The notes below the pieces were generated by a model that was not told the origin of the DNA, did no database searches, and saw only the letters and a program-made list of their open reading frames with translations. From assembly GCA_013239625.1 (NCBI GenBank), contig MU053369.1, positions 97,479 to 161,478 on the forward strand: a stretch of 64,000 nucleotides of DNA, given 5' to 3'. The DNA is from Lama guanicoe. Its lineage: Eukaryota. Within the stretch, counting starts at the first letter, position 1; every line of letters begins with the position of its first letter. Made by a program: the position numbers and the translations under genes. This document shows positions 1 through 64,000 of the stretch, piece by piece.

Positions 1-2342
1 CCTCCAGAACTCATTAATTTGCTGTCTGCTCCTGTGGCAACCAAACTCATAGAAGAGTCATCTCAGCAGATCACCCTCCTGGGGAGAACCCCCCGCAGAA
101 GCACTGCAGGCCATCTGCCCTCCCGCACGCTCTGCTGACCCTTGGTGTCCTCCGTGGCGACCAGGCCAACAGAGCTGTTCCCAACAGCTGCAAAGTCGCA
201 CACGTTAAATAAGTCATTTTATTTTATACGATATTTTACGTATATACCCATCTCTGAAAACAGCTTTGCCAGAAGCCCAAATCTTCAACATCAATCCGCA
301 AAGGCAAATCTGGTCCCCAAGGGGAAACAAGACTTAAGACGACGCTAAGGCCTCCAAAGTCCTCTCAAGGACTGTCAACCAAACTGCCTGCAGGACTGCA
401 GCTGCAGGCAGTTAAATCTCTGCTTTTAAAGCAACCGCTTCCTGCCCTCGGGAATTACAATGTCCCTCTACGCCCTCCTTTCTCAGGGTAAGAGCAGCCG
501 CTGCAAAACCTTGCAGGGAAGCACTGACAGGACTGGACAAAGAGGATCAGAGCTAAATTAATACTTCTGATGACAAGACCTTGTCACTGTGTCACTTTAG
601 AAATGAAGATATATATAGAGAGAGGTGTGGTGATATTGCTCAAAGTCACACAGCTAATAAGTGGCAAAGTCTATAACTCTGCTCTTCCCTTCGGCATGAC
701 GCCCCAGCTGGGACGCCCACAGGGTTCTCTAGTGCCTGCCTGAACAGTCCTTTCCTCTCACTCATAACCCACCACAGGGTCTGACCCTAGCCTGCCTTTT
801 CAGCATCTTTTCCCTCCAGTCTCTCAGGAACAAGGCAGTTTGGGCCACTGTATGACTTCCGGCTCCCAGAAACCTCCGTGCTCAGGCTGGTCTTGCCTGT
901 GCATCCGGCCCCCTGCTCAGAGGCTCTTCCTCCCCTGCAGGAGGACGTTTCCACTCTCCGCAGGGACACCCCCTCAGGGGAGCCCTCTTCTCGCCCTCAG
1001 GACGGCAGGTGTCTCAGGCCACATCCCGAGCTGCCCCACAAGGACTGAGGGTGCCCAGGTTTGCTAGTCAAACCACCAGCCTCAGAGCCAGGGATTATGC
1101 CCGGGCCACCCTGCAAACCTACGGCCCGCCTCACAGCCCCCAGCCAGCAGGTAACCTGGAAGTCACAGCAAGTGCCCCACCCAATTCAGAAGCCACTTCA
1201 TTTGCCAGCACCGCTGATGACTTGTTTCCAAACTTTGGTCAGTTTCGCACAAAACAGAATCTTCAACTGTGAAGCAAGGGGTTTCGCTTCTGCTCCCCAT
1301 CCTTACTGGAAACGTCAAGGGAAACGAAGAGGCCTTTTCTCAACACTTTTCTGATGACACCCTCCCACCCACAATACTCATATGCCCAAGAGCTTTGGAT
1401 CCACTTGATTTTGTTTCCCTTACGGTAAGTGGCTTAAAACACTGCGGAATTCCTTTTCTTTTGAGGGTATTTGTACTCAGTATATCGGCTTTAATCAGTT
1501 TTTGTCTCTCTCTTCAGTATCCATAGCAGTTGCCACCTATTACTCACTTCAGCGGCCTCCTTCCCAACATCTAGTCTAGGAAATCAGCTGTGATGAGGGG
1601 CCCAGGGGCAGTCAGAGAAGATGCAACTAAGGCACAGAGAGGCTACATAATTAGCCCAAGAAGATCAGCTTCAACGCCCAAAAGTGTGTGTCACTTCCCT
1701 CTGTTTAACTCTTATGCTACGCAAGCTAACTTTTTCTAGCTTATGGTTATAAACAGATGAGGTATGAAAATACATACAATGACACACATCTACTCTAAGA
1801 TGTTCATTAATTCCTCTATTTTGTTTTTATTTATTTCTATTAAAAAAATTAAGAACATCTGCAGTCAGTATAGCAAAATGTTACTGGGCTTTAAATCCAG
1901 AATATAGAGGTGTTAAGTGTCATTACTCATACTTATTTGTATGTTCACAAGACAAAATGATTTGAAAGTCCCTCTCCCCTCCCCCTACTAACTACTGGCT
2001 CTCACCTGAGCTCCCAGACCACACATCTAACAGCCTTTCACTTTACCCACAGCTGAACGCATCAGTATTCCCACAGANNNNNNNNNNNNNNNNNNNNNNN
2101 NNNNNNNNNNNNNNNNNNNNNNNNNNNNNNNNNNNNNNNNNNNNNNNNNNNNNNNNNNNNNNNNNNNNNNNNNNNNNNNNNNNNNNNNNNNNNNNNNNNN
2201 NNNNNNNNNNNNNNNNNNNNNNNNNNNNNNNNNNNNNNNNNNNNNNNNNNNNNNNNNNNNNNNNNNNNNNNNNNNNNNNNNNNNNNNNNNNNNNNNNNNN
2301 NNNNNNNNNNNNNNNNNNNNNNNNNNNNNNNNNNNNNNNNNN

Positions 2343-2423
2343 ACAAATGGGATTCTGTCACTCCGCGCCTTTTGGGACTCTTTTCAGACCCACTCTTCTT
2401 AGAAGAAACTCCAAGTTCTTCAC
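2343..2423 (-). other. Candidate exon running into an assembly gap
   Basis: Acceptor gacttccaccag|; reads VKNLEFLLRRVGLKRVPKGAE* or, in the alternative frame, GEELGVSSKKSGSEKSPKRRGVTESHL. Confidence 0.35.
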
Positions 2424-3129
2424 CTGGTGGAAGTCTTTGCCATGAAACTGTCAGCCAAGGGAGGGAGGCCCCGGCCCCTCCCCTCGGCCCTGCCCTCTGG
2501 CAGAGCATCAGATTGGGAGGACCTGCTGAGCTACACCAGCCTGTATTCTAAACCTGGTCTTGAGTTCTTAGCAAACTGCTTCACTTATCCTCACAAATCC
2601 AAGGTAGATTAGGAAGATTTTAGATGTTGAGCTAGACTATTGATTTGGGGATTTTGCACTAACAACCTGCAAGGATATGTTCTAATAATTCTGTCTTCTT
2701 AAAACCACACCCAGATTAAAGGAGTATTTGTGGAATGTCTTCGGAGGAAAAGGGACAGTACTTTTACAGACTTTATGTTTTATAACATGAACAACACAGA
2801 CAGGGTCACAAATGGAACCACCTCACAGGTGACAGAAGACAGGTGAGAGGCACAAAGCAACAGGTCGCAAAGATGGTAAGAGCAAAGGTGATTCTCCAAC
2901 CCCCCAAAAAATTCCTGAAAGAACCAAAAATTCTGAATTTTAAATGTAAAAGACTATCATATAGAGAAATGAAATAAATAATCCTCTTCATCAGGGTTTC
3001 AAGATCTCACTCCAGAATTTTTAGCAGGCCATGCTGAATCCTAGCACAGAAAAATCAGATGGACTAGTGGTGAGAAAGTTCCAGGAAAGCTGCAGTAATT
3101 CCTCCACTTTTGTAAGGACATACACTCAC

Positions 3130-3253
3130 CTGCCGAAGGTGAATGTAGACCGCATTCTGGATAAATTCGGAAGCTCCCAGGCTCCGCTTCTGGATGCCGA
3201 GGACATGGACAGCTTGGAAGCATGCTTCTAACTCAGTCACCGGCATTCTTACA
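3130..3253 (-). other. Candidate exon (124 nt) of an unidentified gene fragment
   Basis: Strong acceptor cctccgtttcccctgcag| and consensus donor CAG|gtgagt; open frame [41 protein letters not shown]. Confidence 0.55.
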
Positions 3254-4444
3254 CTGCAGGGGAAACGGAGGCCCCCAGTCAAGGGCAGAGATGCTCCTGT
3301 CGTGTATCACAGGCCGTGCCTCTGGGACTCAGTGCCCTGCAACAGCCCGGCCCCAGGCAAGTACCCACAGCGTGGCCCACCCAAGCAGGAGGGGCACTGT
3401 GCTTTAGAAAGCCCATCCCCGATGGGGGCAAGAGGGGCTGGTGGGGTTGAGTGAACCTATAATTGCCCACAGAAATATGCGTGCATTCATTCAAGTGATA
3501 CAAACAACAGTAGCAAGCTATTTAACAAAATTTCAATTGTCAGCGGAAATTTTGCCATTCCTTTCCGCTTGTCCCCTGCACTCTGAGACAGGCTTAGGCT
3601 CTCTTACACCTGCAGCTCTGTGCAATAGTTGTGAAGTCATTTTACTTTGCTGCAAGCATCCTCACTCCCCGTTTCACTTTTTCTGTCCTCTCTTAACACA
3701 GTCGGATATCTTCCTGGATCTCTCCCTGAGTTCCATGCTCCTCCTCCTCAGATCCTGAGATAAAGGACAAGTGAAGACACATGACCAGAAAAGGTACTGT
3801 GGACTTGAACGAAGTCCTCAGTGACCCCCTAGGTGAGTGCTGCCCACCCCTTACCATCGATTCTCAAGGTTCTGCCCAGGGTGACATCCAGCCCAGAGAG
3901 GTGGCCCAGGCCAATTAAAACCTATGTGGCTTGGGCGCAGGGACAGTTATAGGAGCTGGTTCAGGAGCCAGGCCCCTCCCCACCTGTGCTCCCCTCTCTC
4001 CCGAAGCCCCCCTGCCAAGCACTCAGGCTCCCTGATCTTATGTCTTACACTTCTACTCTATTCCAAACCCTTTTTCTTTTCCTTTTTTCCCTAATTATCC
4101 CCAGCTGGAGTGATTTTTCAATCGCAGTATCTGAAAAAAATTCCTGCAGCCGAAAAAGAGGTCTCCAGAGGTCAATGCCCATATGCTGGTTCCTGAAGAG
4201 AGCCCCTGGCTAGGGCGACCCTCACCAACACTCACGGGGCATCAGACATGTTGGAGGGTCGGCAACCCCCAACAAGAGTTTGCTGTCACCCCAATGCCCA
4301 TACAGCATTCCTGCTCACAAAAATATAGTTGGTCCACTTATCGGTAATTAAGAAGCAAAAATACAAAATTGCTCATGTTTCTTACTAAAATTACCTATGA
4401 AGCTGAAAAGGGAATTGTAATAAAAAATAACAATTTTGACCCTA

Positions 4445-4952
4445 TGTTAGATCTGTTCCTTTGGCTTTAAATCTGTGCCCTGTTTTCTAGACTCAGACTT
4501 GGTAGATCTGCACCATTTGAAAAAGAAAGTTGCCTTTAGCCTGAAATCTACAGGAAAGCCTATTCTCCTGGCCCTGATCTTTAAAAATGTTAGCTCGTCT
4601 GAACTTCTATAGAGATGGCAAGTTGCATAATAGAGAATAGCCTTTGTTTTTTTGGAGGTTTTACAGGGGCACCATGCTTTGATCCACATGGACAGCTGCA
4701 AGAACAGCGGATTCAAAGGACAAGCAGTTCATAAAGCAAGAAGTATGCAACAACCAACCACAACCCCGCCCCTTTTAGTATAAAAGGAGACTGAATTCTG
4801 ACTTGGGGAAGGTGGTTCTCCAGGACATCAGTCTGCCGTCTTCTGGGTCTGCCAGCGTTGCAAGTAAAGTCACTATTCCTTGCTCCAACACCTCATCTCC
4901 CGGTTTATTGGCCTGTCATGCAGCGAGCAGAACGAGTTTGGACTCCATAACA
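4445..4952 (+). mobile_element. Solo ERV LTR (ERV1-like)
   Basis: TG...CA ends (tgttagat...ccataaca), TATA-like tataaaa near 4779, AGTAAA poly(A)-like signal near 4863; no clear target-site duplication. Confidence 0.7.
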
Positions 4953-5148
4953 AAATGACTGCATTGGAGGTAGTATGTCTCCACTGTTTCCTCATTTCCA
5001 ATATGTAACATGCACATCATTTATGATCTAGTGCAAATAATTCATCAAAGGCAACTGCCAAAAGAAACTATACTCACCTAGCTATCAACACTGAAGTCAA
5101 AACCTGTCAATTTTATATGCTGTTTAACAACACAACGGAAAAACTTAC

Positions 5149-5229
5149 ATAGGGAGTTGATTCCACAGAAATAAAATTATTTCTACTCTTTCAACACTTT
5201 TTCTTTTCTTTTCTATTTTTTTTGTTTTG
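5149..5229 (-). other. Candidate exon (81 nt) of an unidentified gene fragment
   Basis: Acceptor ttttattttcctttcaataag|, donor TAT|gtaagt; one frame is open (KTKKIEKKRKSVERVEIILFLWNQLP). Confidence 0.45.
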
Positions 5230-6427
5230 CTTATTGAAAGGAAAATAAAAGTCAAGTCATTTTATTTCACGTATTTTTGTTATAGCTACATTCTTTAAAT
5301 ACTACAAAAAGATTTAAATTGCAAAAAAAAGTTCATATATTAGTATAAAGATATATACACAAACAATGGGGATTAGGAAAGGAATGGACATTTACTAAAA
5401 ATCCACTGCAATCCTGTATTTTACAAGCATATCCTGGAATATAAGCTCTATGATACAGGGGGCCCACCCCCATTCTCACTGTTGAGTCCCTTAGTAAACA
5501 ACTAGTAAGGCACCAGCATAGAACCATGTGATCAGTATTTTAGGAATAAATGAGGGAATTAGCTCGTTCAATTCTAAAACAAAAACCCTAAAATAAATAC
5601 TGAACTTATTTACAGATAAAGAAAATTGGAACCCAAAAAAGAAAAGTTACTTCCCCAAGGTCACAAAGCTAATAACTGGTAAAGACAAGATTTGAACTCA
5701 TCTGCCTGATTCTAAAAACTAAGGTGGAAATCCCATTCGACTGGGAGGGTCCAGCAGCAGAGCCTATCACCCTATCTTTGTTCATATCTAGCCTTAGACA
5801 GCCTGAGACAGCACCCCATTCCTATGGAACTCGAGGGCAAATGATAACAATAAGGATTTTATATCCAGTAGTTTGTTAGGTCTCATATATATAAAGTGTC
5901 AGCAGGTCAGCAGAAAAACTCTGGAAAATATGAGTGGGTCCAGAGCTTTTTGCTGATTAGTAACTCAGTCTATCAGGACATAGTGACCTTCCCATGAGAG
6001 GCCACATGGACATAAACTAAAGGCAGCTGAGCAATGAAAGCTAACAAGACCCTGGAACTCAAGCAAGAAGGATCCCTGCCATCTCCCACCCAGTTGCATC
6101 TTCACCAATGTGGACATGATGGCAGGAGACCCATCTTGTCCAAGTTACACCATCATGGATTCTCACCCATAAAATGTTACGACTCTATGCTGTCTTAAGT
6201 CCTTTAAAACTCAAATATGATAGCACCAATATCTCAGCAGAATATCTATGTCTCCACTTCCTGTCTCCTAATAGGAGAATATTTCTATGGACACAAAGCA
6301 GAAATCCAATTGAAAAAACCATGCACGAAGCCAGGCGAAATTCTGCTTAAGACAATGCTCTCACACTCAGTAAATTAAAACTGAGAAAAAGTGGTCCTTC
6401 TCCCTCAGCAAATGAGAGGTAGCCTGA

Positions 6428-6462
6428 TGTGTGTGTGTGTGTGTGTGCACGTGTGTGTGTGT
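6428..6462 (+). repeat. (GT)n microsatellite
   Basis: Interrupted TG run. Confidence 0.95.
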
Positions 6463-7429
6463 AAATCAATCAAGTCTGGGATGTGTAGTTTTTTTTACGT
6501 CACTGTCATTTCATGGGGATGAGCCACCATTTAAATAATTTGAATCTAGTGTTCTGAGAGAGTCTCAGGCTCTTGGTGGAGGAGGTGAAAGGGGAGAGAA
6601 AAAGGAGGAAAGAGGTACATGAAGCAAAGAAGTAAGAATAATGCCAGGGAAAGGCAAGATGTTAGTTTTGTTCTTCCTTGCACCACATACAAATTAGGGA
6701 CTAGCTTTCCCCTGATGACTTACCGAGCACTGAGTTGCAGAAGACGAGGCGACAGCTCATTTCTCACTGAGCTTGTGACTGTATGTGGCATCTTTTAGAC
6801 ACAAATCATTTACCCTGATCAAACACTCTAGCAGAAGGCCGTAACTCTCCTGTTTTGAGAGACAAGAAAGCAGGAGTTCAAACAGGATGTATAACTTGAC
6901 AAAAGTCAGAGGACCAGTAAACTAAAGAGAATTAATTCAAATTCAGATCTGAATGCAGAGTCTGATCTTCCCACTCCCAGGACTGGAAAATCCTTAACAC
7001 AGGCTCCCAAGTTCCCCTGCAGTGTTCCTGGCACCAAGCATTTCCCATGGCAATGGTCACCAGTTCTCACAGACACAGCGCTCTGTGCAGCCAATGACCA
7101 TGATCAGACCTTCATCATCTATCTGCCACGCCCACCAGGCTTCACCATACAGGCAGGAAAGCTGGCTTTCAATTGCATACAAAGCCATTCCTTGTCTAAC
7201 CTGGGCTCTTCTGTGGCTTCTCCAGCCTAAAGGCAGCCATGAAACTGCTCACAGTTTGTACATGAGCCACACTACCTCTCTCCATTTTTCTCCCCACCTA
7301 TACTACTTAGCTATGACCATTTTGAGAATCTTGGACACAAATTATTAAAAACAAAAAAGAAAGGATTCTGGAAAAAGTACTTAATACTTACAATTTTAAA
7401 TGATAAGTTACAAAGTGAGTATTTACAAA

Positions 7430-9470
7430 CCGAATCTTCCTTTCTAAATTTCAGTTTTAAGCATTTAAATATATAATAGCAAAAAATTCTCACTTACAAA
7501 ATTGACAAAAACATAAACAATAATCAGGAATAAATTCAAAAATAATGCCCATGTTCTAAATGGAGAAACTTCAGGACTGTACTGAGGGGTAAAGTAAGAG
7601 GTGTGAATGTAGAGACATCAACAAACTGCATGGAGGAAAGCAGTTTTGTAAAAATGTAAGTTCTCATTAGAATAATTCAAAAGTTACTAAAAAATCCCAT
7701 GAGAACTCCAATCTGATTTTTTTTTAACTTGAACAAAATATTTTGGAATTCTTCAGGAATAATCAAGTCATAATAATAGAAAAGAAAATTTGGGATGGAA
7801 GAAAAAAATCAAAAAAATTCAGACTGCCAATTATTAAATAAATTTTTACAATATGTAAGATATGCTGCTGGTGCAAGAAAGGCAGATTGACAGAAGGGAA
7901 CCATGAGCTCAAAAAAAGACTGTAGTGTACATAAGTATTTTGTACAGGTGGGATTTCAAATCAAAGAGAAAAGTATGACTTCAATAATTGTCCTGGGACA
8001 ATCAGAGAACCACCTGGAAAGAATAAATTCTATTCCACTCATAATGACCACAAGATAAATTACAGACCGTGATGTAAATATTAAAAAGTACTAATAACAG
8101 CAAATACAACACTTTCCTTTTATTAACTCAACTTACCCTTACATTAACAAGTACTATTATCATCTCCATCTTAGAGATAAAAAAGAACCTACAGAGGAGA
8201 TTTATTCCAGTATAAGAAAGTATTTTTAAGAATAATGTCAAAGATAAAACCCATAAGGAAGACATTTACTATCATAAGAATATTTTGAGACACAACAAAA
8301 ATAAAAATCCTCCTGAACAAAATGAAAGGCAAGAAATCACAAGAAAAAGCTGTGTGATACATGTTGATGAAGACAGGAAGTTAATGTTCATAACATACAA
8401 AGAGCTGTCACAAAGCAACAAGTAAGTCCCTCACTTAAATGTGTGCAAATGATAAAAGGAATCATTCATTTTAAAAAAGTCAAATGGCTAATGAGTGAAA
8501 AATGCTCAATACTTCACTGGTCATCAAATGCAAACTAAAACAATGAAAAGCACTTTTGCTCATCATATTGGCAAATATTTTTAAAAGATATTCTAGCTAG
8601 TGTCCATCTTTGAGAGAACAAACTGTGAGCGATCTTTTTGGAGGACATGTCAATGGATATGTAAACTCTGAAAAACGTACGTACACACTGACTCAACACC
8701 ACTTCTAGGAATCGTTTCCTCTAGGAAAAAAAAAATTCAGTCCAGAAGGATGTACCCATCAGGGCATTTACACAGCACTGTTTACAATGGTGGGAAGAAA
8801 AACTGAAGTGTAATCATATCCAGCAATGGAGAATTGGTTACGTAAGTAATTGTGCATCTTTTCATTCCCCAATGGAGAAGGAATTTCTAGAGTCACTTGA
8901 AAGGAGTCTGTGATGAATGTAAATGTCACATCCAGGGATTAAATTTCCAGAAGCCTTAACTAAAGGAATACTCATACAAGATCACAGGAATGTCTGTACA
9001 AGAAGGATGCCAGTCAAACATCCTTTCTGACAGTGGAAAATGGAGAAAACTTAACTGTCCACCATCAAGACAATGATGCGGTAAATCACGGCGAGCTGCG
9101 AGCACTGAGGGAGCCGGCGTTTCGCCGTGGTCCAGGGCCATGTCCACAGCATTCTCTCACAAATGGTGTGCGTGACAAGACACCACATCTGCACATCAGG
9201 AGACCCCTCCACTATATCTGAAAAGACCAGGTGAGTCTGGAGTGGGAGGACGTCTATGATATACATCTGAGTGAATAAAGCGAGCTGCAGATAAACATAT
9301 AGTATGGTCTTATTTTTAAATAAAGCATATAAACACACACATAAACATAGAAATTGCATATGTGTGTATATCTGTATGTCAGAGGCATAACGGTCATGAA
9401 ATATATATACCAAATTTTCAACAACTTTTACTCAGGAAATAAAGGGAAGGGAGGTAGGGCCTTCCTGTAC
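7430..9470 (+). mobile_element. Highly diverged L1M fragments (boundaries approximate)
   Basis: A-rich + strand with ORF2 remnants (caaatggctaatgag, gactcaacaccacttctagga, cagcactgtttacaat). Confidence 0.6.
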
Positions 9471-12469
9471 CACCACAGTTCTCTTTTCAGTATTTCAGTT
9501 AAGTATACTTGGAATTTAAAAGTTTATTTAAGTCTGAAGATAAATGGATGATGCCTCCACAAGACAGAATGCTATACTGGTCATTAAAAATCATGCCATG
9601 GGAGATAGAATATTGTAGAAAAACGTGTAATAAGCCGAATGGAAACTAGAGGTGTCCACACAGTAAACAGGCACAGAGTGCTCTCTGGTTTTTTATGACA
9701 GAGGTGATACACGCTGACGAAAGGAACAGAAAAAAGGAGTTAACGTGTTAATAATTATCTTTGAATAGCGGGACCAGGAAAGCCTCTTTTGCCCACTTTT
9801 TCAGACTTATTATTTTAAATGCACATTCTTTTTATCTGAAAAAAGCATTTTTAGATGTGTAGTACCACGCATTGGATAATAATACATGAATACTTAGAGA
9901 AACAAGTAACTAGGAGACACCGCAGCAGTGTCACACAATGTAGAACGGGCGATTCTGATTGACACCACGCAGTTACATAAGGACCCACAAAGTGAAAGCA
10001 CCTGCTGTAACAGGGCGTGGCCCCCTTCTATTTGTCAGCAGTGTCTTCAGAGCTGAGGCAGTTCTGAGCACGGCCAGTGTCAGTGCTGGTGTCTGGATGG
10101 ATGCTACTGGGGGTGAGGGCACCTGCAAGCCGAGAGGAAGAACAGAAACCATCCTATGCCTTTCCTGTCTGGTTTCTTTGTTACTTTAAAAGAGAGGCAT
10201 ATATAAGATAAACTGTGTATCTTCCCAAATGAAATGTCAGTAATGAAACCGTTTTTAAAGTCTTCACAGCTTATATTCTGCCTATAAATGTCTTTTCAAC
10301 AAAGATCATATTTATTTAATGTTAATTAACTCAGTTAATTAACTCCCTGTTGAAACATTCTAGTAAAGAACATGAAATGAAGTATGTAAAAGAATCACAC
10401 CTGCAGTGACTAGCTCAGCTGTCTTGACGGCAGTGCATTCAGCCAGCACCATCCCGTGGCCCTGAGCTCCTGATACTGGTAAGAGAGCACGCTGCCGCCT
10501 CAGATGCAGAGAAACTGTGAAAGCATTTTTTCAACGCTACAGCAGTGACAAAACATAACTGACAAATCCCAGGCACCTTTGAGGCTCTCATTTTCTGTTT
10601 CTGGCCAACCCCCGTCAATGAGCAGAACCACCCCATTCCCGAGCCATGGGACTCACGTGGGAAGCAGTTTTGGAGGAAGAGACTCAAAATATTCTCCTGA
10701 GCCTTAGTAGCTGGAAAGGCTGAGCTTCTCCTAAGCCACTTATTTATTTCACAGCCAGTGAGCACCTCCCACAAACCCTGCTTCACTGTGTCTGCTGGGA
10801 GCCTCAGGCACACTGCTGCTGTCGATCTTATAAGTCACAGGGCAGAGGCGTGTGTCTCACGCCTGCAACCCTCACACAGGCTCGCCTCCTAGCCTCACTG
10901 TCTGAACTTGGCCCCATTTTCTCACCTGTTTATTTGGTATCGGTTCTTCTGTAAGCTGCCTGAAATGCGTTTTGGAACATTTCAGAAGTATCAGTGGGTT
11001 GAGGAATGGACAGATTGAGAGGTGAGAGTTGGGCAGACAGAGAGACTCCAAGAACAGGGCTACATATAAAATTTCCTATGCAAAACACTCTTCTAGTCAG
11101 GGAAGGAAACCACCACGGAGAAGTGTGAAGAGGCAGGTAGCTTAGGACTGTTTCCTGGATTCCATGAAAAGTCACACCAAGAGATGAGAGTGTAGAACTT
11201 TAAATACTAAAAGAAAATAAGCACGCATGCTTGAAAAATATATCTACACTATGTACTTTCTAAACAATAGATTCAAATCAGCAGGGCCCAATAACACTAT
11301 CCTTGTGTATTTACAGAAGTGAGAACCCCATCTCCAAACCACAAGGCATCCCTTCGGAGCACTGAGAGTCTACACGGGGCGGTCATAAAGCAGTCACCGC
11401 AAAAGCTATGCGATCCTGCACTTACGAGGAACGAGCAGCTGTGCTCCGGCTGCCCACGCGCATCATTTACACCCCACAGCACCTCTACGGGGGGGGACGC
11501 CTAGGGAGCCCCATCTCTGCAGGACAGAAAACCAGTTCTGGAGAGGCTAAGCCGACCTACCATTTCTCCATCTCACAGGACTGGTCACTCCAGAGCAGGA
11601 CTCGAACTCGGACCCACGTTTGTAACCACGGTACTACCGTGATTTGTGTGTTGTTTGTGTGTATAATACATTTGTTTCTAGCATGAAANNNNNNNNNNNN
11701 NNNNNNNNNNNNNNNNNNNNNNNNNNNNNNNNNNNNNNNNNNNNNNNNNNNNNNNNNNNNNNNNNNNNNNNNNNNNNNNNNNNNNNNNNNNNNNNNNNNN
11801 NNNNNNNNNNNNNNNNNNNNNNNNNNNNNNNNNNNNNNNNNNNNNNNNNNNNNNNNNNNNNNNNNNNNNNNNNNNNNNNNNNNNNNNNNNNNNNNNNNNN
11901 NNNNNNNNNNATGGTGACTTATTCCAAAACCAAGGCTGGGGAAAGGGCACATGCAGCAACTAGAGCAGTATCAGCTGTAGGAAGGTGAAAAGAGCTCACG
12001 GGAGGGCTCAGGGGGCAGCCTCATTTAATTTCAATCGATAAAACAATAACACACTCTAAAAATACTAGCATAAAATGGATTTGCTCTTTCTTGATATCTA
12101 GTAAGTTTCCACAGCCCACATGTAACATTATCGTAAAGCAGTGAAAAGAAGAGTCCACAGACAGGGAAAATAAATGCCACAGGCTGGCTGAAACCCAGGT
12201 TGGAGTATAAGAAGAGAAAGGGCATAGTTAAGAAGTGGGGAAAGGCTGGGAAAAAAATCATCACAATGACTCTCATGCATCATCCAACAATCATATAATC
12301 ATTCATTCAAGAGAGAGTTACTGAGGTCGTATTCTGTGCAAGATTGTACAGCGGCGAAGCAAGAGCACAGCGTCCATGGTGGCAGCAAGTTGCGGGGCTC
12401 AAATACACTTCTGATCCTGGTACCTTGCACACTTGTCCTCAGTACAAAGGCAAAGAAAAAAAAAGTAAA

Positions 12470-12775
12470 ATATTACTCTGTAAACTCAAAGCATTGTTGA
12501 AAAAAAATTTAAAGAAGACCTAAATATCAGGAGAGACACTCCACGCACATTCCTCTATCAAAAGACAGTGCTCTTGGAATGGCAGTTCTCCCCAGAGCGA
12601 TCCGTATATTCAACTTGGTCTCGATCACAATCCCAGTGGGCTCCACTGCAGAAACTGACTATCTGCTGCTACAATTCTTTTGGGAATTCGAGGATCTCTG
12701 TAACCTAAACGTACTTGAAAAAGAAGAACAATTTGAGAGGACTTGTAATTCTCAATTTCAAACTTTACAACTATA
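12470..12775 (+). mobile_element. L1M ORF2 fragment
   Basis: aaagaagacctaaat...atggcagttctccccagagcgatc...aaagaagaacaatttgagaggactt. Confidence 0.65.
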
Positions 12776-14409
12776 TCTCCAGGTGAGATTAGAGGTCATT
12801 GTGAAGTTATTACTGTGTTTATCCTTATTTTCTAAATTCTCTACAATGAATATAACTGTTACAATAAGAAAAATAAAAAGTAAGTTATCCTTTAAAACAT
12901 GCACACCGATTCATTCATTGGGAAAAAATATTTTATCAATAAAGAGATAAACAAATATCTAGTGAAAAAGGACAAATTAAAAACAAGAGTGCATTTACAT
13001 TTTTCATAAATTGAAAACTGAAAAACACAAACACATCAAGTTTCTAGGGAGACCAATGCAACATATTAATAGTTATTTTCAGAAACTCTAATTTAACAAT
13101 GAAAACTCAGGAAAGGGAAAATCGTGACTGACAGCCAACTGCAAACACATGGAGAGCAAAGGCCTAGAAATCACAGTTCCTTTAACTCTGCTCCTAACAC
13201 AATAGGAGAGGAAATTCCTCACTGAGGGGAGAGTGGAATCCTATGCATAAGACAGGATACACTGTACAAACTGCACTAGAATTGGGGGTGATTTTCTTAG
13301 AAGAATTCTAAAGTTACAAAATTGCTGAAAAACTATTAAAACACTGACAGAAAAATTAAAACACACAGTCATATATATTATATAGAAAGATATGAAGTCT
13401 GCTCCCATGTTGCATAGAAATACAAACATATTTGTTCATTTATGGGCACTGATTACTTTATCCCAGGTAGAATATTTCAACTAAAACAAGTAATCAATAT
13501 ATTACACTCCTCTTGTCAAAACTAGCTGATAAATTACTCTGCTATGTAAACATAATGTGTCGAAGATAGATCTAAAATTAGTGAAAAAAATCTTATGGTT
13601 TCTTGAACTATTCTCAAAATTCAAAGCTTAATTTTAAAACAGATATGAGCAGTAATTCTATATTACCTTTTCCCTCGTGAAATGAACAGCACAGTCTGTT
13701 GTCAAAATTCTGTCCTTACAATGATTCACGAGCACCGTATACTCACAAAACTACTGGACAGCAAGGCACTATCCAGACACTGTGACCCAACAAAAGAAAC
13801 ACAAGAAAGACAGTGACCCTATTCTGGAGGGCTTTAAGTCTGTGTCAACACCGGGGTTTTTATATGATTGGTTTGATTGGTTGGCAAAATAAAATCAATC
13901 AAGTAATTTCTTCTTTGAGCATTCTGTAAGTCATGACTGTTTTTAGTGTCATGAGCAGGAAAGACTTAAGCATGGCTTGATTAGGTCAACTAGCAACAAT
14001 CATCACTGGAGAGTGTGTAATAAAGAAGTTAACTGATAGCAATGCTTCTCCCTACATGAGACCTAAAATAAAACAACACTGATCTCTGTAAGGACAATGA
14101 GGAGATGAGATCCCCAATGAGAAAAAAACTAACAAGAAATCAAAAAAGTAAAGACTTTTTCATTAACGATTCCTGGAAAGAGTGGAGCATGGTGGTGAAG
14201 AGCTCAGATGCTAGGGAAAAAATGAGGGTCTGAATTCCCACAGCACTGGGTAGCTTTGACACTGATATGTCAGTCAAATTCTCTGCATCTCAGTCTCCGA
14301 CCCATAGACTGGGGACAACAACAGTACCCATCTCCTAGAACGGTCCTAAGGATTAAGTTATTTTATACATACAAGTTTAAATAAAATACCTCAGATATTA
14401 AATATTACC

Positions 14410-15425
14410 CCCCAAGCACAAGGAAAAATGAAAACAGAGATAAACTGGAGTTCATTAAAATTTAAAACTTTGCTTCAAAGGACACCATCCAGAAAGTGAA
14501 AAAACAACACTCAGGAGAAAATTTTTTCAAATCATTTATCTGATAAGGAATTTGTATCTCAAAAACAAAATTCCACAGCTCAACAATAAAAAAGCAACTC
14601 AATTAAAAAATGAATAAAGGATCTGAAAAGAAATTTTTCAAGGAAAATATACAAATGGCCAATAAGCACAATGAAACAATGTTTAATAACATTAGCTCTA
14701 AAGGAAATCAAGTCAAAACAACTAGGAGAAACCACTTCAAACTCACTACAATAGGTTATAATCAAAAAAAGAGTAACAAGAACTAATGAGTACACAGAGG
14801 AAGCGGAGCGCGCAGCCCTTGCTGGTGAGGATGTAACACAGCGTGGCCACTTTGGAAAATAGCCTGGCACGTCCTCAGAGAGTTGAACATTTGGTTTCTG
14901 AATGATCCAGCAATTCTGCTTCCTGGGCACACAAGTAAGAGAACTGAAAACAAATTTTCACATAAAAAATCCTACAGGAATATTAACGGCGTCATTACTA
15001 TTCAGAGCCAAAAAAGAGAAACAACCCAAATGTCTATCATGTGATGAATGGGTAAACAGAGGGGCTCAGCCATACAGTGGAATATTATTCAGCAATAGCA
15101 AAGCATAGAGTACTGACCCAGGCCACTAAGTGGACAAACATTAAAAACGTTACTCAGTGTGAAAGAAGTCAGTCACAATAGACGGTTCCACTTAAATGAA
15201 GTGACTCGATTTGCATGAAATGTTCAGCACAGGCAAATCCACAGAGAGAGAAGAGTGGCTCCCTGGGGCTGGGGGATGGGGAAGTTGGGAATGTCTGTTT
15301 ATGCATATGGGGTTTCCTGTTGGGGGGATGAAAATATTCTAAGATTGACTGGGATGCACAATTCTGGGCATAGAGTAAAATCCGCTGTACATTTTAATGG
15401 GTGAATTGTATTAAAACTGTTAAGA
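14410..15425 (+). mobile_element. Old L1 (L1MA/MB-like) ORF2 3' part and 3' UTR
   Basis: atacaaatggccaataagcac, atgatccagcaattctgcttcctggg, acaacccaaatgtctatca, gtgaaagaagtcagtcacaa. Confidence 0.85.
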
Positions 15426-17203
15426 ACAAAAGCACCTCGGTCTAGTACCTTCCCATAGTAAATGCAAATTGCTAACTTTTATTACAGGAAGAAAAAACTG
15501 CCCTCAGCATGAAAGCAGGAGATCAGCAAATGTGAGTTAACCGAAATTGGACAAGAGCATTTCACTTGAAATAGTTGCTGAGTGTACACGAAATATTCAG
15601 ACATGACAAGGAAAATCAGCTTGACATCACGAAGAAGCATTCTGCTTCAAATGCAAATCAAGTATTCGGCAAGCCCAGCTGCTAGAAATGACCAGAGAAG
15701 AAACCTGGTTCTTAAAACAAACACCAGAGCCAACAAGGAAATGGTGGTGAGGAAAGCAGGCGGCCGAAAATCTGGAACAGTTTGCTACAAATAATTTCTC
15801 CACTGAAAATTCAAAAATAAAATGAAAGTGATGCAATGCTGTGTTGACCTCACGTGAATGGGCTTCCTACAGTGCTCGACAGTTCTGTAACCCTGAATGA
15901 GAGACTCAGGAGAATCAAGATAGCTCCTGGGAGTCCCCAAGTTACTGCCCACAAGCACGCTGACAACCATCACATCTGCCAGGGTTAAATTCCAGAGAAC
16001 AGACCAACTTCTGAAAGGCACAGCAAATGTTGACAAGGGAAGAAAAGGCTGCAGTCAGTCCTGGGACAGAGGCCCTGAAAGCAGAGGACAGAAGGCTGCA
16101 GGTGAACTGGTGTGGCACTGGGGCAGGAAGGGACCACGGGGTAGCAGATCTCAATTATCTTCTCTCTCTCCCTCTGTTAGGAGAGATAAAACCTGCATCC
16201 TTCTCACCTGGAACTGTGGGTTCTGGCTAGCAGAAGTCTTACGTACACGGAATGAATTACTCAAGACTGTGGAAAAATTAAAGAAAGCAAGAGAGATTAG
16301 GGAGCCAACTCCACGAGTCTCTCAAATGCTCCCATATTTATTGTGTATAATCAAAGGAAAAAGTCATTAACAGTTGTGTGATAGTAAACAGGAACTTGGG
16401 GAAAGACAGGATGAGACAGAGATTGTAGAATCCACCATGAGTACAAAGGCTTAGTGTACCTTTAGGGAAGTCATGGGGAGAGGGGAACAAGATACATTCT
16501 TAAGAAACATGTTCATAGCAGAACACCAGACCAGCCAGGTCCCTGTTTTGGGGATAATAGACTATCAAACACCACGCAGGCCCAGCGTTTATAGCTGAGG
16601 GCCTGGGTCATTGCTGTGCAATGAGCAGAGGGCTATCTAAAACCACAACTATGCAAGCAAGGCATTGTCTCTGCTTTTTATGGCAAGGAGACAGGAGTGT
16701 GGATGCACAGGTGCTTGCTTAGAAGCAGTTACTAAGCACATTTTTTTCTTATTAAAGTTGACAGGCAGCTGGGGTGTGTTACAATTTGTTAATGCAATCA
16801 TGGGGTCCCACATGGAACCATTAAGGAGGACAGCCTAGGATGACAAATCCTGGCTCTGGGTCTTTTCCTGCCAGCTTCGGCCACTTCAGCAGGGTCTAGA
16901 CACATCCCTGAATAACGACCCCACAGAACCACCGAAACTCTTAACTCCTTGCGCTTGAAACTTAATTTTAGCTCTACACAACTTAACGTAGAAAAGTTTC
17001 AGTAATAAAAGATATTATATTCTTTTTATATCTCATCATATTACTGATTTTTCTGATTGCTCTAAGCTGCTTCTACTTGGTAAAGCACGTAATTCTGAAG
17101 GTGAATTCAGTTCTTTCCTTTGGGCATAACTAGACATTCTGGGTTGTCTGACTGCTATTGGTCAAATACTGATACACATAATTGATATCTTTGTTCATCA
17201 ATT

Positions 17204-17280
17204 TCAGCCTGGAGATGTGGGACTGTCACTATTTTCCTCAGCCCACCCTCTCGTCTTTTCTCATCAGCATCTCAGGCCTC
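17204..17280 (-). other. Candidate terminal exon remnant
   Basis: Strong acceptor tgctttgttttattttcag|GAGG; purine-rich sequence follows, with stops in all frames. Confidence 0.3.
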
Positions 17281-18068
17281 CTGAAAATAAAACAAAGCAT
17301 TTGTTTCCCTTAATGTACACTTTCCACAAAGGCAACAGGAATCATCAGCCTAGAGAATGAATTCAACACAAATGTTAAAACAAAAATCTACAAACCTGAA
17401 GCAACTCCATCTCCGAATCATGATACACAATGACATGAGAGTAAGTGTGTAAGGCACAAAGCATTCGTGAGCCTGACGATCTCATTTCTATTCTTCAAAG
17501 GAAGGAAGGTTTTCATATTTTTTCTTATCATTCTTTGTCATTGTTTCTGATTAAGCCAAAAAATTTTTTATGAAATAATTAAGCACTGCAATAACAGATT
17601 TTCGCTGTATCAATTACAGAAGGAATTCAGAGGGGATAGGAAAACCCACCTCTGTAAAAAATGCAAAATTCCTTCCCCTGTTAAGAACACGAATACAAAA
17701 TGCAACAGAGAATTCAAATTCTTGTGGAGAGGACAAAAGCCACAGAATCAAAGCAAAGTCATTATTATGACTCAATCCAAAATTCACTGGACAAACATGC
17801 TCAATGCATTCAAATAATTTTAAAGGCACACTGCAAACCATTCACTTAATTATCTACAGGCTAGAGGAAGAATTTCCCTCTTTAACAGACAATATAAATC
17901 TATAGGTTGCCCTACCAAACGAAGACCAAACATCAGGTTTTTAACAGTTCTGATAAATCAGCATGTTCTAAAGATCAAAATCCAGAAATTTTAAACATTC
18001 ATCCACACCAGAATGAAACAAGCACTTAAAAATAAAACCCAAAGAAACTAAACACATTGATCACGTAC

Positions 18069-18095
18069 CTGGATCAATGAGAAATTCTTGTTCAG
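18069..18095 (-). other. Candidate 27-nt micro-exon
   Basis: cttgtacttttatgcag|CTGAACAAGAATTTCTCATTGATCCAG|gtacgt; frame-preserving length. Confidence 0.4.
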
Positions 18096-18955
18096 CTGCA
18101 TAAAAGTACAAGCTATATAGCCTTTTACTTGAAAAATAAAACTACTTTTAAAGAGAACTGCTAAAACACATTTCATCATTCATGTTGCATTGAAAAATCT
18201 GAGGCACTTGTCTCTGATCAGAAAAGCAATTCTGAGTATTAGTATTTTACAATTCAGTGCCAGTTTGCTTTTGAAGAAAAAAGAAAAGTGACTGTTTGTC
18301 ATCCTGCACAAAGTGTAAAGAACCTCCCTGCCTCTATCTCCTCCCATTTTCTAAGCTCATGCTCCCCAACCCTTCTGAAACAAGTATGAGAACTTCTTAT
18401 TCCCACAAATATGCCAAATGACAAAAGAGTATCAATTTACTTGTGTAAATATATACCTACACTATGAACTGGAGGAGAAAGGTATCAGATGGCTATATGG
18501 AACTTATTCCTACATTCCTGAAATCACACACACACACGTTCACAGAGACACAGACATATACACACTGAATGAATGGGCACTTCACAAGCTAAGGACTTCC
18601 AACTTCTAGAAGATAAGTTTGTAGTTAGTTTAAAATACAAAACTGTCAGCTTTTGAAAGCCTTGAACTTTGCTAAATCATCCAAATATCAAAGAGACCCA
18701 ATTAGCCTTCTCTGTAGAAAGTAATTTCCCATGATGGCAAAGCAAACCCTAAGAAGTAGGGGATCCAAGACTCGTGTTTATCACTACCTATGATCGTTTT
18801 TAAACACGTAAACAGATTCAGAAAGGTATGTCCCTACGACATTTATTCTTATTGAAATAGCATATGTATTCAATTGTCTATGCAGAAAATAGGTCCCATG
18901 ATGGTGTTTAAGAACTATTTTATGTATTGAAACATTTATTTTTAAGTGCAGACAA

Positions 18956-19090
18956 GGAGGGTGGGTATTACTTAGTTGTAGAGCACCTGTTGAGCATGCA
19001 CATGTTCCTGGCTTCAATCCCCAGTACCTTCATGAAAATAAATAAACACAAGTGCTTATTTAAAAATAAGAATAAATTTATAAAAAAAAA
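18956..19090 (+). mobile_element. tRNA-Ala-derived camelid-type SINE
   Basis: Degenerate A/B boxes (tacttagttgtagagc...ggcttcaatcccc) followed by an A-rich tail. Confidence 0.8.
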
Positions 19091-20494
19091 ACATACTAAA
19101 AACCACTGCNNNNNNNNNNNNNNNNNNNNNNNNNNNNNNNNNNNNNNNNNNNNNNNNNNNNNNNNNNNNNNNNNNNNNNNNNNNNNNNNNNNNNNNNNNN
19201 NNNNNNNNNNNNNNNNNNNNNNNNNNNNNNNNNNNNNNNNNNNNNNNNNNNNNNNNNNNNNNNNNNNNNNNNNNNNNNNNNNNNNNNNNNNNNNNNNNNN
19301 NNNNNNNNNNNNNNNNNNNNNNNNNNNNNNNNCCGTGACACCAGCCCAGGGCAAGCGCTGACAGTGCTGCTCTGAGGGGACACCCAGCTGCATGGAACCT
19401 TGGGGAACTGGGGAGTCCCAGAAAACACTCAAAAGTGTTCAGTGAAAAACCAGCTCAAATATATTACACTGTGCCGCATCCTCTAAACATGGAACATGAC
19501 TGAGACCTATTTGATGCCTCCGTGCCCTTTCTGCCATCATCATTTACTTGCCCTCTCAGCACGGCCATGATGAACTGGACCCCTTATGAAGTGCACTCAG
19601 ATGGAAGAGCTTTTAAAGCTGTTTTAGGAAATTTGTAAGACTCTGTCTAAGCCTCACACAGGCGGTCATCCATCACTTCTCACCGGTGCGGATGTACCAC
19701 CTGAAATCACACCTTTCTGCTTTTTAAAAGCCCTTCATTTAATACACACTTTTAAACAGCAAAGAAGTAGCTCAACCACAGACAGTGGACAGCTTTCCAC
19801 CAAATGGAATCGAACAGCCCATCGGACTACCTGGAAGCCCTTTTCTTCTATTAAACCCACTTCCAGGTACTTCATCATTTTCTGACTGCTGGACTCGGCC
19901 TCTGACTGGCCTACTCAGAGAGCTCCCATCCTCACATCCGGGGGTGGGAGAGGACCCTGCTGTTGGGAGAAATCAGTGAGGAAGGTGGACATCCTCCAGC
20001 CATGTCTGCATGTGTGGAAATGCCACAACGTGCTCAGAAATTATACCGTCATTACCCCTGGGTTCCCATGGACTGGTTTCACATTAACCAAATTTATGAC
20101 ACACTGTTGCAAAAAAACCAGAAATATAATTTATTAATGTAACAGAAGATGTGAAACTATGAACCAGACTGAAATATCAGAGTTCCACCAAGAGTACAGT
20201 TTCTCCTCCACGGCCCAATCACGGGCAGGCAGTCACATGGCAAGCGTGGACAGAAGCAGAGCAGGAAGGGTTTCTAGATTAACTCAATGGAATAAATTTC
20301 TGTTATACGAACAGATCTGCTGCCCAGAAGACAACGCCAATCACGGTGCACTCTCCGTGGACAGTGGCTGAGACACGACTGAGCACCTGTATAACTCTCC
20401 TTTCCCTGTCCATTCTGGGCTAAGTGATGCACAGAGGTACAGAGATACAGGGATGCAGATACCTCAAAACACCCAAAGCCCATCCCTGGGAGCC

Positions 20495-20720
20495 TGGAAA
20501 CCAGACAGCCAGGGTTTAAATCCCAGTTTTGCCACATACTAGCTCTGTGACCTTGGCCAAATTTCTTACCCTCTGTGTGCTCAATTTCCACACTGTAAAC
20601 CTGGGATAACAATCAAATCTTCCATACTCACTTGTTGTGAAGATTGAAGGATTCATTTCTGTAAAACTCTCAGAAAAGAATGTAGCACATTTTTGGTACC
20701 CAACTAATGTCAATTTAATA
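20495..20720 (+). mobile_element. MIR SINE (one of many; others near 0.6, 5.6, 6.9, 14.2, 21.6 and 59.5 kb)
   Basis: agacagccagggtttaaatcccagttttgccacatactagctctgtgaccttggccaaatttcttaccctctgtgtgctcaatttcc. Confidence 0.85.
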
Positions 20721-23700
20721 AGAAAGTGATTTACAAGTCTCCCATCTGATCATCTTCTGTGTTTCATGGCTAGTCTGAGACCCAAAGGAAATCCTTATTT
20801 CCCCTCTTATAAACTCTTGGGGAGAACCCTTCTCTTCCAACCTGTTTAAACTGAGGGAGGGGATGCCACCTCCCCACTCCTCTGGTCCATGGGAGACTGC
20901 TTCTCCCTTCACACCCATGGCCCACGGCTTGCCCTCCTCATACTAACAGATTGAGGTGTCAGTCCGGGAAGACAAGCAGGGCATATGAAACCTTTCCTTT
21001 CCCTCCAGTGTTGGCCACCCTTAGGAAGCACCCGGGATGCTCAGCTCCATGGCAAGACAGCCCTGTACATTATGGGTCAGATCCTCTCAAGGGAAGGCTC
21101 GCTGTGGCCCAGAGTTACCTGGGACTGCGTGAGTCTCTAATTCTGGGACATAGTGTCATGACACTGACTCTCCCACCGCACTGAATTTCATGGAGAACGT
21201 GGCTTCATCAGTAATAAAGGAGATATTTATCGCCTGCTGTTCTTCTTTGTCATCTCTCAGTTGGCTGCTGGAGACAACATGTGTATAAGTATTGGGTCCC
21301 TTAAGCCCCAACATATATGAAGTAACAAAAAATTTTGTGGCTTAATATTGTTTCAGGGCGACTGTGTAACAGTCCTGACTCTTCTGATGCTAAATTATGG
21401 GTATAGGAACTATGGAACCTCCTCAAATATCTTTCATCATAAAACCATCTCTTCTTATTTTCCTGTTTCTTAGTAATTGCCAAAGACTCTCAAATGATGG
21501 CTTCACACCAAACAGCAGTTAAGTTTATGAGCCCTCTTGACATACCCACTGTGCTAAACAATTTACATAATTTCTAATTCTCACAATTCTACAAAGCAGA
21601 AATGAGTGTCCCCGTCTCATAGACGAGGGAAAATACAGAACGAACTGACTCAGGCTCAAGTGGCTCAGTGGCAGAGCGTGCACGCAAACCCAAGTCAAAA
21701 CACTACACCCCATCGTATATGTACCAAATCTCCTACCACCCATTGACACACAGCGGCGGGGTCAATACTTAGGGAACTCAGTACACTTTTCAGCTTTAAG
21801 GTTCTCCAGAGGCCGCTTCTATCTGTCTTATAAAATCCCAGCTCACTGGTTTCTAACACTGGAAGGAAAGTCCGATGTTGCCATTGCTTGCACAGGAAGT
21901 CTGAAATATTCACAGCGAGATGATAGAATAAAACTAAGATATAAGCAGAATATTATTTCCAGGTAGACAGACACAGTGGACACTGTGCTATCCTGAAGCA
22001 GTAAGCAAAGGAATCAAAACAAAATAGTTGTTTAAGCCTTCTTTTACAAACAGGAATATTAAGACTGTAAGAAGGTGCAACAGCGCCACCTATGGCTAAA
22101 AAGACCTTCCAGGTTGCCGGGAAAGATGCAACACAAAAATTGCCTGTGGATCAGAAACAAGAATCAGATAACTAAAAGCATATGTAGCACATAATGCACT
22201 TCGCTTCGGGAAAGGGAGGGGTATTCAGTATTTAATCTGATGTTGCTAATACTGCTGAATATATACAAAGACACAGGCTCATGGAAACTCATCTTGAAGA
22301 GGAAAGAATCCAGTCCAGCCACTTCATTTTAAAGGAGGGGAGACAGATCTGGGATCTGTCCTCCTGGCCATCGGCATCAAAGCACTCCTAGGCCTCATGT
22401 CTTGCACTGTAGCAAAAACCAACAGACCTCTACTAGGCCTATATTCATAAAAGCCATGTCTGTATTTTTCCAACAGTAGGTAATCTAAGTATCTTGCAAA
22501 ATACTTCTCAAAGAGCCAGGAAATCATACAAGTGTATTGAAATGCAAAAACATTTATTTACATATTAAAACAGCATGAGCTTTTTTCTATTAAAAAAGTT
22601 GACATGTCAAATCAATATTTTGATATTTTAAAACCTATTAAGAGTGCAGAAAAATAAATCAAAACTTTCTTTAATCACAAAAGAGAGAAGCTTATTCCCT
22701 GAAAATGATCAATGTGGATTTTTCTAAACTTAATGCTTCTGGTCAGATTCCTATGAATTTAAATGTCTGAGTAGATAGTTACACGGCAACATGAATACTG
22801 AGTTGTAACAATACACATTCTGTGTAAATAATCTTCAAGGTCGTCTGCTTAAGTCAATTTAAGTAGACCCTGTCTCACTAGAATGATACAGATTTCATTA
22901 AAACTTCATACTGCACGCACACACACACACAAAACCCTGAATCTTTATTACTTTAAGCCATATTCATATATATCCATATTGAATATGCATCAGAAACAAG
23001 CCACCCTCTTTAGTATTCACAGTTGATCCTTCTAAACTATCTGTCATTTTGACAGCACATTTTTACTAAGCAGCTCTTGGATGCTTTGTATACAAGGCGT
23101 CTACCTCTCACAGTCAGACACGGTAAACGGCATCACTCAAATTTTACAAATGAGGAAATATACTTAAGCCTTGAAAACAACTTAAATTTTTATCATCAGG
23201 AAAGAAAAGAGTAAAGATTTTACTTTCAATATTCACTGACAAATTTTTCTCCATACTAAGATTACATAAAACAAATTCAGTCATTGCAAATTATTCTGTC
23301 AATAAGCACCACTACAGAAAAACAAGCAACATCATTAGCAATGCTTGGACATTCAAAGCCCACCCCTATTTTGCACTATAATCATTTTTAATGTTTTGTT
23401 TTTAGTGATTACATAACACTAAAATAAAAAAACCATAAACTATTTAAGTCATTACCTGAGAATGCAACATATGTGAAAATGTACAATTTTAATTTATGCC
23501 ACTCTGTCTCACATTCTCACTGGTGTCTCTCCTTTGAAGGCCTCATCAGGCTGAGATCGCCAAAATCGGTCATTTATGGACTCACAGGAGTTCGGGAAAC
23601 CACTCAACGGGAGGCTGATCAGAGGAGAAATTGAGAATGCATCCTGTGCAGCCTGGGTTCCAGCACCGAGCTAGGCACCGCCAGCTGCGTTTGATTTGGG

Positions 23701-24085
23701 ACAAGCTGCCCACCTCTCAATCCCTCAGCTGCAAAAAGGNNNNNNNNNNNNNNNNNNNNNNNNNNNNNNNNNNNNNNNNNNNNNNNNNNNNNNNNNNNNN
23801 NNNNNNNNNNNNNNNNNNNNNNNNNNNNNNNNNNNNNNNNNNNNNNNNNNNNNGGATTACTTTGTTAAGCTAGACCAAAAATTAGAAATCACCATAAAGA
23901 AGAAACATTTTAACTCAATGAGCATTTCCTTTTGAATGGATTGAAGAAAGTTCTATTGATTTTTTTAATAAACCAAACTTTGTCCATTAATTATAGATTT
24001 ACAGGTTCATGAACAAGTCTCCAGAAAAAGAATTAGAGACCTCTAACCTCTGAATAATAAAAAAGTAAAGTTTAAAAAAATTTAC

Positions 24086-24190
24086 GGGGGAGATTATACC
24101 TCAGTTGAGAGAGTATGTTCTCAGCATGCATGAGGCCCTCAGTTCAGTCCCCAGTAACTCCATTTAAAAACTATTTTTTTTTAAAAAAAT
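24086..24190 (+). mobile_element. tRNA-Ala-derived camelid-type SINE
   Basis: gggggagattatacctcagttgagagagtatgttctcagcatgcatgaggccctcagttcagtccccag plus A/T tail. Confidence 0.8.
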
Positions 24191-25249
24191 GGAGAATTAA
24201 AGCAAAAAGATGGAGGACTAGAGAATTTTTTAGAGACTCAACTCAGTTTTAAGATGGGGAAAAAATATCCATTTCTCACAGGAAATCTTGAGAACTATGT
24301 AAACAGAATCTGAATTGTCTAGTGTTTTAACATTATTCATGAATTCATATTACCAAGTCTTAAAACTACCTGATAACCCACCGTGGTTATACTGATCATA
24401 AAATCTACCAACGCGGATCGAGCTCCGGCTAGGACTGCTCTGTTCTGACATATCTGCCCCTGAGTCCTCACCAGGCTGACAGCACTAAATTTTGTCATTC
24501 ATGAGCATCTCGTGTAAGTCTTCCATTTGTGCTTCTCACTCTCTCCTCACCAGCCCTTCTGAGGGAAGCACTGTTATCGTCTTCCCCACCCGCAGATAAG
24601 GCCACTGAGGCACAGAGACTAAACCCGTTCCAGGTCACAATGGCATTAAGGGACTCTGTATTTCTGCTGTTTTGCGATTGAGAAAGGAATCTGAGATATC
24701 AATTCAAGGGAGACTCTTAAATAATCAAGTCTGTCAGGTCTTCACCTCAAAGAGCAGATACTATAAATTCCTGATGTAGGATGAGGCTGCCGCCACAAAA
24801 TGACTCAGCTAGAAATTAATATCCAAGATGAAGCAGCGGATACACATAAATATTCATGACTGTCAACTCCGCTCACGGGTCTTGGCCCTTCACTGCCTGA
24901 ATGGGGGTGAAATACCGTGTCTGGGAGGGAAGCGCGGCTCTTCCCGGTCTCACCCTGGCTTCACGGGCTGTTTCCCCCAACAGACTGTCCTCAATGATTA
25001 AAAAGCTCTCAAGATTTTTACACCAGGCAAAACTAAAAGACATTTCTGCAGATGGAGCACTTTCCCAGGCTTAAACCTTACTTGCCTACACTCAGCAAGG
25101 GGGAAAAAAGAAACATGACTCTGCAAAGTCTCTGAGCCTTACCACTCACAGGAGTAGAATGGCCTCAGCACGAGATGAGACTTCACATTGCAGGGTGAGA
25201 ACAAAATAAAGCCGCCCCAACCACAGGCACTCCCAGAGACAGCGCTCAG

Positions 25250-25765
25250 CAGTCTTCTGCACACTCACGGTTGTGCAGCCCTTAACACCATCTATATCCA
25301 GAACACTTCATCGCCCAAAAAGAACACCCCTGTCACTAGCAGCCACTCCCCAACCCACCTCAATCCAGCCCCTTGCAACCATCACCTGCTCTCTGCCTCT
25401 GCATGTGCATATTCTGGGCTTTTCAGATCACTGAAGTCAACAATATGTGGCCTTTTGTGTCTGGTTCCTTTCACTTAACGTGCTGTTATCAAGGCTCGTC
25501 CATGTTGAAGTGGTATCAGCATGTCTTTTTTTTTTTTGAAAATGTTAAACTGTATTTGAAGGTGGTTAATACTATCAAAAAGTGTATAGAGGAGTATAAA
25601 GGGTGGGGTTTCAAAGGGAAAAGTGCGGGTTGAGCAGTCAGGGTGGACTTCCCAGAGCAGATGGATTTTTCATATTCCCCTTTATTTATTTTTTCTTTTT
25701 TATTCACTCTTATGTCTGAATAATATTCCACTAAATAGAGATACTACATTTTGTTCATCCATGCA
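25250..25765 (-). mobile_element. Old L1 3' UTR interrupted by a ~176-bp insertion
   Basis: atatgtggccttttgtgtctggttcctttcacttaac...[insert 25526-25701]...tctgaataatattccact. Confidence 0.7.
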
Positions 25766-26357
25766 GCAGCCATATATGGACAAGGTCCAGAAGAATGAGT
25801 GTAAGAGGTGGCTAGCAGGGATGGCATTTAAGCAAAGGGCAAGATGTGCTTTCCAGAAAAAAAAAGCGAACAATCAGAGGCACAAGGAAATTCAGTGCGT
25901 TCCTGAGAAAGTGCATGGTTGCTTCAGTAGGACTGCCGTGCAGGGCTGTGGGGGATAGTGACAGGAGACACAGTGAGGGAGTCACCTGAGAATATTCCCC
26001 ACTGCAAGCAGCTCAGCCAATTCTCCTCCCTCATCCTGTATTTTAGAGCCATTTTTGCTAGGTTTTCTCTTATTTCAATTAAAAGTACTTTAGTTACACA
26101 TCTGATCATCTACATCAGACCACATTACCTCCAAGCGACAGAAAATCATTCACTGACCGGAGCAGCTCCAAGACATAACGGTGATGGACCATGGAGTCCT
26201 GTAGCATCCCAGCCTGCAGGCACAAACCACACATGTTCCCTGGTGATGTCCGGAAAGTAAAATGCATGGAAATATCTCACTGCTGGTGCACGACATCTGC
26301 CCCAAAATTGCCCCAAAATCATGCTGGCAAAGCACTACTCAACCCTGTCACTACCGG

Positions 26358-26448
26358 AAAAAAAAAAAGACAGAGAGAGAGAGAGAACAAAAAGAAAAGG
26401 AAAGAAAAGAAAAAGAAAGGAAAGGAAAGAAAAAGAAAAGAAAAGAAA
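26358..26448 (+). repeat. Purine-rich (GAAAA/GA)n low-complexity tract
   Basis: aaaaaaaaaagacagagagagagagagaacaaaaagaaaaggaaagaaaag... Confidence 0.9.
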
Positions 26449-27490
26449 TGAATAAAGCTAAGAAAGCAAATTTAGGCTCTTCCATTGAAAATCAGCAACC
26501 ATCACTGCCAGTATCTGAGCTGGAATGATCCTGACTTCAGAAACCACTGCGCAGTTACTTTTCAAACATGACAGACATATATGTATTTCACGTAGATGAT
26601 ATTACAGTAGGATTTTTCTTTTTGAAATTTCCAGTTGCAACATTAGCACAAGAAAGTTTATGTTTCAGCTTTAAAAAAAATCAATTATTTTCCACTTTGT
26701 TAATTTTGAATCTATTATTATTTTATAAAGGGAGCTATGCTGCAGATTATAAACCAACTGTTTGGCTTCTGCAAATAAGACCTATATGACTTCACTATTT
26801 CAGAGCAAGCTTTAACGATGCTTTGAAAAGTGCTGTCTGGGGCGCTCACTAACAGCTCTTTAAATACTGACAAGAATGTGCTATTAAGTAATGCAAAGGC
26901 TCTAACTACACATCAACTCAGAAAACCAAAGAAACTACACCAAAGCCTTACTTTATCATTTTTAAATATTCCGATTCTTTTTAATATTAAATTTCTTAAA
27001 AGATAAGTTTTTTTTTTGAGAAAGACAGCAGTTGCATTAAATTTCCCCTCATCAAGAAAGCAATTTTATCAAGAATTAATACCCCTATGGAAACCCAAAA
27101 GACGGGACGTTTCTAGCTAAGTGAACATGCAGATCTCAACACAAGCCTATATTCTATCAGATCTCAGTCGAACGAGCTCAACAAAGTCCTGGGCTACCCT
27201 GGAACTTAGCTCTTCTGTTCCACATGTTGGCTGAGCTAGGATCATCACACAAGGCAGGGAAGGAGAGAAGAGGAAAGTCCAGCTGGCGGCCTCCATCTGT
27301 TTTCTTCCAGCCACAAGGTGCCGCTAGAGCGACCCCGCTAAAAAGCCCTCCCCATAAGGAAATCCGGCATCCACACTGCCCCTGAAGTCCCCAAGTAGCC
27401 CCGACGCCCCTCTCCCACTGGTCACCTCCCAGCCTGTGAATGGTCTTCTAAAGACCCTCCCAGTTGGTGGCACCCTCCCCCTCTTCCCTG

Positions 27491-27492
<2 letters not shown>

Positions 27493-27537
<45 letters not shown>
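27493..27537 (+). repeat. (CA)n microsatellite
   Basis: About 20 AC units. Confidence 0.95.
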
Positions 27538-27538
<1 letters not shown>

Positions 27539-30500
27539 AGCCAAGGCAGCCTTCCCAAATCACAAATTTGATTACATCACCCCCACTTCAAACACTTCAG
27601 AGGCTCCCGGGTAGAGTTCTAGCCCCACCCCCGATCCTGCTCAGCCAGACCCACCACATTACCCAGGTCCACAGTGACCTCAGGGGCCCCGTGACCTGCT
27701 GGTACTTCCCACTAGCCTCCAGGCTCATTTTGACTGTTTGTCAAGGAAGCCTTCCTTCCCTCCAACCTCCGCACTTTGGATTAGGTGCCCTGCTGTGTTA
27801 ATAGAACATTTTAATCTAAGTCAACTTCTGACACTGCTAAGCTCTCAAGAAGCAAGTACATTTTGCTTACTACTGTGGGTCCACCCCCTCTCCCCTAGGC
27901 ACTCAGAATTGCGTGTGTTATGAATAAAAGAATGAAGGGGTGGGACTCAAAAGGACAGGCAGAGCTGCTCTCCTAAGGGTCACTTCCTGCTGACACCATT
28001 CACTGCCTCCTCTGTGTCAGTTCTAGTAAAAACCAAGCTCCTCCAAAGCCCTCCACCCCTAGGCCCTCTCCAGTGTCCTTCAAAGCAGGGTCACCCACCA
28101 CCCTGGACCACACAGGGCAGTCTCCCCGAGTCCCCACCCCACAAGCCTCCAGGCCTCTACCCGGGCTGCTCCTGCCACCTGAGTCACCCTCTTGATTCCT
28201 TCCCCTGGCTGACTCTTACTCTGTCCCCAGAACTGAATGTAGAGCCAATTTCTTCCAGGAAGTCCTCCCTGATGATGTCCTTTAGCTCTTGGCTGGGCTC
28301 CATCTACAGCAGCACTGCTTGGCGACCAACTGGTATTTGTCCACCTGCTCCTTTGAGACCATGACCTCTTGGAGGCCACGTGGGAAAAAGGAGTGAGGTG
28401 ACAAGAGGGGTGGGAAGAGCAAACAGCAAAATCACAGCTCAAGTCCCAAATTCAAGGATTCTGTCTCAGATAAAAAGAATAAAATGTTTCATAGGTGTGT
28501 CATTTGGCTATGATTTTTGTGGCTCATGGAAAACAAGAGCTTGGTGTTCAAGTCTAAAATCCAAGTTACATGCAAAGAAATGTATATATTCATATCCAAA
28601 GGAAACCAGAGCTGCTCAACAACACTTTGCAGTTAAAATCCAAAGGAACTTTGATGAAGGCAATCTCCATCTTTTTATTTTTATTTATTTTTTTTGGTAT
28701 CATATAGTTTTAGGAGTATTTGTATAACTAAGTGATGGCTACAGCTTATGATTCTGCACTGGAGTGTTTGGGGCTAAGGAATCCCAGATTACATGTACTG
28801 TGTAAATGCAACCACACCAACACAATGACAGGCGCCGTAGTGGCTGAGCTGAAGTTACAAAGCAGAGAATCTTACGTAGGAAGACAGCTCTCAGTAGAAA
28901 GTAAGAAATGCAATGTTCTGTACTCAATTTCATTAGCTTTATGAGCCATTAACAGATAGTATGTCTTGTCTAATGAAACCCCAAAATATATTGTCATCTT
29001 CGATTTTCTCCATCTGACTGTTTTATGCTAAATTTGGATATCAAACCCTCACTCCATACGGAAAGCTTAGGCCTACACTGCAGCACAGTTACATCCCGCG
29101 GAAGAAAGCCGATCAAGGGAGAACTGGAGAATTTCCCTTCAGAAGCTGCTAAGTGTGGTTTTCCACCTGTACGACATTTGCAACCACACCATCATCAAAG
29201 GAGAAAGACCTTACATCTGTGAAGCGAAAAGCACTGCGGTGCTTCCGAACCATCAAAGAACACTTAGCGTTGTGCAACAGTCCTGAGGCACTTAAAGTGT
29301 ACTTTCTCTGAAAGGCTCCGAAACTGACTCACTTCACCATTTCAGATACAACGGGGAGGTACCGGAATTAGAAGAGAGAACATGCCCTTGAAGTCTGAAA
29401 AGGCCCTGCTTGAATCCTGCTACAGCATTTACTAGCCGTTAAACGGACCAATTCCTTAACCCCTCTGAGAAGGCTTCCCAATCTGCAAAATGGGGCTGCC
29501 ACCGCCCACCTGGGAGGCATGGATGTGAATGCAACACGCAAGAAGGGCGGCAGACTGGTACCTGGCACGGCGCCTGGCTAGTTTCCCTCCGCTGCCCTTC
29601 TCCCCTTTTAAACTTGCACTGTTCCCTCTGATAAGGGTGAAGCCCCCGGAACAGACTGCCCAATTCTTCTGTGTATCCCCGGATACATACCTTACCCTTA
29701 GGAGGCCAGAAAAACAACTGCCTCCTCCCCAGTTACTATCAATGTTCTTAAGAGTCTGGGTTTTTTTAACTCTATGTTGCAGGGAGACTATTCCAGAATT
29801 GTTCAACCACCTTTCTCCAGGTTGGCTCCTCTCCCAGCGCCCATCCCTTCTCACCACAAATCTTCTGTCTGATTGCCTTTTGTTCATGGGAAAGAGAGTC
29901 CGCTAGGGTGCGGACTCCCTAGGCCTCCCTCCCTTCCTCACAGGAGAGTGTGACTACCTTCTCCCAACTCCCCACTGTGACTCCAGCTTCTGAGGAGGTT
30001 CCCCTCCTGGACCCTGCAGCCTCTGGATCGTCCCAAGACGTGCACACTTGGCCACAACTCTCCCTTCAGATTTCTTCCTGGGTGACCCTGCCCACCCCCC
30101 AGAACCTTAAGGATAAATGCCATTGCTCTGAAAAACACAAACGCCGCTGACTGACACACCAAAGCTGCATGGTCTGGGCTTTCCTCCAAACCAGGCACAG
30201 CCCTGCCCCCCCTCAGCCACAGTCTGCACCTCTTGAGATGACCTCATCCACTTGCACGGCTCTGAACACCAGCTAAGTATGATGAATCCCAACGTGTATC
30301 TCTAGTCCGGCTCCTTCACCTGAGCCCCAGGCTCATAGACCCGAGTGCCTCTTGGAAGTCCTAACTTGGATGACAAATGGCATCTTAAAAATGCCTTATG
30401 TCAAAAAAAAAAAAAAGCCTTATGTCCACCATTTACTCTAGACTTCGATTCCTGGCAGGTACCTCCCAGGCTCCCCATTTTAGTAACAGCCCCAGCACCC

Positions 30501-30700
30501 ACCTAGGTGTTTGAGGTCACATTCATTTTCCACTGTTCCCTCCAACTGGCCCTGCCCTGGAATCAGTCTTGTCATTTCTGTCGCTAAGCCAGTCTCAAGT
30601 CTGGATCTGCAGGGACCACGGACGGAAACCCACAAGCTCACAGCAAGGTGCACTGAGTCACAGTCCTCCGAAGGGAGCTCCCTGGAGGAGGAGGCATCTC

Positions 30701-31009
30701 CTTCCGCCGGTCACCTCAGAAGGCACTGGATTCTCACAAAGGAGGACCAGGAGAAGGGACTAAAGGATCTCCCATGGTCTGAGCTTTGAAGGGCCCGAGG
30801 TCTGGGGGAGCTCCTAGTTAGCTGACACTCCTGCCAGTGAGCAGATGAGGATGGACTTCCGCCGGTCACCTCAGAAGGCACTGGATTCTCACAAAGGAGG
30901 ACCAGGAGAAGGGACTAAAGGATCTCCCATGGTCTGAGCTTTGAAGGGCCCGAGGTCTGGGGGAGCTCCTAGTTAGCTGACACTCCTGCCAGTGAGCAGA
31001 TGAGGATGG
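30701..31009. repeat. Exact 154-bp tandem duplication
   Basis: 30701-30854 and 30856-31009 (cttccgccggtcacc...gcagatgaggatgg) appear identical, separated by a single A. Confidence 0.95.
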
Positions 31010-34000
31010 GGGATCCCAGGCAAGGCTGCTCTCGCTCCGACCCCTGGTCTCTCGGGAGCCACGGGAAAGGCCTGTTTCCTTGGCACAGCCCGGCCATCAC
31101 AGATCCCAGCCTGCATTTGCCAACTCAGACAGCCTAGACTCCTACTTGCGACTCTTACTTCTGTTCTGTTCGCCCCCCAGAATGTGATGGACTCTTTCAG
31201 AAAGTCTGGCCTGTCTCAAGCGAGACCAAGTCAGTGAAGGATGAAGTGTCCACATTTGGACCAGAGCATGAAAGGAGAAACAAGGCCTCATGGCCAGCAT
31301 GACGGTGGTGGCCAAACCCTTCCCCTGGGTGAGATGAACCAGGGTGGGGGTGAGAATGCAAGGTCCCTTCACGACTGACAGGGGTGTTGTAGACTCACTA
31401 CAGCAAAATAACGACATGGCCGTCAGTGGTGGAATCAGCTGCAACAGACACAGAGTCAGATATTAACTGCCAAAAAGGGGTAAAAGTAAAGGCCGGCGCA
31501 GGGAGGCCTGCACGGCTGCTGAGGCAAACCACAGACCCGGCTCTTAATGCCCACTGGCTGAAGCAGAGTGGAAGCTATGGTCCCCTTTAGCGGTCCCTGT
31601 GTCCACCAGATCCAAGTGAACCAGCTACTTAGGAGAAGGCCATGTTGTCCTGATACTTAGAAAAACCAGCCTCATAAAGGGAACAAAAGAGTGGCATGTA
31701 TTTTAGACCCGCTCCTGCCCCTCTATGAATGCAAAGTAAAGTAAGTGGCACTGGGAAAGTGAATGCAAAAATAAAAACAAAAAACAAAAAACCGGTGACT
31801 GCTTCCTCCAACAGCGTCACCTGCAGCTGCTCACCCCCGAGCCGGCCACTTCCTCACCAGTGACCGCCGGCCAGGAAGCGCCGTCACGCACGTCACACAG
31901 CGACAGCCAGGAACCGTGTGCCGAGCACGTTTGTGTAAAAGCCAGAATCAAGCAAGGTGCTGCAGATTTTGACTTTCCAACTTTAAATAATCCATGAAAA
32001 AAATCCCTAAGTCACCGCCTAAATCAATTCGCATCTCACTTCTTCAAAACAAATAAACAAAATTAGTAAGAGCGCATTTGTCACCAAATATAAGGAGGAA
32101 CAAACAGGTTCCTCAAAGCAAGGACTTTAACAGGTATCAAACTCCAGTGGATGATGCACTAACAGAGCAAAAATTCCAAAAAACTAGAAAATAAGAAGAT
32201 GACTAGGATAATATATGGATCAAGGCAACTGTTAAGTTTTTACTTTTTAAAGCGATGGAGACAGCACAGAGGGCGATCTGGCTATTTCCAATGCAGGGTG
32301 TGCACAGCCCACATTTTCAGACCCAACAACATGCTCACAGGGTGGTATAAGAGAAAAAGGAAAAGAGGAACAGCGAAAATTAGAAACACACGAGAACAGA
32401 AATAACTGAGAGCATTTACAAGAATTTACGAGAGTGTGATGAGGACAGGGACGTGGGGACGGTGAGACCCACCCTCACCTCCTGATCCAGGGAAGGCAGG
32501 GGCCTGAGGGGAGCGGCGCTAACGGGGGACCCAACGTGGTCAGCGCCCCAAACCAAAACTTCACCTAGATGCGTGTAGACAACTTTTGAGCTACAAAATG
32601 TGGTCGCATTACAAGCTGGACAATTTTACTCACTCCCACCAAGAGAAACAGGGGAGAATTAGGCTCTGCTCCTGCACCAAAGCATTGTTTTAACAATTAA
32701 TGACTGTGGAATAGTAAAAGCAACAATGGAGTAAAAGTGACTGGAAGAGAACGTGCTTGACCCAAGCTCACTGGCCGCGTTAACTCACTGACGTTCAGAT
32801 GCTGGCTAAGCCCTTATGGTACCAAAACAGACAGACCCACAAGGAGGGAGGTTTAATGCGCTGCTGTATTTTGATGCCTGGAGCCATACCTGGTACACGA
32901 GGTTCTGGGTAAACAATGGTGACAGTGTCAACCACTATGGGCTAAGCACACATCCAGCTACTCCGCCAAATCCCAAGGACAGACTTCAAAAGGCAAAAAC
33001 AAGCTGGAATTCCCTGGTGGGTCTGCAGTCTCAGAGCCAAACAGTTGCTGAGCAAAAATGTCACCAGTGTCTCCTATGACAAAAGAGGAGGCACTGGCCT
33101 GGGGGCTGGGGCAGGAATCCGGGCTTCCACTGCTCACTCACCAGTCTGTCCAGGGGGAGAAGGTGGTCCCTGCTTACGTTGCACCGATGCACCTACATTG
33201 ACTAACGCCTGGGGGCTCAGCAGGAGGTGACAGGTGAGGTGAACGGAGCCAGCCTGCCAGTGGCCGGAGCTGGCAGCTGTGCCCTCAGCTTTGCCCAGGC
33301 CACTAAACCTGCCAGCTCATCTACAAGGAGCAGAAGGGGAGTGCGGGCGCATAGATCACAGGGCCCTGCGAGGACAAGTACAGATCATGGCCACGACATG
33401 CCTCTCCCCTTCCTGAAGCCGCAGTGGCATGTCCGGGGAGGAAGTGAAAATTAATCCAGAGCCCGCCAGGCACCACATGCAGGTGGGACACAGTTCCCCT
33501 GTGCCTGTCATTCACAGGACTGGTGTGGACTTTCTTTTTATCAATTCTCTGGCATCTTCTCCTCCAACTTACCAACAACCAGAAAGTAAAATCTGACGTT
33601 AGAATCACAGAGCACCCCCTCCACAGCGGGCCCGGCAGCACGTGCCATGTCCTCCAACCATCACCTGTGGTACCGCCATGAGCGCTCTCCAGACTCAAGG
33701 CCTGAGGCCGTAGGCTGGGGGGACACAGCTCCCCTCAATCTCCCGAGTAAAGGGGGACCACTCATCGGCAAAGACATCTCACCCTCTTCTGCCCGAGGGA
33801 CAACTTGAAAGATACACAGGGAAACATAGTAGAGGGTGAGGAGGTAGGCAGCCCAGAAGAGCTCATCTGCACTTCCAAGGCAGAGTGGGGCCTTTGACCT
33901 AATCACAGGGACAAAGTGAGGATGAATTTTTCCCTGCTCTGTCCCATTCTCCGTGACACGCATTTCCCTTTGTAAGGAGCTATTTTGGAAGCACCTGTCA

Positions 34001-34181
34001 GTGTTTCTGATGTCCTAACTTGGCATGGCGGCTTTCAGGCAGGGTAGAGGGCCTGAGCCTTGCTGGTGCTGGGCCTGGGAGGCAGGAGACACCGGCTCCA
34101 CCCCCAGCTCAACCAACTCCTCATTCTGCATCTCAGGATTCAGAGTCTCATTTATAAGCAAAGGGATGAAACTGTCCAAGG

Positions 34182-34494
34182 ACAGGCTGTCCAACAGGAA
34201 TGAAATGAGAGTCATGTAAATAACATTTCCCAGTTGCCACGTTTAAAAAGTAAAAAAAAAAGAAAAAAATACTAGAAACTGATTTTAAGAACAGATCTTA
34301 CTTATTCTACTGTATGTAAAACACTATCATTTTGACATGTAATCAATATAGAAAGTAACAAGATAGTTTAAATTCTTTTTACTAGACAAGTTTCAGCGTC
34401 TGATGTGCATTTGACCTACAGCACATCTCAGCTCAGACCAGCCTCCTCCCCTGCGCTTCTAGCATCAGTGGCTGTGGCTACTCTATTGGACAGC
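34182..34494. mobile_element. MER33/MER3-like hAT-Charlie non-autonomous DNA transposon
   Basis: Terminal inverted repeats gctgtccaacag ... ctattggacagc around an AT-rich core containing tttgacatgtaatcaatat. Confidence 0.75.
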
Positions 34495-34732
34495 AACTCC
34501 AGGGGTCCCACCAAGTGTTCTGGCTGAAAAGGGGGAGTAAGTGTCCACACTAACCCTAAAAGGATCTCTCTGAAACAAAGGCGGATTCACTTTTAAACGT
34601 CTGAAAACCGGCGGGCTGCACCTCTTTCCCGCCTTGGCTACAAGACAGCCCTCCTCCATGCTGATCCCATTCAGGACATAGGGAAGCAACCTTTCACACA
34701 GCCAGGGTGGCCCGGCCTCCAGGTTGACTTGC

Positions 34733-35305
34733 CTGCTGTCTGTGTCCAGTCCCACGAAGTCCTCCTTCTCAAACAGGATGTAGAGGAAGGGAGTCTTCTC
34801 CTGAGAATTTTGGGGGTCCCCATCCAGGCACTTGGACTTGGGCAAGATGAAGAGTGACTCAGTGAAGTCCTCGATCCTCTTCTCCACCACCCTGCAGTCC
34901 TTGTAGATTGAAGGCCACGTCAGCGCGCGGCTGCTCGGCCACCTCCCCATACAGCACAGAGACAAAGAGCTGAGAGTCGTAGAGCGTGGTGCCATACAGC
35001 TCCTCTGGGCGTGGAGCTTCTAGAAGGTCTTGGCCAAGAGGCAGTCGGTAATGATGACAAGGCCCACGACATTGCGGTGGGTCTGGAAGTCACTCCATCC
35101 ATTCTCGGGTGCATAGTGATACCTATAGTAGATACAGGGTGCCCACTGGGAGCCGCACGGGCTGATCTGGCTCACCAAGGAGATTCCATTATAGATGCAA
35201 AAGAAATTCTCCTCTAAGATGATCCCCACGGGTTGGACCACAACGGGAAGAGTCTGGTGGTCCTCAGCACACTGCACGTAGTCAGGGGCGCTCATGTTGC
35301 AGGCC
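34733..35305 (-). pseudogene. TRAPPC9: Unprocessed pseudogenic copy of the first coding exon of TRAPPC9 (NIBP, TRAPPII subunit)
   Basis: ATG at 35295 opens [32 protein letters not shown]...[19 protein letters not shown], and the exon ends [14 protein letters not shown]...[14 protein letters not shown]. This matches the TRAPPC9 N-terminus as I recall it ([24 protein letters not shown]...[12 protein letters not shown]). Acceptor tctcccctctcggcag| lies 10 nt before the ATG; donor-like CAG|gcaagt at 34732. Lesions: TAG at 35020-35022, a 1-bp and a ~5-bp deletion (frameshift then restoration), and in-frame losses of ~3 and ~12 nt. Confidence 0.95.
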
Positions 35306-35732
35306 CTGCCGAGAGGGGAGAGTGAACCGATGTACATACTGTGCTGTGGGCTTCGGGCCTCACTGGGTTGCAGCAACCTGGTGTGTACCAGACAGAAGGC
35401 AAGGGAAGCCCAAGAAAATCGGAGGTAAGTTTGTTCTCAGCGTCTGCACATGGATACTGTAGTTCAGATCACATTACCCAGCTTTTGGTCTAGGCTTCCA
35501 TCCCCTGCTGAAAAGGGTCATTTCTTGTTTTCTGATTCCAAGCACCTAGGCAGGCCCTGATGCAAAGTCAGTGCTCAAAACTGCTGAATAAAGGAATGAA
35601 TAAAGGAACTGCTTCCCCACCTCTCAGCAGAGCAGGATATAAAGAACCATAGTGGGATCAAAAGATCTGGATTTCAACTCAAATTTATTTGAACTCCTAA
35701 GGTGCAGAATAATGGGTAAGAAAACTTGCTTT

Positions 35733-35947
35733 GGGGAGGAGGGTACAGTTCAGTGGTAGAGCACGTGCTTAGCATGTATGAGGACCTTGGCTCAATCCTC
35801 AGTACCTCATTTTAAAAAATGAAACAAATAAGTAAACCTAATTACCCCCCTCAAAAAATATTTTTTCAATTCAAAATTTTAAAAAAAAAAACACCCTGCA
35901 ATTGACACAACATTGTAAACTTGACTATACAAAAATTTAAAAAAAAA
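35733..35947 (+). mobile_element. tRNA-Ala-derived camelid-type SINE followed by a short L1 3' terminus
   Basis: ggggaggagggtacagttcagtggtagagcacgtgcttagcatg...taagtaaacctaattacccc, A-tail, then aattgacacaacattgtaaacttgactatac and a second A-tail. Confidence 0.8.
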
Positions 35948-38082
35948 TCCTTGCCTTACAAGACTATATCTGGATTATGGAAGTTTGCAAATGTAAAATG
36001 CCTAGGGTACCACCTGCATAAGAAGAAGGAACTGTACAAATGTACTATCCCTCATTTATGAGCTATTTTTCCTTTGGGGAGATTATAAGTTCTCAGAGAT
36101 ATTTTTCTCATATTAAAAAAAAAAAAGAAAGCATTACCTGATTCTCCATACTGCTGAAGAATCAGATAACCCTACGAAAGCATCTGACCCACAGAGTTTA
36201 TTCAATAAATGTTTGTTGAATGAATGAATAAACAAGCAAAGTGAATGCTGCTCCCTGCCACAGACCATCATAATGGTACTGCTTGGAAATGCCAAGCCCA
36301 CGTTCCACCCGACTCTACACTAACCACGTGGGTGACCTGGGCAGGCCTGTGTGCTTCTCTAAACACCAGTTTATTCATAAATAGAAATGAGGGCAATAAC
36401 ACAAACATAAAAGGGTTAGTGTGTCACGAATTAATAGTACCCCAACTTTGGAAGATGGAACTATTAAAGAAAATTGGGCAAAGAGCCCATAGGCCCTCTC
36501 CGTATTATCTCTTACAACTACATGGGAATCTACATTACATCTAAAAATAAAAAGTCTAATTTTTTAAAGAGGCTATTGAGGTTAAATGAGCTCACTGTCT
36601 CAAATAAGGAACACACAGTACAAATAAGCAATGTGCAGCCCATGAAATACACTCAGTATATATTCCCACTGAACCCACTGGTCCCTCCAACTTCAGAGCA
36701 CGAGGAAGTGTCCTCGTGGTCAGAGGCCACTGCACCTGAAGCTAACAAAGCTAATGGTCCCCACTTTCAATAGCCCATGCAATCACACTAGGTCTAACTT
36801 TGTATTTGTAATTTTTTTCTTTTTATTAAATAGAAATCCCCAATTGCATAGCCTTCAGGTCACCAAAATCTGACCACAGAGATCATGATGGCAACCCTCC
36901 TTGGTGAAACAATAAAATGAAAAGCCATTTCCACAAGACCTGTGTGTAAATCTACTAGGGAACTTCATCCTGGACTGAGAGGAAGAGGACTGGGGAGGAG
37001 GGGGCAATCTGAGGCACACAGACCCATGGGCCACCTGTCCCACGATGGACATTACACTCAACCCTCACCCTCCAGGAACTTCAAAATACACACGACATAG
37101 TGTACAATATATATATATATATTTTTTAAAGAAATCCCTGACTCTCTAGCAGGTCTTTTATCTACCGAGACACAAATGGCTTATGTATATAATGTTTCAC
37201 AAAAGCCTTAAAATATTATCACGCCAATTTGACACATTAGGAAACTAGGGAGAGAGGTTTATCACATTGTGCAAGATTAGAGAGAGGTCACCTCAGACAC
37301 CGTATTTAAACCCAAGCCTTTGCTCCAGTGCTCACACTAGAAAGTGTGACATACTGCCCCCTTCCTGCCCACTCCCTGCAATAAATCTCTGAAGAGTCTT
37401 TTCTGTGCCACGTGGAATCACAATCACGTCAATTTACCACAAAGAGCTATGTGACTCCTTGGAGGACGTGTCAAAATCTAAAGGGTTGGGATGGGAGGAG
37501 AGATTTGCATTTTCTGTTTCTCAAAGGAAACATGGCTTTAAAAGAAACTGAAAAGCACTTATCTAGTCTAAGCCCTCATTGTGCAGAGAAGGAAACAGAG
37601 TCTCTGAAGAGATGAGGAAAGGGACTTATTAACAAATATCGCCTCAGGGCAGCACCAAGCCAGCCCTGGGCCCTTCTGGGGGCGGATCTGGGAGGCCCAG
37701 GAGAATGAGTGTTAGAGAAAGAAAGAGAAGAAGCATAAAAGGCCTGTCTCTACACCACCATACCATGAAATTCCACCAAATTATCCAGTATGGGTGCAGC
37801 CAATATTAAGGTGGGCTAAACAGGTTATAGAAACCTGGAATTCTCAACCATAGTGGAAATTCCAACATTTACTGTGCTTGTTTCCCAGTTCAAACATCAA
37901 CTCAGTGGGCACTCTGTACCAGGGACTACACGAGGCCTGGAGTTCTCCCAAATACAGATCTCTATTATCACGTGTGCAAACCACACACAGGCCCACCAGA
38001 AGAAAAACGCCCACACATAAGATGGAACTACTGAAACAGAAAAGAGCCAACCAGCATATATTGCTAGCAAAAACGGTGCTGC

Positions 38083-38345
38083 TAGAAATAGACTCATGGA
38101 CATAGAAAGCAAACTGTGGTTAGCAGGCAGGAAAGGGAGGATTAACAGATACACATTAATAAATATAAAATAAATGACAAGGACCTACTATATAGCACAG
38201 GGTACTATATTCAATTTCTTGTAATGAGTTGTACTAAAAACATTCTGAAAGACATGTATATACATATGCATATGCTTATAACTGAATCTCTGCTGTACAT
38301 CTGAAGCTAACATGGTAAATTGACTACACTTCAATAAAAAATAAT
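38083..38345 (+). mobile_element. 5'-truncated L1 3' end
   Basis: agaaatagactcatggacatagaaagcaaact...aaggacctactatatagcacaggg...ttgactacacttcaataaaaa. Confidence 0.85.
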
Positions 38346-39139
38346 TTTATATAATAAGTAAAAATAAAAGCAACGCCATAAAAAAAAGTAAAAGTACACG
38401 GTAATCCCCTTAGCTGTAGGTGGTGGAGAACTCTGCAAGCACCAAGTCCACTCGAACACTCCAGCACTGGCTGTCACTCATTCTAACCATCAGAGAATCA
38501 CTTGGCTTCTAGGAGGTTACTTAATTGCCATCCTCCCCAGATCTATGTAAAGGTTACTTCCACCCAGGCAGTGACTCCTGAAGGACAAGAATCATGTATG
38601 AACACAGTCTCAAATTCAGAACAGAACCTGACAACAATTAGGCTCTGGAGTCTGTGTTTAGCGAGTGTGGAATCTCAGTGATTCCAGCTCTTACACCTTG
38701 CCTTCCCATCCCACCCTTCACGATATGGCCCTTATGACCAGTTCTCCTGGGACTGGGGCCACGGAACCCATTTACAGGACTGGAAGAATCTCATCATGTA
38801 AACCATCCCCCAGATTATCATCAAGGGTCACCTGCATTTCAGGGATCAGTAATCCCAGAAGCTTTGCAGTTCAGGCAGCTGAGGGATTTTTATATCAGCT
38901 CTGTCTTCTACTGTGACTGCCTGGGTGACATCAGACAAGGAATTCTCAAAAGCCTGAGCTTTTCCTTTCAGGAATAATCTAATTAACAAATCTCATTGAC
39001 CATTTAACAAATGTGATGTGAGGATCAATGATTTACAAAGGAGTACAACATTCACTAGGTTGTGGATTTAGAATCAGAGAAAAATCATTTGAGAAAGATT
39101 GACAGAATGCAGCTTTAATGCAAATTTAAGTATTCTTAC

Positions 39140-39249
39140 CTTTCAGTAAATCATCTTCTCCTACTTATCACTTCACCCAAGTTTAAAAGATGTTTGAGAA
39201 TAGGGATGAGTGTGCCAGCAATCTGTGACCCAATAACCTAAAATGTCAC
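39140..39249 (-). other. Candidate exon (110 nt), probably non-coding or decayed
   Basis: Acceptor cccctgtttttcctag|G, strong donor AAG|gtaaga. Confidence 0.45.
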
Positions 39250-39400
39250 CTAGGAAAAACAGGGGAGTAACACATTTTTAAAAAGCATAGTGAGGATGGC
39301 GGGGGAACATCCCCCAACTCCAGACTAAGAAGCTCTGAGTAATAGCTTTCCTGCCTGCCTGGGGCATCAGCTGATGTGAAAATCCACCCAGAAAACTCAC

Positions 39401-39471
39401 TGTCCAGCAGCTCTTCCGTGACACAGCCTACACTTTCTCAGGATTAAGAATTGCGTCCAGTAACCACTTGG
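39401..39471 (-). other. Candidate exon (71 nt) just downstream of the GC-rich array
   Basis: Long polypyrimidine acceptor ctctcttgttctcctttgtctttattattcag|, donor ACA|gtgagt. Confidence 0.45.
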
Positions 39472-39551
39472 CTGAATAATAAAGACAAAGGAGAACAAGA
39501 GAGTTCTGCCCCTCCCCAGGGGTGAGCCCAGACCTTGGGCTGCATGCACTG

Positions 39552-41677
39552 CGCCCACCTCCCAGGAGAAGGATAAACTGGAGAAGGNNNNNNNNNNNNN
39601 NNNNNNNNNNNNNNNNNNNNNNNNNNNNNNNNNNNNNNNNNNNNGGACAGCCCCTCGCTGCCTTGGCAGCTGCCTCCGACCCCTCAGCACATCCTGCCCA
39701 CCTCCGGTGGCTAAGCTGTCAGGGAAACTGTGCTTTGCGACCTGGGGCAACAGAGGCTGCCCCCACGCCAAGCTGCGGAAGAGATGGGAGCTAAACCACC
39801 AGCTCCCAAGCAACAGGCTCCATACCCCCACCAACACCGCACCGCCCCCGCACCCTACCGCACCCCTGGGGCAATATGACCCGGAGAAGGGTGACCTGGG
39901 AATGAGAGGCAGCAGAAGCCGCCCCCATGTTAGGCCTCCAGAGAGATAGGAGCTTATCCTCCAGTTCGCCAGGGGCAGCCCGCCTCTCCTCTCCACCCTC
40001 TGATCTCACCGAGCCCACCTCCCAGGAGCAACCTGACCGGGTGTGGGGTGTCAGGCGAAACTTGGGCGGGAGGGGCCGTCCCCAGGCCAGGTCAGGGGAG
40101 AGGAGAAGTGGCCCCATTAGGCGGGGATGCTGGCCGTGGCAGCTGCCTCTGTCCCTCGACCGCATCGCGCCCGCCTCCCAGGAGCAAGCTGACCTGGAGA
40201 CGGACCTCCGGCTTCTTGGGCAGCAGAGGACGCCCCCAGGTTTGGCCGCGGGGAAGAGGAGAGCAAATTGACAGGCCCCGCGCTGCAGGTCCTCTACCTC
40301 TGCAGTCGCCACCCCCCGCACCTTAAAGGCACCGCCTAGGGCGCCCCTCCCCCAGCAGGCTGAATGGGACAGGTGTGTCTGGTGACCTAGGGCAGGAGAG
40401 GCCACTCCCACACCAGGCCATAGGGGAGAAGGGAGCCAATTCACCAGCTCCCCAAGGCAGCCCCCTACCCCCGCAGCAGCCACCATTTTTGCCCCTTGAC
40501 CTCATGGTGGTCTCCTCTAAGGAGCAGGCTGACCTGGAGATTGACGTCCGGCGAACTTGGGACAACAGGGACCGCCCCCAGGACAAACCATGGGGGGAAA
40601 TGGGAGCAAATGGACTGGCTCCATAGGAAAACCTGCCACTGCTGCCACCAACCCCAACGTACCACGCCCGCTTCCCGGGATCAGGCCGACTAGGATACAC
40701 GTGTCTTGTAACCCAGGGCAACAGAAACCGCCCCCAGGACAAGCCGCGGGGAAGATGGGAGCAAATGGGCCCGCTCCCCCGCTGCAGGCCCCCGACCCCC
40801 GCCACCCCTGCACCCTGATTACCCTGCCTCCCGCCCCCAGCAGGCAAAGTGGGACAGGGGTGTCCCGGGACCTGGCGCAGCAGAGGCCGCCTGCAGGCCA
40901 CGCTACACAGACATGGGAGCTAGTCCACAGGCTCCCCCGGGGCAGCCTCCCTATCCCCGCAGCCATCACCTTACCAGCCCCCTGACCGCACCGCACCCAT
41001 CTCCCAGGAGCAAGCTCTCCTGGAGACAGACCTCAGGCAAATCTCCGGCGGCAGAGGTCGCCCCCAGGCCAGGCCGCGGGGGAGAGAAGAAATGGAGCAG
41101 CTACCTGGAACGGTCCCCCTCCCCCTGGCGCCGCCGCCGCCGCCTCCCAGGAGCAAGCTCACCTGGAGACCTGCGTCCCGCCTCTAGGACAGCGGAGGCC
41201 GCTCCCAGGCTCGCCGCGGGGGAGAGCGGAGCGAATTGACCGGCTTCCGCGCGGCAGCCCCCTTACCCCCGTGGGTCCCGCACCTTTTTGGCACCGTTCC
41301 CACTCCGCACTCAGCAAGCTGAGTGGGACAAGCGTGTCCAGCGACCTGGGGCAGCAGAGGCCGCTCCCACGCCCGGCAGCCGGGACAAGGCAGCTATTCC
41401 ACCAGTTCGCCAGGGGCAGCCCCGCTCCGCCCCACTGCCGCTGCCGCCGCCCCCTGACCTAACCACCCCACCTCCCAGGAGCAAGCTTACCTGGAGTCCA
41501 ACATCTGGCGAATCTCTGGCGGCCAAGACCCCCCCAGGCCAGGCTGCAGGGAAGAGAGGAAATCGACCGGCTTGCCCGGGCAGCCTCCCACCCGCCGCCG
41601 CCGCCGCCGCCGCCNNNNNNNNNNNNNNNNNNNNNNNNNNNNNNGAAATCGACCGGCTTGCCCGGGCAGCCTCCCAC

Positions 41678-41715
<38 letters not shown>
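39552..41715. repeat. GC-rich diverged tandem repeat (satellite-like), ~161-bp monomer, ~13 copies, ~485-bp trimer periodicity
   Basis: The anchor CCCAGGAGCAAGCTGACCTGGAG (and variants), followed by GGCAGCAGAGGCCGCCCCCAGG and a purine-rich tract, recurs at about 39568, 39710, 39871, 40028, 40184, 40355, 40524, 40681, 40840, 41010, 41153, 41314 and 41481. Confidence 0.9.
41592..41713 (+). repeat. (GCC)n trinucleotide tracts flanking an assembly gap
   Basis: Pure CGC/GCC runs at ~41592-41614 and ~41678-41713, with a 30-N gap at 41615-41644 between them. Confidence 0.9.
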
Positions 41716-41802
41716 CCAAACCATTCCACCAGCCTCGCAGGGTCACGCTGACTGCGAGGATGTGCACTTGCCTTCTGATCCTACCCAAGTGCCTGAGCAC
41801 CT

Positions 41803-41963
41803 CCCTGCACCCCTACACTCCCTGCACTTCTGCACTCCCGGCACTTCTGCACCCCTACACCCCCGCATCCCCTGAACTGCCTGCGCCCTCCACAGCCCCT
41901 GCACCCCTGCTACCACTTACACTTTTGCACTGCCTACACTCCTGCACCCCTGCATGTCCCACA
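41803..41963 (+). repeat. Degenerate 8-9-bp tandem repeat (CCCTGCAC)n; minus strand GTGCAGGG
   Basis: cctgcacccctacactccctgcacttctgcactcccggcacttctgcacccctacac...cctgcacccctgca. Confidence 0.75.
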
Positions 41964-42839
41964 CACCACCTCTTGGGCCTGTGGCAGAGTCTCTGCTGTT
42001 AGACCAATGCACAGGAATTCACATCTTTGCCAGTATATGATGCATCAGTGGACGTCTGTGGTTGGCTGCAGGAAGGTACATGTTCCTGGTCACTAGCCTG
42101 GGCCACTAGAGTGGTCTCTGTGAGGTCATCCAGGATGGGCTCAGAGATGCTGTTTTCCGGGAAGAGAGGAGTTGAAACCGGTCTTGAGGGCAGAGCTGTG
42201 CTCACCAGGCCGTCCACGTTTCATGTTTTACACAGGGCTTGGGGAAGTGAAATGGACCCGGCCAAGTAAGACCGGCATTTTGTGCACCTACCTCAGTCCT
42301 GGGCTCTGAAGCAAACCGACTGGCTCCCACCCTCAGGGCCCATTTTGGGCACCTGAATGTTCCCTTGGAGGCATCCCATCAGTTCTCAGGAAGAAGTCTG
42401 GCTGCTTCCACCTCATGGCCCTCCCTCCCACTGTACTGGCCTCAGGAAGTTTCCTTATTTGGGGAAGAAGGCAGCCCACCCCCTACCCCACCCCTCAGCG
42501 TGCTCTCACTCAGGCTGGTGCTCTCTCTGCCCTTCAGAGTCTGGAAAGCCATCCCTCTTCAGTTATGTCCCTTCTGAGATGGACTTGCTTCCAATCAATT
42601 CTAGGCGAGGATGCACCATGGAATGCACTGGGTAAGAGAACCAAAATAAATACTTTCTTCTGTGAGGTTTTCTGTTTATCTACTGGGGCTGGGCTGCGTG
42701 TAGTTTGCTACAGCTATTCGTGCGAGAGGTTAAAGCCGCCTGTGTGTCCTTGTTTTCATCTCCCTGCTGTCTTTGGGTTTTCCCTAGACACTCCTGAGAC
42801 CTTTACTTCTTTTAATTTTATTCCTGTCATTACACAGAG

Positions 42840-43510
42840 GCCCTACTGTCATGGAGGTAAGGTGTTGGGGGAGCGGGACAGAGCAGGGCATCTGTAGTCC
42901 TGTGATTAGTTCTCATTGAGCCTGTGCCCTGAGCTGTGACTTCCACAAGTGTGTCTCTTTCCCCCCACCCCAATTTGGGTGACACAGAAGGTATTTCCCT
43001 TACGCCAGGTTGGTTAGGCTCTGGTAAAATAATTTCTCATTAAAAAAACAAACAAACAAAAACAACTTCCCCCAATGAAACAGAATGTTCTGGGTGTATT
43101 TCAATACAGTTATTTTCTCCTCTCCAGGCAGGAAGCATGAGGAGTTATCCTCTGACCTTCATTCTGAGAACAGGACACAGTCCTGGAGGTAAAATGCATG
43201 AAAAAGAGCATGGGGCCCCTCTGACTGGCCCCCTGGAGTTGTCACACTCAGACTTCCCCACGCTGAGCCTCCCGCTGGCCTCAGGGACCTGTTAAATCTG
43301 CCTGCCCCCGGGATTCTTACAAAAGCAGGTTCTGCCCTGGGAGCTGTGACTCTCCAAGCCCGCCCGATTGCCTCTCTGGTTTGGGAGCAGCTTTTCCCCA
43401 GTTTTCTGGGATCTAAGAAGAGCAGTGGGTTTGCAGCTCCCTCAGATCTGGTGTTGTTTTCAGGACAGAAGATGCAACTTCTGAGCTCCACATGAGCTGG
43501 ACCAGAGGCT
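42840..43510 (-). mobile_element. Old L1 5'-region-like fragment
   Basis: tagtcctgtgattag...gagcctgtgccctgagctgtgacttccacaagtg; family assignment from memory only. Confidence 0.45.
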
Positions 43511-46344
43511 GGAAGCCTCCCCTCCTCTGCCTCCATGCAATCAGTGGCTGTGGTTCTAGCCGAGTTTCTGAAGATGTGGATTTAAACACACACATCCCAG
43601 CCCCCACAGGAGCACACAGTCCCATAAATCCCCCTAGTTTCCACTGGTAACTATGGAGCCGATGGGGACACGGGTTTCGGGACCACAGAGGCCTGACTGC
43701 ACGACTTGCTCCGTGGCCTATTAAGGTGGTTGTTCTGGGCCTTGTCTGAAGTGGCTTGCTTACCGCACCTGGTACGTGGGAAACACAAAATAAGTACTAG
43801 AACCTTCACTATTTCTCCCTCCAGGGCCTTCAAACGTAGAAAGTAATAAGTGAACTCAGACGGCATAGTCACCACAATGAGGTCCGACCAGCCTGGCTCT
43901 CCTGAGTGATGGGCACTGACTTTCACCTTAATTCGGAACAGTAGGGGACCCGCCTACCTCTAACTGGGCCTCTCCCCACACCGGGCACGCCCTCAGCTGA
44001 GACGGGGCCAGCTCCCCCATTGAGGTGTGTGCTGGTGGCTTCAGTGTGACCTGGCCCTGCCTGGACATGAACCTGCAGTGAGTGAGGTGGAGGGTCGGAT
44101 GGAGGGGGGTCCCTTCTGGGGTGGCAGGGGGCCTGGGAGCACCCCACCCGGCCTGGTGCCTGGGGCTCCCTAACACCTCCCACAGCTCCTGGGTTGGCTC
44201 CGGTCCTGGCCACTCCACACACCCTCCCAGTATCTTTGATTTAAGTCCCTTTTTTGCTTTTATCAGCGAGAAGTGGCTTCTGTTGCTTGTTCAGTGAAAC
44301 AGTACATCGGGAAACCAGACTACTTCTAACATCAGTAAAATACCAACCTCGGTCAGCTCGCCGGGCAGACCGTGCAGCACAAAGGCCTGAACAGGGCTAA
44401 AGGGTCCTCATCATCTGTCTTCAGAGATGCAGAAGCTGGTGGTTCAGTAAAACCTCAGGGAGGGATTGAGGAATCCAAAGCTGGTTGGTTTCAAAGGCTA
44501 ACTGGTCAGACCAGACCCCTGATCTGTGGTCAGAAGCCTGGCTCAACATCACGCAGACTCAGCACCCTAAGTGCCGGGTGGGGCTGGTGGTGTTCCCTTT
44601 GCAGGCTGTCATTGGGGATTAACTGTAGCCCCTTAAATGCAGCAGAGATTCCAGCCCCCTTAGCCCCCACCCTGAGTGTTCCATGACACAAATCCCGGGA
44701 GTGTTTAATTTTCATCTTTGTTTAGGAGGATGAAGGTGGGGCAAGAGGAGACATAAATTCATACTGACTGACACAAGGTCACAGCCAGCACCTCCTCCTC
44801 GGAGAGCTATGTGCTCCACAGTAGTGGCTCGGGGCTGGGCGGAGACCCTCCGCTGGTCCCAGAGGGACTCACTCCTCTGGCCACAACTGACGGGTTGGAC
44901 AACAGATCCAGAGGGAGACAGAGCATCTTTCCTGGGAATTTGGAACTCACACACAGAAATCAAGTTCATTCATCTGGGGATTGGTGAGGGGGAAGGGCGG
45001 TGGTTGGAAATCAAATGAAACCAGAGCATGAGAGAAAGTTAGAAGTGAAAGAGAGAGAGACAGAGAGACTGAGCTTGTGAGAGCAAATAGTCAGAAAGAA
45101 GGCAAACAATCAGGGGACAGAGGAGTTCCAGCTCCTGACTGTCTAGTCTGTCCCAGCCCATCAACGACCCCGTGGGATGGTTAATATCATTCCAGTTTTG
45201 CAGATTAAGAAACGGGCTGAAAGAGGTGGGGGCTGGGTTTGGGTGCACAGTTAATTTAAGTGCCACTGGACCCCTCACTTCCCATTGCCTGAAGGCACCG
45301 TAATCCCTACTGGGACCTCTGCAGTACCCTGACCACTCAGCACCCTGATCAAAGGGCCCCTGCGGGAGTGGGAACCCCTCTGAGTGTGGAGAATTCCCTG
45401 CACTGACATGTCATGCATCAGCAGGCTACTGCTCACCCCAGGTTAACATCTCCCCAGCTGTGCAGTCTCCCGGCCCGCTTCCCTCCCTGCCAGGCAACCC
45501 CGACCTTACCACCGAGTGTACTGCAGGAATTCAGGCACAGGGATGCCCAAAGCAACACGAGCCCACCGGCTATACAAACAGCAGACTCCCAGACCCACCT
45601 GGGTTCCGAGGGGACAGTAGGCGTCCTCACCGTTCATGTGTCTAAGACAATCTTCTTCTTCAGCTGGAGGTTATAGAGAAAAATAAAAGTCAAAAACATA
45701 GTTCGGTGAGGAATTCCTCCTAGGACCTGACTCCAGAGTCTACAACCAGGTGTACCTACCCCCCGGACTTGGGGTGAAAGTGGATTATTGATCAGCACAA
45801 CCCCTGGTGGCCCAGCTCCTCAGCTTGGCTGCCCAGAGGGGGCTGGGGGAATGGGTAAGGCCAGGGCACTCAGGAAAAGCACAGAGGACATGACCACTCC
45901 CCTCTGCACTCGTAAACCCTTCCCCAAATCTCAAGGCATCGGACAGAGAGCAGCCACCACAATAAGGAGATGCTCCCATCTCTTCACTAACTCCTGTCGG
46001 TTCACTTACATGCTGAGCATCCACTGGGTCCCAGGACATGATACACAGGATGGCCAATGGGACAGGCTTGGTCCTTCCCCCTGGAACCTGTTCAATCTGA
46101 TGAAAGAATGATCACTCATAAAGAGTTTCTCAAAATTATACAGAGACCAAAGACCAACTGCAGAGTGAACCAAATTTAAAAATATATATGAAGATCCCCC
46201 AGTCTCCCCATCTAAGGTTAACAGCATAAAGCAAAAAATTCTTGCCTTTGATCACCAAGGAAGTTGTCACACCCTCTCAGGTGGAAAGGAGAGTTATTCT
46301 TTGAGCAGAACACAGAAGTGCTCCATCGGATTGGACCAGGGCAT

Positions 46345-48420
46345 GTACATTCATTCAGCAAATGTGTATAAGCTCCTACTACGTAGGGGAATTTCCTAAC
46401 TAGACCCGTTTCCAAGGCTCTCGGGCTTTATCAGTCAACAAAATAGACATGACTCCCCATCACTGGGGGCTCAGAGTTTTAGCAGAGGAAACAGGCAGCA
46501 TGTTGGGGGTAGCAAGAGTTTGGAAAAATTTTTAAAAAAAGAGTGATATGAGCAAACTCGGGTGATGGCGGCGGGGTGGGAGTCAGGCAGGAGGGAATAA
46601 GGCAATCCTGGCAGATCTCACGGAGTAACGAACTTGAAGCAGAATAGATCCGGAGGAAGAAGGAAGAGCCGGAGCCAGAGGCCCCCAGAGTGATGGGGAG
46701 AGTGTGGGCGGAGAGGCAGAGCATGCCGGATCCTGAGGCCTTTGTGACGACTTTGGCCCCTAATGAAATGGTGACCCGTTTAATGAGTTTTGAGGGGAGA
46801 AGTGATGTAGTCCAACTTATGCTTTTGTGTTTGTGTTTTCTGGGGGGAGGTAATTTATTTATTTTAATGAAGGTGCTGGGGATTGAACCCAGGATCTCAT
46901 GCATGCTAAGCATGTGCCCTACCACTGAGCTACACCCACCCCCCAATGTATGTTTTTACAGGCTCCCTCTGACTCGCTGTGGATGAGAGATTGTAGGAAA
47001 GCAAAGATGGAAACAGGAAGCTATTGGTGTCCAGGAAGGGCTGAAGGTGGCCCTTAGGAGGGCGGGGAGCAGGGAGCAGGTGGTTAATGAAGACAGAGTA
47101 TCCAGAATTTTCTAACAAGCTGGATTTGCTGTCTGTGTGTTAAAGAAAGAGAAAGGACATGGTTCCAAAATCTGGACCTGGAAAATGGGAGGGATGTCCT
47201 CTCCATCCACAGGGGATGGGACAAGGTGGGGCTGAGCAGATGGAAAGGGGCTGGTATCAGCTCAGTTCTTCAATGTCATGGTTAAGGGATGTAATACATA
47301 TTGCCACAGAAATGCCTAATAGATAGAGGAGTCTGTTTTCTTTTTCTTTTTAACATTTAAAAAATATAATTAAACATATTAATTGTATTATGTGAATGAT
47401 TTGGGAATTTTGTTTCATGCCAAGTTATATGTTATATATAGCCAAATGGAGCATATATCAGAAAAGGGGAGAAATAATGGCTTTCACATAAGCTGACTGT
47501 CCGTAACGTAGGTAAAATTTCAATAAAACCAGTTTTCAGTGCAAAAACCTCATCTCGGTGTTACATAAAAGTAAATGAAAAAGGACTATGTTGATGCATT
47601 ATTATTTCATATTACATAATAGCCCCAAACAAACACACTGTTTAACTCTGAGGCTTGTAGAAACACTATTTGCTTTATTCACATAAATACAGAAATGCAG
47701 AAAGGTTCTAAGGTAGAATAAGCATCTTAGTGGAAATAATACAGATTTGAGCATTTTACATGATACATATATTTACTGATTCAAAATTTGGAAAAGTAAT
47801 TACATAATAGAACATATGTATGAATGTGAAAGCAAGATGAATGAAAGAAAAAGAATGTGAGCCTCAGGGATAAAGGTCCAGATGGAAAGGGCAAATCAGG
47901 GAGTTTTGGAGAAATCGAGAAATTGATGGCATGCCAATTTCCAAGGCTGGGTTGCTTCCACCAATGGAATAGCAGAGAGAGAGAGGAGAGGCCCAGTAAC
48001 CAACCCTGGGGCACACCCACAGTATATGTTTGGGAAAAAAACAGGAGACATTGGCAAAGGACCAGCCAGCAGGCCAAAAGCAGAAAGACAGAGAGATGGG
48101 CTGGAGGTTGAGTGAAGCAGGAACACGGGGTAGGAGGGGTGGACGAGCTGGGTCAAATGCTGCTGAGGGGCCACGCATGATGAGGACTCAAAATTGACCA
48201 CTATATTTAGCTACATGGGGTCACTGATGGCCTTGACAGGGCAGTTTCCATAGAGCAAGGGATAAGGCGAAAAGCCAGAGTGGGTGTAAAAAGGGATGGC
48301 TCAAGAGAAGATGCAGACAGTGGGTTTAAACAACTCCTTAAAGATTTGCTGCAAAGACACAGGGTGGCAATTGGTGGGGGTGAGTTAGGGTCAAGGAGTG
48401 CTGTTCGTTTCTTTTAAGAG
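46345..48420 (-). mobile_element. Fragmented L2 LINE with a nested SINE and an AT-rich insert (~47340-47860)
   Basis: Starts cattcattcagcaaatgt (reversed L2 3' end); later ttagctacatggggtcactgatggccttgacagggcagtttc. Confidence 0.65.
46823..46944 (-). mobile_element. tRNA-Ala-derived camelid-type SINE inserted in L2
   Basis: Reverse complement reads gggggtgggtgtagctcagtggtagggcacatgcttagcatgcatgagatcctgggttcaatccccagcacc plus tail. Confidence 0.88.
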
Positions 48421-50019
48421 GATGGACCTTTATATACTGATGGGAGCCAACTAGCAGGAGAACAAAATAGATGAGGTAGTGACAGAGAGGATGGTTTTGG
48501 GAGTGACAACCCAGAGAAGATGGGAGGGATGGGGCCTCGGGGACTTTTGGAGGAGAGGAACTGGGATGTCACTTGTAATAAGCGGTGGGGCACCGAGAGT
48601 GAGGTCACAGACATCAGAAGGCGAGCGGATGTGCTGGGAGTTGCTTGTGAAATTTCTCTTCTGTTGGCTTGTTTGCTTGTTCAAAGTAGAAAAGTAACCT
48701 TACCAGCGGAGGAACGAGGAGGAAGAAAGAGTTACTGGAGCCATGAGCAGTAGATAAGAAAGAGCCTTCCAGGGAGAATGGGACAGTGAAAAGGGCAGGG
48801 GGAGATGGGGGAATGCGCTCCCAGAAAGTTACATTTTCTCTTTGACGTCCCCAAATGTGTGATGTGTGATTGCCCTTCCTGCTGTCTACAAAATAAAAAT
48901 TAAGTATGGTTCAGAGGAAATGCTATTTCATTCTAAGAGGCTGCCTGTTTCTCAGGAATGGNNNNNNNNNNNNNNNNNNNNNNNNNNNNNNNNNNNNNNN
49001 NNNNNNNNNNNNNNNNNNNNNNNNNNNNNNNNNNNNNNNNNNNNNNNNNNNNNNNNNNNNNNNNNNNNNNNNNNNNNNNNNNNNNNNNNNNNNNNNNNNN
49101 NNNNNNNNNNNNNNNNNNNNNNNNNNNNNNNNNNNNNNNNNNNNNNNNNNNNNNNNTATCCTTTTCTTCCATGGCTTCCTTAATATGCAGTTCCCCTTGG
49201 AATTTAAGAATGTCTGGTATAAGAAGTGAGAAACAGTTTGAGAAAATCCCGGCACAGAATTACACAGCACAACCGCATCTCACAAGTATATACAGCCGTA
49301 AAACAGTTTAAAAGCAAAACTCCGTAACTACTCTTAAAGACCTTTGCAAACCTGGGCCTGCCAAGATGTTTCCAAACTGGAAAGGAACTCCAATCACTAG
49401 CCAGGTACCGGGACCAGAGGTTGGTCAGTCTTTTCTGTAAAAGCGAGAGAGTAAATATTTTCAGTTTTACAGATCATTTTGTTGTAACCATGCAGGTCTG
49501 CAATAAGAAAGCTAAGAGCACTGGGAGACAGGAAACAAATGGGCATGCCCACATCCTCTCTTCCACTCAGGGCAGCTTCTCTGTGGTGAGGAGCTTTGCC
49601 ACAATCACTTGCTTCTTTGTTTCTGATGGTTTCTTTGTTTCCACCTTACTGCTCAAGCTCAGAACTTCAGGTGGGCCTGGTCCTTCTGCATCCATGCAGA
49701 GAGAAGGGTGAGCGGGGGTGGGAACCCCACCTGATGGATTAGAGAGATTGCTGGGAGGGACACTGCAATGGCCACCATGACACGAGACAATCACACCTTC
49801 CAGGGTGAAAGGGAATGAAGACAAGGGAGGGACACAGCAGTGGGACCCCAAGGTTGCCTGCCAGGCTTGCTCTCCCTCCACGGCCACCCTGGGGGCCTGG
49901 GTGGTGTTGGAACTCAGCTACAGTGATTAGGCTGAGGGGACTCAGGATAAAGGACCCTCCACCTCCTCACTAGGTTCCAAACGCAGCCCCTCTATGTCCA
50001 CCCTCTGAGTTTCTGGAAC

Positions 50020-50347
50020 TCAGCTGGAAGAATATATGAGCAGGCCAGACCCAGAGCCCAAGCCAAACATGACAGGGGTCACGTGGGGTTGTAACCCCGT
50101 GCTCAGTGGTCGGGGACTCCTTGCAAATCTGCAGAAATCCCTGTTCTGCCTCATTCCTGGGAGAAACCCCACATCTCCTTCTGCTCTGTTAGTTCTTCTC
50201 TTGAGGCTATTGTCCTGGAGGGATGCAGAGTCCTTGAACCTAGCCCTCCAAACGTACATAAGCAGACTGTTCAATAAAACAAATTATGCACTTTTTCACA
50301 TTTGCCAGTTTTTTGATTCCAGAAAGGCTTTGGGACTCATTCTCACA
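50020..50347 (+). mobile_element. Probable old LTR fragment
   Basis: acataagcagactgttcaataaaac...gggactcattctcaca; poly(A) signal and CA end; left boundary uncertain. Confidence 0.4.
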
Positions 50348-52929
50348 GTCTCCTGTGCCCCCACCACTTGGTGGCCCTCTGCTCATGGAAACACGATTTC
50401 CCACAACTGTACCCTGCCTCCCAGATGGTCAGAGGGGAGTGTCCCACAAAGACACAGGTGTTTGTGAGGATCCTGTCCCCCAGCAGAAAGCCTACTTCTG
50501 GAGCCACGGACAGGGATCTGGCCTCCTGAGCCGCTCAGCTCTAATTCAAAACCTAAACTGGGGGCCCCGAACATTGCTGAATGACTTTCTGAGTCACCTG
50601 GACTGGAGGGGCCTGATTTTTATTCCCAAGAATGGAAGTAGCGCAGCCTCCATTTTCAGGGATGACATTGATGATGGATCTAGTTCACCCCACTGCATCC
50701 CAGGAAGGAGAGGCCCTTCCATCCCACAGCTTGGAAACCCAGCCCAGGGGAGTTCTGAAGCAGTGCATCGCTGCCAGGTCCAGCATCCCTGCAGAGTGGC
50801 CTCTGTCCCTGAATGAGCCCCTTCCCTGGGCCTTTCCTGCCCCGACATGACCACATGTGCCAGAGCTCTGGGGCTCTGCATGTCCAGGGCACACAGGTGG
50901 GACCTGAGCCAGGTGTCCCCTGGGCCTCAAGGGGGAGAGGTCTGCCTCTGCATCAGGGGAAGGTGACCCCACATGGCTGGCAGGACACTTCCAATATGGA
51001 CCTCCAGGAGCCCAGGGAGCAGTTTCCCTGCAGGTGTTAGGAGCCACATCAGGAGGGCAGGCCCCTCTTTGTGCAGACCATCCCGCAGTGCTGGGCCCAC
51101 GTGCAGACCACAGAAATCTACATGCCCCCAGGATACCCCAGGCAACCTCACAACTTCGTCACTTGGTGACCTGGGTACCACAGGCTCCTTGGCCATCCCA
51201 TGAGGGTGGTCCTTGCAGACATGGCCTCCAGGTACCCACGTTAAGAAGTCCCCCTGGGTTTCTGTGGTCACAGAGCCCACACCAGAAGATTCTAGTCCTG
51301 CAGTGACCCCCACAGCAGTCAACTTCCCCATGCATGTCCAGGGACAAATGACAGCAATTTATTGCCAGGAACCGTGATGAACAAGGGGGTGGGATTCCAT
51401 AATAAGTTCAGGATCCTGGTAACTCACTATGCACCCCAAAAAGCATCCATGAGAAATGTGTGTATTGGGATATCTGTGCCCCCAGGACAGCTGCTCCTGA
51501 GGGCTCCTGGGACCCTCCAGCCCCTCTCAAGGTTCTCAGCGCCTGGGTCTAAATTTCTATCTCCCTCCTTTGGTGTACAGCCACCTGTGTCTCGTGGTCA
51601 CGGGTCACTTTATTGCATGACTTGGCATGTTCTTAGTGCTCGTCCTCCACCCCTGCACTAGACTCCCAAGATGTTCCCACTGACCCTTGGCTCCCTGGGT
51701 GGTTCAGGGGGCCTTAAGTCTGCACCCCTCACTCTCCTCCTCTACCCCCACCCCTGGGGCTACCCCTAGGTGGACTGGGAGGTGTTTGTAAATGAGTCTT
51801 ACACAAGGACACGCCTGGACAAAGCAGGACCCCACCCCCGAAAAGCACACCTGCTCCCTTGTCTGAAGAGGACCCCACAGCCCCACACTGCCTCCCAGGG
51901 GTCTACTCAGGACACAGTCCCCCAGTTCTGGGCAAGGCGTCTCCCTGGAATCCTTGCTTCCAGAAAGAGCCTCTCTGTCCTTCTTCAGAGTTTAGAGTTG
52001 TTCCCATGTTCCTGAGCACCAAGGTGCTCAGCACAGACCCTTCACTGTCCTGGAGAGACAAGGAAGATATGTGGCCACAGGTATCTCAGGATACACCTGC
52101 TGGGACCCCAGGCCAAAGGGCCGTCCTTCTGCCTTCTCAGGTGTGGATTCCGTGGTACCTTTTTGCAGGGGGCCCAAATGGGGAGTGGGGCCCAAAGCAG
52201 TTCATAGGGCTCTCTGGGCAGGGAAGACTTGGGCCAGGTGGCCTTGCCTGGTTTCCCTGCTGGGCCACTCTGAAAACCCCCGCTCCTCTGGCTGTGGCTG
52301 GAGGCCCCCCAAACCTCAGGGCGGGGCCCTTTCAGCCTCCACTGCCTCCAAAGCCAGGCTGGCGCTGGCGTGGGGAAAGAGCTTTCTTGCCCTCTTGAGG
52401 CCAAGTTGCCACAGGTGGATGCTGCGGGGAGCTGGAGAGAGAGGTAGCACTTGCTCAGATGTGAGTGGTTAGGCAATTTGACACTTTGTCAACTAGCCTT
52501 AAACATTGGAAAGAGGACTTTCCCGGGAAAGCTGGAAGTTACTTTCAGTAATTTGTCTAAAGATTTCTTTTTTTTTTTTTCCCTTAAAGACTCATAAAAC
52601 CTCTCCCAGGTCATTCCTGGTATGGACTATTATCCAGGGATCAATCGGGAAATGCAGGAGGAGAGGGGTGCATATGCGGGATAGAGGAGGGGAGATCAGA
52701 GCCCACGGAGAGGAGATGCCCCTCCCAGGAGCCACACACTGGGCACTGGCTGTTGGCATCCAGCTCTCCTGTTCTCAGGCCCATTTCATCTGCGGGGTGT
52801 TTCCAAAAGAAACAATGGTGGAAAGGCCATGGAGGACACCTAGACCTCCAGAATAGACAGGGGGAGCAGAGTCACCATGCTGGCCCTGGGCTTGGAGACA
52901 GACCTGCAGTGGAGACCACAGGTCTTCTG

Positions 52930-53462
52930 AGAACCCAGTTTCGAAATAAAGGCAGTATGCGCTGGAATACCCAGTTCGAGCGAGTGCTTCATCATAGACA
53001 TGTAATTTACATAGTTCTTCTCACCACGAATCTCTGTGTTCCCAACACACTACATGAATGATGGCTTCAACACACATTCATTTCTGAGATGTGAACAAGT
53101 GTAGAGCCGCTCTTTCATCCTGCATAATGGGCATGGTTACACCTAGGAACACTTACCAAGATTTCTCAGCAAGAGCCAATTTCGAAATAAAGGCAGTTTG
53201 CGCAGGGAAAGCCTGTTGGAGTGAGGTCTTCCCCTTACATATGTAAGTTATATAGCTCCCCTCACCATGAAACGCTGTTCCCAACATGCTACATGCATGA
53301 AGGCTTCGACACACATTCAGTTCTAAGATGTTAGCATGTGGAGAGCCGCTCTTTCATCCTGCATAATGGGCATGGTTACACCTAGGAACACTTACCAAGA
53401 TTTCTCAGCAAGAGCCAATTTCGAAATAAAGGCAGTTTGTGCTGGAAAAGCCTGTTGGAGCG
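52930..53462. repeat. ~240-bp tandem repeat relic (about 2.2 copies), satellite-like
   Basis: TCGAAATAAAGGCAGT starts at 52941, 53182 and 53421 (periods 241 and 239); the intervening sequence aligns between copies. Confidence 0.9.
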
Positions 53463-54329
53463 TGTTCAGAGCTGTTTCAGTCTCTGTCACAGCTGGAGGG
53501 TGCAAACCCCAACCTCCAGAAAGAGGGGCCAGGCCCCCCACCCGCCAGGTGGTGTTGCCTTTGTTGGAGAACAGTGATCTTTGGGTTAGATATTTTGCGG
53601 CTCTCTCTAAAACTTGCTTTGACTTAAGTTTGCATCCTAGTCACCAGTTCCAGGGCAACAGAAAAAGCATACCCTACATCCCTTTGCACTCAAATCTTCC
53701 CAAAAGAGCAAATATGTGCTCATGAAAATATCAGCTGCTCTTCTAAGGCCCCCTAAATTCCCAGCAGTGTGGGCGGTGCACTCTTGATCAGGGACAGGAG
53801 GAGAGGGACCAGCGGTCCTCTGGCAGGGTTGGCCCGGTGCGGCAGCTGCGCTGTGGGTGCGTGGTGGGGAGGGCCATGCAGGGAATGCTGTTTGAGGGGC
53901 CTCTGTGCACGCCTGCATTATGGTCTGAGGTTTCATACAAAGTCTCCAGGCATCGTAACTGGTCACATACAGCCCCCACCATCGGGCTGGAACCACCAGG
54001 AGCTCAGTATCTGTAACAGGGACAGTGCCTGGTGTAGGGAGAGATCATGGGACACTCCGGGGGCAGAGGCGGAGGTGCTGGGGAAGGCAGGGGATGCAGT
54101 GAAGGGTGGAGGAAGCAGGGTCCCTTGCTTGGGGGTGAGAGTTCTTGGGGAAACCACAGAGCATGGCACACAGCATCCCCACCCCATACCCCAAATTCCT
54201 AGCCCCGCCAACACAAGGGCTTCTCTGAACCCTCTCACCGTGGCTTGCCTGTAAGACCGCACCCAACCCGGCATCTGGCACCCCAGCCCTACCTCCCCTC
54301 TTGGGACAGATCCCGTCTTCTTGGAAACT

Positions 54330-55230
54330 GCCCATCAGCGCGAATTCAAGGCCGGCAGCGGGCCTGGCGGATTTGCACTTCAGGTGCCCTAACTGGCCAG
54401 CTGTGTGTGCCTGGGTTCAGTCCTCTCTCTTGCCCAACGGCAGCCTGGGTCCACGTCCGGTGCAAGCGGAGGCCGCGGAGCCCAGGCAGAGCCACGCATA
54501 CGGACAGGTGAGGGTGCCCCCGCCCCGCTGCCCCGCTGCCCCGCTGCCCCGCCCACTAGTGGCGGCACTGCCCCAGCCTCCGGCCGGCGCCACCTGCAGG
54601 TCAGGACTTCCACGTAGCCGCGCCCGCCCCGGGCCCGCCCAGCTGCCCCATAAGCCTCCCCCCAGCCCCCGTCCTGGCCGCGCCCTGGCTCCCATTGGCT
54701 CCGCAAGTTCTGCCCTCGCACGTCTAGCCTCGGAAGGAGGCACGACGCAAGCGCAGGGGAGGGCCCCGCGGCGTTGCCATGGCTACAGGCGCCGCGCCCC
54801 GCAAGGCCAGCGTGCACTTCTGGGGCGGGGAGCGGGCTCCGGAAATGTGTAGCTGCTAGGGACAATGGCTGTGCTTGCTGCTGGGGCTGGCGGCTTGCTC
54901 TGCCTGGCGACTAGTTCTGGCCTGGTCAGTCGGCGGCAGACATCTTGTCTGGGGCGGCGTCCCACAGATGGTAAACCTACGGCCGCGCAGTTGGCGGGGC
55001 CAGTGGACATGGACCGGGGTGGGATCTGGGTTGGTGTGGCGGCCGGGGAGGGGCTGTGGTGCCGGGGAGCGGGTTGGGGCGGGGGGGGACAGGGCTGGGA
55101 CACAGCCTCGGGCTTTCCTCCCCCTCGGGCTCTGGGGCTGGGACCGCGATTCCGGGTAGCCCTGAGTGGCGGCGGCCTCCCAGAACCCCCGGGAAGGGCA
55201 AGCGGAGGACCCGTCTTTTATGAAGCGGGG
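54330..55230. promoter_or_regulatory. CpG island / promoter carried with the POFUT2 copy
   Basis: Very GC- and CpG-rich. Motif matches: CTCF-like CCTGCAGGTGGCGC (minus, ~54587-54600), inverted CCAAT (ATTGG ~54694), RFX X-box-like GTTGCCATGGCTAC (54773-54786), GC box GGGGCGGGG (~54822-54830) and ETS-like CCGGAA (~54839), all just upstream of the ATG. Confidence 0.75.
54865..54970 (+). pseudogene. POFUT2: POFUT2 pseudogene exon 1 (frameshifted signal-peptide exon)
   Basis: Shifted frames read LCLLLG... and [18 protein letters not shown], matching POFUT2 ...FLLLGAV...[20 protein letters not shown]. Donor ATG|gtaaac at 54971. ATG to donor is 106 nt, versus about 131 nt expected from the human protein, so the POFUT2 frame is lost. 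Confidence 0.9.
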
Positions 55231-55626
55231 CCTTACCCGTGTTTTGAAGAGCCCCAGAATCAGATGTTGGAATGGGGTGGTTTATCAGCCTTGTTTATCT
55301 GCAGGGAAATTTCAGTTCCATCCAGATTTTGGCTCCCTCGGTAAACCTCAGGAATAAGACAAGGGTCAGTGCCGATTAGCAGTTATCTAGGGCTTGACTC
55401 AAAATAGACTGTGCGGGCTGTAGGGATGGTAGATGGGCCCTCCCTCTCAAGGTTGGCAGTCTTCTGGGATTAGAGGCCCCAGTGGAGGATTACATTCTCA
55501 TCTGCAGTAATGGAGGTTGTGGGAAACATTAACACAGGGAAGGTAGGGGTGTGGCTGCTGTAAATCATTAAAGAAACCAGGACCCTTGCCTGGCTCTTGT
55601 GTAGGAGAGTCTCGCCTAGGGTAGGG

Positions 55627-56097
55627 CAGCAGTTATCAAAGTGTGTCCGAGGCCCCTGAGATGCAAGACTATTTTCGTAGAAACGCCGGGATGTCACCTG
55701 CCTTTTGCACACTCTTGCACTCCAGAGTTTCCTGTGGGGTTTTCCAGGGAAAACCTGGTCTGTGATATCACAAAACAGGGAATGTAGAGGCAGATAGGAG
55801 AATTCAGCTCTCACCAGTCCAAAACAGATTTGCAGAAATTAAAATCACTGCTATTCTTCTCATTAATGATTTTTGTTTAGAAAAATGTACTTACTATTTG
55901 CTAAAGAGTATTAATGGTAACATGTAGTAGGTTGTTATTATTTTTAAGTGAACTCATAAGCATTTTTTAAAGTTCTTATTTAACTTCTAACACAGGAACT
56001 ATTGATAGATTTAACCCACATAAACAGCAGCCTTTTGGAGTCCTCAGTAATTAAGAGTGTACAGGGGTCTGTAGACCAAGAAGCTTGAGAGCCCCTG
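55627..56097. mobile_element. hAT-Charlie-like MER element in intron 1 of the POFUT2 copy
   Basis: Ends cagcagttatcaaagtgtg ... aagcttgagagcccctg resemble Charlie terminal inverted repeats. Confidence 0.55.
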
Positions 56098-56365
56098 CAG
56101 AACGGGTGCTCAGGTACTAGTCAGGTGCTTAGCGTTGTTAGACAGATGCCAAGATGTCTTCTGCATGTGCTCCCGGAGTCGAAGTAATTGGCCACATGGA
56201 GATGGGTGGGCAGTGCCTCCACTATACAAACCAGAAGCTGCTGAAGGTGTCTTGAGTCTAGGCCATGTGCTGTGCAGGGATTCCTGTTGTATCTGTTCTA
56301 TCTAAGCCAGGATTCCTGTGCAGAGGCCTGGCCCTGAAGACCCGCTCTCCTTTGCTCCCTGCCAG

Positions 56366-56615
56366 GTACCTTCTGTGTGACTTCAACTCTCTAGAGGGCT
56401 TCAGCCTCTGTAGGGGCATCTGTATCCACATCGCCTTCCTCCTGAAGACCCTGCTGAAAATGGAGGAGTCGGTGCTGGTGCTACCCGCTTGGGGCCGCCT
56501 CTACCATTGGCAGAGCCTGGACATCCACAGGTCCGGATTCCCTGGTCTTTCTTTTTTGATCTCTCAAGTCTCAACAGAAACATCCCTGACACTGAGTACG
56601 AACAGTTCATTGCAG
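56366..56615 (+). pseudogene. POFUT2: POFUT2 pseudogene exon 2 (protein O-fucosyltransferase 2, GT68)
   Basis: Acceptor ctccctgccag|, donor CAG|gtgaga. Reads [54 protein letters not shown], then a 1-bp deletion near 56528, then [33 protein letters not shown]2 has [83 protein letters not shown]. Confidence 0.96.
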
Positions 56616-57074
56616 GTGAGATGGTGATCGTTTAACTGGGGCCAGACGGTTGTTGTTCTGGTTCCGATGTGAACATCGGGCCGTCTTGCTTCGGGCTTGT
56701 CGGTCTGCTTAGGGGTCCTGCTCATGTTTCCCTCACTGCAGGTGAATTTGGTCTTTCCATAGTTTTTCTCAGGTAATATATCTGAAGTGTATGAGCTCTG
56801 TGTTCCCTCCCCTCTGAAAACCCTGGCCTCCTGGTGAGATGGAGCGGTGACAGGGAGGCCACTGCCACAGAGGCCTTGTCCCAGCAGGACTCGCTCCCTG
56901 GGCAGTAAGGGCCATTCTTACCTGAAGGAGTGTGTGTAGCATGGGCCATGTGCTGGAGAAGGTATTTAACCTCTCATTCAGTATAATTTGGTCCTTCTCA
57001 AACTTCCCATTTTACTTTGTGTAAGAGGTAAGAGTTGAAGATTTTCTTTGAATAAAGGTATTTAGAGCTTATCT

Positions 57075-58665
57075 TTTTTTAATTGAAATGTGGTTGATTT
57101 ACAATGTTTTGTTAGTTTCAGATACACAGCTGTTTTGTTAGTTTCAGGTATACAGCATAGTGATTCAGTTGTACATATACATAGCCTATTCTTTTTCAGG
57201 TTCTTTTCCATTATAGGTTGCAAGATACTGAATATTTTCCCCTGTGTTCTGCAGTGAATCCTTGTTGTTTATCTATTTTACATATAGTAGTTTGTAATTG
57301 TTAATCCCAAACTCCTAAGTTTGTTTTCTAAGTCTGTGAGTCTGTTTTTGTTTTGTAAATAAGTTCATTTGTATCATTTTTAAAAATTCCTCATATAAGT
57401 GATATCATATGATACTTGTCCTTCTCTGTGTGAGTTATTTCACTTTAGTGTGATAATCTCCAGGTCCACCCATGTTGCTGTAAATGGCATTATTTCCTTC
57501 TTTGTTATGACTGAGCAATATTCTTTTATATCTAAATACTACATCTTTACCCAGTCATCTGTCAGTGGGCGTTTAGATTGCTTCTATGTCTTGGCCATTG
57601 TAAACAATGCTGCTGTGAACATTGGGGTGCAGATATCTTTTGGAATTAAGGTTCCCTCTGGATATATGCCCAGGAGTGGGATTGCTGGATAAAATGATAA
57701 GTCTTTTTTTAGTCTTTTGAGGACTCTCCATAATGTTTTCTACAGTGGCTGCAACAAACTACATTCCCACCAAAAATTTAGGACGGTTCCCTTTTCTCCA
57801 CAGCCTCTCCAGCATTTATGGTTTGTGGATGTTTGAATGGTGGCCATTCTGACTAGTGTGAGATGATAACTTATTGTAGTTTTGATTTGCATTTCTCTGA
57901 TAATTAGCGATATTGAACCTTTTTTTCATATGCCTATTGGCCATTTGTATATCTTCATTGGAGAATTGCTTGTTTAGTTGTTCTGCCCATTTTTGGATTG
58001 GGTTGTTTATTTTTTTCTTATTAAGTTGTATGAACTATTTATATAGTCTAGAAGTTAAGCCATGTTCAGTCTCATCTTTTGCAAACATTTTCTCCCATTT
58101 CATAGGTTGTCTTTATGTTTTGCTTATGGTTTCTATTGCTGTGAAAAAGCTGATAGGTGTAATTAGGTCCCATTTGTTTATTTTGGCTTTTATTTCTGTT
58201 GCTTGGGTGGATTGTCCTAGGAAAACATTGCTGAGATGTATGTCAAATAATGTTTTGCCTATGTTTTCTTCTGAGAGGTTTATAGCGTCTTCTCTAATGT
58301 TTAAGTCTAAGCTATTTTGAGTTTGTTTCTTTTTTATTTTTTTTTTTTTGCGACTCTATTGTATGCTTTCGATTTGTGGTTACCTTTTTCTTTCAAGTAT
58401 ATCAACCCACTACTATATCTATTTCCTTTAGACTGATAATCACGTAGGCTCCAACACATCCTAAGAATAATGAGGAAAAAAAAGAAAGAGAAAAAAGTCT
58501 ATCTTTTCTTGCTACCGTCTCCCATCCCCACCTTTTTGTATTTTGATGTACTTTTTCTTTTTTACATCTTCATGTTTATTGTCTTGTAACTTGTTATTGC
58601 ATTTCCAACTATGGTTTCCCATCTCTATAGTATCCTGCTTCCTTTCTGTTTAGAGTAGAACCTTT
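57075..58665 (-). mobile_element. L1 LINE: 3' UTR and ORF2 C-terminus (to ~58320) joined to a probable inter-ORF fragment
   Basis: Poly(T) start, then ttgatttacaatg...gttagtttcagg and typical antisense ORF2 motifs (ggatatatgcccaggagtgggattgctgg, ttttgatttgcatttctctgataattag); 26-bp internal tandem duplication at ~57105-57156. Confidence 0.9.
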
Positions 58666-61569
58666 TAATGTCTCTGGTTCAATAATGCTGAATTATCTCC
58701 CCACCCCCTCCCCCCTGCGCCTCTGAATCCTGAGTCCAGGGAAGCCAAACCATCCTAGCCTTCATCGGTTCTGGGAAAGCAATCTTCAGAGTGGGAAAGA
58801 AAACATTGAAAAATAATATTCTGTGTGTTGCTTTCTACCCTTGCCCAGAGAGTCAGAATCACCTCTGAAGGCGGAGGAAGAAATTTGGAGGTGCGGGGCA
58901 CAAAGTCTTTTCTCCTTTTGCTACTGAAAAAATGATTGCTTTTGTAATTAGTGATGATGCCCTTTAAATTGGTGAGATCGAGACTCCACAGCTTCAGCGC
59001 CTGTGAATAACCAGCGAGCCCTGGAGGCCGCAGGGAAGTGCAGCGAGCCCAGGAGGAGCGGGCACTTCCCCAAAGCTGGGTTGACAGGTCATAACCAACT
59101 CACTGGGGACCGAGAGGTACCGAGATATTGTTAACTTTTTGTCCCTCTTCCTTAAAAAAACTGCTTCCTGTTGAATAGCCTGTGTCGTTAGTGAGAATTA
59201 AAGACATGAAGCAACATTTCCTCAAAGTCATCCATTGTGTAGTTGTTAATAAGGGTCAAATGCAAACTTGAATAGATGAAATGAATCATTCATCAGAGGA
59301 TTTTAAAACCCTTTAAAATAAAAACTCTTGCTGCCTTTGTTCTTCATTTCAGGGTTCACTTGGTGATAATTATAGTAACCAAAGCAACAGCAAACCCTTA
59401 CAGAGCTCTGTCCTGCTGTTCCAGGAACGCTGTGTTCACAACAACCCAATGAGGTGGCACTTTACAGGAAGGACAGTCATTAATCACACAGGTAGTAAAT
59501 GGCAGAGCGGGGACTTGAACCCAAGCTCTCTGGCCCCAGAGCCCCCTCTCAGCCCCTTCACTGCAGCTCATCACTTGGCATGCCCAACACAGGCCAGCAT
59601 TAAGGAGCAGCGTGACCTTGGCCAAGACTGCTTCACCGCTTGGTCTCTGTTTCCTCATCTGTAGAATGGGGGTGTGGGCAGTGAACTCTGCGAGCTCAGT
59701 GGTCACTTCCTCCAGCCCTGCTATTCTTCTGCTTTGAGTTAATTTAGTAAGTATCCGAGCCTCTGCATGGCCCACACATGGGCTGGTGCTTTGCTAGGCC
59801 CTGGGTTACGGAGAAAAGTAAGATCAGCCTGCTTCTCCGAGTAGCCTGTGTCCCTCCATGGGAAGCAGCTGTGAGGCCCAGGCTCCCTCGCTGGTGGCCG
59901 GGGGTTGGGCAGGAAAGTCTGATAGAAGATGGAGGCAGAGCCCCTCCGGGAACAGTGGTGGCCACACAGCTCTCAGGAGCGGGGGAGTCTGTCCAGGCTG
60001 CTGAGAGGCGAGTCCTCATGAGGCCAGTAACCCCCCCAAAACTAAGCCCTCAGGACAAAGATCCAGCCATCCCTGCAGTGTCACCATAGAGCCAGTCCAT
60101 CCTCATCACTGTGCCTCTGTGTTCCTTTGTCGTGGGGCCTCTCTTCCCCCTACACCCAGAAGACATTTCTCCCTCTCTACTCTGAGGGTCCCCTCACTTC
60201 ACCCGTGGTCCCTGCTTCCTGGGTAACCATCTCTGGAGTTGACACTTTGCCCCCTCATACCACCCTTTTGATCAGGAGCCTGGGTTGGCCTCCTTGTGCT
60301 CACATTCCCCCTTCAGATGATTGCTCCTTCTCTAGTGGGAGCAACAGGAAAATCCAGATCCTTTCCTAGCAGTGCCTGCCACCCTGGCCTCCCTGCTCAT
60401 CTGCCTCAGTCAGGAGCACCTGGACCACTAGCTCTGTATTGCCTCACCTCCTACCATCAAGACTTCAAAGTTCATTCTCCCTCCACCACCCAGTATGGTC
60501 ATTTTAGGGTCTTCTTCTCCGTCAGCCTGAGCCAGCCACCCCCCATTCCCCCTACCCCCGGGCTCATACCCGGGCATGTCTCCACCCCAGTTTCAGCCTC
60601 TCTCCTTTATGTGCCCACCTCTAGCCATCTGGCTGCTTCTCCACCAGCCTCCCTGGGGCTCCTTCACCCTCACTGGGGCATCAAGCGCTGACTCCTCTGC
60701 TTTCCTGCCTGTCCACGTTCCTCTTACTTCCACTTCCCCACCTTCCAGCTCTGCATCCACAGTCAGCACTCTCTTTATGACAAACAAAACCCCCTTGACC
60801 CTTGATCTTTTCAGTTCCTACATCTCAGTTCACCCAGCTCTATTTGTTCTGAGCGTGCAGGCAGCAGGCTCTCCCAGCACAGATTTCTAAGACTACAAAT
60901 CAATGCCCACCATGTTGCCACTGCCAGGCAATCCTCCAGGATTTCTCTAGTGAGCACATTTCCCCACTTGCCACACAGTGGTGTCAACATTCTATGCTCT
61001 CTGCACACCTCTAAGCTTCCCTCTGTCTCTTCCCTGACTCCCAGCAGATGGCCTTGCCTCCTGCTTCAGAGAGAATGACATGTCACTGGAAAGGAACTCG
61101 CTCACCTGCAGCAAATCTGCTCACCTCACCTTTTATCTGTCTCTCTCCCACCTGGACTCTAGCTGTAGTTGTTCTTAATTTAGTGAGTTTAGTTGACATA
61201 TATATACACAGTTAAAAGCACAGCACACTATCGGCTACCTTCTAGGGCTTATTTTTCAATTTAACATACAGTGTATGATTCATTCATTTCATTGCATGTA
61301 CCTGCAGTTCATTTGTTTTAACTGATCTTAAATATTGTGTGTGTGAAAGTAACACAAGAGAAGGGTAAGCCAGGATTCAGGATGCTGGTTACTTCCTGTG
61401 AGAAGAGGCCAAGGGCAGGATACGGAAAGAGGACACAGTATGTCACTGTCAATAGTCCTGTTCAGATGCTGGGTGATAGGTTCACAACTGTTTCTTATAA
61501 TATTAATTTTAATACATAAATACTTCTGACAGTCACCTAAGGTGAGAATGTGTCATGAACCAAGATATA

Positions 61570-61870
61570 CAATGGATAATATTACATCATTATTGTTATG
61601 TAACCTTGTTATGAAATATATTAATCATAATCCTACATTGTTATGTGTTATATATTATATAGATGCATGAATTATATATTATGTATATAAATAACTACAT
61701 AAGTATTATATACTATCTGAAAATAAACAGAACATAACATGCTAGTATATCTACTATTACGCATTATTTAATAAATAATATAATATATCCTGTTATATGA
61801 CATGGCACCTAATCTTTAATCAAATAAAAATATGTCACTATATGTAATGGTAATTAATAAAATTAAATGA
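61570..61870. repeat. AT-rich low-complexity region
   Basis: Degenerate TA/ATT-rich sequence. Confidence 0.75.
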
Positions 61871-64000
61871 AAAAGCCCGCAGCTTTTAACGCCGACACCG
61901 TTCCAGCTGTCACTGCCTTTTATCTTCCCTTTCATGGTCGAGGTCCTCACAGTGCTCTCTGTTCCCCCTTTCATCTCCTTATCCTGAACCTTTCTCCTCC
62001 TCCCATCCAATGCTGCCTTCTACCCCGTGGCCCCTCTAGTCACCAGCGGCCTCTGGGTCACTGAATTGCTGGCACGGTCTCAGGCCCCAGCTCACCTGCC
62101 TGTCTGCCGCCTCTGCCACCGCTGGTGGGGCGGGGCGGGGGGGCAGAGGGCACCTCTTGTCCTAGAAGAGAACACAGCACAGACTCAGTGACCAGCAGCA
62201 GGTGTGGCCGGGACCTGCAGGACTGGGGGGAGAGCCAGACTGTCTGCATCCAGACCGGGGGCACTTGGAGTGTGAAGAAGCCCAGTCCTCACTGCCCCTG
62301 AAGTGAGGAAAACACCCTCAGGTGAGTTAAAGTGCTTATGACCTAGGTCTGTTGGCTGGAAAGGACAAACGGGCCCCTAAGGGGAGGGTAGTTGATGTTC
62401 CAGGCCCCACCAAGGCCCTAAGGGCTGGCGGGGAACCAGGCTGGACGCTCCACTGGACCCAGTGCCCCCTCGGGGGTGGGGCCTTCGGGAACAAGCAGAA
62501 AACCCTCGGTCTCTGGGGGGAACGGGGCAGTGTGGGAGCATCCCTGCAGCGAGTCAAGTGAAGTCAGGGCCTGTGGGATCCGTTTTCATGGCCACATCGA
62601 GCCTCAGCAGAAGCCACAGCAGGAGTGGATTCCTGTCTCTCCAGCTGCCATCGTATCTGAGTGCCAGGCTTCAGACCCAATCCCCTGGGGCTCTAGGACA
62701 GTTATAGACAGAGCCGGCTCAGGGAGGCCTCAAGAGGGCGGTACTGGCCTTCCTGCCGACATGATTACACGAAGATCAAACAATCCATCGATGGGAAGAA
62801 AATAAGAACCATGGTCACATCTGGACCCCAAGCTTAGACGTGGTGTATGGGTGACATTTATCGACAATCCAGCGAGGTTCTGGCCAGAGCTAGAGGCCAG
62901 GGCAGCAAGACGGGAGTGGCACTAAGGAGCATCGTGGCGCAGAGGCTGGACTGGGGGTCTGCAGGCTCCTCCCAGGAGGAGACTTAGTGTTTGGGAGGTG
63001 GCTAACATGTCTCCTTCGTGTCACCAGCAAGTGATGCCACCTGCAGAAAATCAGCTATAATCCTGAGCCGGATCAGCCCTGGGTGATGTGATAAAGGCTC
63101 CTACAAGAGGGGGCGACAGATGGATAGTGAGCCAACCAACAGGCTGATGAATTTCTGGCCTGTGTTTATCGGGCTTTCGTATCAAGAATGAGGAGAGAAT
63201 TGAATGGCTCACCATGAAGAGTTTAACAACTTAAGAAGGTTCCGTGTCTCACTCAGAGGAATTCTGGAGGTGTTTAGACCCAGTGGAGACTAACGTCCTC
63301 TTGGTTCCTCATCAACCTGGCAAACCCCCAGCCCTCTATGACCAGACCATGGCAAGTGCCTTCCCTTGTTATAACAAAAACCTTTCCACCCACACCTGTG
63401 GTAAGCTTTTATTTTTTTTTAATTAATGGGAAAGAAGATACCTTACAGCCTCCTCAGACCTCTCCTTAGGGCTTCTGTCCTTAGATCACGTCAAGGGGGC
63501 CTGCTGCCCTTGGTCCTGCACTACAGAGGGTCCCTCTGTCTCTGACACTTCCTCTGGCCACGCCCTCCATGGGGTGGAGTCAGCATGGCAAGGGGACATG
63601 GTCATTGGGTCCATCCCATGCTCTAGAAACCCAGGACCTCGAATGCCCTGCCTCAGCAGCCCCTGACCCATTTCTAGTTCCTGCACAGGCTCTCCCCGGA
63701 GTTCAGATCCCCAGGACTCACAGAGAGGCCAAAGGGCAGCTGTTTGCATAGAGGGTATGAGCAGAGCCCGGACGTGAGGACTGTGTCCCCCTGTGCACAT
63801 CCAAGGCCACTTGTGGCAAGGGATGGACCCAGCATTGGGAAGAAAAGGGTCAGGCTAGTGATCAGAGACTGGGAATCAGCTCTCCCCACACGCTCACTTT
63901 CTTTGCCGGACTTCCCTGTGTCTGGGAATTCTAAATTTGAACCCGGCCTTCCCCCTTATAATGAATGTATATTTGTAAAGGCAGGACTTTAGAACCTACT

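Follow-up and report, generated by a model that had tools for sequence, protein, structure and literature searches.

A probable copy of an old camelid mosaic segmental duplication carrying TRAPPC9- and POFUT2-derived pseudogene pieces in Lama guanicoe

Mosaic segmental duplication is already known as a class. In primates, such duplications have reportedly been reviewed as mosaics of duplicons in pericentromeric and subtelomeric regions, and the usual identity threshold for segmental duplications is 90%. Great apes also carry core-duplicon families of the NPIP, NBPF and TBC1D3 type. Among camelids, pseudogene-rich repetitive blocks that include NEK10-like, ATF5, FMN2-like, ABHD17A-like and other sequences are described in the main text of a study of alpaca chromosomes 11, 17 and 36, which presents them as absent or reduced in camels (PMC13751797). 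Neither TRAPPC9 nor POFUT2 occurs in that main text.

Here, we analysed a window of 64,000 nucleotides on a contig (C729) of Lama guanicoe. Judging from its sequence, the window is very probably a single decayed copy of an old mosaic segmental-duplication block of the camelid lineage. The block consists of the front ends of TRAPPC9 and POFUT2 together with other DNA, and in all likelihood it was assembled a single time, with dozens of copies made afterwards. The gene pieces in the window are pseudogenes, and other loci of the genome carry the genuine TRAPPC9 and POFUT2 in intact form. This pseudogene-bearing duplication family is a potential source of wrong gene annotation. Like processed pseudogenes, these pieces are disabled gene copies away from the parent locus. 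Unlike them, they keep introns, promoter and upstream DNA in colinearity with the parents, which indicates duplication at the DNA level rather than retrotransposition.

The two gene-derived segments and their parents

A sequence-only reading of this DNA had proposed intron-bearing duplicates of two unlinked genes in opposed orientation. Both points were borne out: the intact parents lie on separate scaffolds, C55226 (31.09 Mb) for TRAPPC9 and C1971 (2.71 Mb) for POFUT2, and the TRAPPC9 piece on the minus strand and the POFUT2 piece on the plus strand are placed head to head. Both parents are colinear with the window, introns included, at 75–80% identity. The parent TRAPPC9 exon (C55226:31,088,503-31,089,090) translates cleanly, ends with a GTAAGT donor and shows 95% protein identity to horse TRAPPC9. 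The remaining 38 scored places of this exon, the window among them, show 56–65%, and in-frame stops are present in 37 of these 38 non-parent places, including the window. On C1971, the parental POFUT2 exon 2 has an open frame and gives the top match to PF10250. The TRAPPC9-derived segment, here called the T unit, contains the following features.

1..38520, minus strand: TRAPPC9-derived segment, proximal copy of the T unit (horse TRAPPC9 mapped exon by exon)
3124..3240, minus strand: TRAPPC9 pseudo-exon, aa 342-380 (tblastn 74.4% identity, E 1.6e-11)
10001..10123, minus strand: TRAPPC9 pseudo-exon, aa 296-336 (tblastn 58.5% identity, E 1.4e-8)
26127..26225, minus strand: TRAPPC9 pseudo-exon, aa 212-244 of the horse protein (tblastn 75.8% identity, E 2.4e-9)
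30701..31009: perfect 155-bp tandem duplication (TRF 2.0 copies, 100% identity)
34717..35295, minus strand: pseudo-exon of the first coding exon of TRAPPC9, aa 1-196 (tblastn with horse TRAPPC9, E 1.8e-52)
35323..36934: 1.6-kb stretch just upstream of the ATG exon, without counterpart in the TRAPPC9 parent (parent alignment)
38518..38522: breakpoint (38,520) of a private 13.6-kb deletion (comparison with other copies)

The proximal T unit extends to the left beyond the window, at least to the start of a gap at C729:78,010, and is a direct duplicate of C729:17,432-73,351 (85–90% identity). Window positions 30,104-38,501 are colinear with C55226:31,084,001-31,090,810 of the parent at 75–79% identity, and the 1.6-kb stretch appears in this comparison as parent positions 5117 to 5176 aligning to window positions 35,322 to 36,935. 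The first coding pseudo-exon and the intact exon of the same genome share 82.1% identity over 591 nt. The decay that had been seen in both gene pieces was confirmed, here as deletions of 3, 12, 1 and 5 nt together with one in-frame TAG; the donor reported for this exon required correction, being GC in the window copy versus GT in the parent. TRAPPC9 exons for aa 245-295 and past aa 380 were not found on C729. The 155-bp duplication is private to the window copy, as overlapping alignments show the sequence to be single in the parent and in the other T unit of C729. The deletion breakpoint is spanned by none of the 39 other scored places, and its flanks lie 13.0–16.3 kb apart on at least six contigs. 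The deleted DNA comprises a CpG island derived from the TRAPPC9 promoter and ~10 kb of sequence of a third origin, both present in a full-length copy on C7163.

The POFUT2-derived segment contains four features.

49546..58203, plus strand: POFUT2-derived segment, colinear with parent C1971:2,706,252-2,714,167 (76–80% identity)
52935..53462: 239-bp repeat, 2.2 copies (TRF score 788)
54201..55400, plus strand: remnant of the POFUT2 CpG-island promoter with pseudo-exon 1 at about 54,805-55,026 (parent comparison)
56310..56615, plus strand: POFUT2 pseudo-exon 2 (match to PDB 4ap5, E 3.4e-9; 84.8% identity to the parent)

The promoter, exon 1, intron 1 and exon 2 that had been recognized from the sequence are all present. 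Colinearity with the parent begins 5.3 kb before exon 1, takes in all of these elements and extends over the first 1.6 kb of intron 2. The earlier statement that later exons are missing therefore applies to POFUT2, whose parent homology ends at 58,203, but not to TRAPPC9, for which three more pseudo-exons were identified in the part of the window not covered by that reading's interval. Pseudo-exon 1 retains 80.4% identity to the parent and is frameshifted by deletions of 14, 9 and 2 nt; pseudo-exon 2 has lost 1 nt at 56,527/8 and keeps its GT donor at 56,616. In the core of the CpG island (54,601-55,000), the GC content is 0.70 and the CpG o/e ratio is 0.75, versus 1.03 in the parent. The island retains 63 of the 164 parent CpGs and contains 56 CpGs absent from the parent. 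It is better kept than full methylation predicts, so that some copies might be non-inert. The 239-bp repeat is real, as the TRF result indicates, but it had been placed between the duplicons and instead sits within the POFUT2-derived segment, as an insertion relative to the parent (window positions 52,933 to 53,465 align to parent positions 7141 to 7157). It is 65–68% identical to a satellite of ~248 bp at C729:199.7-206.0 kb. No Pfam family exceeded the cut-off among the 231 ORFs of at least 75 aa in the window, the sole match at E <= 0.01 being one sub-threshold chance match, and Rfam detected no rRNA in the window.

Segments of other origin, shared order and copy number

The remaining parts of the window are two multicopy segments, X and Y, with their embedded features.

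38523..49545: segment X, multicopy, at fixed spacing to its neighbours, matching neither parent
39645..41614: GC-rich degenerate tandem repeat with a period of ~160 bp (autocorrelation, self-BLAST)
41801..41954: microsatellite-like tract of CCCTGCAC (GTGCAGGG on the opposite strand; TRF period 8, 17.9 copies, 63% matches)
46868..46939, minus strand: tRNA-like element (Rfam RF00005, 58.4 bits)
58204..64000: segment Y, multicopy, continuing past the end of the window (40 of 40 scored places match)
61048..61178, plus strand: non-POFUT2 terminal exon of annotated camelid 'POFUT2-like' gene models (matches to P0124 and P0125)

Segment X was compared with 30 kb from the TRAPPC9 parent and 20 kb from the POFUT2 parent and matched them in interspersed repeats only; no donor locus was found for either segment X or segment Y. 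Markers c2 and d are ~10.7 kb apart in the window and likewise on C2129, C1869 and C1369. The GC-rich repeat, which had been described as a 161-bp array, is present, but it is degenerate, has multiple periods and is not called by TRF even at score 30. Its GC content is 0.66–0.69, its autocorrelation peaks lie at 156, 162, 486 and 969 bp with higher-order periods of ~485 and 970 bp, self-BLAST gives ~67% identity at offsets 498 and 971, and N gaps and (CCG)n runs, the latter at 41,592-41,715, lie on its flanks. The CAGGG-type tract was found as described, and the tRNA-like element is probably the head of a tRNA-derived SINE. Segment Y occurs in all 40 scored places at 88–94% identity, on the same contigs and with the same spacing, always after the POFUT2 piece. 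Within it, the novel terminal exon, with a visible AG acceptor, polypyrimidine tract and TAA stop, is matched by aa 104-141 and 188-225 of P0124 and P0125 at 97% identity.

For each probe, the best 40 candidates were scored, out of 130 for TRAPPC9, 237 for POFUT2, 77 for the junction and 95 for segment Y, and the counts of places and contigs rest on these. Every probe tested proved multicopy, as had been suspected, with matches in all 40 of the places scored. The assembly contains at least 40 diverged copies as separate sequences, 85–95% identical to one another. Eight markers were found on at least 107 contigs, and at least 28 contigs carry four or more of them in the order of the window, with no order violation among these 28. 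The junction at the left of the POFUT2 segment (49,546) is crossed by gap-free sequence in 35 of the 39 other places (best 40 of 77). The distance from TRAPPC9 to POFUT2 is 20 kb in the window versus 31–37 kb on at least 13 other contigs. The recurrent order and the shared junction indicate a single origin of the mosaic and its later amplification as one unit of 200 kb or more, and speak against both piecemeal accretion and scaffolding error.

The idea of a hub accreting duplicons independently was not upheld, because the two pieces are equally diverged from their parents and the junctions are common to the copies, as expected if one mosaic block was amplified whole. Nor do the pieces join at GC-rich repeats. 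Ordinary sequence surrounds both the junction on the POFUT2 side (49,546) and, in a full-length copy, the end on the TRAPPC9 side, and the GC-rich array is located away from both, inside the third-origin segment. T units recur in tandem with a period of 57.6–68.2 kb on at least seven contigs; many of their boundaries lie within N gaps, of which C729 contains 35 totalling 29 kb of N, so that this adjacency leans on scaffolding, yet it recurs on all of these contigs. Over 1.8 kb, K2P distances are 0.05–0.09 between same-position copies, 0.13–0.15 between proximal and distal T units, and 0.215–0.237 between copies and parent (0.17–0.20 without CpG sites).

Proposed history and alternative explanations

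Whereas homologies, boundaries, copy multiplicity and colinearity were observed directly, the order and timing of events are inferred as follows. Unspliced genomic copies of the two gene front ends would first have been placed head to head: more than 55 kb of TRAPPC9, from ~7 kb upstream of the ATG exon via the promoter to past the aa 342-380 exon, and the 5' 8.7 kb of POFUT2, with ~21 kb of DNA of other origin between them in full-length copies and more foreign DNA after them. Tandem duplication of the TRAPPC9-derived unit (about 58–68 kb) would have followed, and the resulting block, which comprises T-T-X-POFUT2-Y and further sequence over at least 200 kb, may then have spread to dozens of places, in some cases as inverted pairs. 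Each copy would subsequently have decayed independently, the window copy through frameshifts, the GT to GC donor change, the 13.6-kb deletion that removed the TRAPPC9 promoter, the 155-bp micro-duplication and the seeding of the 239-bp satellite-like repeat. Five annotated POFUT2-like proteins of Camelus and Vicugna have 10 derived residues in common relative to the parent exon, and among the matches listed, TRAPPC9-like and POFUT2-like models are named from camelids only. The block would thus appear to be camelid-specific, as judged from the species of the annotated proteins matched. The divergence between copies and parent is high for a camelid-only origin and points to either a very old origin or raised substitution rates.

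The block might alternatively be a camelid 'core duplicon', kept and amplified because a new chimeric gene is expressed from some copies. This gene would join the promoter of POFUT2, its signal peptide and roughly 100 N-terminal aa to the novel terminal exon; truncated TRAPPC9-like proteins are a second possibility. A core-duplicon reading is conceivable but unlikely. The promoter-derived island, with its non-parent CpGs, still passes CpG-island criteria, the exon 2 donor and the novel-exon acceptor are intact in the window, 22 of the 28 other scored copies of POFUT2 exon 2 lack a stop, the same exon chain is found in annotated models of C. dromedarius, C. ferus and V. pacos, and dN/dS against the parent is below 1 (0.30 and 0.38 for parent versus window, which is not clearly neutral). 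However, pairwise dN/dS takes in the constrained parent branch, and, by an informal estimate, shared ancestry and roughly 4% private divergence would leave about as many copies with an open 79-codon exon as were seen. Moreover, both POFUT2 exons are frameshifted in the window copy, nearly all non-parent TRAPPC9 exon places carry stops, and most of the O-FucT catalytic domain is missing (profile positions 1-79 of 326 are covered).

Sex-chromosome ampliconic sequence is typically multicopy and palindromic and is often left on small unplaced scaffolds, and the arms of known amplicons are nearly identical. A palindrome with arms of ~30 kb on the contig of the window, inverted block pairs on C837, C4123, C8825 and C6476, and the location of most copies on contigs below 0.5 Mb would fit such an origin, but we regard it as improbable: the palindrome arms are merely 85–93% identical, and copies lie deep in at least three large scaffolds (C6476 at ~43.3 Mb, C2129 at ~7.6 Mb and C5183 at ~3.6 Mb). 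Least probable, to the point of being almost negligible, is an assembly artefact in which scaffolds are chimeric across N gaps or haplotypes are over-split. Although the assembly is heavily gapped, with seven N runs in the window and three of them between the gene pieces, the scaffolding chimera raised in the sequence-only reading is contradicted by the identical order and spacing on at least 28 contigs and by the gap-free junction at 49,546 in the 35 other places (best 40 of 77). The copies are also 5–15% apart, far above haplotype divergence, and an independent dromedary study lists TRAPPC9 and POFUT2 jointly at a single locus (PMC10357240).

Comparison with known systems

The amplified mosaic block resembles the great-ape core duplicons in that a promoter-bearing gene fragment has been taken to many sites in larger blocks and chimeric models are annotated. 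It differs from them in that the window copy is frameshifted. With the alpaca blocks, as presented in the main text of that study (PMC13751797), it shares a camelid genome and fragmented multicopy gene-derived sequence in repeat-rich DNA at multi-megabase scale. Eight primers for the widely dispersed satellites VpaSat08, 09, 11 and 12 of the same study have no site in the 356 kb searched, and, unlike the alpaca blocks as described there, TRAPPC9-like and POFUT2-like models have been annotated for Camelus as well as Vicugna.

The likeness to primate mosaic segmental duplications lies in intron-bearing pieces of unlinked genes set beside other DNA, in the re-duplication of the composite as a larger block, in the pseudogene nature of the gene pieces and in the presence of GC-rich and satellite-like repeats within the block. 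In contrast to the primate mosaics, the camelid copies are older and more diverged (85–95% identity, many below 90%), the block is probably one mosaic copied whole rather than the product of stepwise accretion at a hub, and its junctions lie away from GC-rich repeats.

TRAPPC9- and POFUT2-derived segments and their parent loci

The sequence-only reading, which placed decayed pieces of TRAPPC9 and POFUT2 side by side in the window, proved largely right, and both gene pieces are real. However, the TRAPPC9 piece is not the single exon that had been described, because the horse TRAPPC9 protein gave four minus-strand matches.

Gene-derived features in the window
35,295-34,729, minus strand, match to horse TRAPPC9 amino acids 1-196
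26,225-26,127, minus strand, match to horse TRAPPC9 amino acids 212-244
10,123-10,001, minus strand, match to horse TRAPPC9 amino acids 296-336
3,240-3,124, minus strand, match to horse TRAPPC9 amino acids 342-380
~54,805-55,026, plus strand, POFUT2 exon 1 of camelid 'POFUT2-like' models
~56,304-56,620, plus strand, POFUT2 exon 2 of camelid 'POFUT2-like' models
61,048-61,178, plus strand, non-POFUT2 terminal exon of the 'POFUT2-like' camelid gene models

Together, these four pseudo-exons span 32 kb or more, with introns between them. A relaxed tblastn search of contig C729, from which the window (97,479-161,478) is taken, yielded nothing significant for amino acids 245-295 or beyond amino acid 380; the N gaps might conceal an exon. 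The window contains seven N runs, three of which lie between the TRAPPC9 and POFUT2 pieces.

In a protein search of the whole assembly (2.05 Gb, 55,231 contigs), the first coding exon of TRAPPC9 was found at one place with 95% identity to horse (C55226:31,088,503-31,089,090), where the translation is uninterrupted and ends at a GTAAGT donor, and at a further 38 places with 56-65% identity. In-frame stops are present in 37 of these 38 non-parent places, including the window. When 30 kb of this parent locus was compared with the window, the two were colinear over ~8.4 kb (30,104-38,501), introns included, with 75-79% identity. Relative to the parent, the window exon carries deletions of 3, 12, 1 and 5 nt and a GT-to-GC change in its donor. 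The sole PDB match to the TRAPPC9 piece was a chance one to L7Ae (E 0.009).

A genome search with the Pfam O-FucT profile located the parent POFUT2 exon at ~2.708 Mb on C1971, together with 28 duplicon copies. The same profile matched four exons of another gene with a different exon pattern (C55221:1,003,834-1,021,656), which is probably POFUT1 and has no relation to the duplicon. The POFUT2 parent is colinear with 8.7 kb of the window (49,546-58,203), again including introns, with 76-80% identity. Exon 2 in the window matches the human POFUT2 structure 4ap5 (E 3.4e-9). Exon 1 contains frameshifting deletions, and the frame of exon 2 is broken by a 1-nt deletion, whereas this exon is open in 22 of the 28 other copies.

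Organization and copy number of the block

Markers were designed from the TRAPPC9-derived segment (T unit), the POFUT2-derived segment and the flanking segments X (38,523-49,545) and Y (58,204 onwards). The probes were 1.1-2.4 kb in length, and the best 40 candidates were scored for each.

Probes searched against the assembly
TRAPPC9 exon region, 85-93% identity to other places, 130 first-look candidates
POFUT2 promoter and exons, 85-94% identity, 237 first-look candidates
Junction at 49,546, 88-94% identity, 77 first-look candidates
Segment Y, 88-94% identity, 95 first-look candidates
Distal T unit (second copy on the contig), 2,888 first-look candidates, common repeats among them
10 kb past the window, 1,538 first-look candidates, common repeats among them
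Palindrome arm on the same contig, 5,297 first-look candidates, common repeats among them

The proposal that this region is multicopy was borne out, as all 40 scored places matched with high identity for every probe; a 19.5-kb probe, for which one of 8,954 candidates was scored, was uninformative. The top-40 lists of eight markers (a-b-c1-c2-d-e-f-g along the block) cover 107 contigs. Four or more different markers are present on 28 contigs, and inspection by eye showed that, on each of these, the markers of one strand are arranged in the order of the window. The T unit is repeated in tandem on seven contigs with a period of 57.6-68.2 kb, occurring three times on C2129, and X-POFUT2-Y comes only after the last T unit. 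Along C1369, the order is kept from ~30 to ~240 kb, indicating that the block is at least 200 kb long. Inverted block pairs are present on C837, C4123, C8825 and C6476, and most copies are on small unplaced contigs. The block is apparently among the larger duplication families in a camelid genome; by extrapolation, 40 to ~95 blocks, each 200 kb or longer, would total roughly 8-19 Mb.

As the sequence-only reading held, duplicons from different donor loci are juxtaposed, with the TRAPPC9 parent on C55226 and the POFUT2 parent on C1971. A comparison of the POFUT2 parent with the TRAPPC9 parent region yielded interspersed-repeat matches only, showing that POFUT2 DNA does not adjoin the real TRAPPC9. 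Segments X and Y match neither parent, and no donor of either was found in own-genome searches, in which it would rank below the 40 scored paralogues. Such a composition might be expected of a hub in which duplicons arrived independently and were joined at GC-rich repeats. However, both gene-derived segments have diverged from their parents to a similar extent (75-80% identity), the junction at 49,546, which marks the left edge of POFUT2 homology, is spanned in 35 of the 39 other scored places, and the order of markers is kept on all 28 contigs. These features argue against independent arrival, and one mosaic block, old and amplified whole, describes the region better than such a hub does.

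One copy, at C6476:43,198,429, starts precisely where the POFUT2 homology does (the junction at 49,546). The interval 42.92-43.36 Mb of this scaffold, which is at least 43 Mb long, contains at least five copies of the POFUT2 segment in both orientations. This cluster may represent an earlier, or a different, setting of the POFUT2 duplicon.

Private changes, age and class of the block

The window copy differs from its relatives in several respects. A probe across 38,518-38,522 was split in all 39 other scored places, with only the right part matching in 24 and only the left part in 15, and on six contigs a distance of 13.0-16.3 kb separates the two parts. In a full-length copy on C7163, homology to the TRAPPC9 parent includes the promoter CpG island and reaches ~C55226:31,096,107, beyond which lies ~10 kb of low-GC sequence with a different origin. 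The split probe and this full-length copy together indicate that the window has lost 13.6 kb, which explains why TRAPPC9 and POFUT2 are 20 kb apart here, as against 31-37 kb on 13 other contigs. A 155-bp tandem duplication with 100% identical units (30,701-31,009) is private to this copy; it is missing from the TRAPPC9 parent locus and the sister T unit, and either it arose very recently or the assembly is wrong here. Compared with the POFUT2 parent, the window carries an inserted 239-bp repeat. Segment X contains a tRNA-like sequence on the minus strand (46,868-46,939; Rfam tRNA, 58.4 bits), which is probably a SINE head.

Past the window end, C729 contains a palindrome (171,147-234,643; 73,669-137,165 in window coordinates) with arms of ~30 kb (171,147-201,310 and 204,431-234,643). 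Its centre is a ~248-bp tandem satellite (199,687-206,050), in which the orientation flips near 204,430 and to which the 239-bp repeat is 65-68% similar. The palindrome-arm marker is itself multicopy, matching at 40 of 40 scored places. At C729:168,167, ~6.7 kb past the window end, none of the 39 other scored places matches the probe beyond query position 1689, and this position marks either a further breakpoint common to the copies or an insertion private to C729. In 355,662 bases, no site with three or fewer mismatches was found for eight alpaca satellite primers (VpaSat08, 09, 11 and 12; Table 1 of PMC13751797).

In the 1.8 kb around the TRAPPC9 exon, the K2P distance is 0.05-0.09 between same-position copies, 0.13-0.15 between proximal and distal T units and 0.215-0.237 between copies and the parent (0.17-0.20 once CpG sites are excluded). 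For an origin confined to camelids, this divergence from the parent is high. Five annotated POFUT2-like proteins of Camelus and Vicugna have 10 derived residues in common relative to the parent exon, indicating that the copies had largely diverged from the parent before they split from one another. The block probably arose early in the camelid lineage, with duplication of the T unit and then amplification of the block following in this relative order.

Segmental duplications are duplicated genomic stretches of 1 kb or more, other than transposable elements, with an identifiable parent locus, and the 8.4 and 8.7 kb colinear with the TRAPPC9 and POFUT2 parents fit this description. By convention, their copies are 90% identical or more. 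The closest copies here reach 92-95%, many are at 85-89% and copy-to-parent identity is only 75-80%; the duplication is an old family straddling this threshold. A processed pseudogene, which would be an intronless cDNA-like copy ending in a poly-A tail, is ruled out by the intron-sized DNA that parts the pseudo-exons and by the colinearity of the flanks of the first coding exon with the parent locus. A tandem macrosatellite array is likewise ruled out, as the T unit is repeated in tandem only twice, or three times on C2129, before X-POFUT2-Y. Sex-chromosome amplicons have near-identical palindrome arms and a sex-biased copy number; the arms of the palindrome here are only 85-93% identical, which makes such an amplicon unlikely.

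Chimeric gene models and significance

The named protein relatives of the gene pieces in the window come from Camelus and Vicugna, which marks the genome as camelid. The splice signals required by the annotated chimeric models are present in the window. The POFUT2-derived CpG island (GC 0.70, CpG o/e 0.75) has kept 63 of the 164 parental CpGs. The dN/dS values relative to the parents (0.30 and 0.38) are indecisive on selection, because both include the constrained parent branch. No Pfam family was detected in seven translated ORFs of the gene pieces, as these fragments are too short and too decayed, and the 231 window ORFs of at least 75 amino acids yielded one sub-threshold chance match to Pfam and no credible domain. 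The share of sampled words found in sequencing runs stored as Logan contigs (0.31-0.38 in the best DNA runs and 0.11-0.21 in six RNA runs) says nothing on expression or habitat. The gene models annotated in other camelids are the sole hint of transcription or splicing of the duplicon.

In human, DDX27, ARFGEF1, CSE1L and SUPT20H are unlinked genes, as are TRAPPC9 and POFUT2. In a dromedary GWAS, 'TRAPPC9, POFUT2' are named together as candidate genes at one locus, and its Table 2 lists DDX27, ARFGEF1, CSE1L and SUPT20H within ~270 kb in the same region (PMC10357240). The gathering of these genes in one dromedary region hints that more gene fragments travel with, or sit beside, TRAPPC9-POFUT2 blocks. 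In a Bactrian camel study, 'TRAPPC9-like' is handled as a gene family, and three camel annotations are credited with 0, 4 and 8 copies of it (PMC10568864). Both the GWAS locus and these counts are most simply explained by the pseudogene copies described here, and would then be published errors of annotation. Blocks of pseudogene-rich repeats in alpaca are the subject of a November 2026 paper, which names neither TRAPPC9 nor POFUT2 in its main text (PMC13751797), and we found no account of the block as a duplication family in the open-access literature.

The block bears mainly on camelid genome structure and annotation hygiene. Its defined markers and junctions can be used to place and count blocks in T2T assemblies, and also allow one to test whether they make up the heterochromatic chromosome arms of camelids. 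It is conceivable, but improbable, that the block, at least 200 kb long and in ~50-100 copies, makes up a share of camelid genomes on the order of 1%, and a large part of the heterochromatin that is poorly assembled in them, and that its POFUT2-derived CpG-island promoter, having escaped full methylation for tens of millions of years, could drive camelid-specific chimeric transcripts joining the POFUT2 signal peptide and N-terminus to a novel exon. If this is true, the block would be a camelid analogue of the core duplicons of great apes.

Follow-up and report, generated by a model that had tools for sequence, protein, structure and literature searches.

Lineage-specific duplicon families such as NPIP/morpheus, NBPF, LRRC37, TBC1D3 and GOLGA8 are known in primates, and macrosatellites with embedded genes are represented by D4Z4/DUX4, DXZ4 and CT47. 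In our study, a 64,000-nucleotide stretch of the guanaco (Lama guanicoe) genome, called here the window, was found to resemble the primate families in that a segment with partial gene copies has been amplified to dozens, in tandem and dispersed, in one lineage, and in that transcripts (here predicted ones) are assembled from exons of differing origin, with internal tandem repeats being exonic. Unlike these families, the camelid amplicon is built on the 5' part of TRAPPC9 and an unrelated array-bearing segment, its copies are 84-95% alike with a parent-to-copy identity of only 76-79%, and no maintained ORF or signature of selection was found among the array-gene copies in the paralog alignment. 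With macrosatellites it shares the kilobase-scale head-to-tail units, each carrying a transcription unit and CpG-rich sequence; however, the camelid unit is ~62 kb long, far more diverged and clustered across many contigs or chromosomes, and the small GC-rich array is a fixed inner part of the unit and not the repeating unit itself.

The main text of a report on the alpaca genome (PMC13751797) describes multi-megabase pseudogene-rich repeat blocks with many fragmentary single-gene copies (NEK10-like, ATF5, FMN2-like and ABHD17A-like), for which its authors suggest a possible regulatory or transcriptional role and which are reported absent from Camelus assemblies; TRAPPC9 does not occur in that main text. 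Many fragmentary copies of a single gene in a camelid genome are common to both systems, whereas TRAPPC9-like predicted proteins occur in Camelus as well as in Vicugna. For the same TRAPPC9-like family, the available part of a camel annotation survey lists no annotated copy (0) in the domesticated Bactrian camel, 4 in the Arabian camel and 8 in the wild Bactrian camel, giving the copy count only, without structure, array, amplicon or transcripts, whereas the guanaco genome has at least 41 TRAPPC9-like exon-2 copies.

The array analysed here sits in a camelid-specific, many-copy amplicon with a tandem unit of ~62 kb. Its 481-bp higher-order unit was found in at least 28 near-full-length copies (84-93% identity) on other contigs of the same genome, the segment 34000-38522 in 23 further copies (86-92%) and the segment 41960-46400 in ~27 copies (87-93%). 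The TRAPPC9-like exon-2 copies are spaced 60-68 kb on shared contigs, the left neighbouring unit matches window positions 4-38111 at 85-89%, and 20 paralogs are colinear along 38518-42600. When a segmental duplication is taken as a stretch of 1 kb or more, non-coding flanks included, that recurs elsewhere with high identity, at least 46 kb of the window belongs to one, at 84-95% identity to at least 23-28 further copies; the customary cut-off is 90%, and many copies of this amplicon lie below it. The main components of the window copy are as follows.

39546 to 41760, minus strand: decayed GC-rich tandem repeat array of ~2.2 kb (repeat families D1-D8).
41592 to 41717, minus strand: (GGC)n tracts flanking a run of N, with CCG x12.7 at 41678-41715 (families D7 and D9 and the model exon map).
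34729 to 35305, minus strand: decayed copy of the first coding exon (exon 2) of TRAPPC9, amino acids 1-196, with an in-frame TAG near 35019, frame shifts and the acceptor ggcag/ at 35306 (a slash marks the exon boundary throughout).
3124 to 26225, minus strand: further TRAPPC9 exon homologs in gene order, amino acids 212-244 at 26225-26127, 296-336 at 10123-10001 and 342-380 at 3240-3124.
38518 to 38522, no strand: junction of a ~16-kb deletion (or misassembly) in the window copy only; contiguity across this point was seen in none of the other scored copies.

The array consists of subunits of 143-172 bp with a mutual identity of 60-80% and has a higher-order period of 470-486 bp (~475 bp). Its minus strand is the G-rich strand, its GC content is 0.64-0.70 with a CpG observed/expected ratio (o/e) of 0.34-0.69, and two runs of N (39588-39644 and 41615-41644) lie within it. 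The monomer order and the layout and length of the array are common to 20 of 20 aligned paralogs, with deletions only in L010, L021 and L026, and the array lies in a fixed register within the amplicon. Classical satellite DNA, defined by long homogeneous head-to-tail arrays of highly alike monomers whose length differs among loci, was ruled out by the short length, the low subunit identity, the lack of a call in a TRF run on the array and the constant monomer order; the term satellite used in the original prediction is too strong for such a decayed repeat.

The ordered TRAPPC9 exon homologs identify the neighbouring fragment as an unprocessed partial gene duplicate. A processed (retro) pseudogene, which would be an mRNA copy lacking introns, was ruled out because the homologs follow the gene order across 32 kb and are separated by intronic DNA with homology to the parental locus, and a functional TRAPPC9 gene, which would have all exons and an open frame, because only the four protein segments listed above are represented and exon 2 is broken by the in-frame stop and frame shifts; no Pfam match was obtained for the fragment. 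The parental TRAPPC9 exon 2, located at C55226, has 96% identity to pig TRAPPC9 vs 55-67% for the 41 copies. Homology of the window to the parental locus stops at ~38501, and that of the paralog C7593 extends through the CpG-island stretch C55226:31093010-31096107. The paralogs C7593 and C5985 have 16.2 and 13.6 kb at the position of the junction, and this missing segment holds a TRAPPC9 exon-1/CpG-island homolog along with a further array-gene exon in paralogs. The first coding exons of the predicted proteins P0007, P0008, P0013, P0019 and P0123 also lie in it in C7593 and C5985, and the TRAPPC9-like exon of both paralogs examined is fed from the TRAPPC9-derived exon-1 region; the acceptor at 35306 is used by the TRAPPC9-like models in paralogs. 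An assembly error may underlie the deletion at 38520.

All splice-like motifs of the original prediction were found in the sequence of the minus strand. These are the donors CAG/GTAAGC (G at 41490), CAG/GTGAGC (41162) and CAG/GTCAGC (40533 and 40193), the acceptor ...ccctgcag/ ending at 41544, which delimits a 53-nt interval at 41543-41491, the acceptor ...tattattcag/ ending at 39472, and two candidate exons, 39471-39401 with GTGAGT immediately after it and 39249-39140 flanked by cctag before and GTAAGA after. On a position matrix whose scores are approximate, the donors at 41490 and 41162 are among the best 7 and 12 of 6,556 GT sites on both strands of the window (top 0.2%), and both GTCAGC donors reach only the 96.9th percentile, 204 sites being equal or better; the edges of the 53-nt interval score 10.8 (AG at 41544) and 11.2 (GT at 41490). 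A comparison with shuffled sequence placed the array above background, with 14 donor-like sites scoring at least 7 on its minus strand vs 4.0 +/- 2.0 in dinucleotide shuffles (0 of 500 shuffles reached 14), these sites being copies of a few monomer motifs on a G-rich strand and not independent events. The C-rich plus strand of the array also carries 14 acceptor-like sites.

Eight predicted RefSeq proteins from 7 loci of Camelus bactrianus and C. dromedarius map to the minus strand of the array as spliced exons, namely P0121 and P0122 (LOC141579336) and six further proteins from 6 loci; the support for the array exons consists of these computational predictions from other camel assemblies. The exons of this predicted unit, together with one unused candidate, are the following.

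42510 to 46099, minus strand: span of upstream exons of the same predicted unit, 46099-46010 (donor CAT/GTAAGT), 45670-45512 and 42628 to about 42510.
42023 to 42157, minus strand: predicted exon upstream of the array, with the ATG at 42081 of P0122/P0128-type models and the donor GAT/GTGAAT at 42022.
41491 to 41543, minus strand: predicted 53-nt internal exon between tccctgcag/ at 41544 and the donor at 41490.
41020 to 41204, minus strand: predicted exon inside the array in P0122/P0128/P0129-type models, with its start at either 41204 or 41183, crossing the donor-like motif at 41162.
39534 to 40214, minus strand: predicted array-terminal exon, whose start is 40214 in models of the P0122 type and 39715 in those of the P0124-P0127 and P0129 types.
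39401 to 39471, minus strand: candidate exon with good acceptor and donor look-alikes, used by none of the 8 mapped models.
39140 to 39249, minus strand: predicted exon, entered through the acceptor cctag/ at 39250 by six of the 8 models.

The segment ends of the predicted proteins coincide exactly with window intervals bounded by GT/AG. When the window was spliced in silico, 76 of 85 residues were identical to P0127 across two junctions, and 8 paralogs align along the full 118 residues with 100-107 identical. Seven of the 8 predicted proteins bear out the proposed 53-nt exon together with both its acceptor and its GTAAGC donor; in them it is translated in two frames (PGLGG...MLDS and LAWGG...CWTP) with its edges at the exact bases and residues of other exons flanking it. 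Its AG/GT bounds, pyrimidine tract and appearance as a discrete block in the products agree with a U2-type GT-AG exon, the products being predictions and not sequenced RNAs, and its splice sites are retained in paralogs (AG in 19/20, GT in 19/20). The P0122-type frame requires a 52-nt exon, which is a misfit with the window copy; either the copy of P0122 has a one-base difference or its model has been adjusted.

For exon 39249-39140 the acceptor was right, whereas the donor AAG/GTAAGA at 39139, intact in the window copy, is in no known use; the stop codon of the models lies 4-12 nt inside this exon (C-termini ...VTF and ...GR), and in paralogs the acceptor AG is present in 20/20 and the donor GT in only 13/20. 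The remaining proposals did not find a counterpart in the models, as exon 39471-39401 is absent from all of them, the motifs at 41162 and 40193 lie inside exons that continue past them and that at 40533 is intronic. The array-terminal exon ends instead at GAG/GTGGGC (39558) or AAG/GTCTGG (39533). The model junctions run from 41491 to 41204, 41183 or 39715, from 41020 to 40214, to 39715 or to an exon that the window lacks, and from 39559 or 39534 to 39249; the expected junctions 41491 to 39471 and 41163 to 39471 are not among them, and no mapped model joins array exons to the TRAPPC9-like exon. In the window copy, exon 42157-42023 has an alternative acceptor ctgcag/ at 42064 and has lost its 5' acceptor (CGG), the donor of exon 41204-41020 at 41019-41018 is GA in place of GT and its acceptor at 41205 is GG (in paralogs, donor GT in 18/20 by eye, AG at 41205 in 11/20 and AG at 41184 in 20/20), and the upstream exon 42628 to ~42510 is interrupted by an in-frame stop, its donor also being lost (GC). 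The idea of a spliced array transcript is hence partly supported: the minus strand of the array would be exonic and spliced in the predicted camel proteins, with one flagged donor used, and it is the start sites, further donors and junctions that differ.

Among the 20 paralogs, the splice dinucleotides used by the models (41205 excluded) are intact in 192 of 199 site-copies and those used by no model in 104 of 120, a better conservation that is based on non-independent copies. For the 9 originally proposed sites, 162 of 180 site-copies are intact, as expected from the background per-base conservation of 0.94-0.97, and there is therefore no clear purifying selection on them. The ORF of the array gene carries stops or frame shifts in many copies, and no Pfam family was found in the 7 predicted array proteins tried. 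We infer that the ORFs are not functional and that the predictions reflect real RNAs.

Several observations bear on the original proposal that the CpG-rich (GGC)n array acts as promoter and that monomer first exons with donors at 41490, 41162, 40533 and 40193 splice to 39471 and onward (39401 to 39249, 39140 to 35305) into a chimeric TRAPPC9-like transcript. When a CpG island is taken as 200 bp or more with a GC content of 0.5 or above and a CpG o/e of 0.6 or above, only 41001-42000 qualifies (GC 0.68-0.73, o/e 0.66-0.79), the remaining array having an o/e of 0.34-0.50; averaged across 21 copies, the o/e amounts to 0.61 in 41760-41000 and to 0.44 in 40999-39645, and the window copy, with 0.77, is the highest of the 21 aligned copies (mean 0.61). 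Transcription may therefore start inside the array. The plus-strand skew of -0.246 at 41001-42000 also favours the proposal, as the sense (minus) strand is strongly G-skewed, which is typical just downstream of CpG-island starts, and so do the two high-scoring donors and the intact donor 39139 and acceptor 35306; exon 2 of the window copy, having lost its TRAPPC9-derived exon-1 region, would also need a foreign promoter. Against it, all 8 mapped models have upstream exons or start within array exons and none runs from a monomer start to 39471, the (GGC)n tracts are intronic in them (between exon 42157-42023 and the 53-nt exon), three of the four donors and exon 39471-39401 are unused, and the donor 39139 is lost in 7/20 paralogs. 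There is also no clear sign of germline protection, CpG transitions being 2.5-3.9x non-CpG transitions in the array vs 3.8-4.3x in the flanks, by a crude method using the majority bases of 21 related copies. The proposal as a whole is very improbable.

It is somewhat less improbable, though still unlikely, that in the window copy only, array-gene transcripts starting upstream or in the CpG-rich array would splice from 39140 to 35305 into the promoter-less TRAPPC9-like exon 2, giving a non-coding chimeric RNA born of the deletion. Both units lie on the same strand, the deletion sets exon 39249-39140 only 3.8 kb upstream of exon 2, and the donor AAG/GTAAGA (score 10.9) and the acceptor ggcag/ (9.9), the latter being the one used in paralogs, are intact; however, the window copy has lost four array-gene splice sites (the donors near 42503 and at 41019, the acceptors at 42158 and 41205) and has the in-frame stop in its upstream exon, the stop codon of the models in exon 39249-39140 suggests that transcripts end nearby, and the deletion may be an assembly error. 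Equally doubtful is the reading that nothing here is functional, with the array as inert duplicated DNA, the predicted proteins as annotation artefacts on GC-rich frames and the motifs as incidental to a G-rich repeat. The repetitive, low-complexity ORFs, broken in many copies and lacking a Pfam family, agree with it, as do the neutral conservation of the proposed sites and the excess of donor look-alikes on the G-rich strand (from the 95th percentile upward, 17 on the minus vs 2 on the plus strand), but identical GT-AG exon edges in two frames recur at 7 loci of two species that were annotated separately, the loci have many isoforms each (cluster sizes up to 42), and aligned RNA is generally what annotation pipelines use to build alternative isoforms.

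Taken as a whole, the locus is probably best explained by a pre-existing decayed array, two same-strand units per amplicon unit and a deletion in the window copy, an account that builds on the observed anatomy, copy structure, parental origin and exact fit of the predicted proteins to GT-AG-bounded exons. An old, decayed GC-rich tandem repeat would have been present before the large camelid-specific segment, with its tandem unit of ~62 kb, multiplied to dozens of copies. The first unit would be a poorly conserved multi-exon gene, probably non-coding, which starts upstream of the array (exons at ~46.1, 45.6, 42.6 and 42.1 kb), crosses it on the minus strand with some monomer-derived GT/AG motifs spliced and others read through, and ends at or past exon 39249-39140. 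The second would be the partial TRAPPC9 duplicate with exons 2, 3, 5 and 6, whose own TRAPPC9-derived exon-1/promoter region is kept in the two paralogs examined. In the window copy, a 16-kb deletion would have taken this exon-1 region and left only 3.8 kb between the array-gene exons and, downstream of them, a broken TRAPPC9-like exon 2; several array-gene splice sites are also decayed in this copy.

The predicted array transcripts would belong to an already known class, that of duplicon-borne transcripts. If the deletion did give rise to a fusion, the window copy would be a freshly made chimeric gene with monomer-derived exons, caught in an amplifying duplicon.

The feature under study is best filed as a camelid duplicon with an exonised old tandem repeat. 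The repeat, a decayed GC-rich array on the minus strand (39546-41760), was not called by TRF. Seed-and-extend repeat finding gave subunits spaced 143-172 bp, with a higher-order period of 470-486 bp and 60-80% likeness. The GC content of the array is 0.64-0.70, and CpG-island thresholds are reached only by 41001-42000 (observed/expected ratio 0.66-0.79). On other contigs of this 2.05-Gb genome, a 481-bp piece of the array is matched at nearly full length at least 28 times (84-93%), each time with the same weaker internal repeats alongside, and all 20 retrieved paralogs show colinearity with the window across 38518-42600. The array, described as a satellite in the original prediction, is no free-standing satellite. 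As the paralogous arrays are 85-91% alike and the monomers within the array only 60-80%, the tandem repeat is older than the amplification. A transposable element was ruled out since the array is confined to the amplicon, where it has a fixed place, and a TRAPPC9 promoter island was ruled out because neither the array nor its flanks has a counterpart within 25 kb upstream of parental TRAPPC9 exon 2. Relative to non-CpG transitions, CpG transitions are 2.5-3.9 times as frequent in the array and 3.8-4.3 times in the flanks, and there is no clear sign of germline methylation protection of the array; the window copy has the top CpG observed/expected ratio of 21 in the 5' part of the array (0.77 versus a mean of 0.61). 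Directly upstream of the array, 41801-41954 holds a degenerate 8/17-bp repeat (CTGCACCC-like, about 18 copies, 63-65% matches), which is intronic in the mapped models, after exon 42157-42023.

The amplified unit extends well beyond the array. The stretch 34000-38522 has 23 further copies (86-92%) and 41960-46400 about 27 (87-93%). The left neighbour unit on this contig aligns with window 4-38111 (85-89%) at an offset of about 62 kb, and copies of exon 2, the TRAPPC9-like first coding exon homolog, are spaced 60-68 kb on several contigs. Open frame 35304-35020 is best matched by short proteins predicted as "TRAPPC9-like" in Camelus and Vicugna (73-85% identity), and true TRAPPC9 from other mammals gives about 66-72%; Pfam and PDB gave no match for the TRAPPC9-like frames, and their identity comes from the protein search. 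Homologs of TRAPPC9 amino acids 1-196, 212-244, 296-336 and 342-380 lie in gene order across 32 kb of the window, hence an unprocessed partial duplicate; a processed pseudogene was ruled out by the retained introns. Parental TRAPPC9 exon 2 (C55226:31088503-31089090) is 96% identical to pig TRAPPC9, as against 55-67% for 41 copies. Homology of the window to the parental locus is 76-79% and stops at about 38501.

Several other elements were observed in the window. Between exon 2 and the intron-1 homology, about 1.6 kb (35323-36934) is without counterpart in the parental locus and was either inserted in the duplicon lineage or deleted from the parent. A perfect tandem duplication (30701-31009, 155-bp unit, 2.0 copies, 100%) stands within an amplicon of 85-90% identity; a match this exact points to a very recent origin or to an artefact of assembly. 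The only Rfam match is tRNA-like (RF00005, 58 bits, 46868-46939, minus strand), adjoins a frame typical of a tRNA-derived SINE and is taken to be a SINE head; it lies near the last followed amplicon homology (about 46.4-47.4 kb), and a similar 85-bp piece is present in the parental TRAPPC9 region. The stretch 47084-53292 matches contig C2748 at 92-93% and is a further duplicated stretch (one candidate scored). A second CpG-island-like stretch (54251-55250, GC 0.70-0.72, observed/expected ratio 0.68-0.72), outside the neighbour-unit match, could be the promoter for a flanking, unrelated gene.

The original prediction was that splice motifs of the array lead to exons downstream. All of its coordinates were confirmed on the minus strand of 42000-39000 by direct reading of the sequence.

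Splice motifs and candidate exons (all minus strand)
41544: acceptor, pyrimidine tract ending ...ccctgcag, bounding the 53-nt interval 41543-41491
41490: donor CAG/GTAAGC (position of the G)
41162: donor CAG/GTGAGC
40533 and 40193: donors CAG/GTCAGC
39472: end of acceptor ...tattattcag
39471-39401: candidate exon, followed by GTGAGT
39249-39140: candidate exon, preceded by cctag and followed by GTAAGA
35306: ...ggcag, after which the TRAPPC9-like frame starts

Splice scores were obtained with a simple position matrix, and the values are approximate. Donors 41490 and 41162 rank within the best 7 and 12 of the 6,556 GT sites in the window; the two GTCAGC sites (40533 and 40193) reached the 96.9th percentile only. 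On the minus strand of the array, 14 sites score at least 7; 500 dinucleotide shuffles gave 4.0 +/- 2.0. These 14 donors descend from a few monomer motifs on the G-rich strand, and 14 acceptor look-alikes on the C-rich plus strand are, like the minus-strand donors, due to composition.

A 236-aa minus-strand frame of the array matched P0121, a predicted camelid RefSeq protein, in the protein search. P0121 clusters with P0122, the "uncharacterized protein LOC141579336 isoform X1" of Camelus bactrianus, and with P0122 as query six further predicted proteins were found from six loci of C. bactrianus and C. dromedarius. The segments of these proteins map to GT-AG-bounded intervals on the minus strand of the window.

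Predicted transcript from the mapped models (all minus strand)
46099-46010: upstream exon
45670-45512: upstream exon
42628 to about 42510: upstream exon
42157-42023: upstream exon, with alternative acceptor 42064 and ATG at 42081
41543-41491: 53-nt exon
41204 or 41183 to 41020, then 40214 or 39715: continuation, route one
directly to 39715: continuation, route two
39558 or 39533: array-terminal donor
from 39249: exon with the stop codon after 4-12 nt

When the window intervals were joined in silico, 76 of 85 residues were identical to the corresponding stretch of the predicted protein P0127 across the junctions, and for 8 paralogs the alignment covers all 118 residues, of which 100-107 are identical. 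The 53-nt exon is read in two frames among the models, with identical edges throughout. No Pfam family was found for any of 7 predicted proteins searched, and P0128 had no PDB match. In P0128 (LOC141579767) the array is spliced into a single 129-aa exon at L043-L044 (G000:C7593), within the 16-kb segment absent from the window, with a second partial copy of this exon nearby; the product of the exon is without Pfam or PDB match. A bacterial promoter and terminator scan gave nothing, its model being bacterial and irrelevant to a mammal.

A monomer-derived donor (41490) and a 53-nt repeat-derived exon, with its acceptor 41544, are thus used in predicted transcripts, as proposed, and the exon from 39249 is real in the same sense, its acceptor 39250 also being used by the models. 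The remainder of the proposal was found to be wrong or unsupported, namely the promoter role, three of the four donors, exon 39471-39401 and the TRAPPC9 link. In the models, the sequence at donors 41162 and 40193 stays within exons (e.g. ...SPGELGPG..., ...SRSACSWE...), and 40533 is intronic. Exon 39471-39401 occurs in 0 of 8 models, and none contains a junction into 39471. In the models, four exons lie upstream of the array, which had been proposed as promoter and alternative first exons, and the (GGC)n stretch is intronic (42022-41544). No model joins the array to the TRAPPC9-like exon. In the predicted proteins P0013, P0018 and P0019, exons near window 4800-10100 of one unit are spliced to exon 2 of the next, and the array is therefore intronic in those models.

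Conservation was evaluated in the 20 paralogs, which are related copies. The nine splice dinucleotides of the original prediction are intact in 162 of 180 site-copies, which equals the expectation from the background per-base majority fraction (0.94-0.97), and 7 of the 20 paralogs have lost donor 39139. Model-used sites are intact in 192 of 199 cases (41205 left out, AG being present in 11 of 20) and unused sites in 104 of 120; given the relatedness of the copies, this contrast is no more than suggestive. Since stops or shifts interrupt the array-gene frames in many copies and no Pfam family is found, we read the array gene as non-coding or without a conserved protein.

The window copy itself differs from its paralogs. 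Every other copy scored is interrupted at window 38522/38518; on contigs C7593 and C5985, which carry paralogous copies, the two sides are separated by 16.2 and 13.6 kb. In the 16.2-kb segment of C7593, parental homology continues through a CpG-island stretch (C55226:31093010-31096107). Predicted first coding exons of P0007, P0008, P0013, P0019 and P0123 fall in the C7593/C5985 segment, and so these copies carry their own TRAPPC9-derived exon 1, which the window copy has either lost or lacks through misassembly. An exon remnant of the TRAPPC9-like models P0005 and P0123 (38405-38520, minus strand, ...KRKVTSVKPSESLMVRKGDSQRW...), spliced to 35306 in paralogs, has its 5' end cut off by the deletion junction. 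Due to the deletion, 3.8 kb now separates exon 39249-39140 from the TRAPPC9-like exon 2, which lies downstream on the same strand, and this spacing makes a 39140>35305 splice structurally possible in the window copy, judging from sequence. Moreover, the window copy has an in-frame stop in an upstream exon of the array gene, and its TRAPPC9-like exon 2 carries a TAG and frame shifts.

Splice sites in the window copy
Lost: donor near 42503 (GC), acceptor 42158 (CGG), donor 41019 (GA), acceptor 41205 (GG)
Kept: 42064, 42022, 41544, 41490, 39716, 39558, 39533, 39250, 39139, 35306

A literature search on TRAPPC9 and camel listed association studies only. For alpaca, a 2026 satellite DNA paper (PMC13751797) reports repeat blocks rich in pseudogenes, with NEK10-like, ATF5 and FMN2-like copies; TRAPPC9 is absent from its main text. 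For a "TRAPPC9-like" orthogroup, annotated copy numbers of 0, 4 and 8 are given for three camels (PMC10568864). Neither the amplicon nor the array and its transcripts were found described in the literature searched.

This study documents a large expansion in camelids, with 41 or more copies of the first coding exon of TRAPPC9 and units of about 62 kb; the searched literature has an annotation count only. Camelid genes annotated as "TRAPPC9-like" and as "uncharacterized LOC" are parts of one repeated unit, and in association studies of camels these copies may confound the mapping of short reads around TRAPPC9. Further, a lineage-specific amplicon can turn an old tandem repeat into exons, in which one monomer motif would provide working splice donors at some positions and plain exon sequence elsewhere, as the predicted models suggest.

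What the first reader, a model, noticed from the sequence alone, without database searches (positions are those of the whole stretch)
39552..41715. GC-rich ~161-bp satellite with a three-monomer higher-order repeat
About 13 monomers; mean spacing 161 bp from 39710 to 41481, close to a nucleosome repeat. Three variants recur in order. Type A (GGCRAANCT-like core) is at 40028, 40524, 41010 and 41481. Type B (GGGRAGA..GAGCRAAT) is at 40184, 40681 and 41153. Type C (GCARGC..ARTGGGACA) is at 40355, 40840 and 41314. Same-type spacings are 471-497 bp. The array is CpG-rich, and linkers are C-runs or GCC runs, giving G-quadruplex potential on the minus strand. I do not recognise the family.
Basis: seen in the sequence. 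Interest (0 to 1): 0.75.

Follow-up and report, generated by a model that had tools for sequence, protein, structure and literature searches.

The report
Old repeat spliced inside camelid duplicon
This is a short, heavily worn 13-unit GC-rich repeat, not a live satellite; it sits inside a DNA block copied to many camel chromosomes, where gene models use its splice signals to join pieces of unrelated genes.

Summary
The array is real: 13 monomers of about 161 bp (39553-41614), 61% identical on average. The period-3 pattern is real but weak: 65% identity at lag 3 against 59% at lag 1, permutation p=0.002. Type C forms a weakly supported group; types A and B do not separate. Trimer copies differ by 30-41%, far beyond even 'dead relic' alpha-satellite higher-order repeats (9-15%), so this is a fossil of old block duplications, not a satellite HOR. 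It lies between a broken POFUT2 5' fragment and a broken TRAPPC9 5' fragment in a camelid mosaic segmental duplication. RefSeq models from at least 23 Bactrian and 14 dromedary loci run through paralogous arrays on the minus strand. They splice at the monomers' conserved CAG|GT donor and at nearby AG sites, and single loci show alternative junctions. One paralogue splices into an MRAP2 fragment. The predicted ORF has no family, is equally conserved in different frames, and is broken in this copy. Best reading: an ancient repeat carried and exonised by a core-duplicon-like, probably non-coding transcript. No reads were examined, and the repeat's origin outside camelids is untested.

The parts
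39553..41614 (.). Degenerate tandem array: 13 monomers M0-M12 of about 161 bp, 67% GC, with a weak trimer (and hexamer) duplication signal
39553..39696 (.). M0 (A-like), interrupted by a 57-N gap at 39588-39644; camel paralogue proteins read through it as one monomer
41491..41543 (-). 53-nt exon in M12, with an intact pyrimidine tract plus AG acceptor and a CAG|GTAAG donor; its upstream junction is present in 47 of 49 family proteins examined
41020..41209 (-). Alternative exon spanning M10/M9. Acceptors used in camel models map to about 41209, 41204 and 41183. The M9 donor reads GA, not GT, in this copy
39534..40214 (-). Long alternative exon starting at an AG acceptor in M4 (40214) and running through M3-M0
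   Evidence: P0206, P0248
39534..39715 (-). Commonest downstream exon: acceptor in M1 (39715), at the same AG that precedes the donor GT in other monomers; exit donors at 39559 and 39534
41590..41715 (.). (CCG)n expansion of the last linker with an N gap; 41645-41700 duplicates 41559-41614 exactly; intronic in the camel models
42023..48614 (-). Upstream exons of the same transcript family (about 48614-48575, 46099-46010, 45679-45512, 45223-45170, 42634-42512, 42166-42023); in-frame stop at about 42574 in this copy
39176..39249 (-). First exon downstream of the array (AG acceptor at 39250); its 3' end was not fixed
38405..38520 (-). Exon that a Bactrian TRAPPC9-like model (P0006) splices to the TRAPPC9-like first coding exon; the matching donor reads GG in this copy
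3124..35305 (-). Intron-containing broken TRAPPC9 5' duplicate: exons at 35295-34729 (stop and frameshift), 26225-26127, 10123-10001 and 3240-3124
54400..56555 (+). Broken POFUT2 5' duplicate with its CpG island (exon 1 remnant at about 54906-54968, exon 2 at about 56361-56555), head-to-head with the minus-strand transcript; candidate promoter (inferred)

Best explanation
The array is an ancient, short, GC-rich tandem repeat that grew by duplicating blocks of three (probably also six) monomers and then stopped turning over. It is now a passenger in a camelid mosaic segmental duplication, between the 5' ends of POFUT2 and TRAPPC9 pseudogene fragments. That duplication has been copied to many chromosomes. 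A minus-strand transcript, starting at or above 48.6 kb and most likely driven from the POFUT2-derived CpG island, crosses the array. Each monomer carries a pyrimidine tract, several AG or near-AG sites and a CAG|GT donor-like motif, so the spliceosome picks a few of them: a constant 53-nt exon in M12, then alternative acceptors in M10, M4 or M1 and a second donor in M9. The transcript then leaves into whatever gene fragment lies downstream (TRAPPC9-like here, MRAP2-like in another copy). The RNAs are most likely non-coding by-products. SHOWN: array, period-3 signal, flanking fragments, collinear mapping of camel RefSeq models onto GT/AG sites, multi-locus family, broken ORF in this copy. INFERRED: promoter position, read-through into TRAPPC9-like exons, age, non-coding status, transcription of this particular copy.
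For: Flanks: TRAPPC9 exons in genomic order with introns. The best hits are 24 camelid-only truncated paralogues at 73-85% identity. POFUT2 exon 1 and exon 2 remnants: E 5.6e-5 and 1e-19. Family: an array ORF finds one hit among 1.84 billion representatives, which clusters with Bactrian LOC141579336. That protein finds six further Camelus clusters. Of 91 members in these 7 clusters, 48 were listed; they name at least 23 Bactrian and 14 dromedary loci, and the Bactrian-only records lie on 7 different chromosome-sized contigs. Junctions: after the M12 exon, 32 of 47 proteins continue in M1, 12 in M10 and 3 stop. After M9, 5 of 9 go to M1, 2 to M4 and 2 to an MRAP2 exon (three of the M10 cases read by eye). 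The same locus gives different junctions (LOC141578212 X1 vs X2; LOC135318464 X1 vs X10; LOC141578987 X1/X3/X4/X5), so these are splice variants and not genomic deletions. The window has GT or AG at most of the matching positions. Age: K2P distance between monomers is at least 0.28, mean 0.48 at lag 3, while the window and a camel copy share 179 of 203 residues over six exons, about 5% DNA divergence by inference. Non-coding: five exons read in two frames each are 84-97% identical in both, with no consistently favoured frame. No Pfam family for 7 of 7 proteins, no Atlas hit, and a stop codon in this copy.
Against: All transcript evidence is second-hand. It comes from predicted RefSeq XP_ models, seen only as proteins; reads from near-identical paralogues can be projected onto many loci, so the number of expressed loci is unknown. 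No reads were examined. No retrieved model joins an array exon to the TRAPPC9-like exon directly: the link from the 39.2 kb exon to the 38.5 kb exon is missing. This copy has lost several sites (M9 donor, one M10 acceptor, the main acceptor of the 42.2 kb exon, the 38.4 kb donor) and may be silent. The 273-aa ORF differs at only 1-4 residues among 7 of 7 full-length camel variants, which fits recent copying but also constraint. GC-rich repeats can diverge fast, so the age is rough. The start site was not located.
Confidence: 0.68

Rival explanations
1. The array is the functional core of a camelid core-duplicon gene family: a splice switchboard that lets one promoter module capture new 3' gene fragments, and possibly makes a de novo 240-273 aa protein in Camelus.
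For: At least 37 named loci in two camel species; the ORF is open and almost invariant among them. The M12 exon is nearly constant (47 of 49). Different copies have different downstream partners. This parallels TBC1D3/USP6 (PMC11610581, passages).
Against: No favoured frame; ORF and several splice sites broken in this copy; no homologue outside Camelus; no domain. Near-identity is expected from recent duplication alone.
Confidence: 0.13
2. The array is a stranded, decayed piece of a former camelid satellite with a trimeric HOR, captured at a duplicon junction, with live homogeneous arrays elsewhere.
For: Period-3 signal. Alpaca pseudogene-rich blocks are intermingled with GC-rich satellites (PMC13751797). 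The adjoining minisatellite shares one 13-mer with the start of VpaSat04-5242 (post hoc and weak).
Against: Trimer divergence is 30-41%; monomer order is conserved in paralogues. Catalogued alpaca satellites have 1.8-8.5 kb units; 3 of 3 primers tested (of 26) miss the window; 0 of 6 array motifs occur in the readable first 400 bases of the 14 consensus sequences.
Confidence: 0.1
3. The array is itself a promoter made of tandem alternative first exons (MAGE-A4-like; comparison recalled), replacing the native TRAPPC9 promoter.
For: It lies 4.3-6.4 kb upstream of the TRAPPC9-like ATG exon; the upper half has CpG o/e 0.64; the sense strand is G-rich; 4 donor-like CAG|GTVAG motifs against 0.18 in shuffles (the monomers are not independent). 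The sequence resembling native TRAPPC9 exon 1, seen weakly in paralogues P0009/P0010, was not found in the window.
Against: In 47 of 49 proteins the array exons are internal, preceded by exons at 42-48.6 kb. Protein models cannot show non-coding starts, so some initiation in the array is not excluded.
Confidence: 0.09

Closest known systems
Primate mosaic segmental duplications and core duplicons (TBC1D3/USP6 fusion, PMC11610581 passages; NPIP, search listing only)
   Same: Lineage-specific, many-copy, transcribed block juxtaposed to different gene fragments, with fusion transcripts.
   Different: Camelid. The shared exons here come from non-coding DNA and a degenerate repeat, not from a known protein family. 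Over-representation in an SD graph, selection and rearrangement breakpoints were not tested.
Dead relic (divergent) alpha-satellite HORs (PMC6447721, passages)
   Same: Monomer classes recur in a loose order; no recent homogenisation.
   Different: Divergence 30-41% against 9-15%; only about 4 units; GC-rich; no link to a centromere shown.
Alpaca satDNA families VpaSat01-16 and pseudogene-rich satDNA blocks (PMC13751797: abstract, parts 2-4 of 8, passages, spreadsheet supplement)
   Same: Camelid repeats among multi-copy gene fragments.
   Different: Those units are 1.8-8.5 kb in long arrays. The main text has 0 mentions of TRAPPC9 or MRAP2 and says its blocks are absent or much reduced in camel assemblies, whereas this family is abundant in camels. 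Consensus cells were cut at 400 characters, so a sub-repeat deeper in a unit is not excluded. SAC-SAT could not be compared (paper not held).
Tandem repeats that multiply splice donors (F7 intron 7 type; from earlier finding e1-7788522, not checked)
   Same: A repeat unit carries a 5' splice-site motif and only some copies are used.
   Different: Here the unit is 161 bp and old, supplies acceptors too, and lies in a multi-copy transcript.
Human gamma satellite (about 220 bp, GC-rich, CTCF-binding; recalled)
   Same: GC-rich, divergent monomers.
   Different: Different unit length, short array; no CTCF-like core inside the array. Sequence relatedness not tested.

Membership tests
Satellite DNA with higher-order repeat | Head-to-tail tandem monomers | tested here: met
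   12 full monomers plus 1 gapped one
Satellite DNA with higher-order repeat | Monomer classes recur with a fixed period | tested here: inconclusive
   Period 3 p=0.0023; reached in 0 of 1500 star and 0 of 1500 single-unit simulations (these were less similar than the real array) and in 3.4% of block-duplication simulations; A and B do not separate
Satellite DNA with higher-order repeat | HOR copies far more alike than the monomers within a unit (1-3% homogeneous, 9-15% relic) | tested here: not met
   Trimer-trimer identity 58.9-70.0%, hexamer 64.4%, all-pair mean 60.6% (thresholds)
Satellite DNA with higher-order repeat | Long array of many units | tested here: not met
   2.1 kb; paralogue proteins close the left gap with one monomer; the right gap is flanked by an exact overlap
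Satellite DNA with higher-order repeat | Heterochromatic or centromeric location, methylation, nucleosome phasing | not testable with these tools
   No genome held; no chromatin data
Described alpaca satellites (VpaSat01-16, SAC-SAT) | Sequence match to a catalogued consensus | tested here: inconclusive
   No match in the readable first 400 bases or with 3 primers; the rest of each consensus, SAC-SAT, Dfam and Repbase were unavailable
Mosaic segmental duplication | Intron-containing fragments of normally unlinked genes side by side | tested here: met
   TRAPPC9 and POFUT2 fragments; that they are normally unlinked is recalled
Mosaic segmental duplication | Many high-identity copies on several chromosomes | tested here: met
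   At least 23 Bactrian loci on at least 7 chromosome-sized contigs, judged from protein records
Core duplicon | Shared block joined to different flanks in different copies | tested here: met
   TRAPPC9-like downstream here; MRAP2-like exon spliced on in P0211, P0247 and P0253
Core duplicon | Over-represented in an SD repeat graph; marks rearrangement breakpoints | not testable with these tools
   Needs assemblies
Core duplicon | Expressed gene, often under positive selection | tested here: inconclusive
   Multi-isoform RefSeq models only; no frame preference; no reads examined
Tandem alternative-first-exon promoter | Transcripts start in each unit | tested here: not met
   Array exons are internal in 47 of 49 proteins; non-coding 5' ends are invisible to this test
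CpG island | GC above 50% and CpG o/e at least 0.6 (criterion recalled) | tested here: inconclusive
   Upper half 0.70/0.64 meets it; lower half 0.65/0.41 does not

The most novel reading that the evidence does not exclude
Camelids have their own core duplicon, whose engine is an ancient tandem repeat acting as a reusable splice cassette. A POFUT2-derived promoter fires backwards, the array offers a menu of donors and acceptors, and each new insertion captures a different downstream gene fragment (TRAPPC9, MRAP2, others). The result is dozens of chimeric transcripts and, in Camelus, a de novo 240-273 aa protein kept open by selection.
Probability: 0.13. Interest if true: 0.75.

Novelty: new member of a known kind. 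Interest (0 to 1): 0.4.

Why it matters
As a satellite claim it matters little. As a marker it points to a camelid duplication family, large and apparently undescribed, in which an old repeat has been turned into alternatively spliced exons joining unrelated gene fragments. No paper on it turned up in literature searches; subscription journals are mostly not held. That would give a non-primate test case for whether core duplicons spread because they carry a promoter-plus-splice module. It also flags dozens of 'uncharacterized LOC' camel proteins as probable annotation by-products, and a region where short-read mapping and copy-number calls will mislead.

Tried and rejected
No whole genome was held. 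No read data were obtained, so expression and copy number of this copy stay open. Metagenome scan with a 26-base monomer pattern: 0 hits. Rfam: only a tRNA-like SINE at 46868-46939. Pfam: 0 families for 12 of 12 ORFs, 127 of 127 ORFs from 41.8-64 kb (271 ORFs of 70 aa or more exist in the window, and those below 41.8 kb were scanned only in part) and 7 of 7 family proteins. Structured RNA: z=+0.95 for M9-M12 on the minus strand, 15 of 20 shuffles fold as well. CTCF-like core: 0 of 7 window matches lie in the array (motif recalled). L1 5' UTR monomers: considered and set aside because no L1 ORF is recognisable next to the array (by eye). The Atlas lead of a helicase-like domain for the P0211 tail was wrong; it is MRAP2. 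My earlier reading, that the array is the native TRAPPC9 promoter, was dropped: upstream exons precede it, and the TRAPPC9 N-terminal extensions do not map to the window. PDB searches with the TRAPPC9-like ORF and P0211 gave nothing useful. Earlier-findings look-ups by sequence, words and relatives were empty.

Full report
The observation. A profile built from the array recovers 12 full monomers from 39697 to 41614 (143-171 bp, mean spacing 161) and the head of a thirteenth at 39553. Pair scores are 62-184 against at most 78 for shuffles, so the repeat is real, although TRF misses it. Mean identity is only 60.6%. Monomers three apart are more alike (65.0%) than neighbours (59.1%), p=0.0023 by permutation among five periods tried, and the signal appears in all four sub-segments. 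Simulated star or single-unit histories never reached it in 1500 runs each, though they were less similar overall than the real array. Random block duplications reached it in 3.4%. The classes are not clean: C monomers group weakly (62/75), while A-A identity (59.3%) equals A-B (59.9%). M1/M7 and M4/M10 are each other's best partners by pair score, hinting at a hexamer step, while M9/M12 is the most identical pair (76%). The G4 claim reduces to a G-rich minus strand: 2 canonical motifs against 5.7 in shuffles. CpG o/e is 0.53.

It is not a satellite HOR. Trimer copies are 59-70% identical. Alpha-satellite HOR copies diverge 1-3%, and even dead relic ones only 9-15% (PMC6447721, passages). The array is 2.1 kb. 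Camel paralogue proteins cross the left N gap with about 25 residues, that is one monomer, and the right gap sits between two identical 56-bp stretches. In paralogues, 8 of 8 testable pieces match their own positional monomer best, so the order has been frozen since before the copies spread. The closest monomers differ by K2P 0.28, while this copy and a camel copy share 179 of 203 residues over six exons. By inference the internal duplications are several times older than the spread of the block. The recent alpaca satellite catalogue lists only 1.8-8.5 kb units, and nothing readable in it matches (PMC13751797). Its consensus cells were cut at 400 characters, its slide supplement was unreadable, and SAC-SAT, Dfam and Repbase could not be checked.

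The surroundings. Below the array on the minus strand lies an intron-containing, broken 5' duplicate of TRAPPC9 with four exons in order. Its best relatives are 24 truncated camelid paralogues. Above it, on the plus strand, lie POFUT2 exon 1 and exon 2 remnants behind a CpG island; I was led to POFUT2 by earlier finding e1-7859014 and then tested it. Sequence resembling the native TRAPPC9 first exon is weakly visible in two paralogues (E 0.07-0.3) but not in the window. The window is therefore a mosaic duplication with the array between two head-to-head gene fragments.

What uses the array. One array ORF found a single relative among 1.84 billion representatives, clustering with a Bactrian RefSeq model. 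That model led to six more Camelus clusters. Of their 91 members 48 were listed, naming at least 23 Bactrian and 14 dromedary loci. Mapped to the window, these proteins break into collinear minus-strand blocks from 48.6 kb down to 39.2 kb. Inside the array the breaks fall on splice signals: a 53-nt exon in M12 (41543-41491) in 47 of 49 proteins; then M1 (32), M10 (12) or a stop (3); and from M9 onward to M1 (5), M4 (2) or an MRAP2 exon (2). Both internal donors are the monomer's conserved CAG|GT motif, and the M1 acceptor is that same AG where GT is missing. Single loci give different junctions, which rules out genomic deletions as the cause. A further model splices the 38.5 kb exon to the TRAPPC9-like exon, so read-through from the array is plausible, but one link was not seen.

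Limits. These are predicted models seen only as proteins. That NCBI reports such isoforms from transcript alignments is recalled, and multi-mapping can inflate the number of expressed loci. No reads were examined. This copy has lost the M9 donor, other sites and the ORF, so it may be silent. The ORF shows no frame preference across five exons and no family, which favours non-coding RNA. Its near-invariance among camel copies (1-4 differences in 273) leaves a functional reading open. Where the repeat came from is untested, since no non-camelid DNA could be searched and the protein searches found no homologue outside Camelus.

Verdict. An ancient degenerate tandem repeat with a fossil trimer pattern, carried and exonised within a camelid multi-copy mosaic duplication. 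It works like the shared, transcribed part of a primate core duplicon (PMC11610581, passages; PMC3906575, abstract only), but membership is only partly tested. It is a new member of a known kind. Interest 0.4, rising to about 0.75 if the splice cassette or its protein proves to be under selection (probability about 0.13).

Noticed in passing
window 54400-56555: POFUT2 5' pseudogene fragment with a CpG island holding X-box-like and CCAAT-like motifs at about 54780 and 54697 (motif names recalled); candidate bidirectional promoter.
   Followed up: partly
   Followed up: partly
window 41801-41985: Degenerate (CCCTGCAC)n minisatellite next to the array; resembles the start of VpaSat04-5242 by eye and shares one 13-mer with it; weak.
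   Followed up: partly
window 41130-41150: GGC run in the M9/M10 linker varies among camel models (about 7-10 codons); an exonic short tandem repeat that differs between paralogues.
   Followed up: no
window 41544 and matching positions: The M12 acceptor CAG aligns with CGG in five monomers and TGG in two, so it may have arisen by CpG decay (read by eye).
   Followed up: no
window 30701-31009: Perfect 155-bp tandem duplication; assembly overlap or very recent duplication.
   Followed up: no
window 52935-53462: 239-bp unit in 2.2 copies, 85% matches.
   Followed up: no
window 34732: The TRAPPC9-like first coding exon ends at a GC donor, and some camel models read through it.
   Followed up: no
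P0001, P0002, P0013, P0019-P0024: Camelid TRAPPC9-like models with the first coding exon repeated or placed after downstream exons, suggesting tandem copies or back-splicing; P0015/17/18/24 share yet another 5' exon absent from this window.
   Followed up: no
window 46854-46944, 18956-19046, 35734-35824: tRNA-derived SINE copies; the first passes Rfam's tRNA threshold.
   Followed up: no
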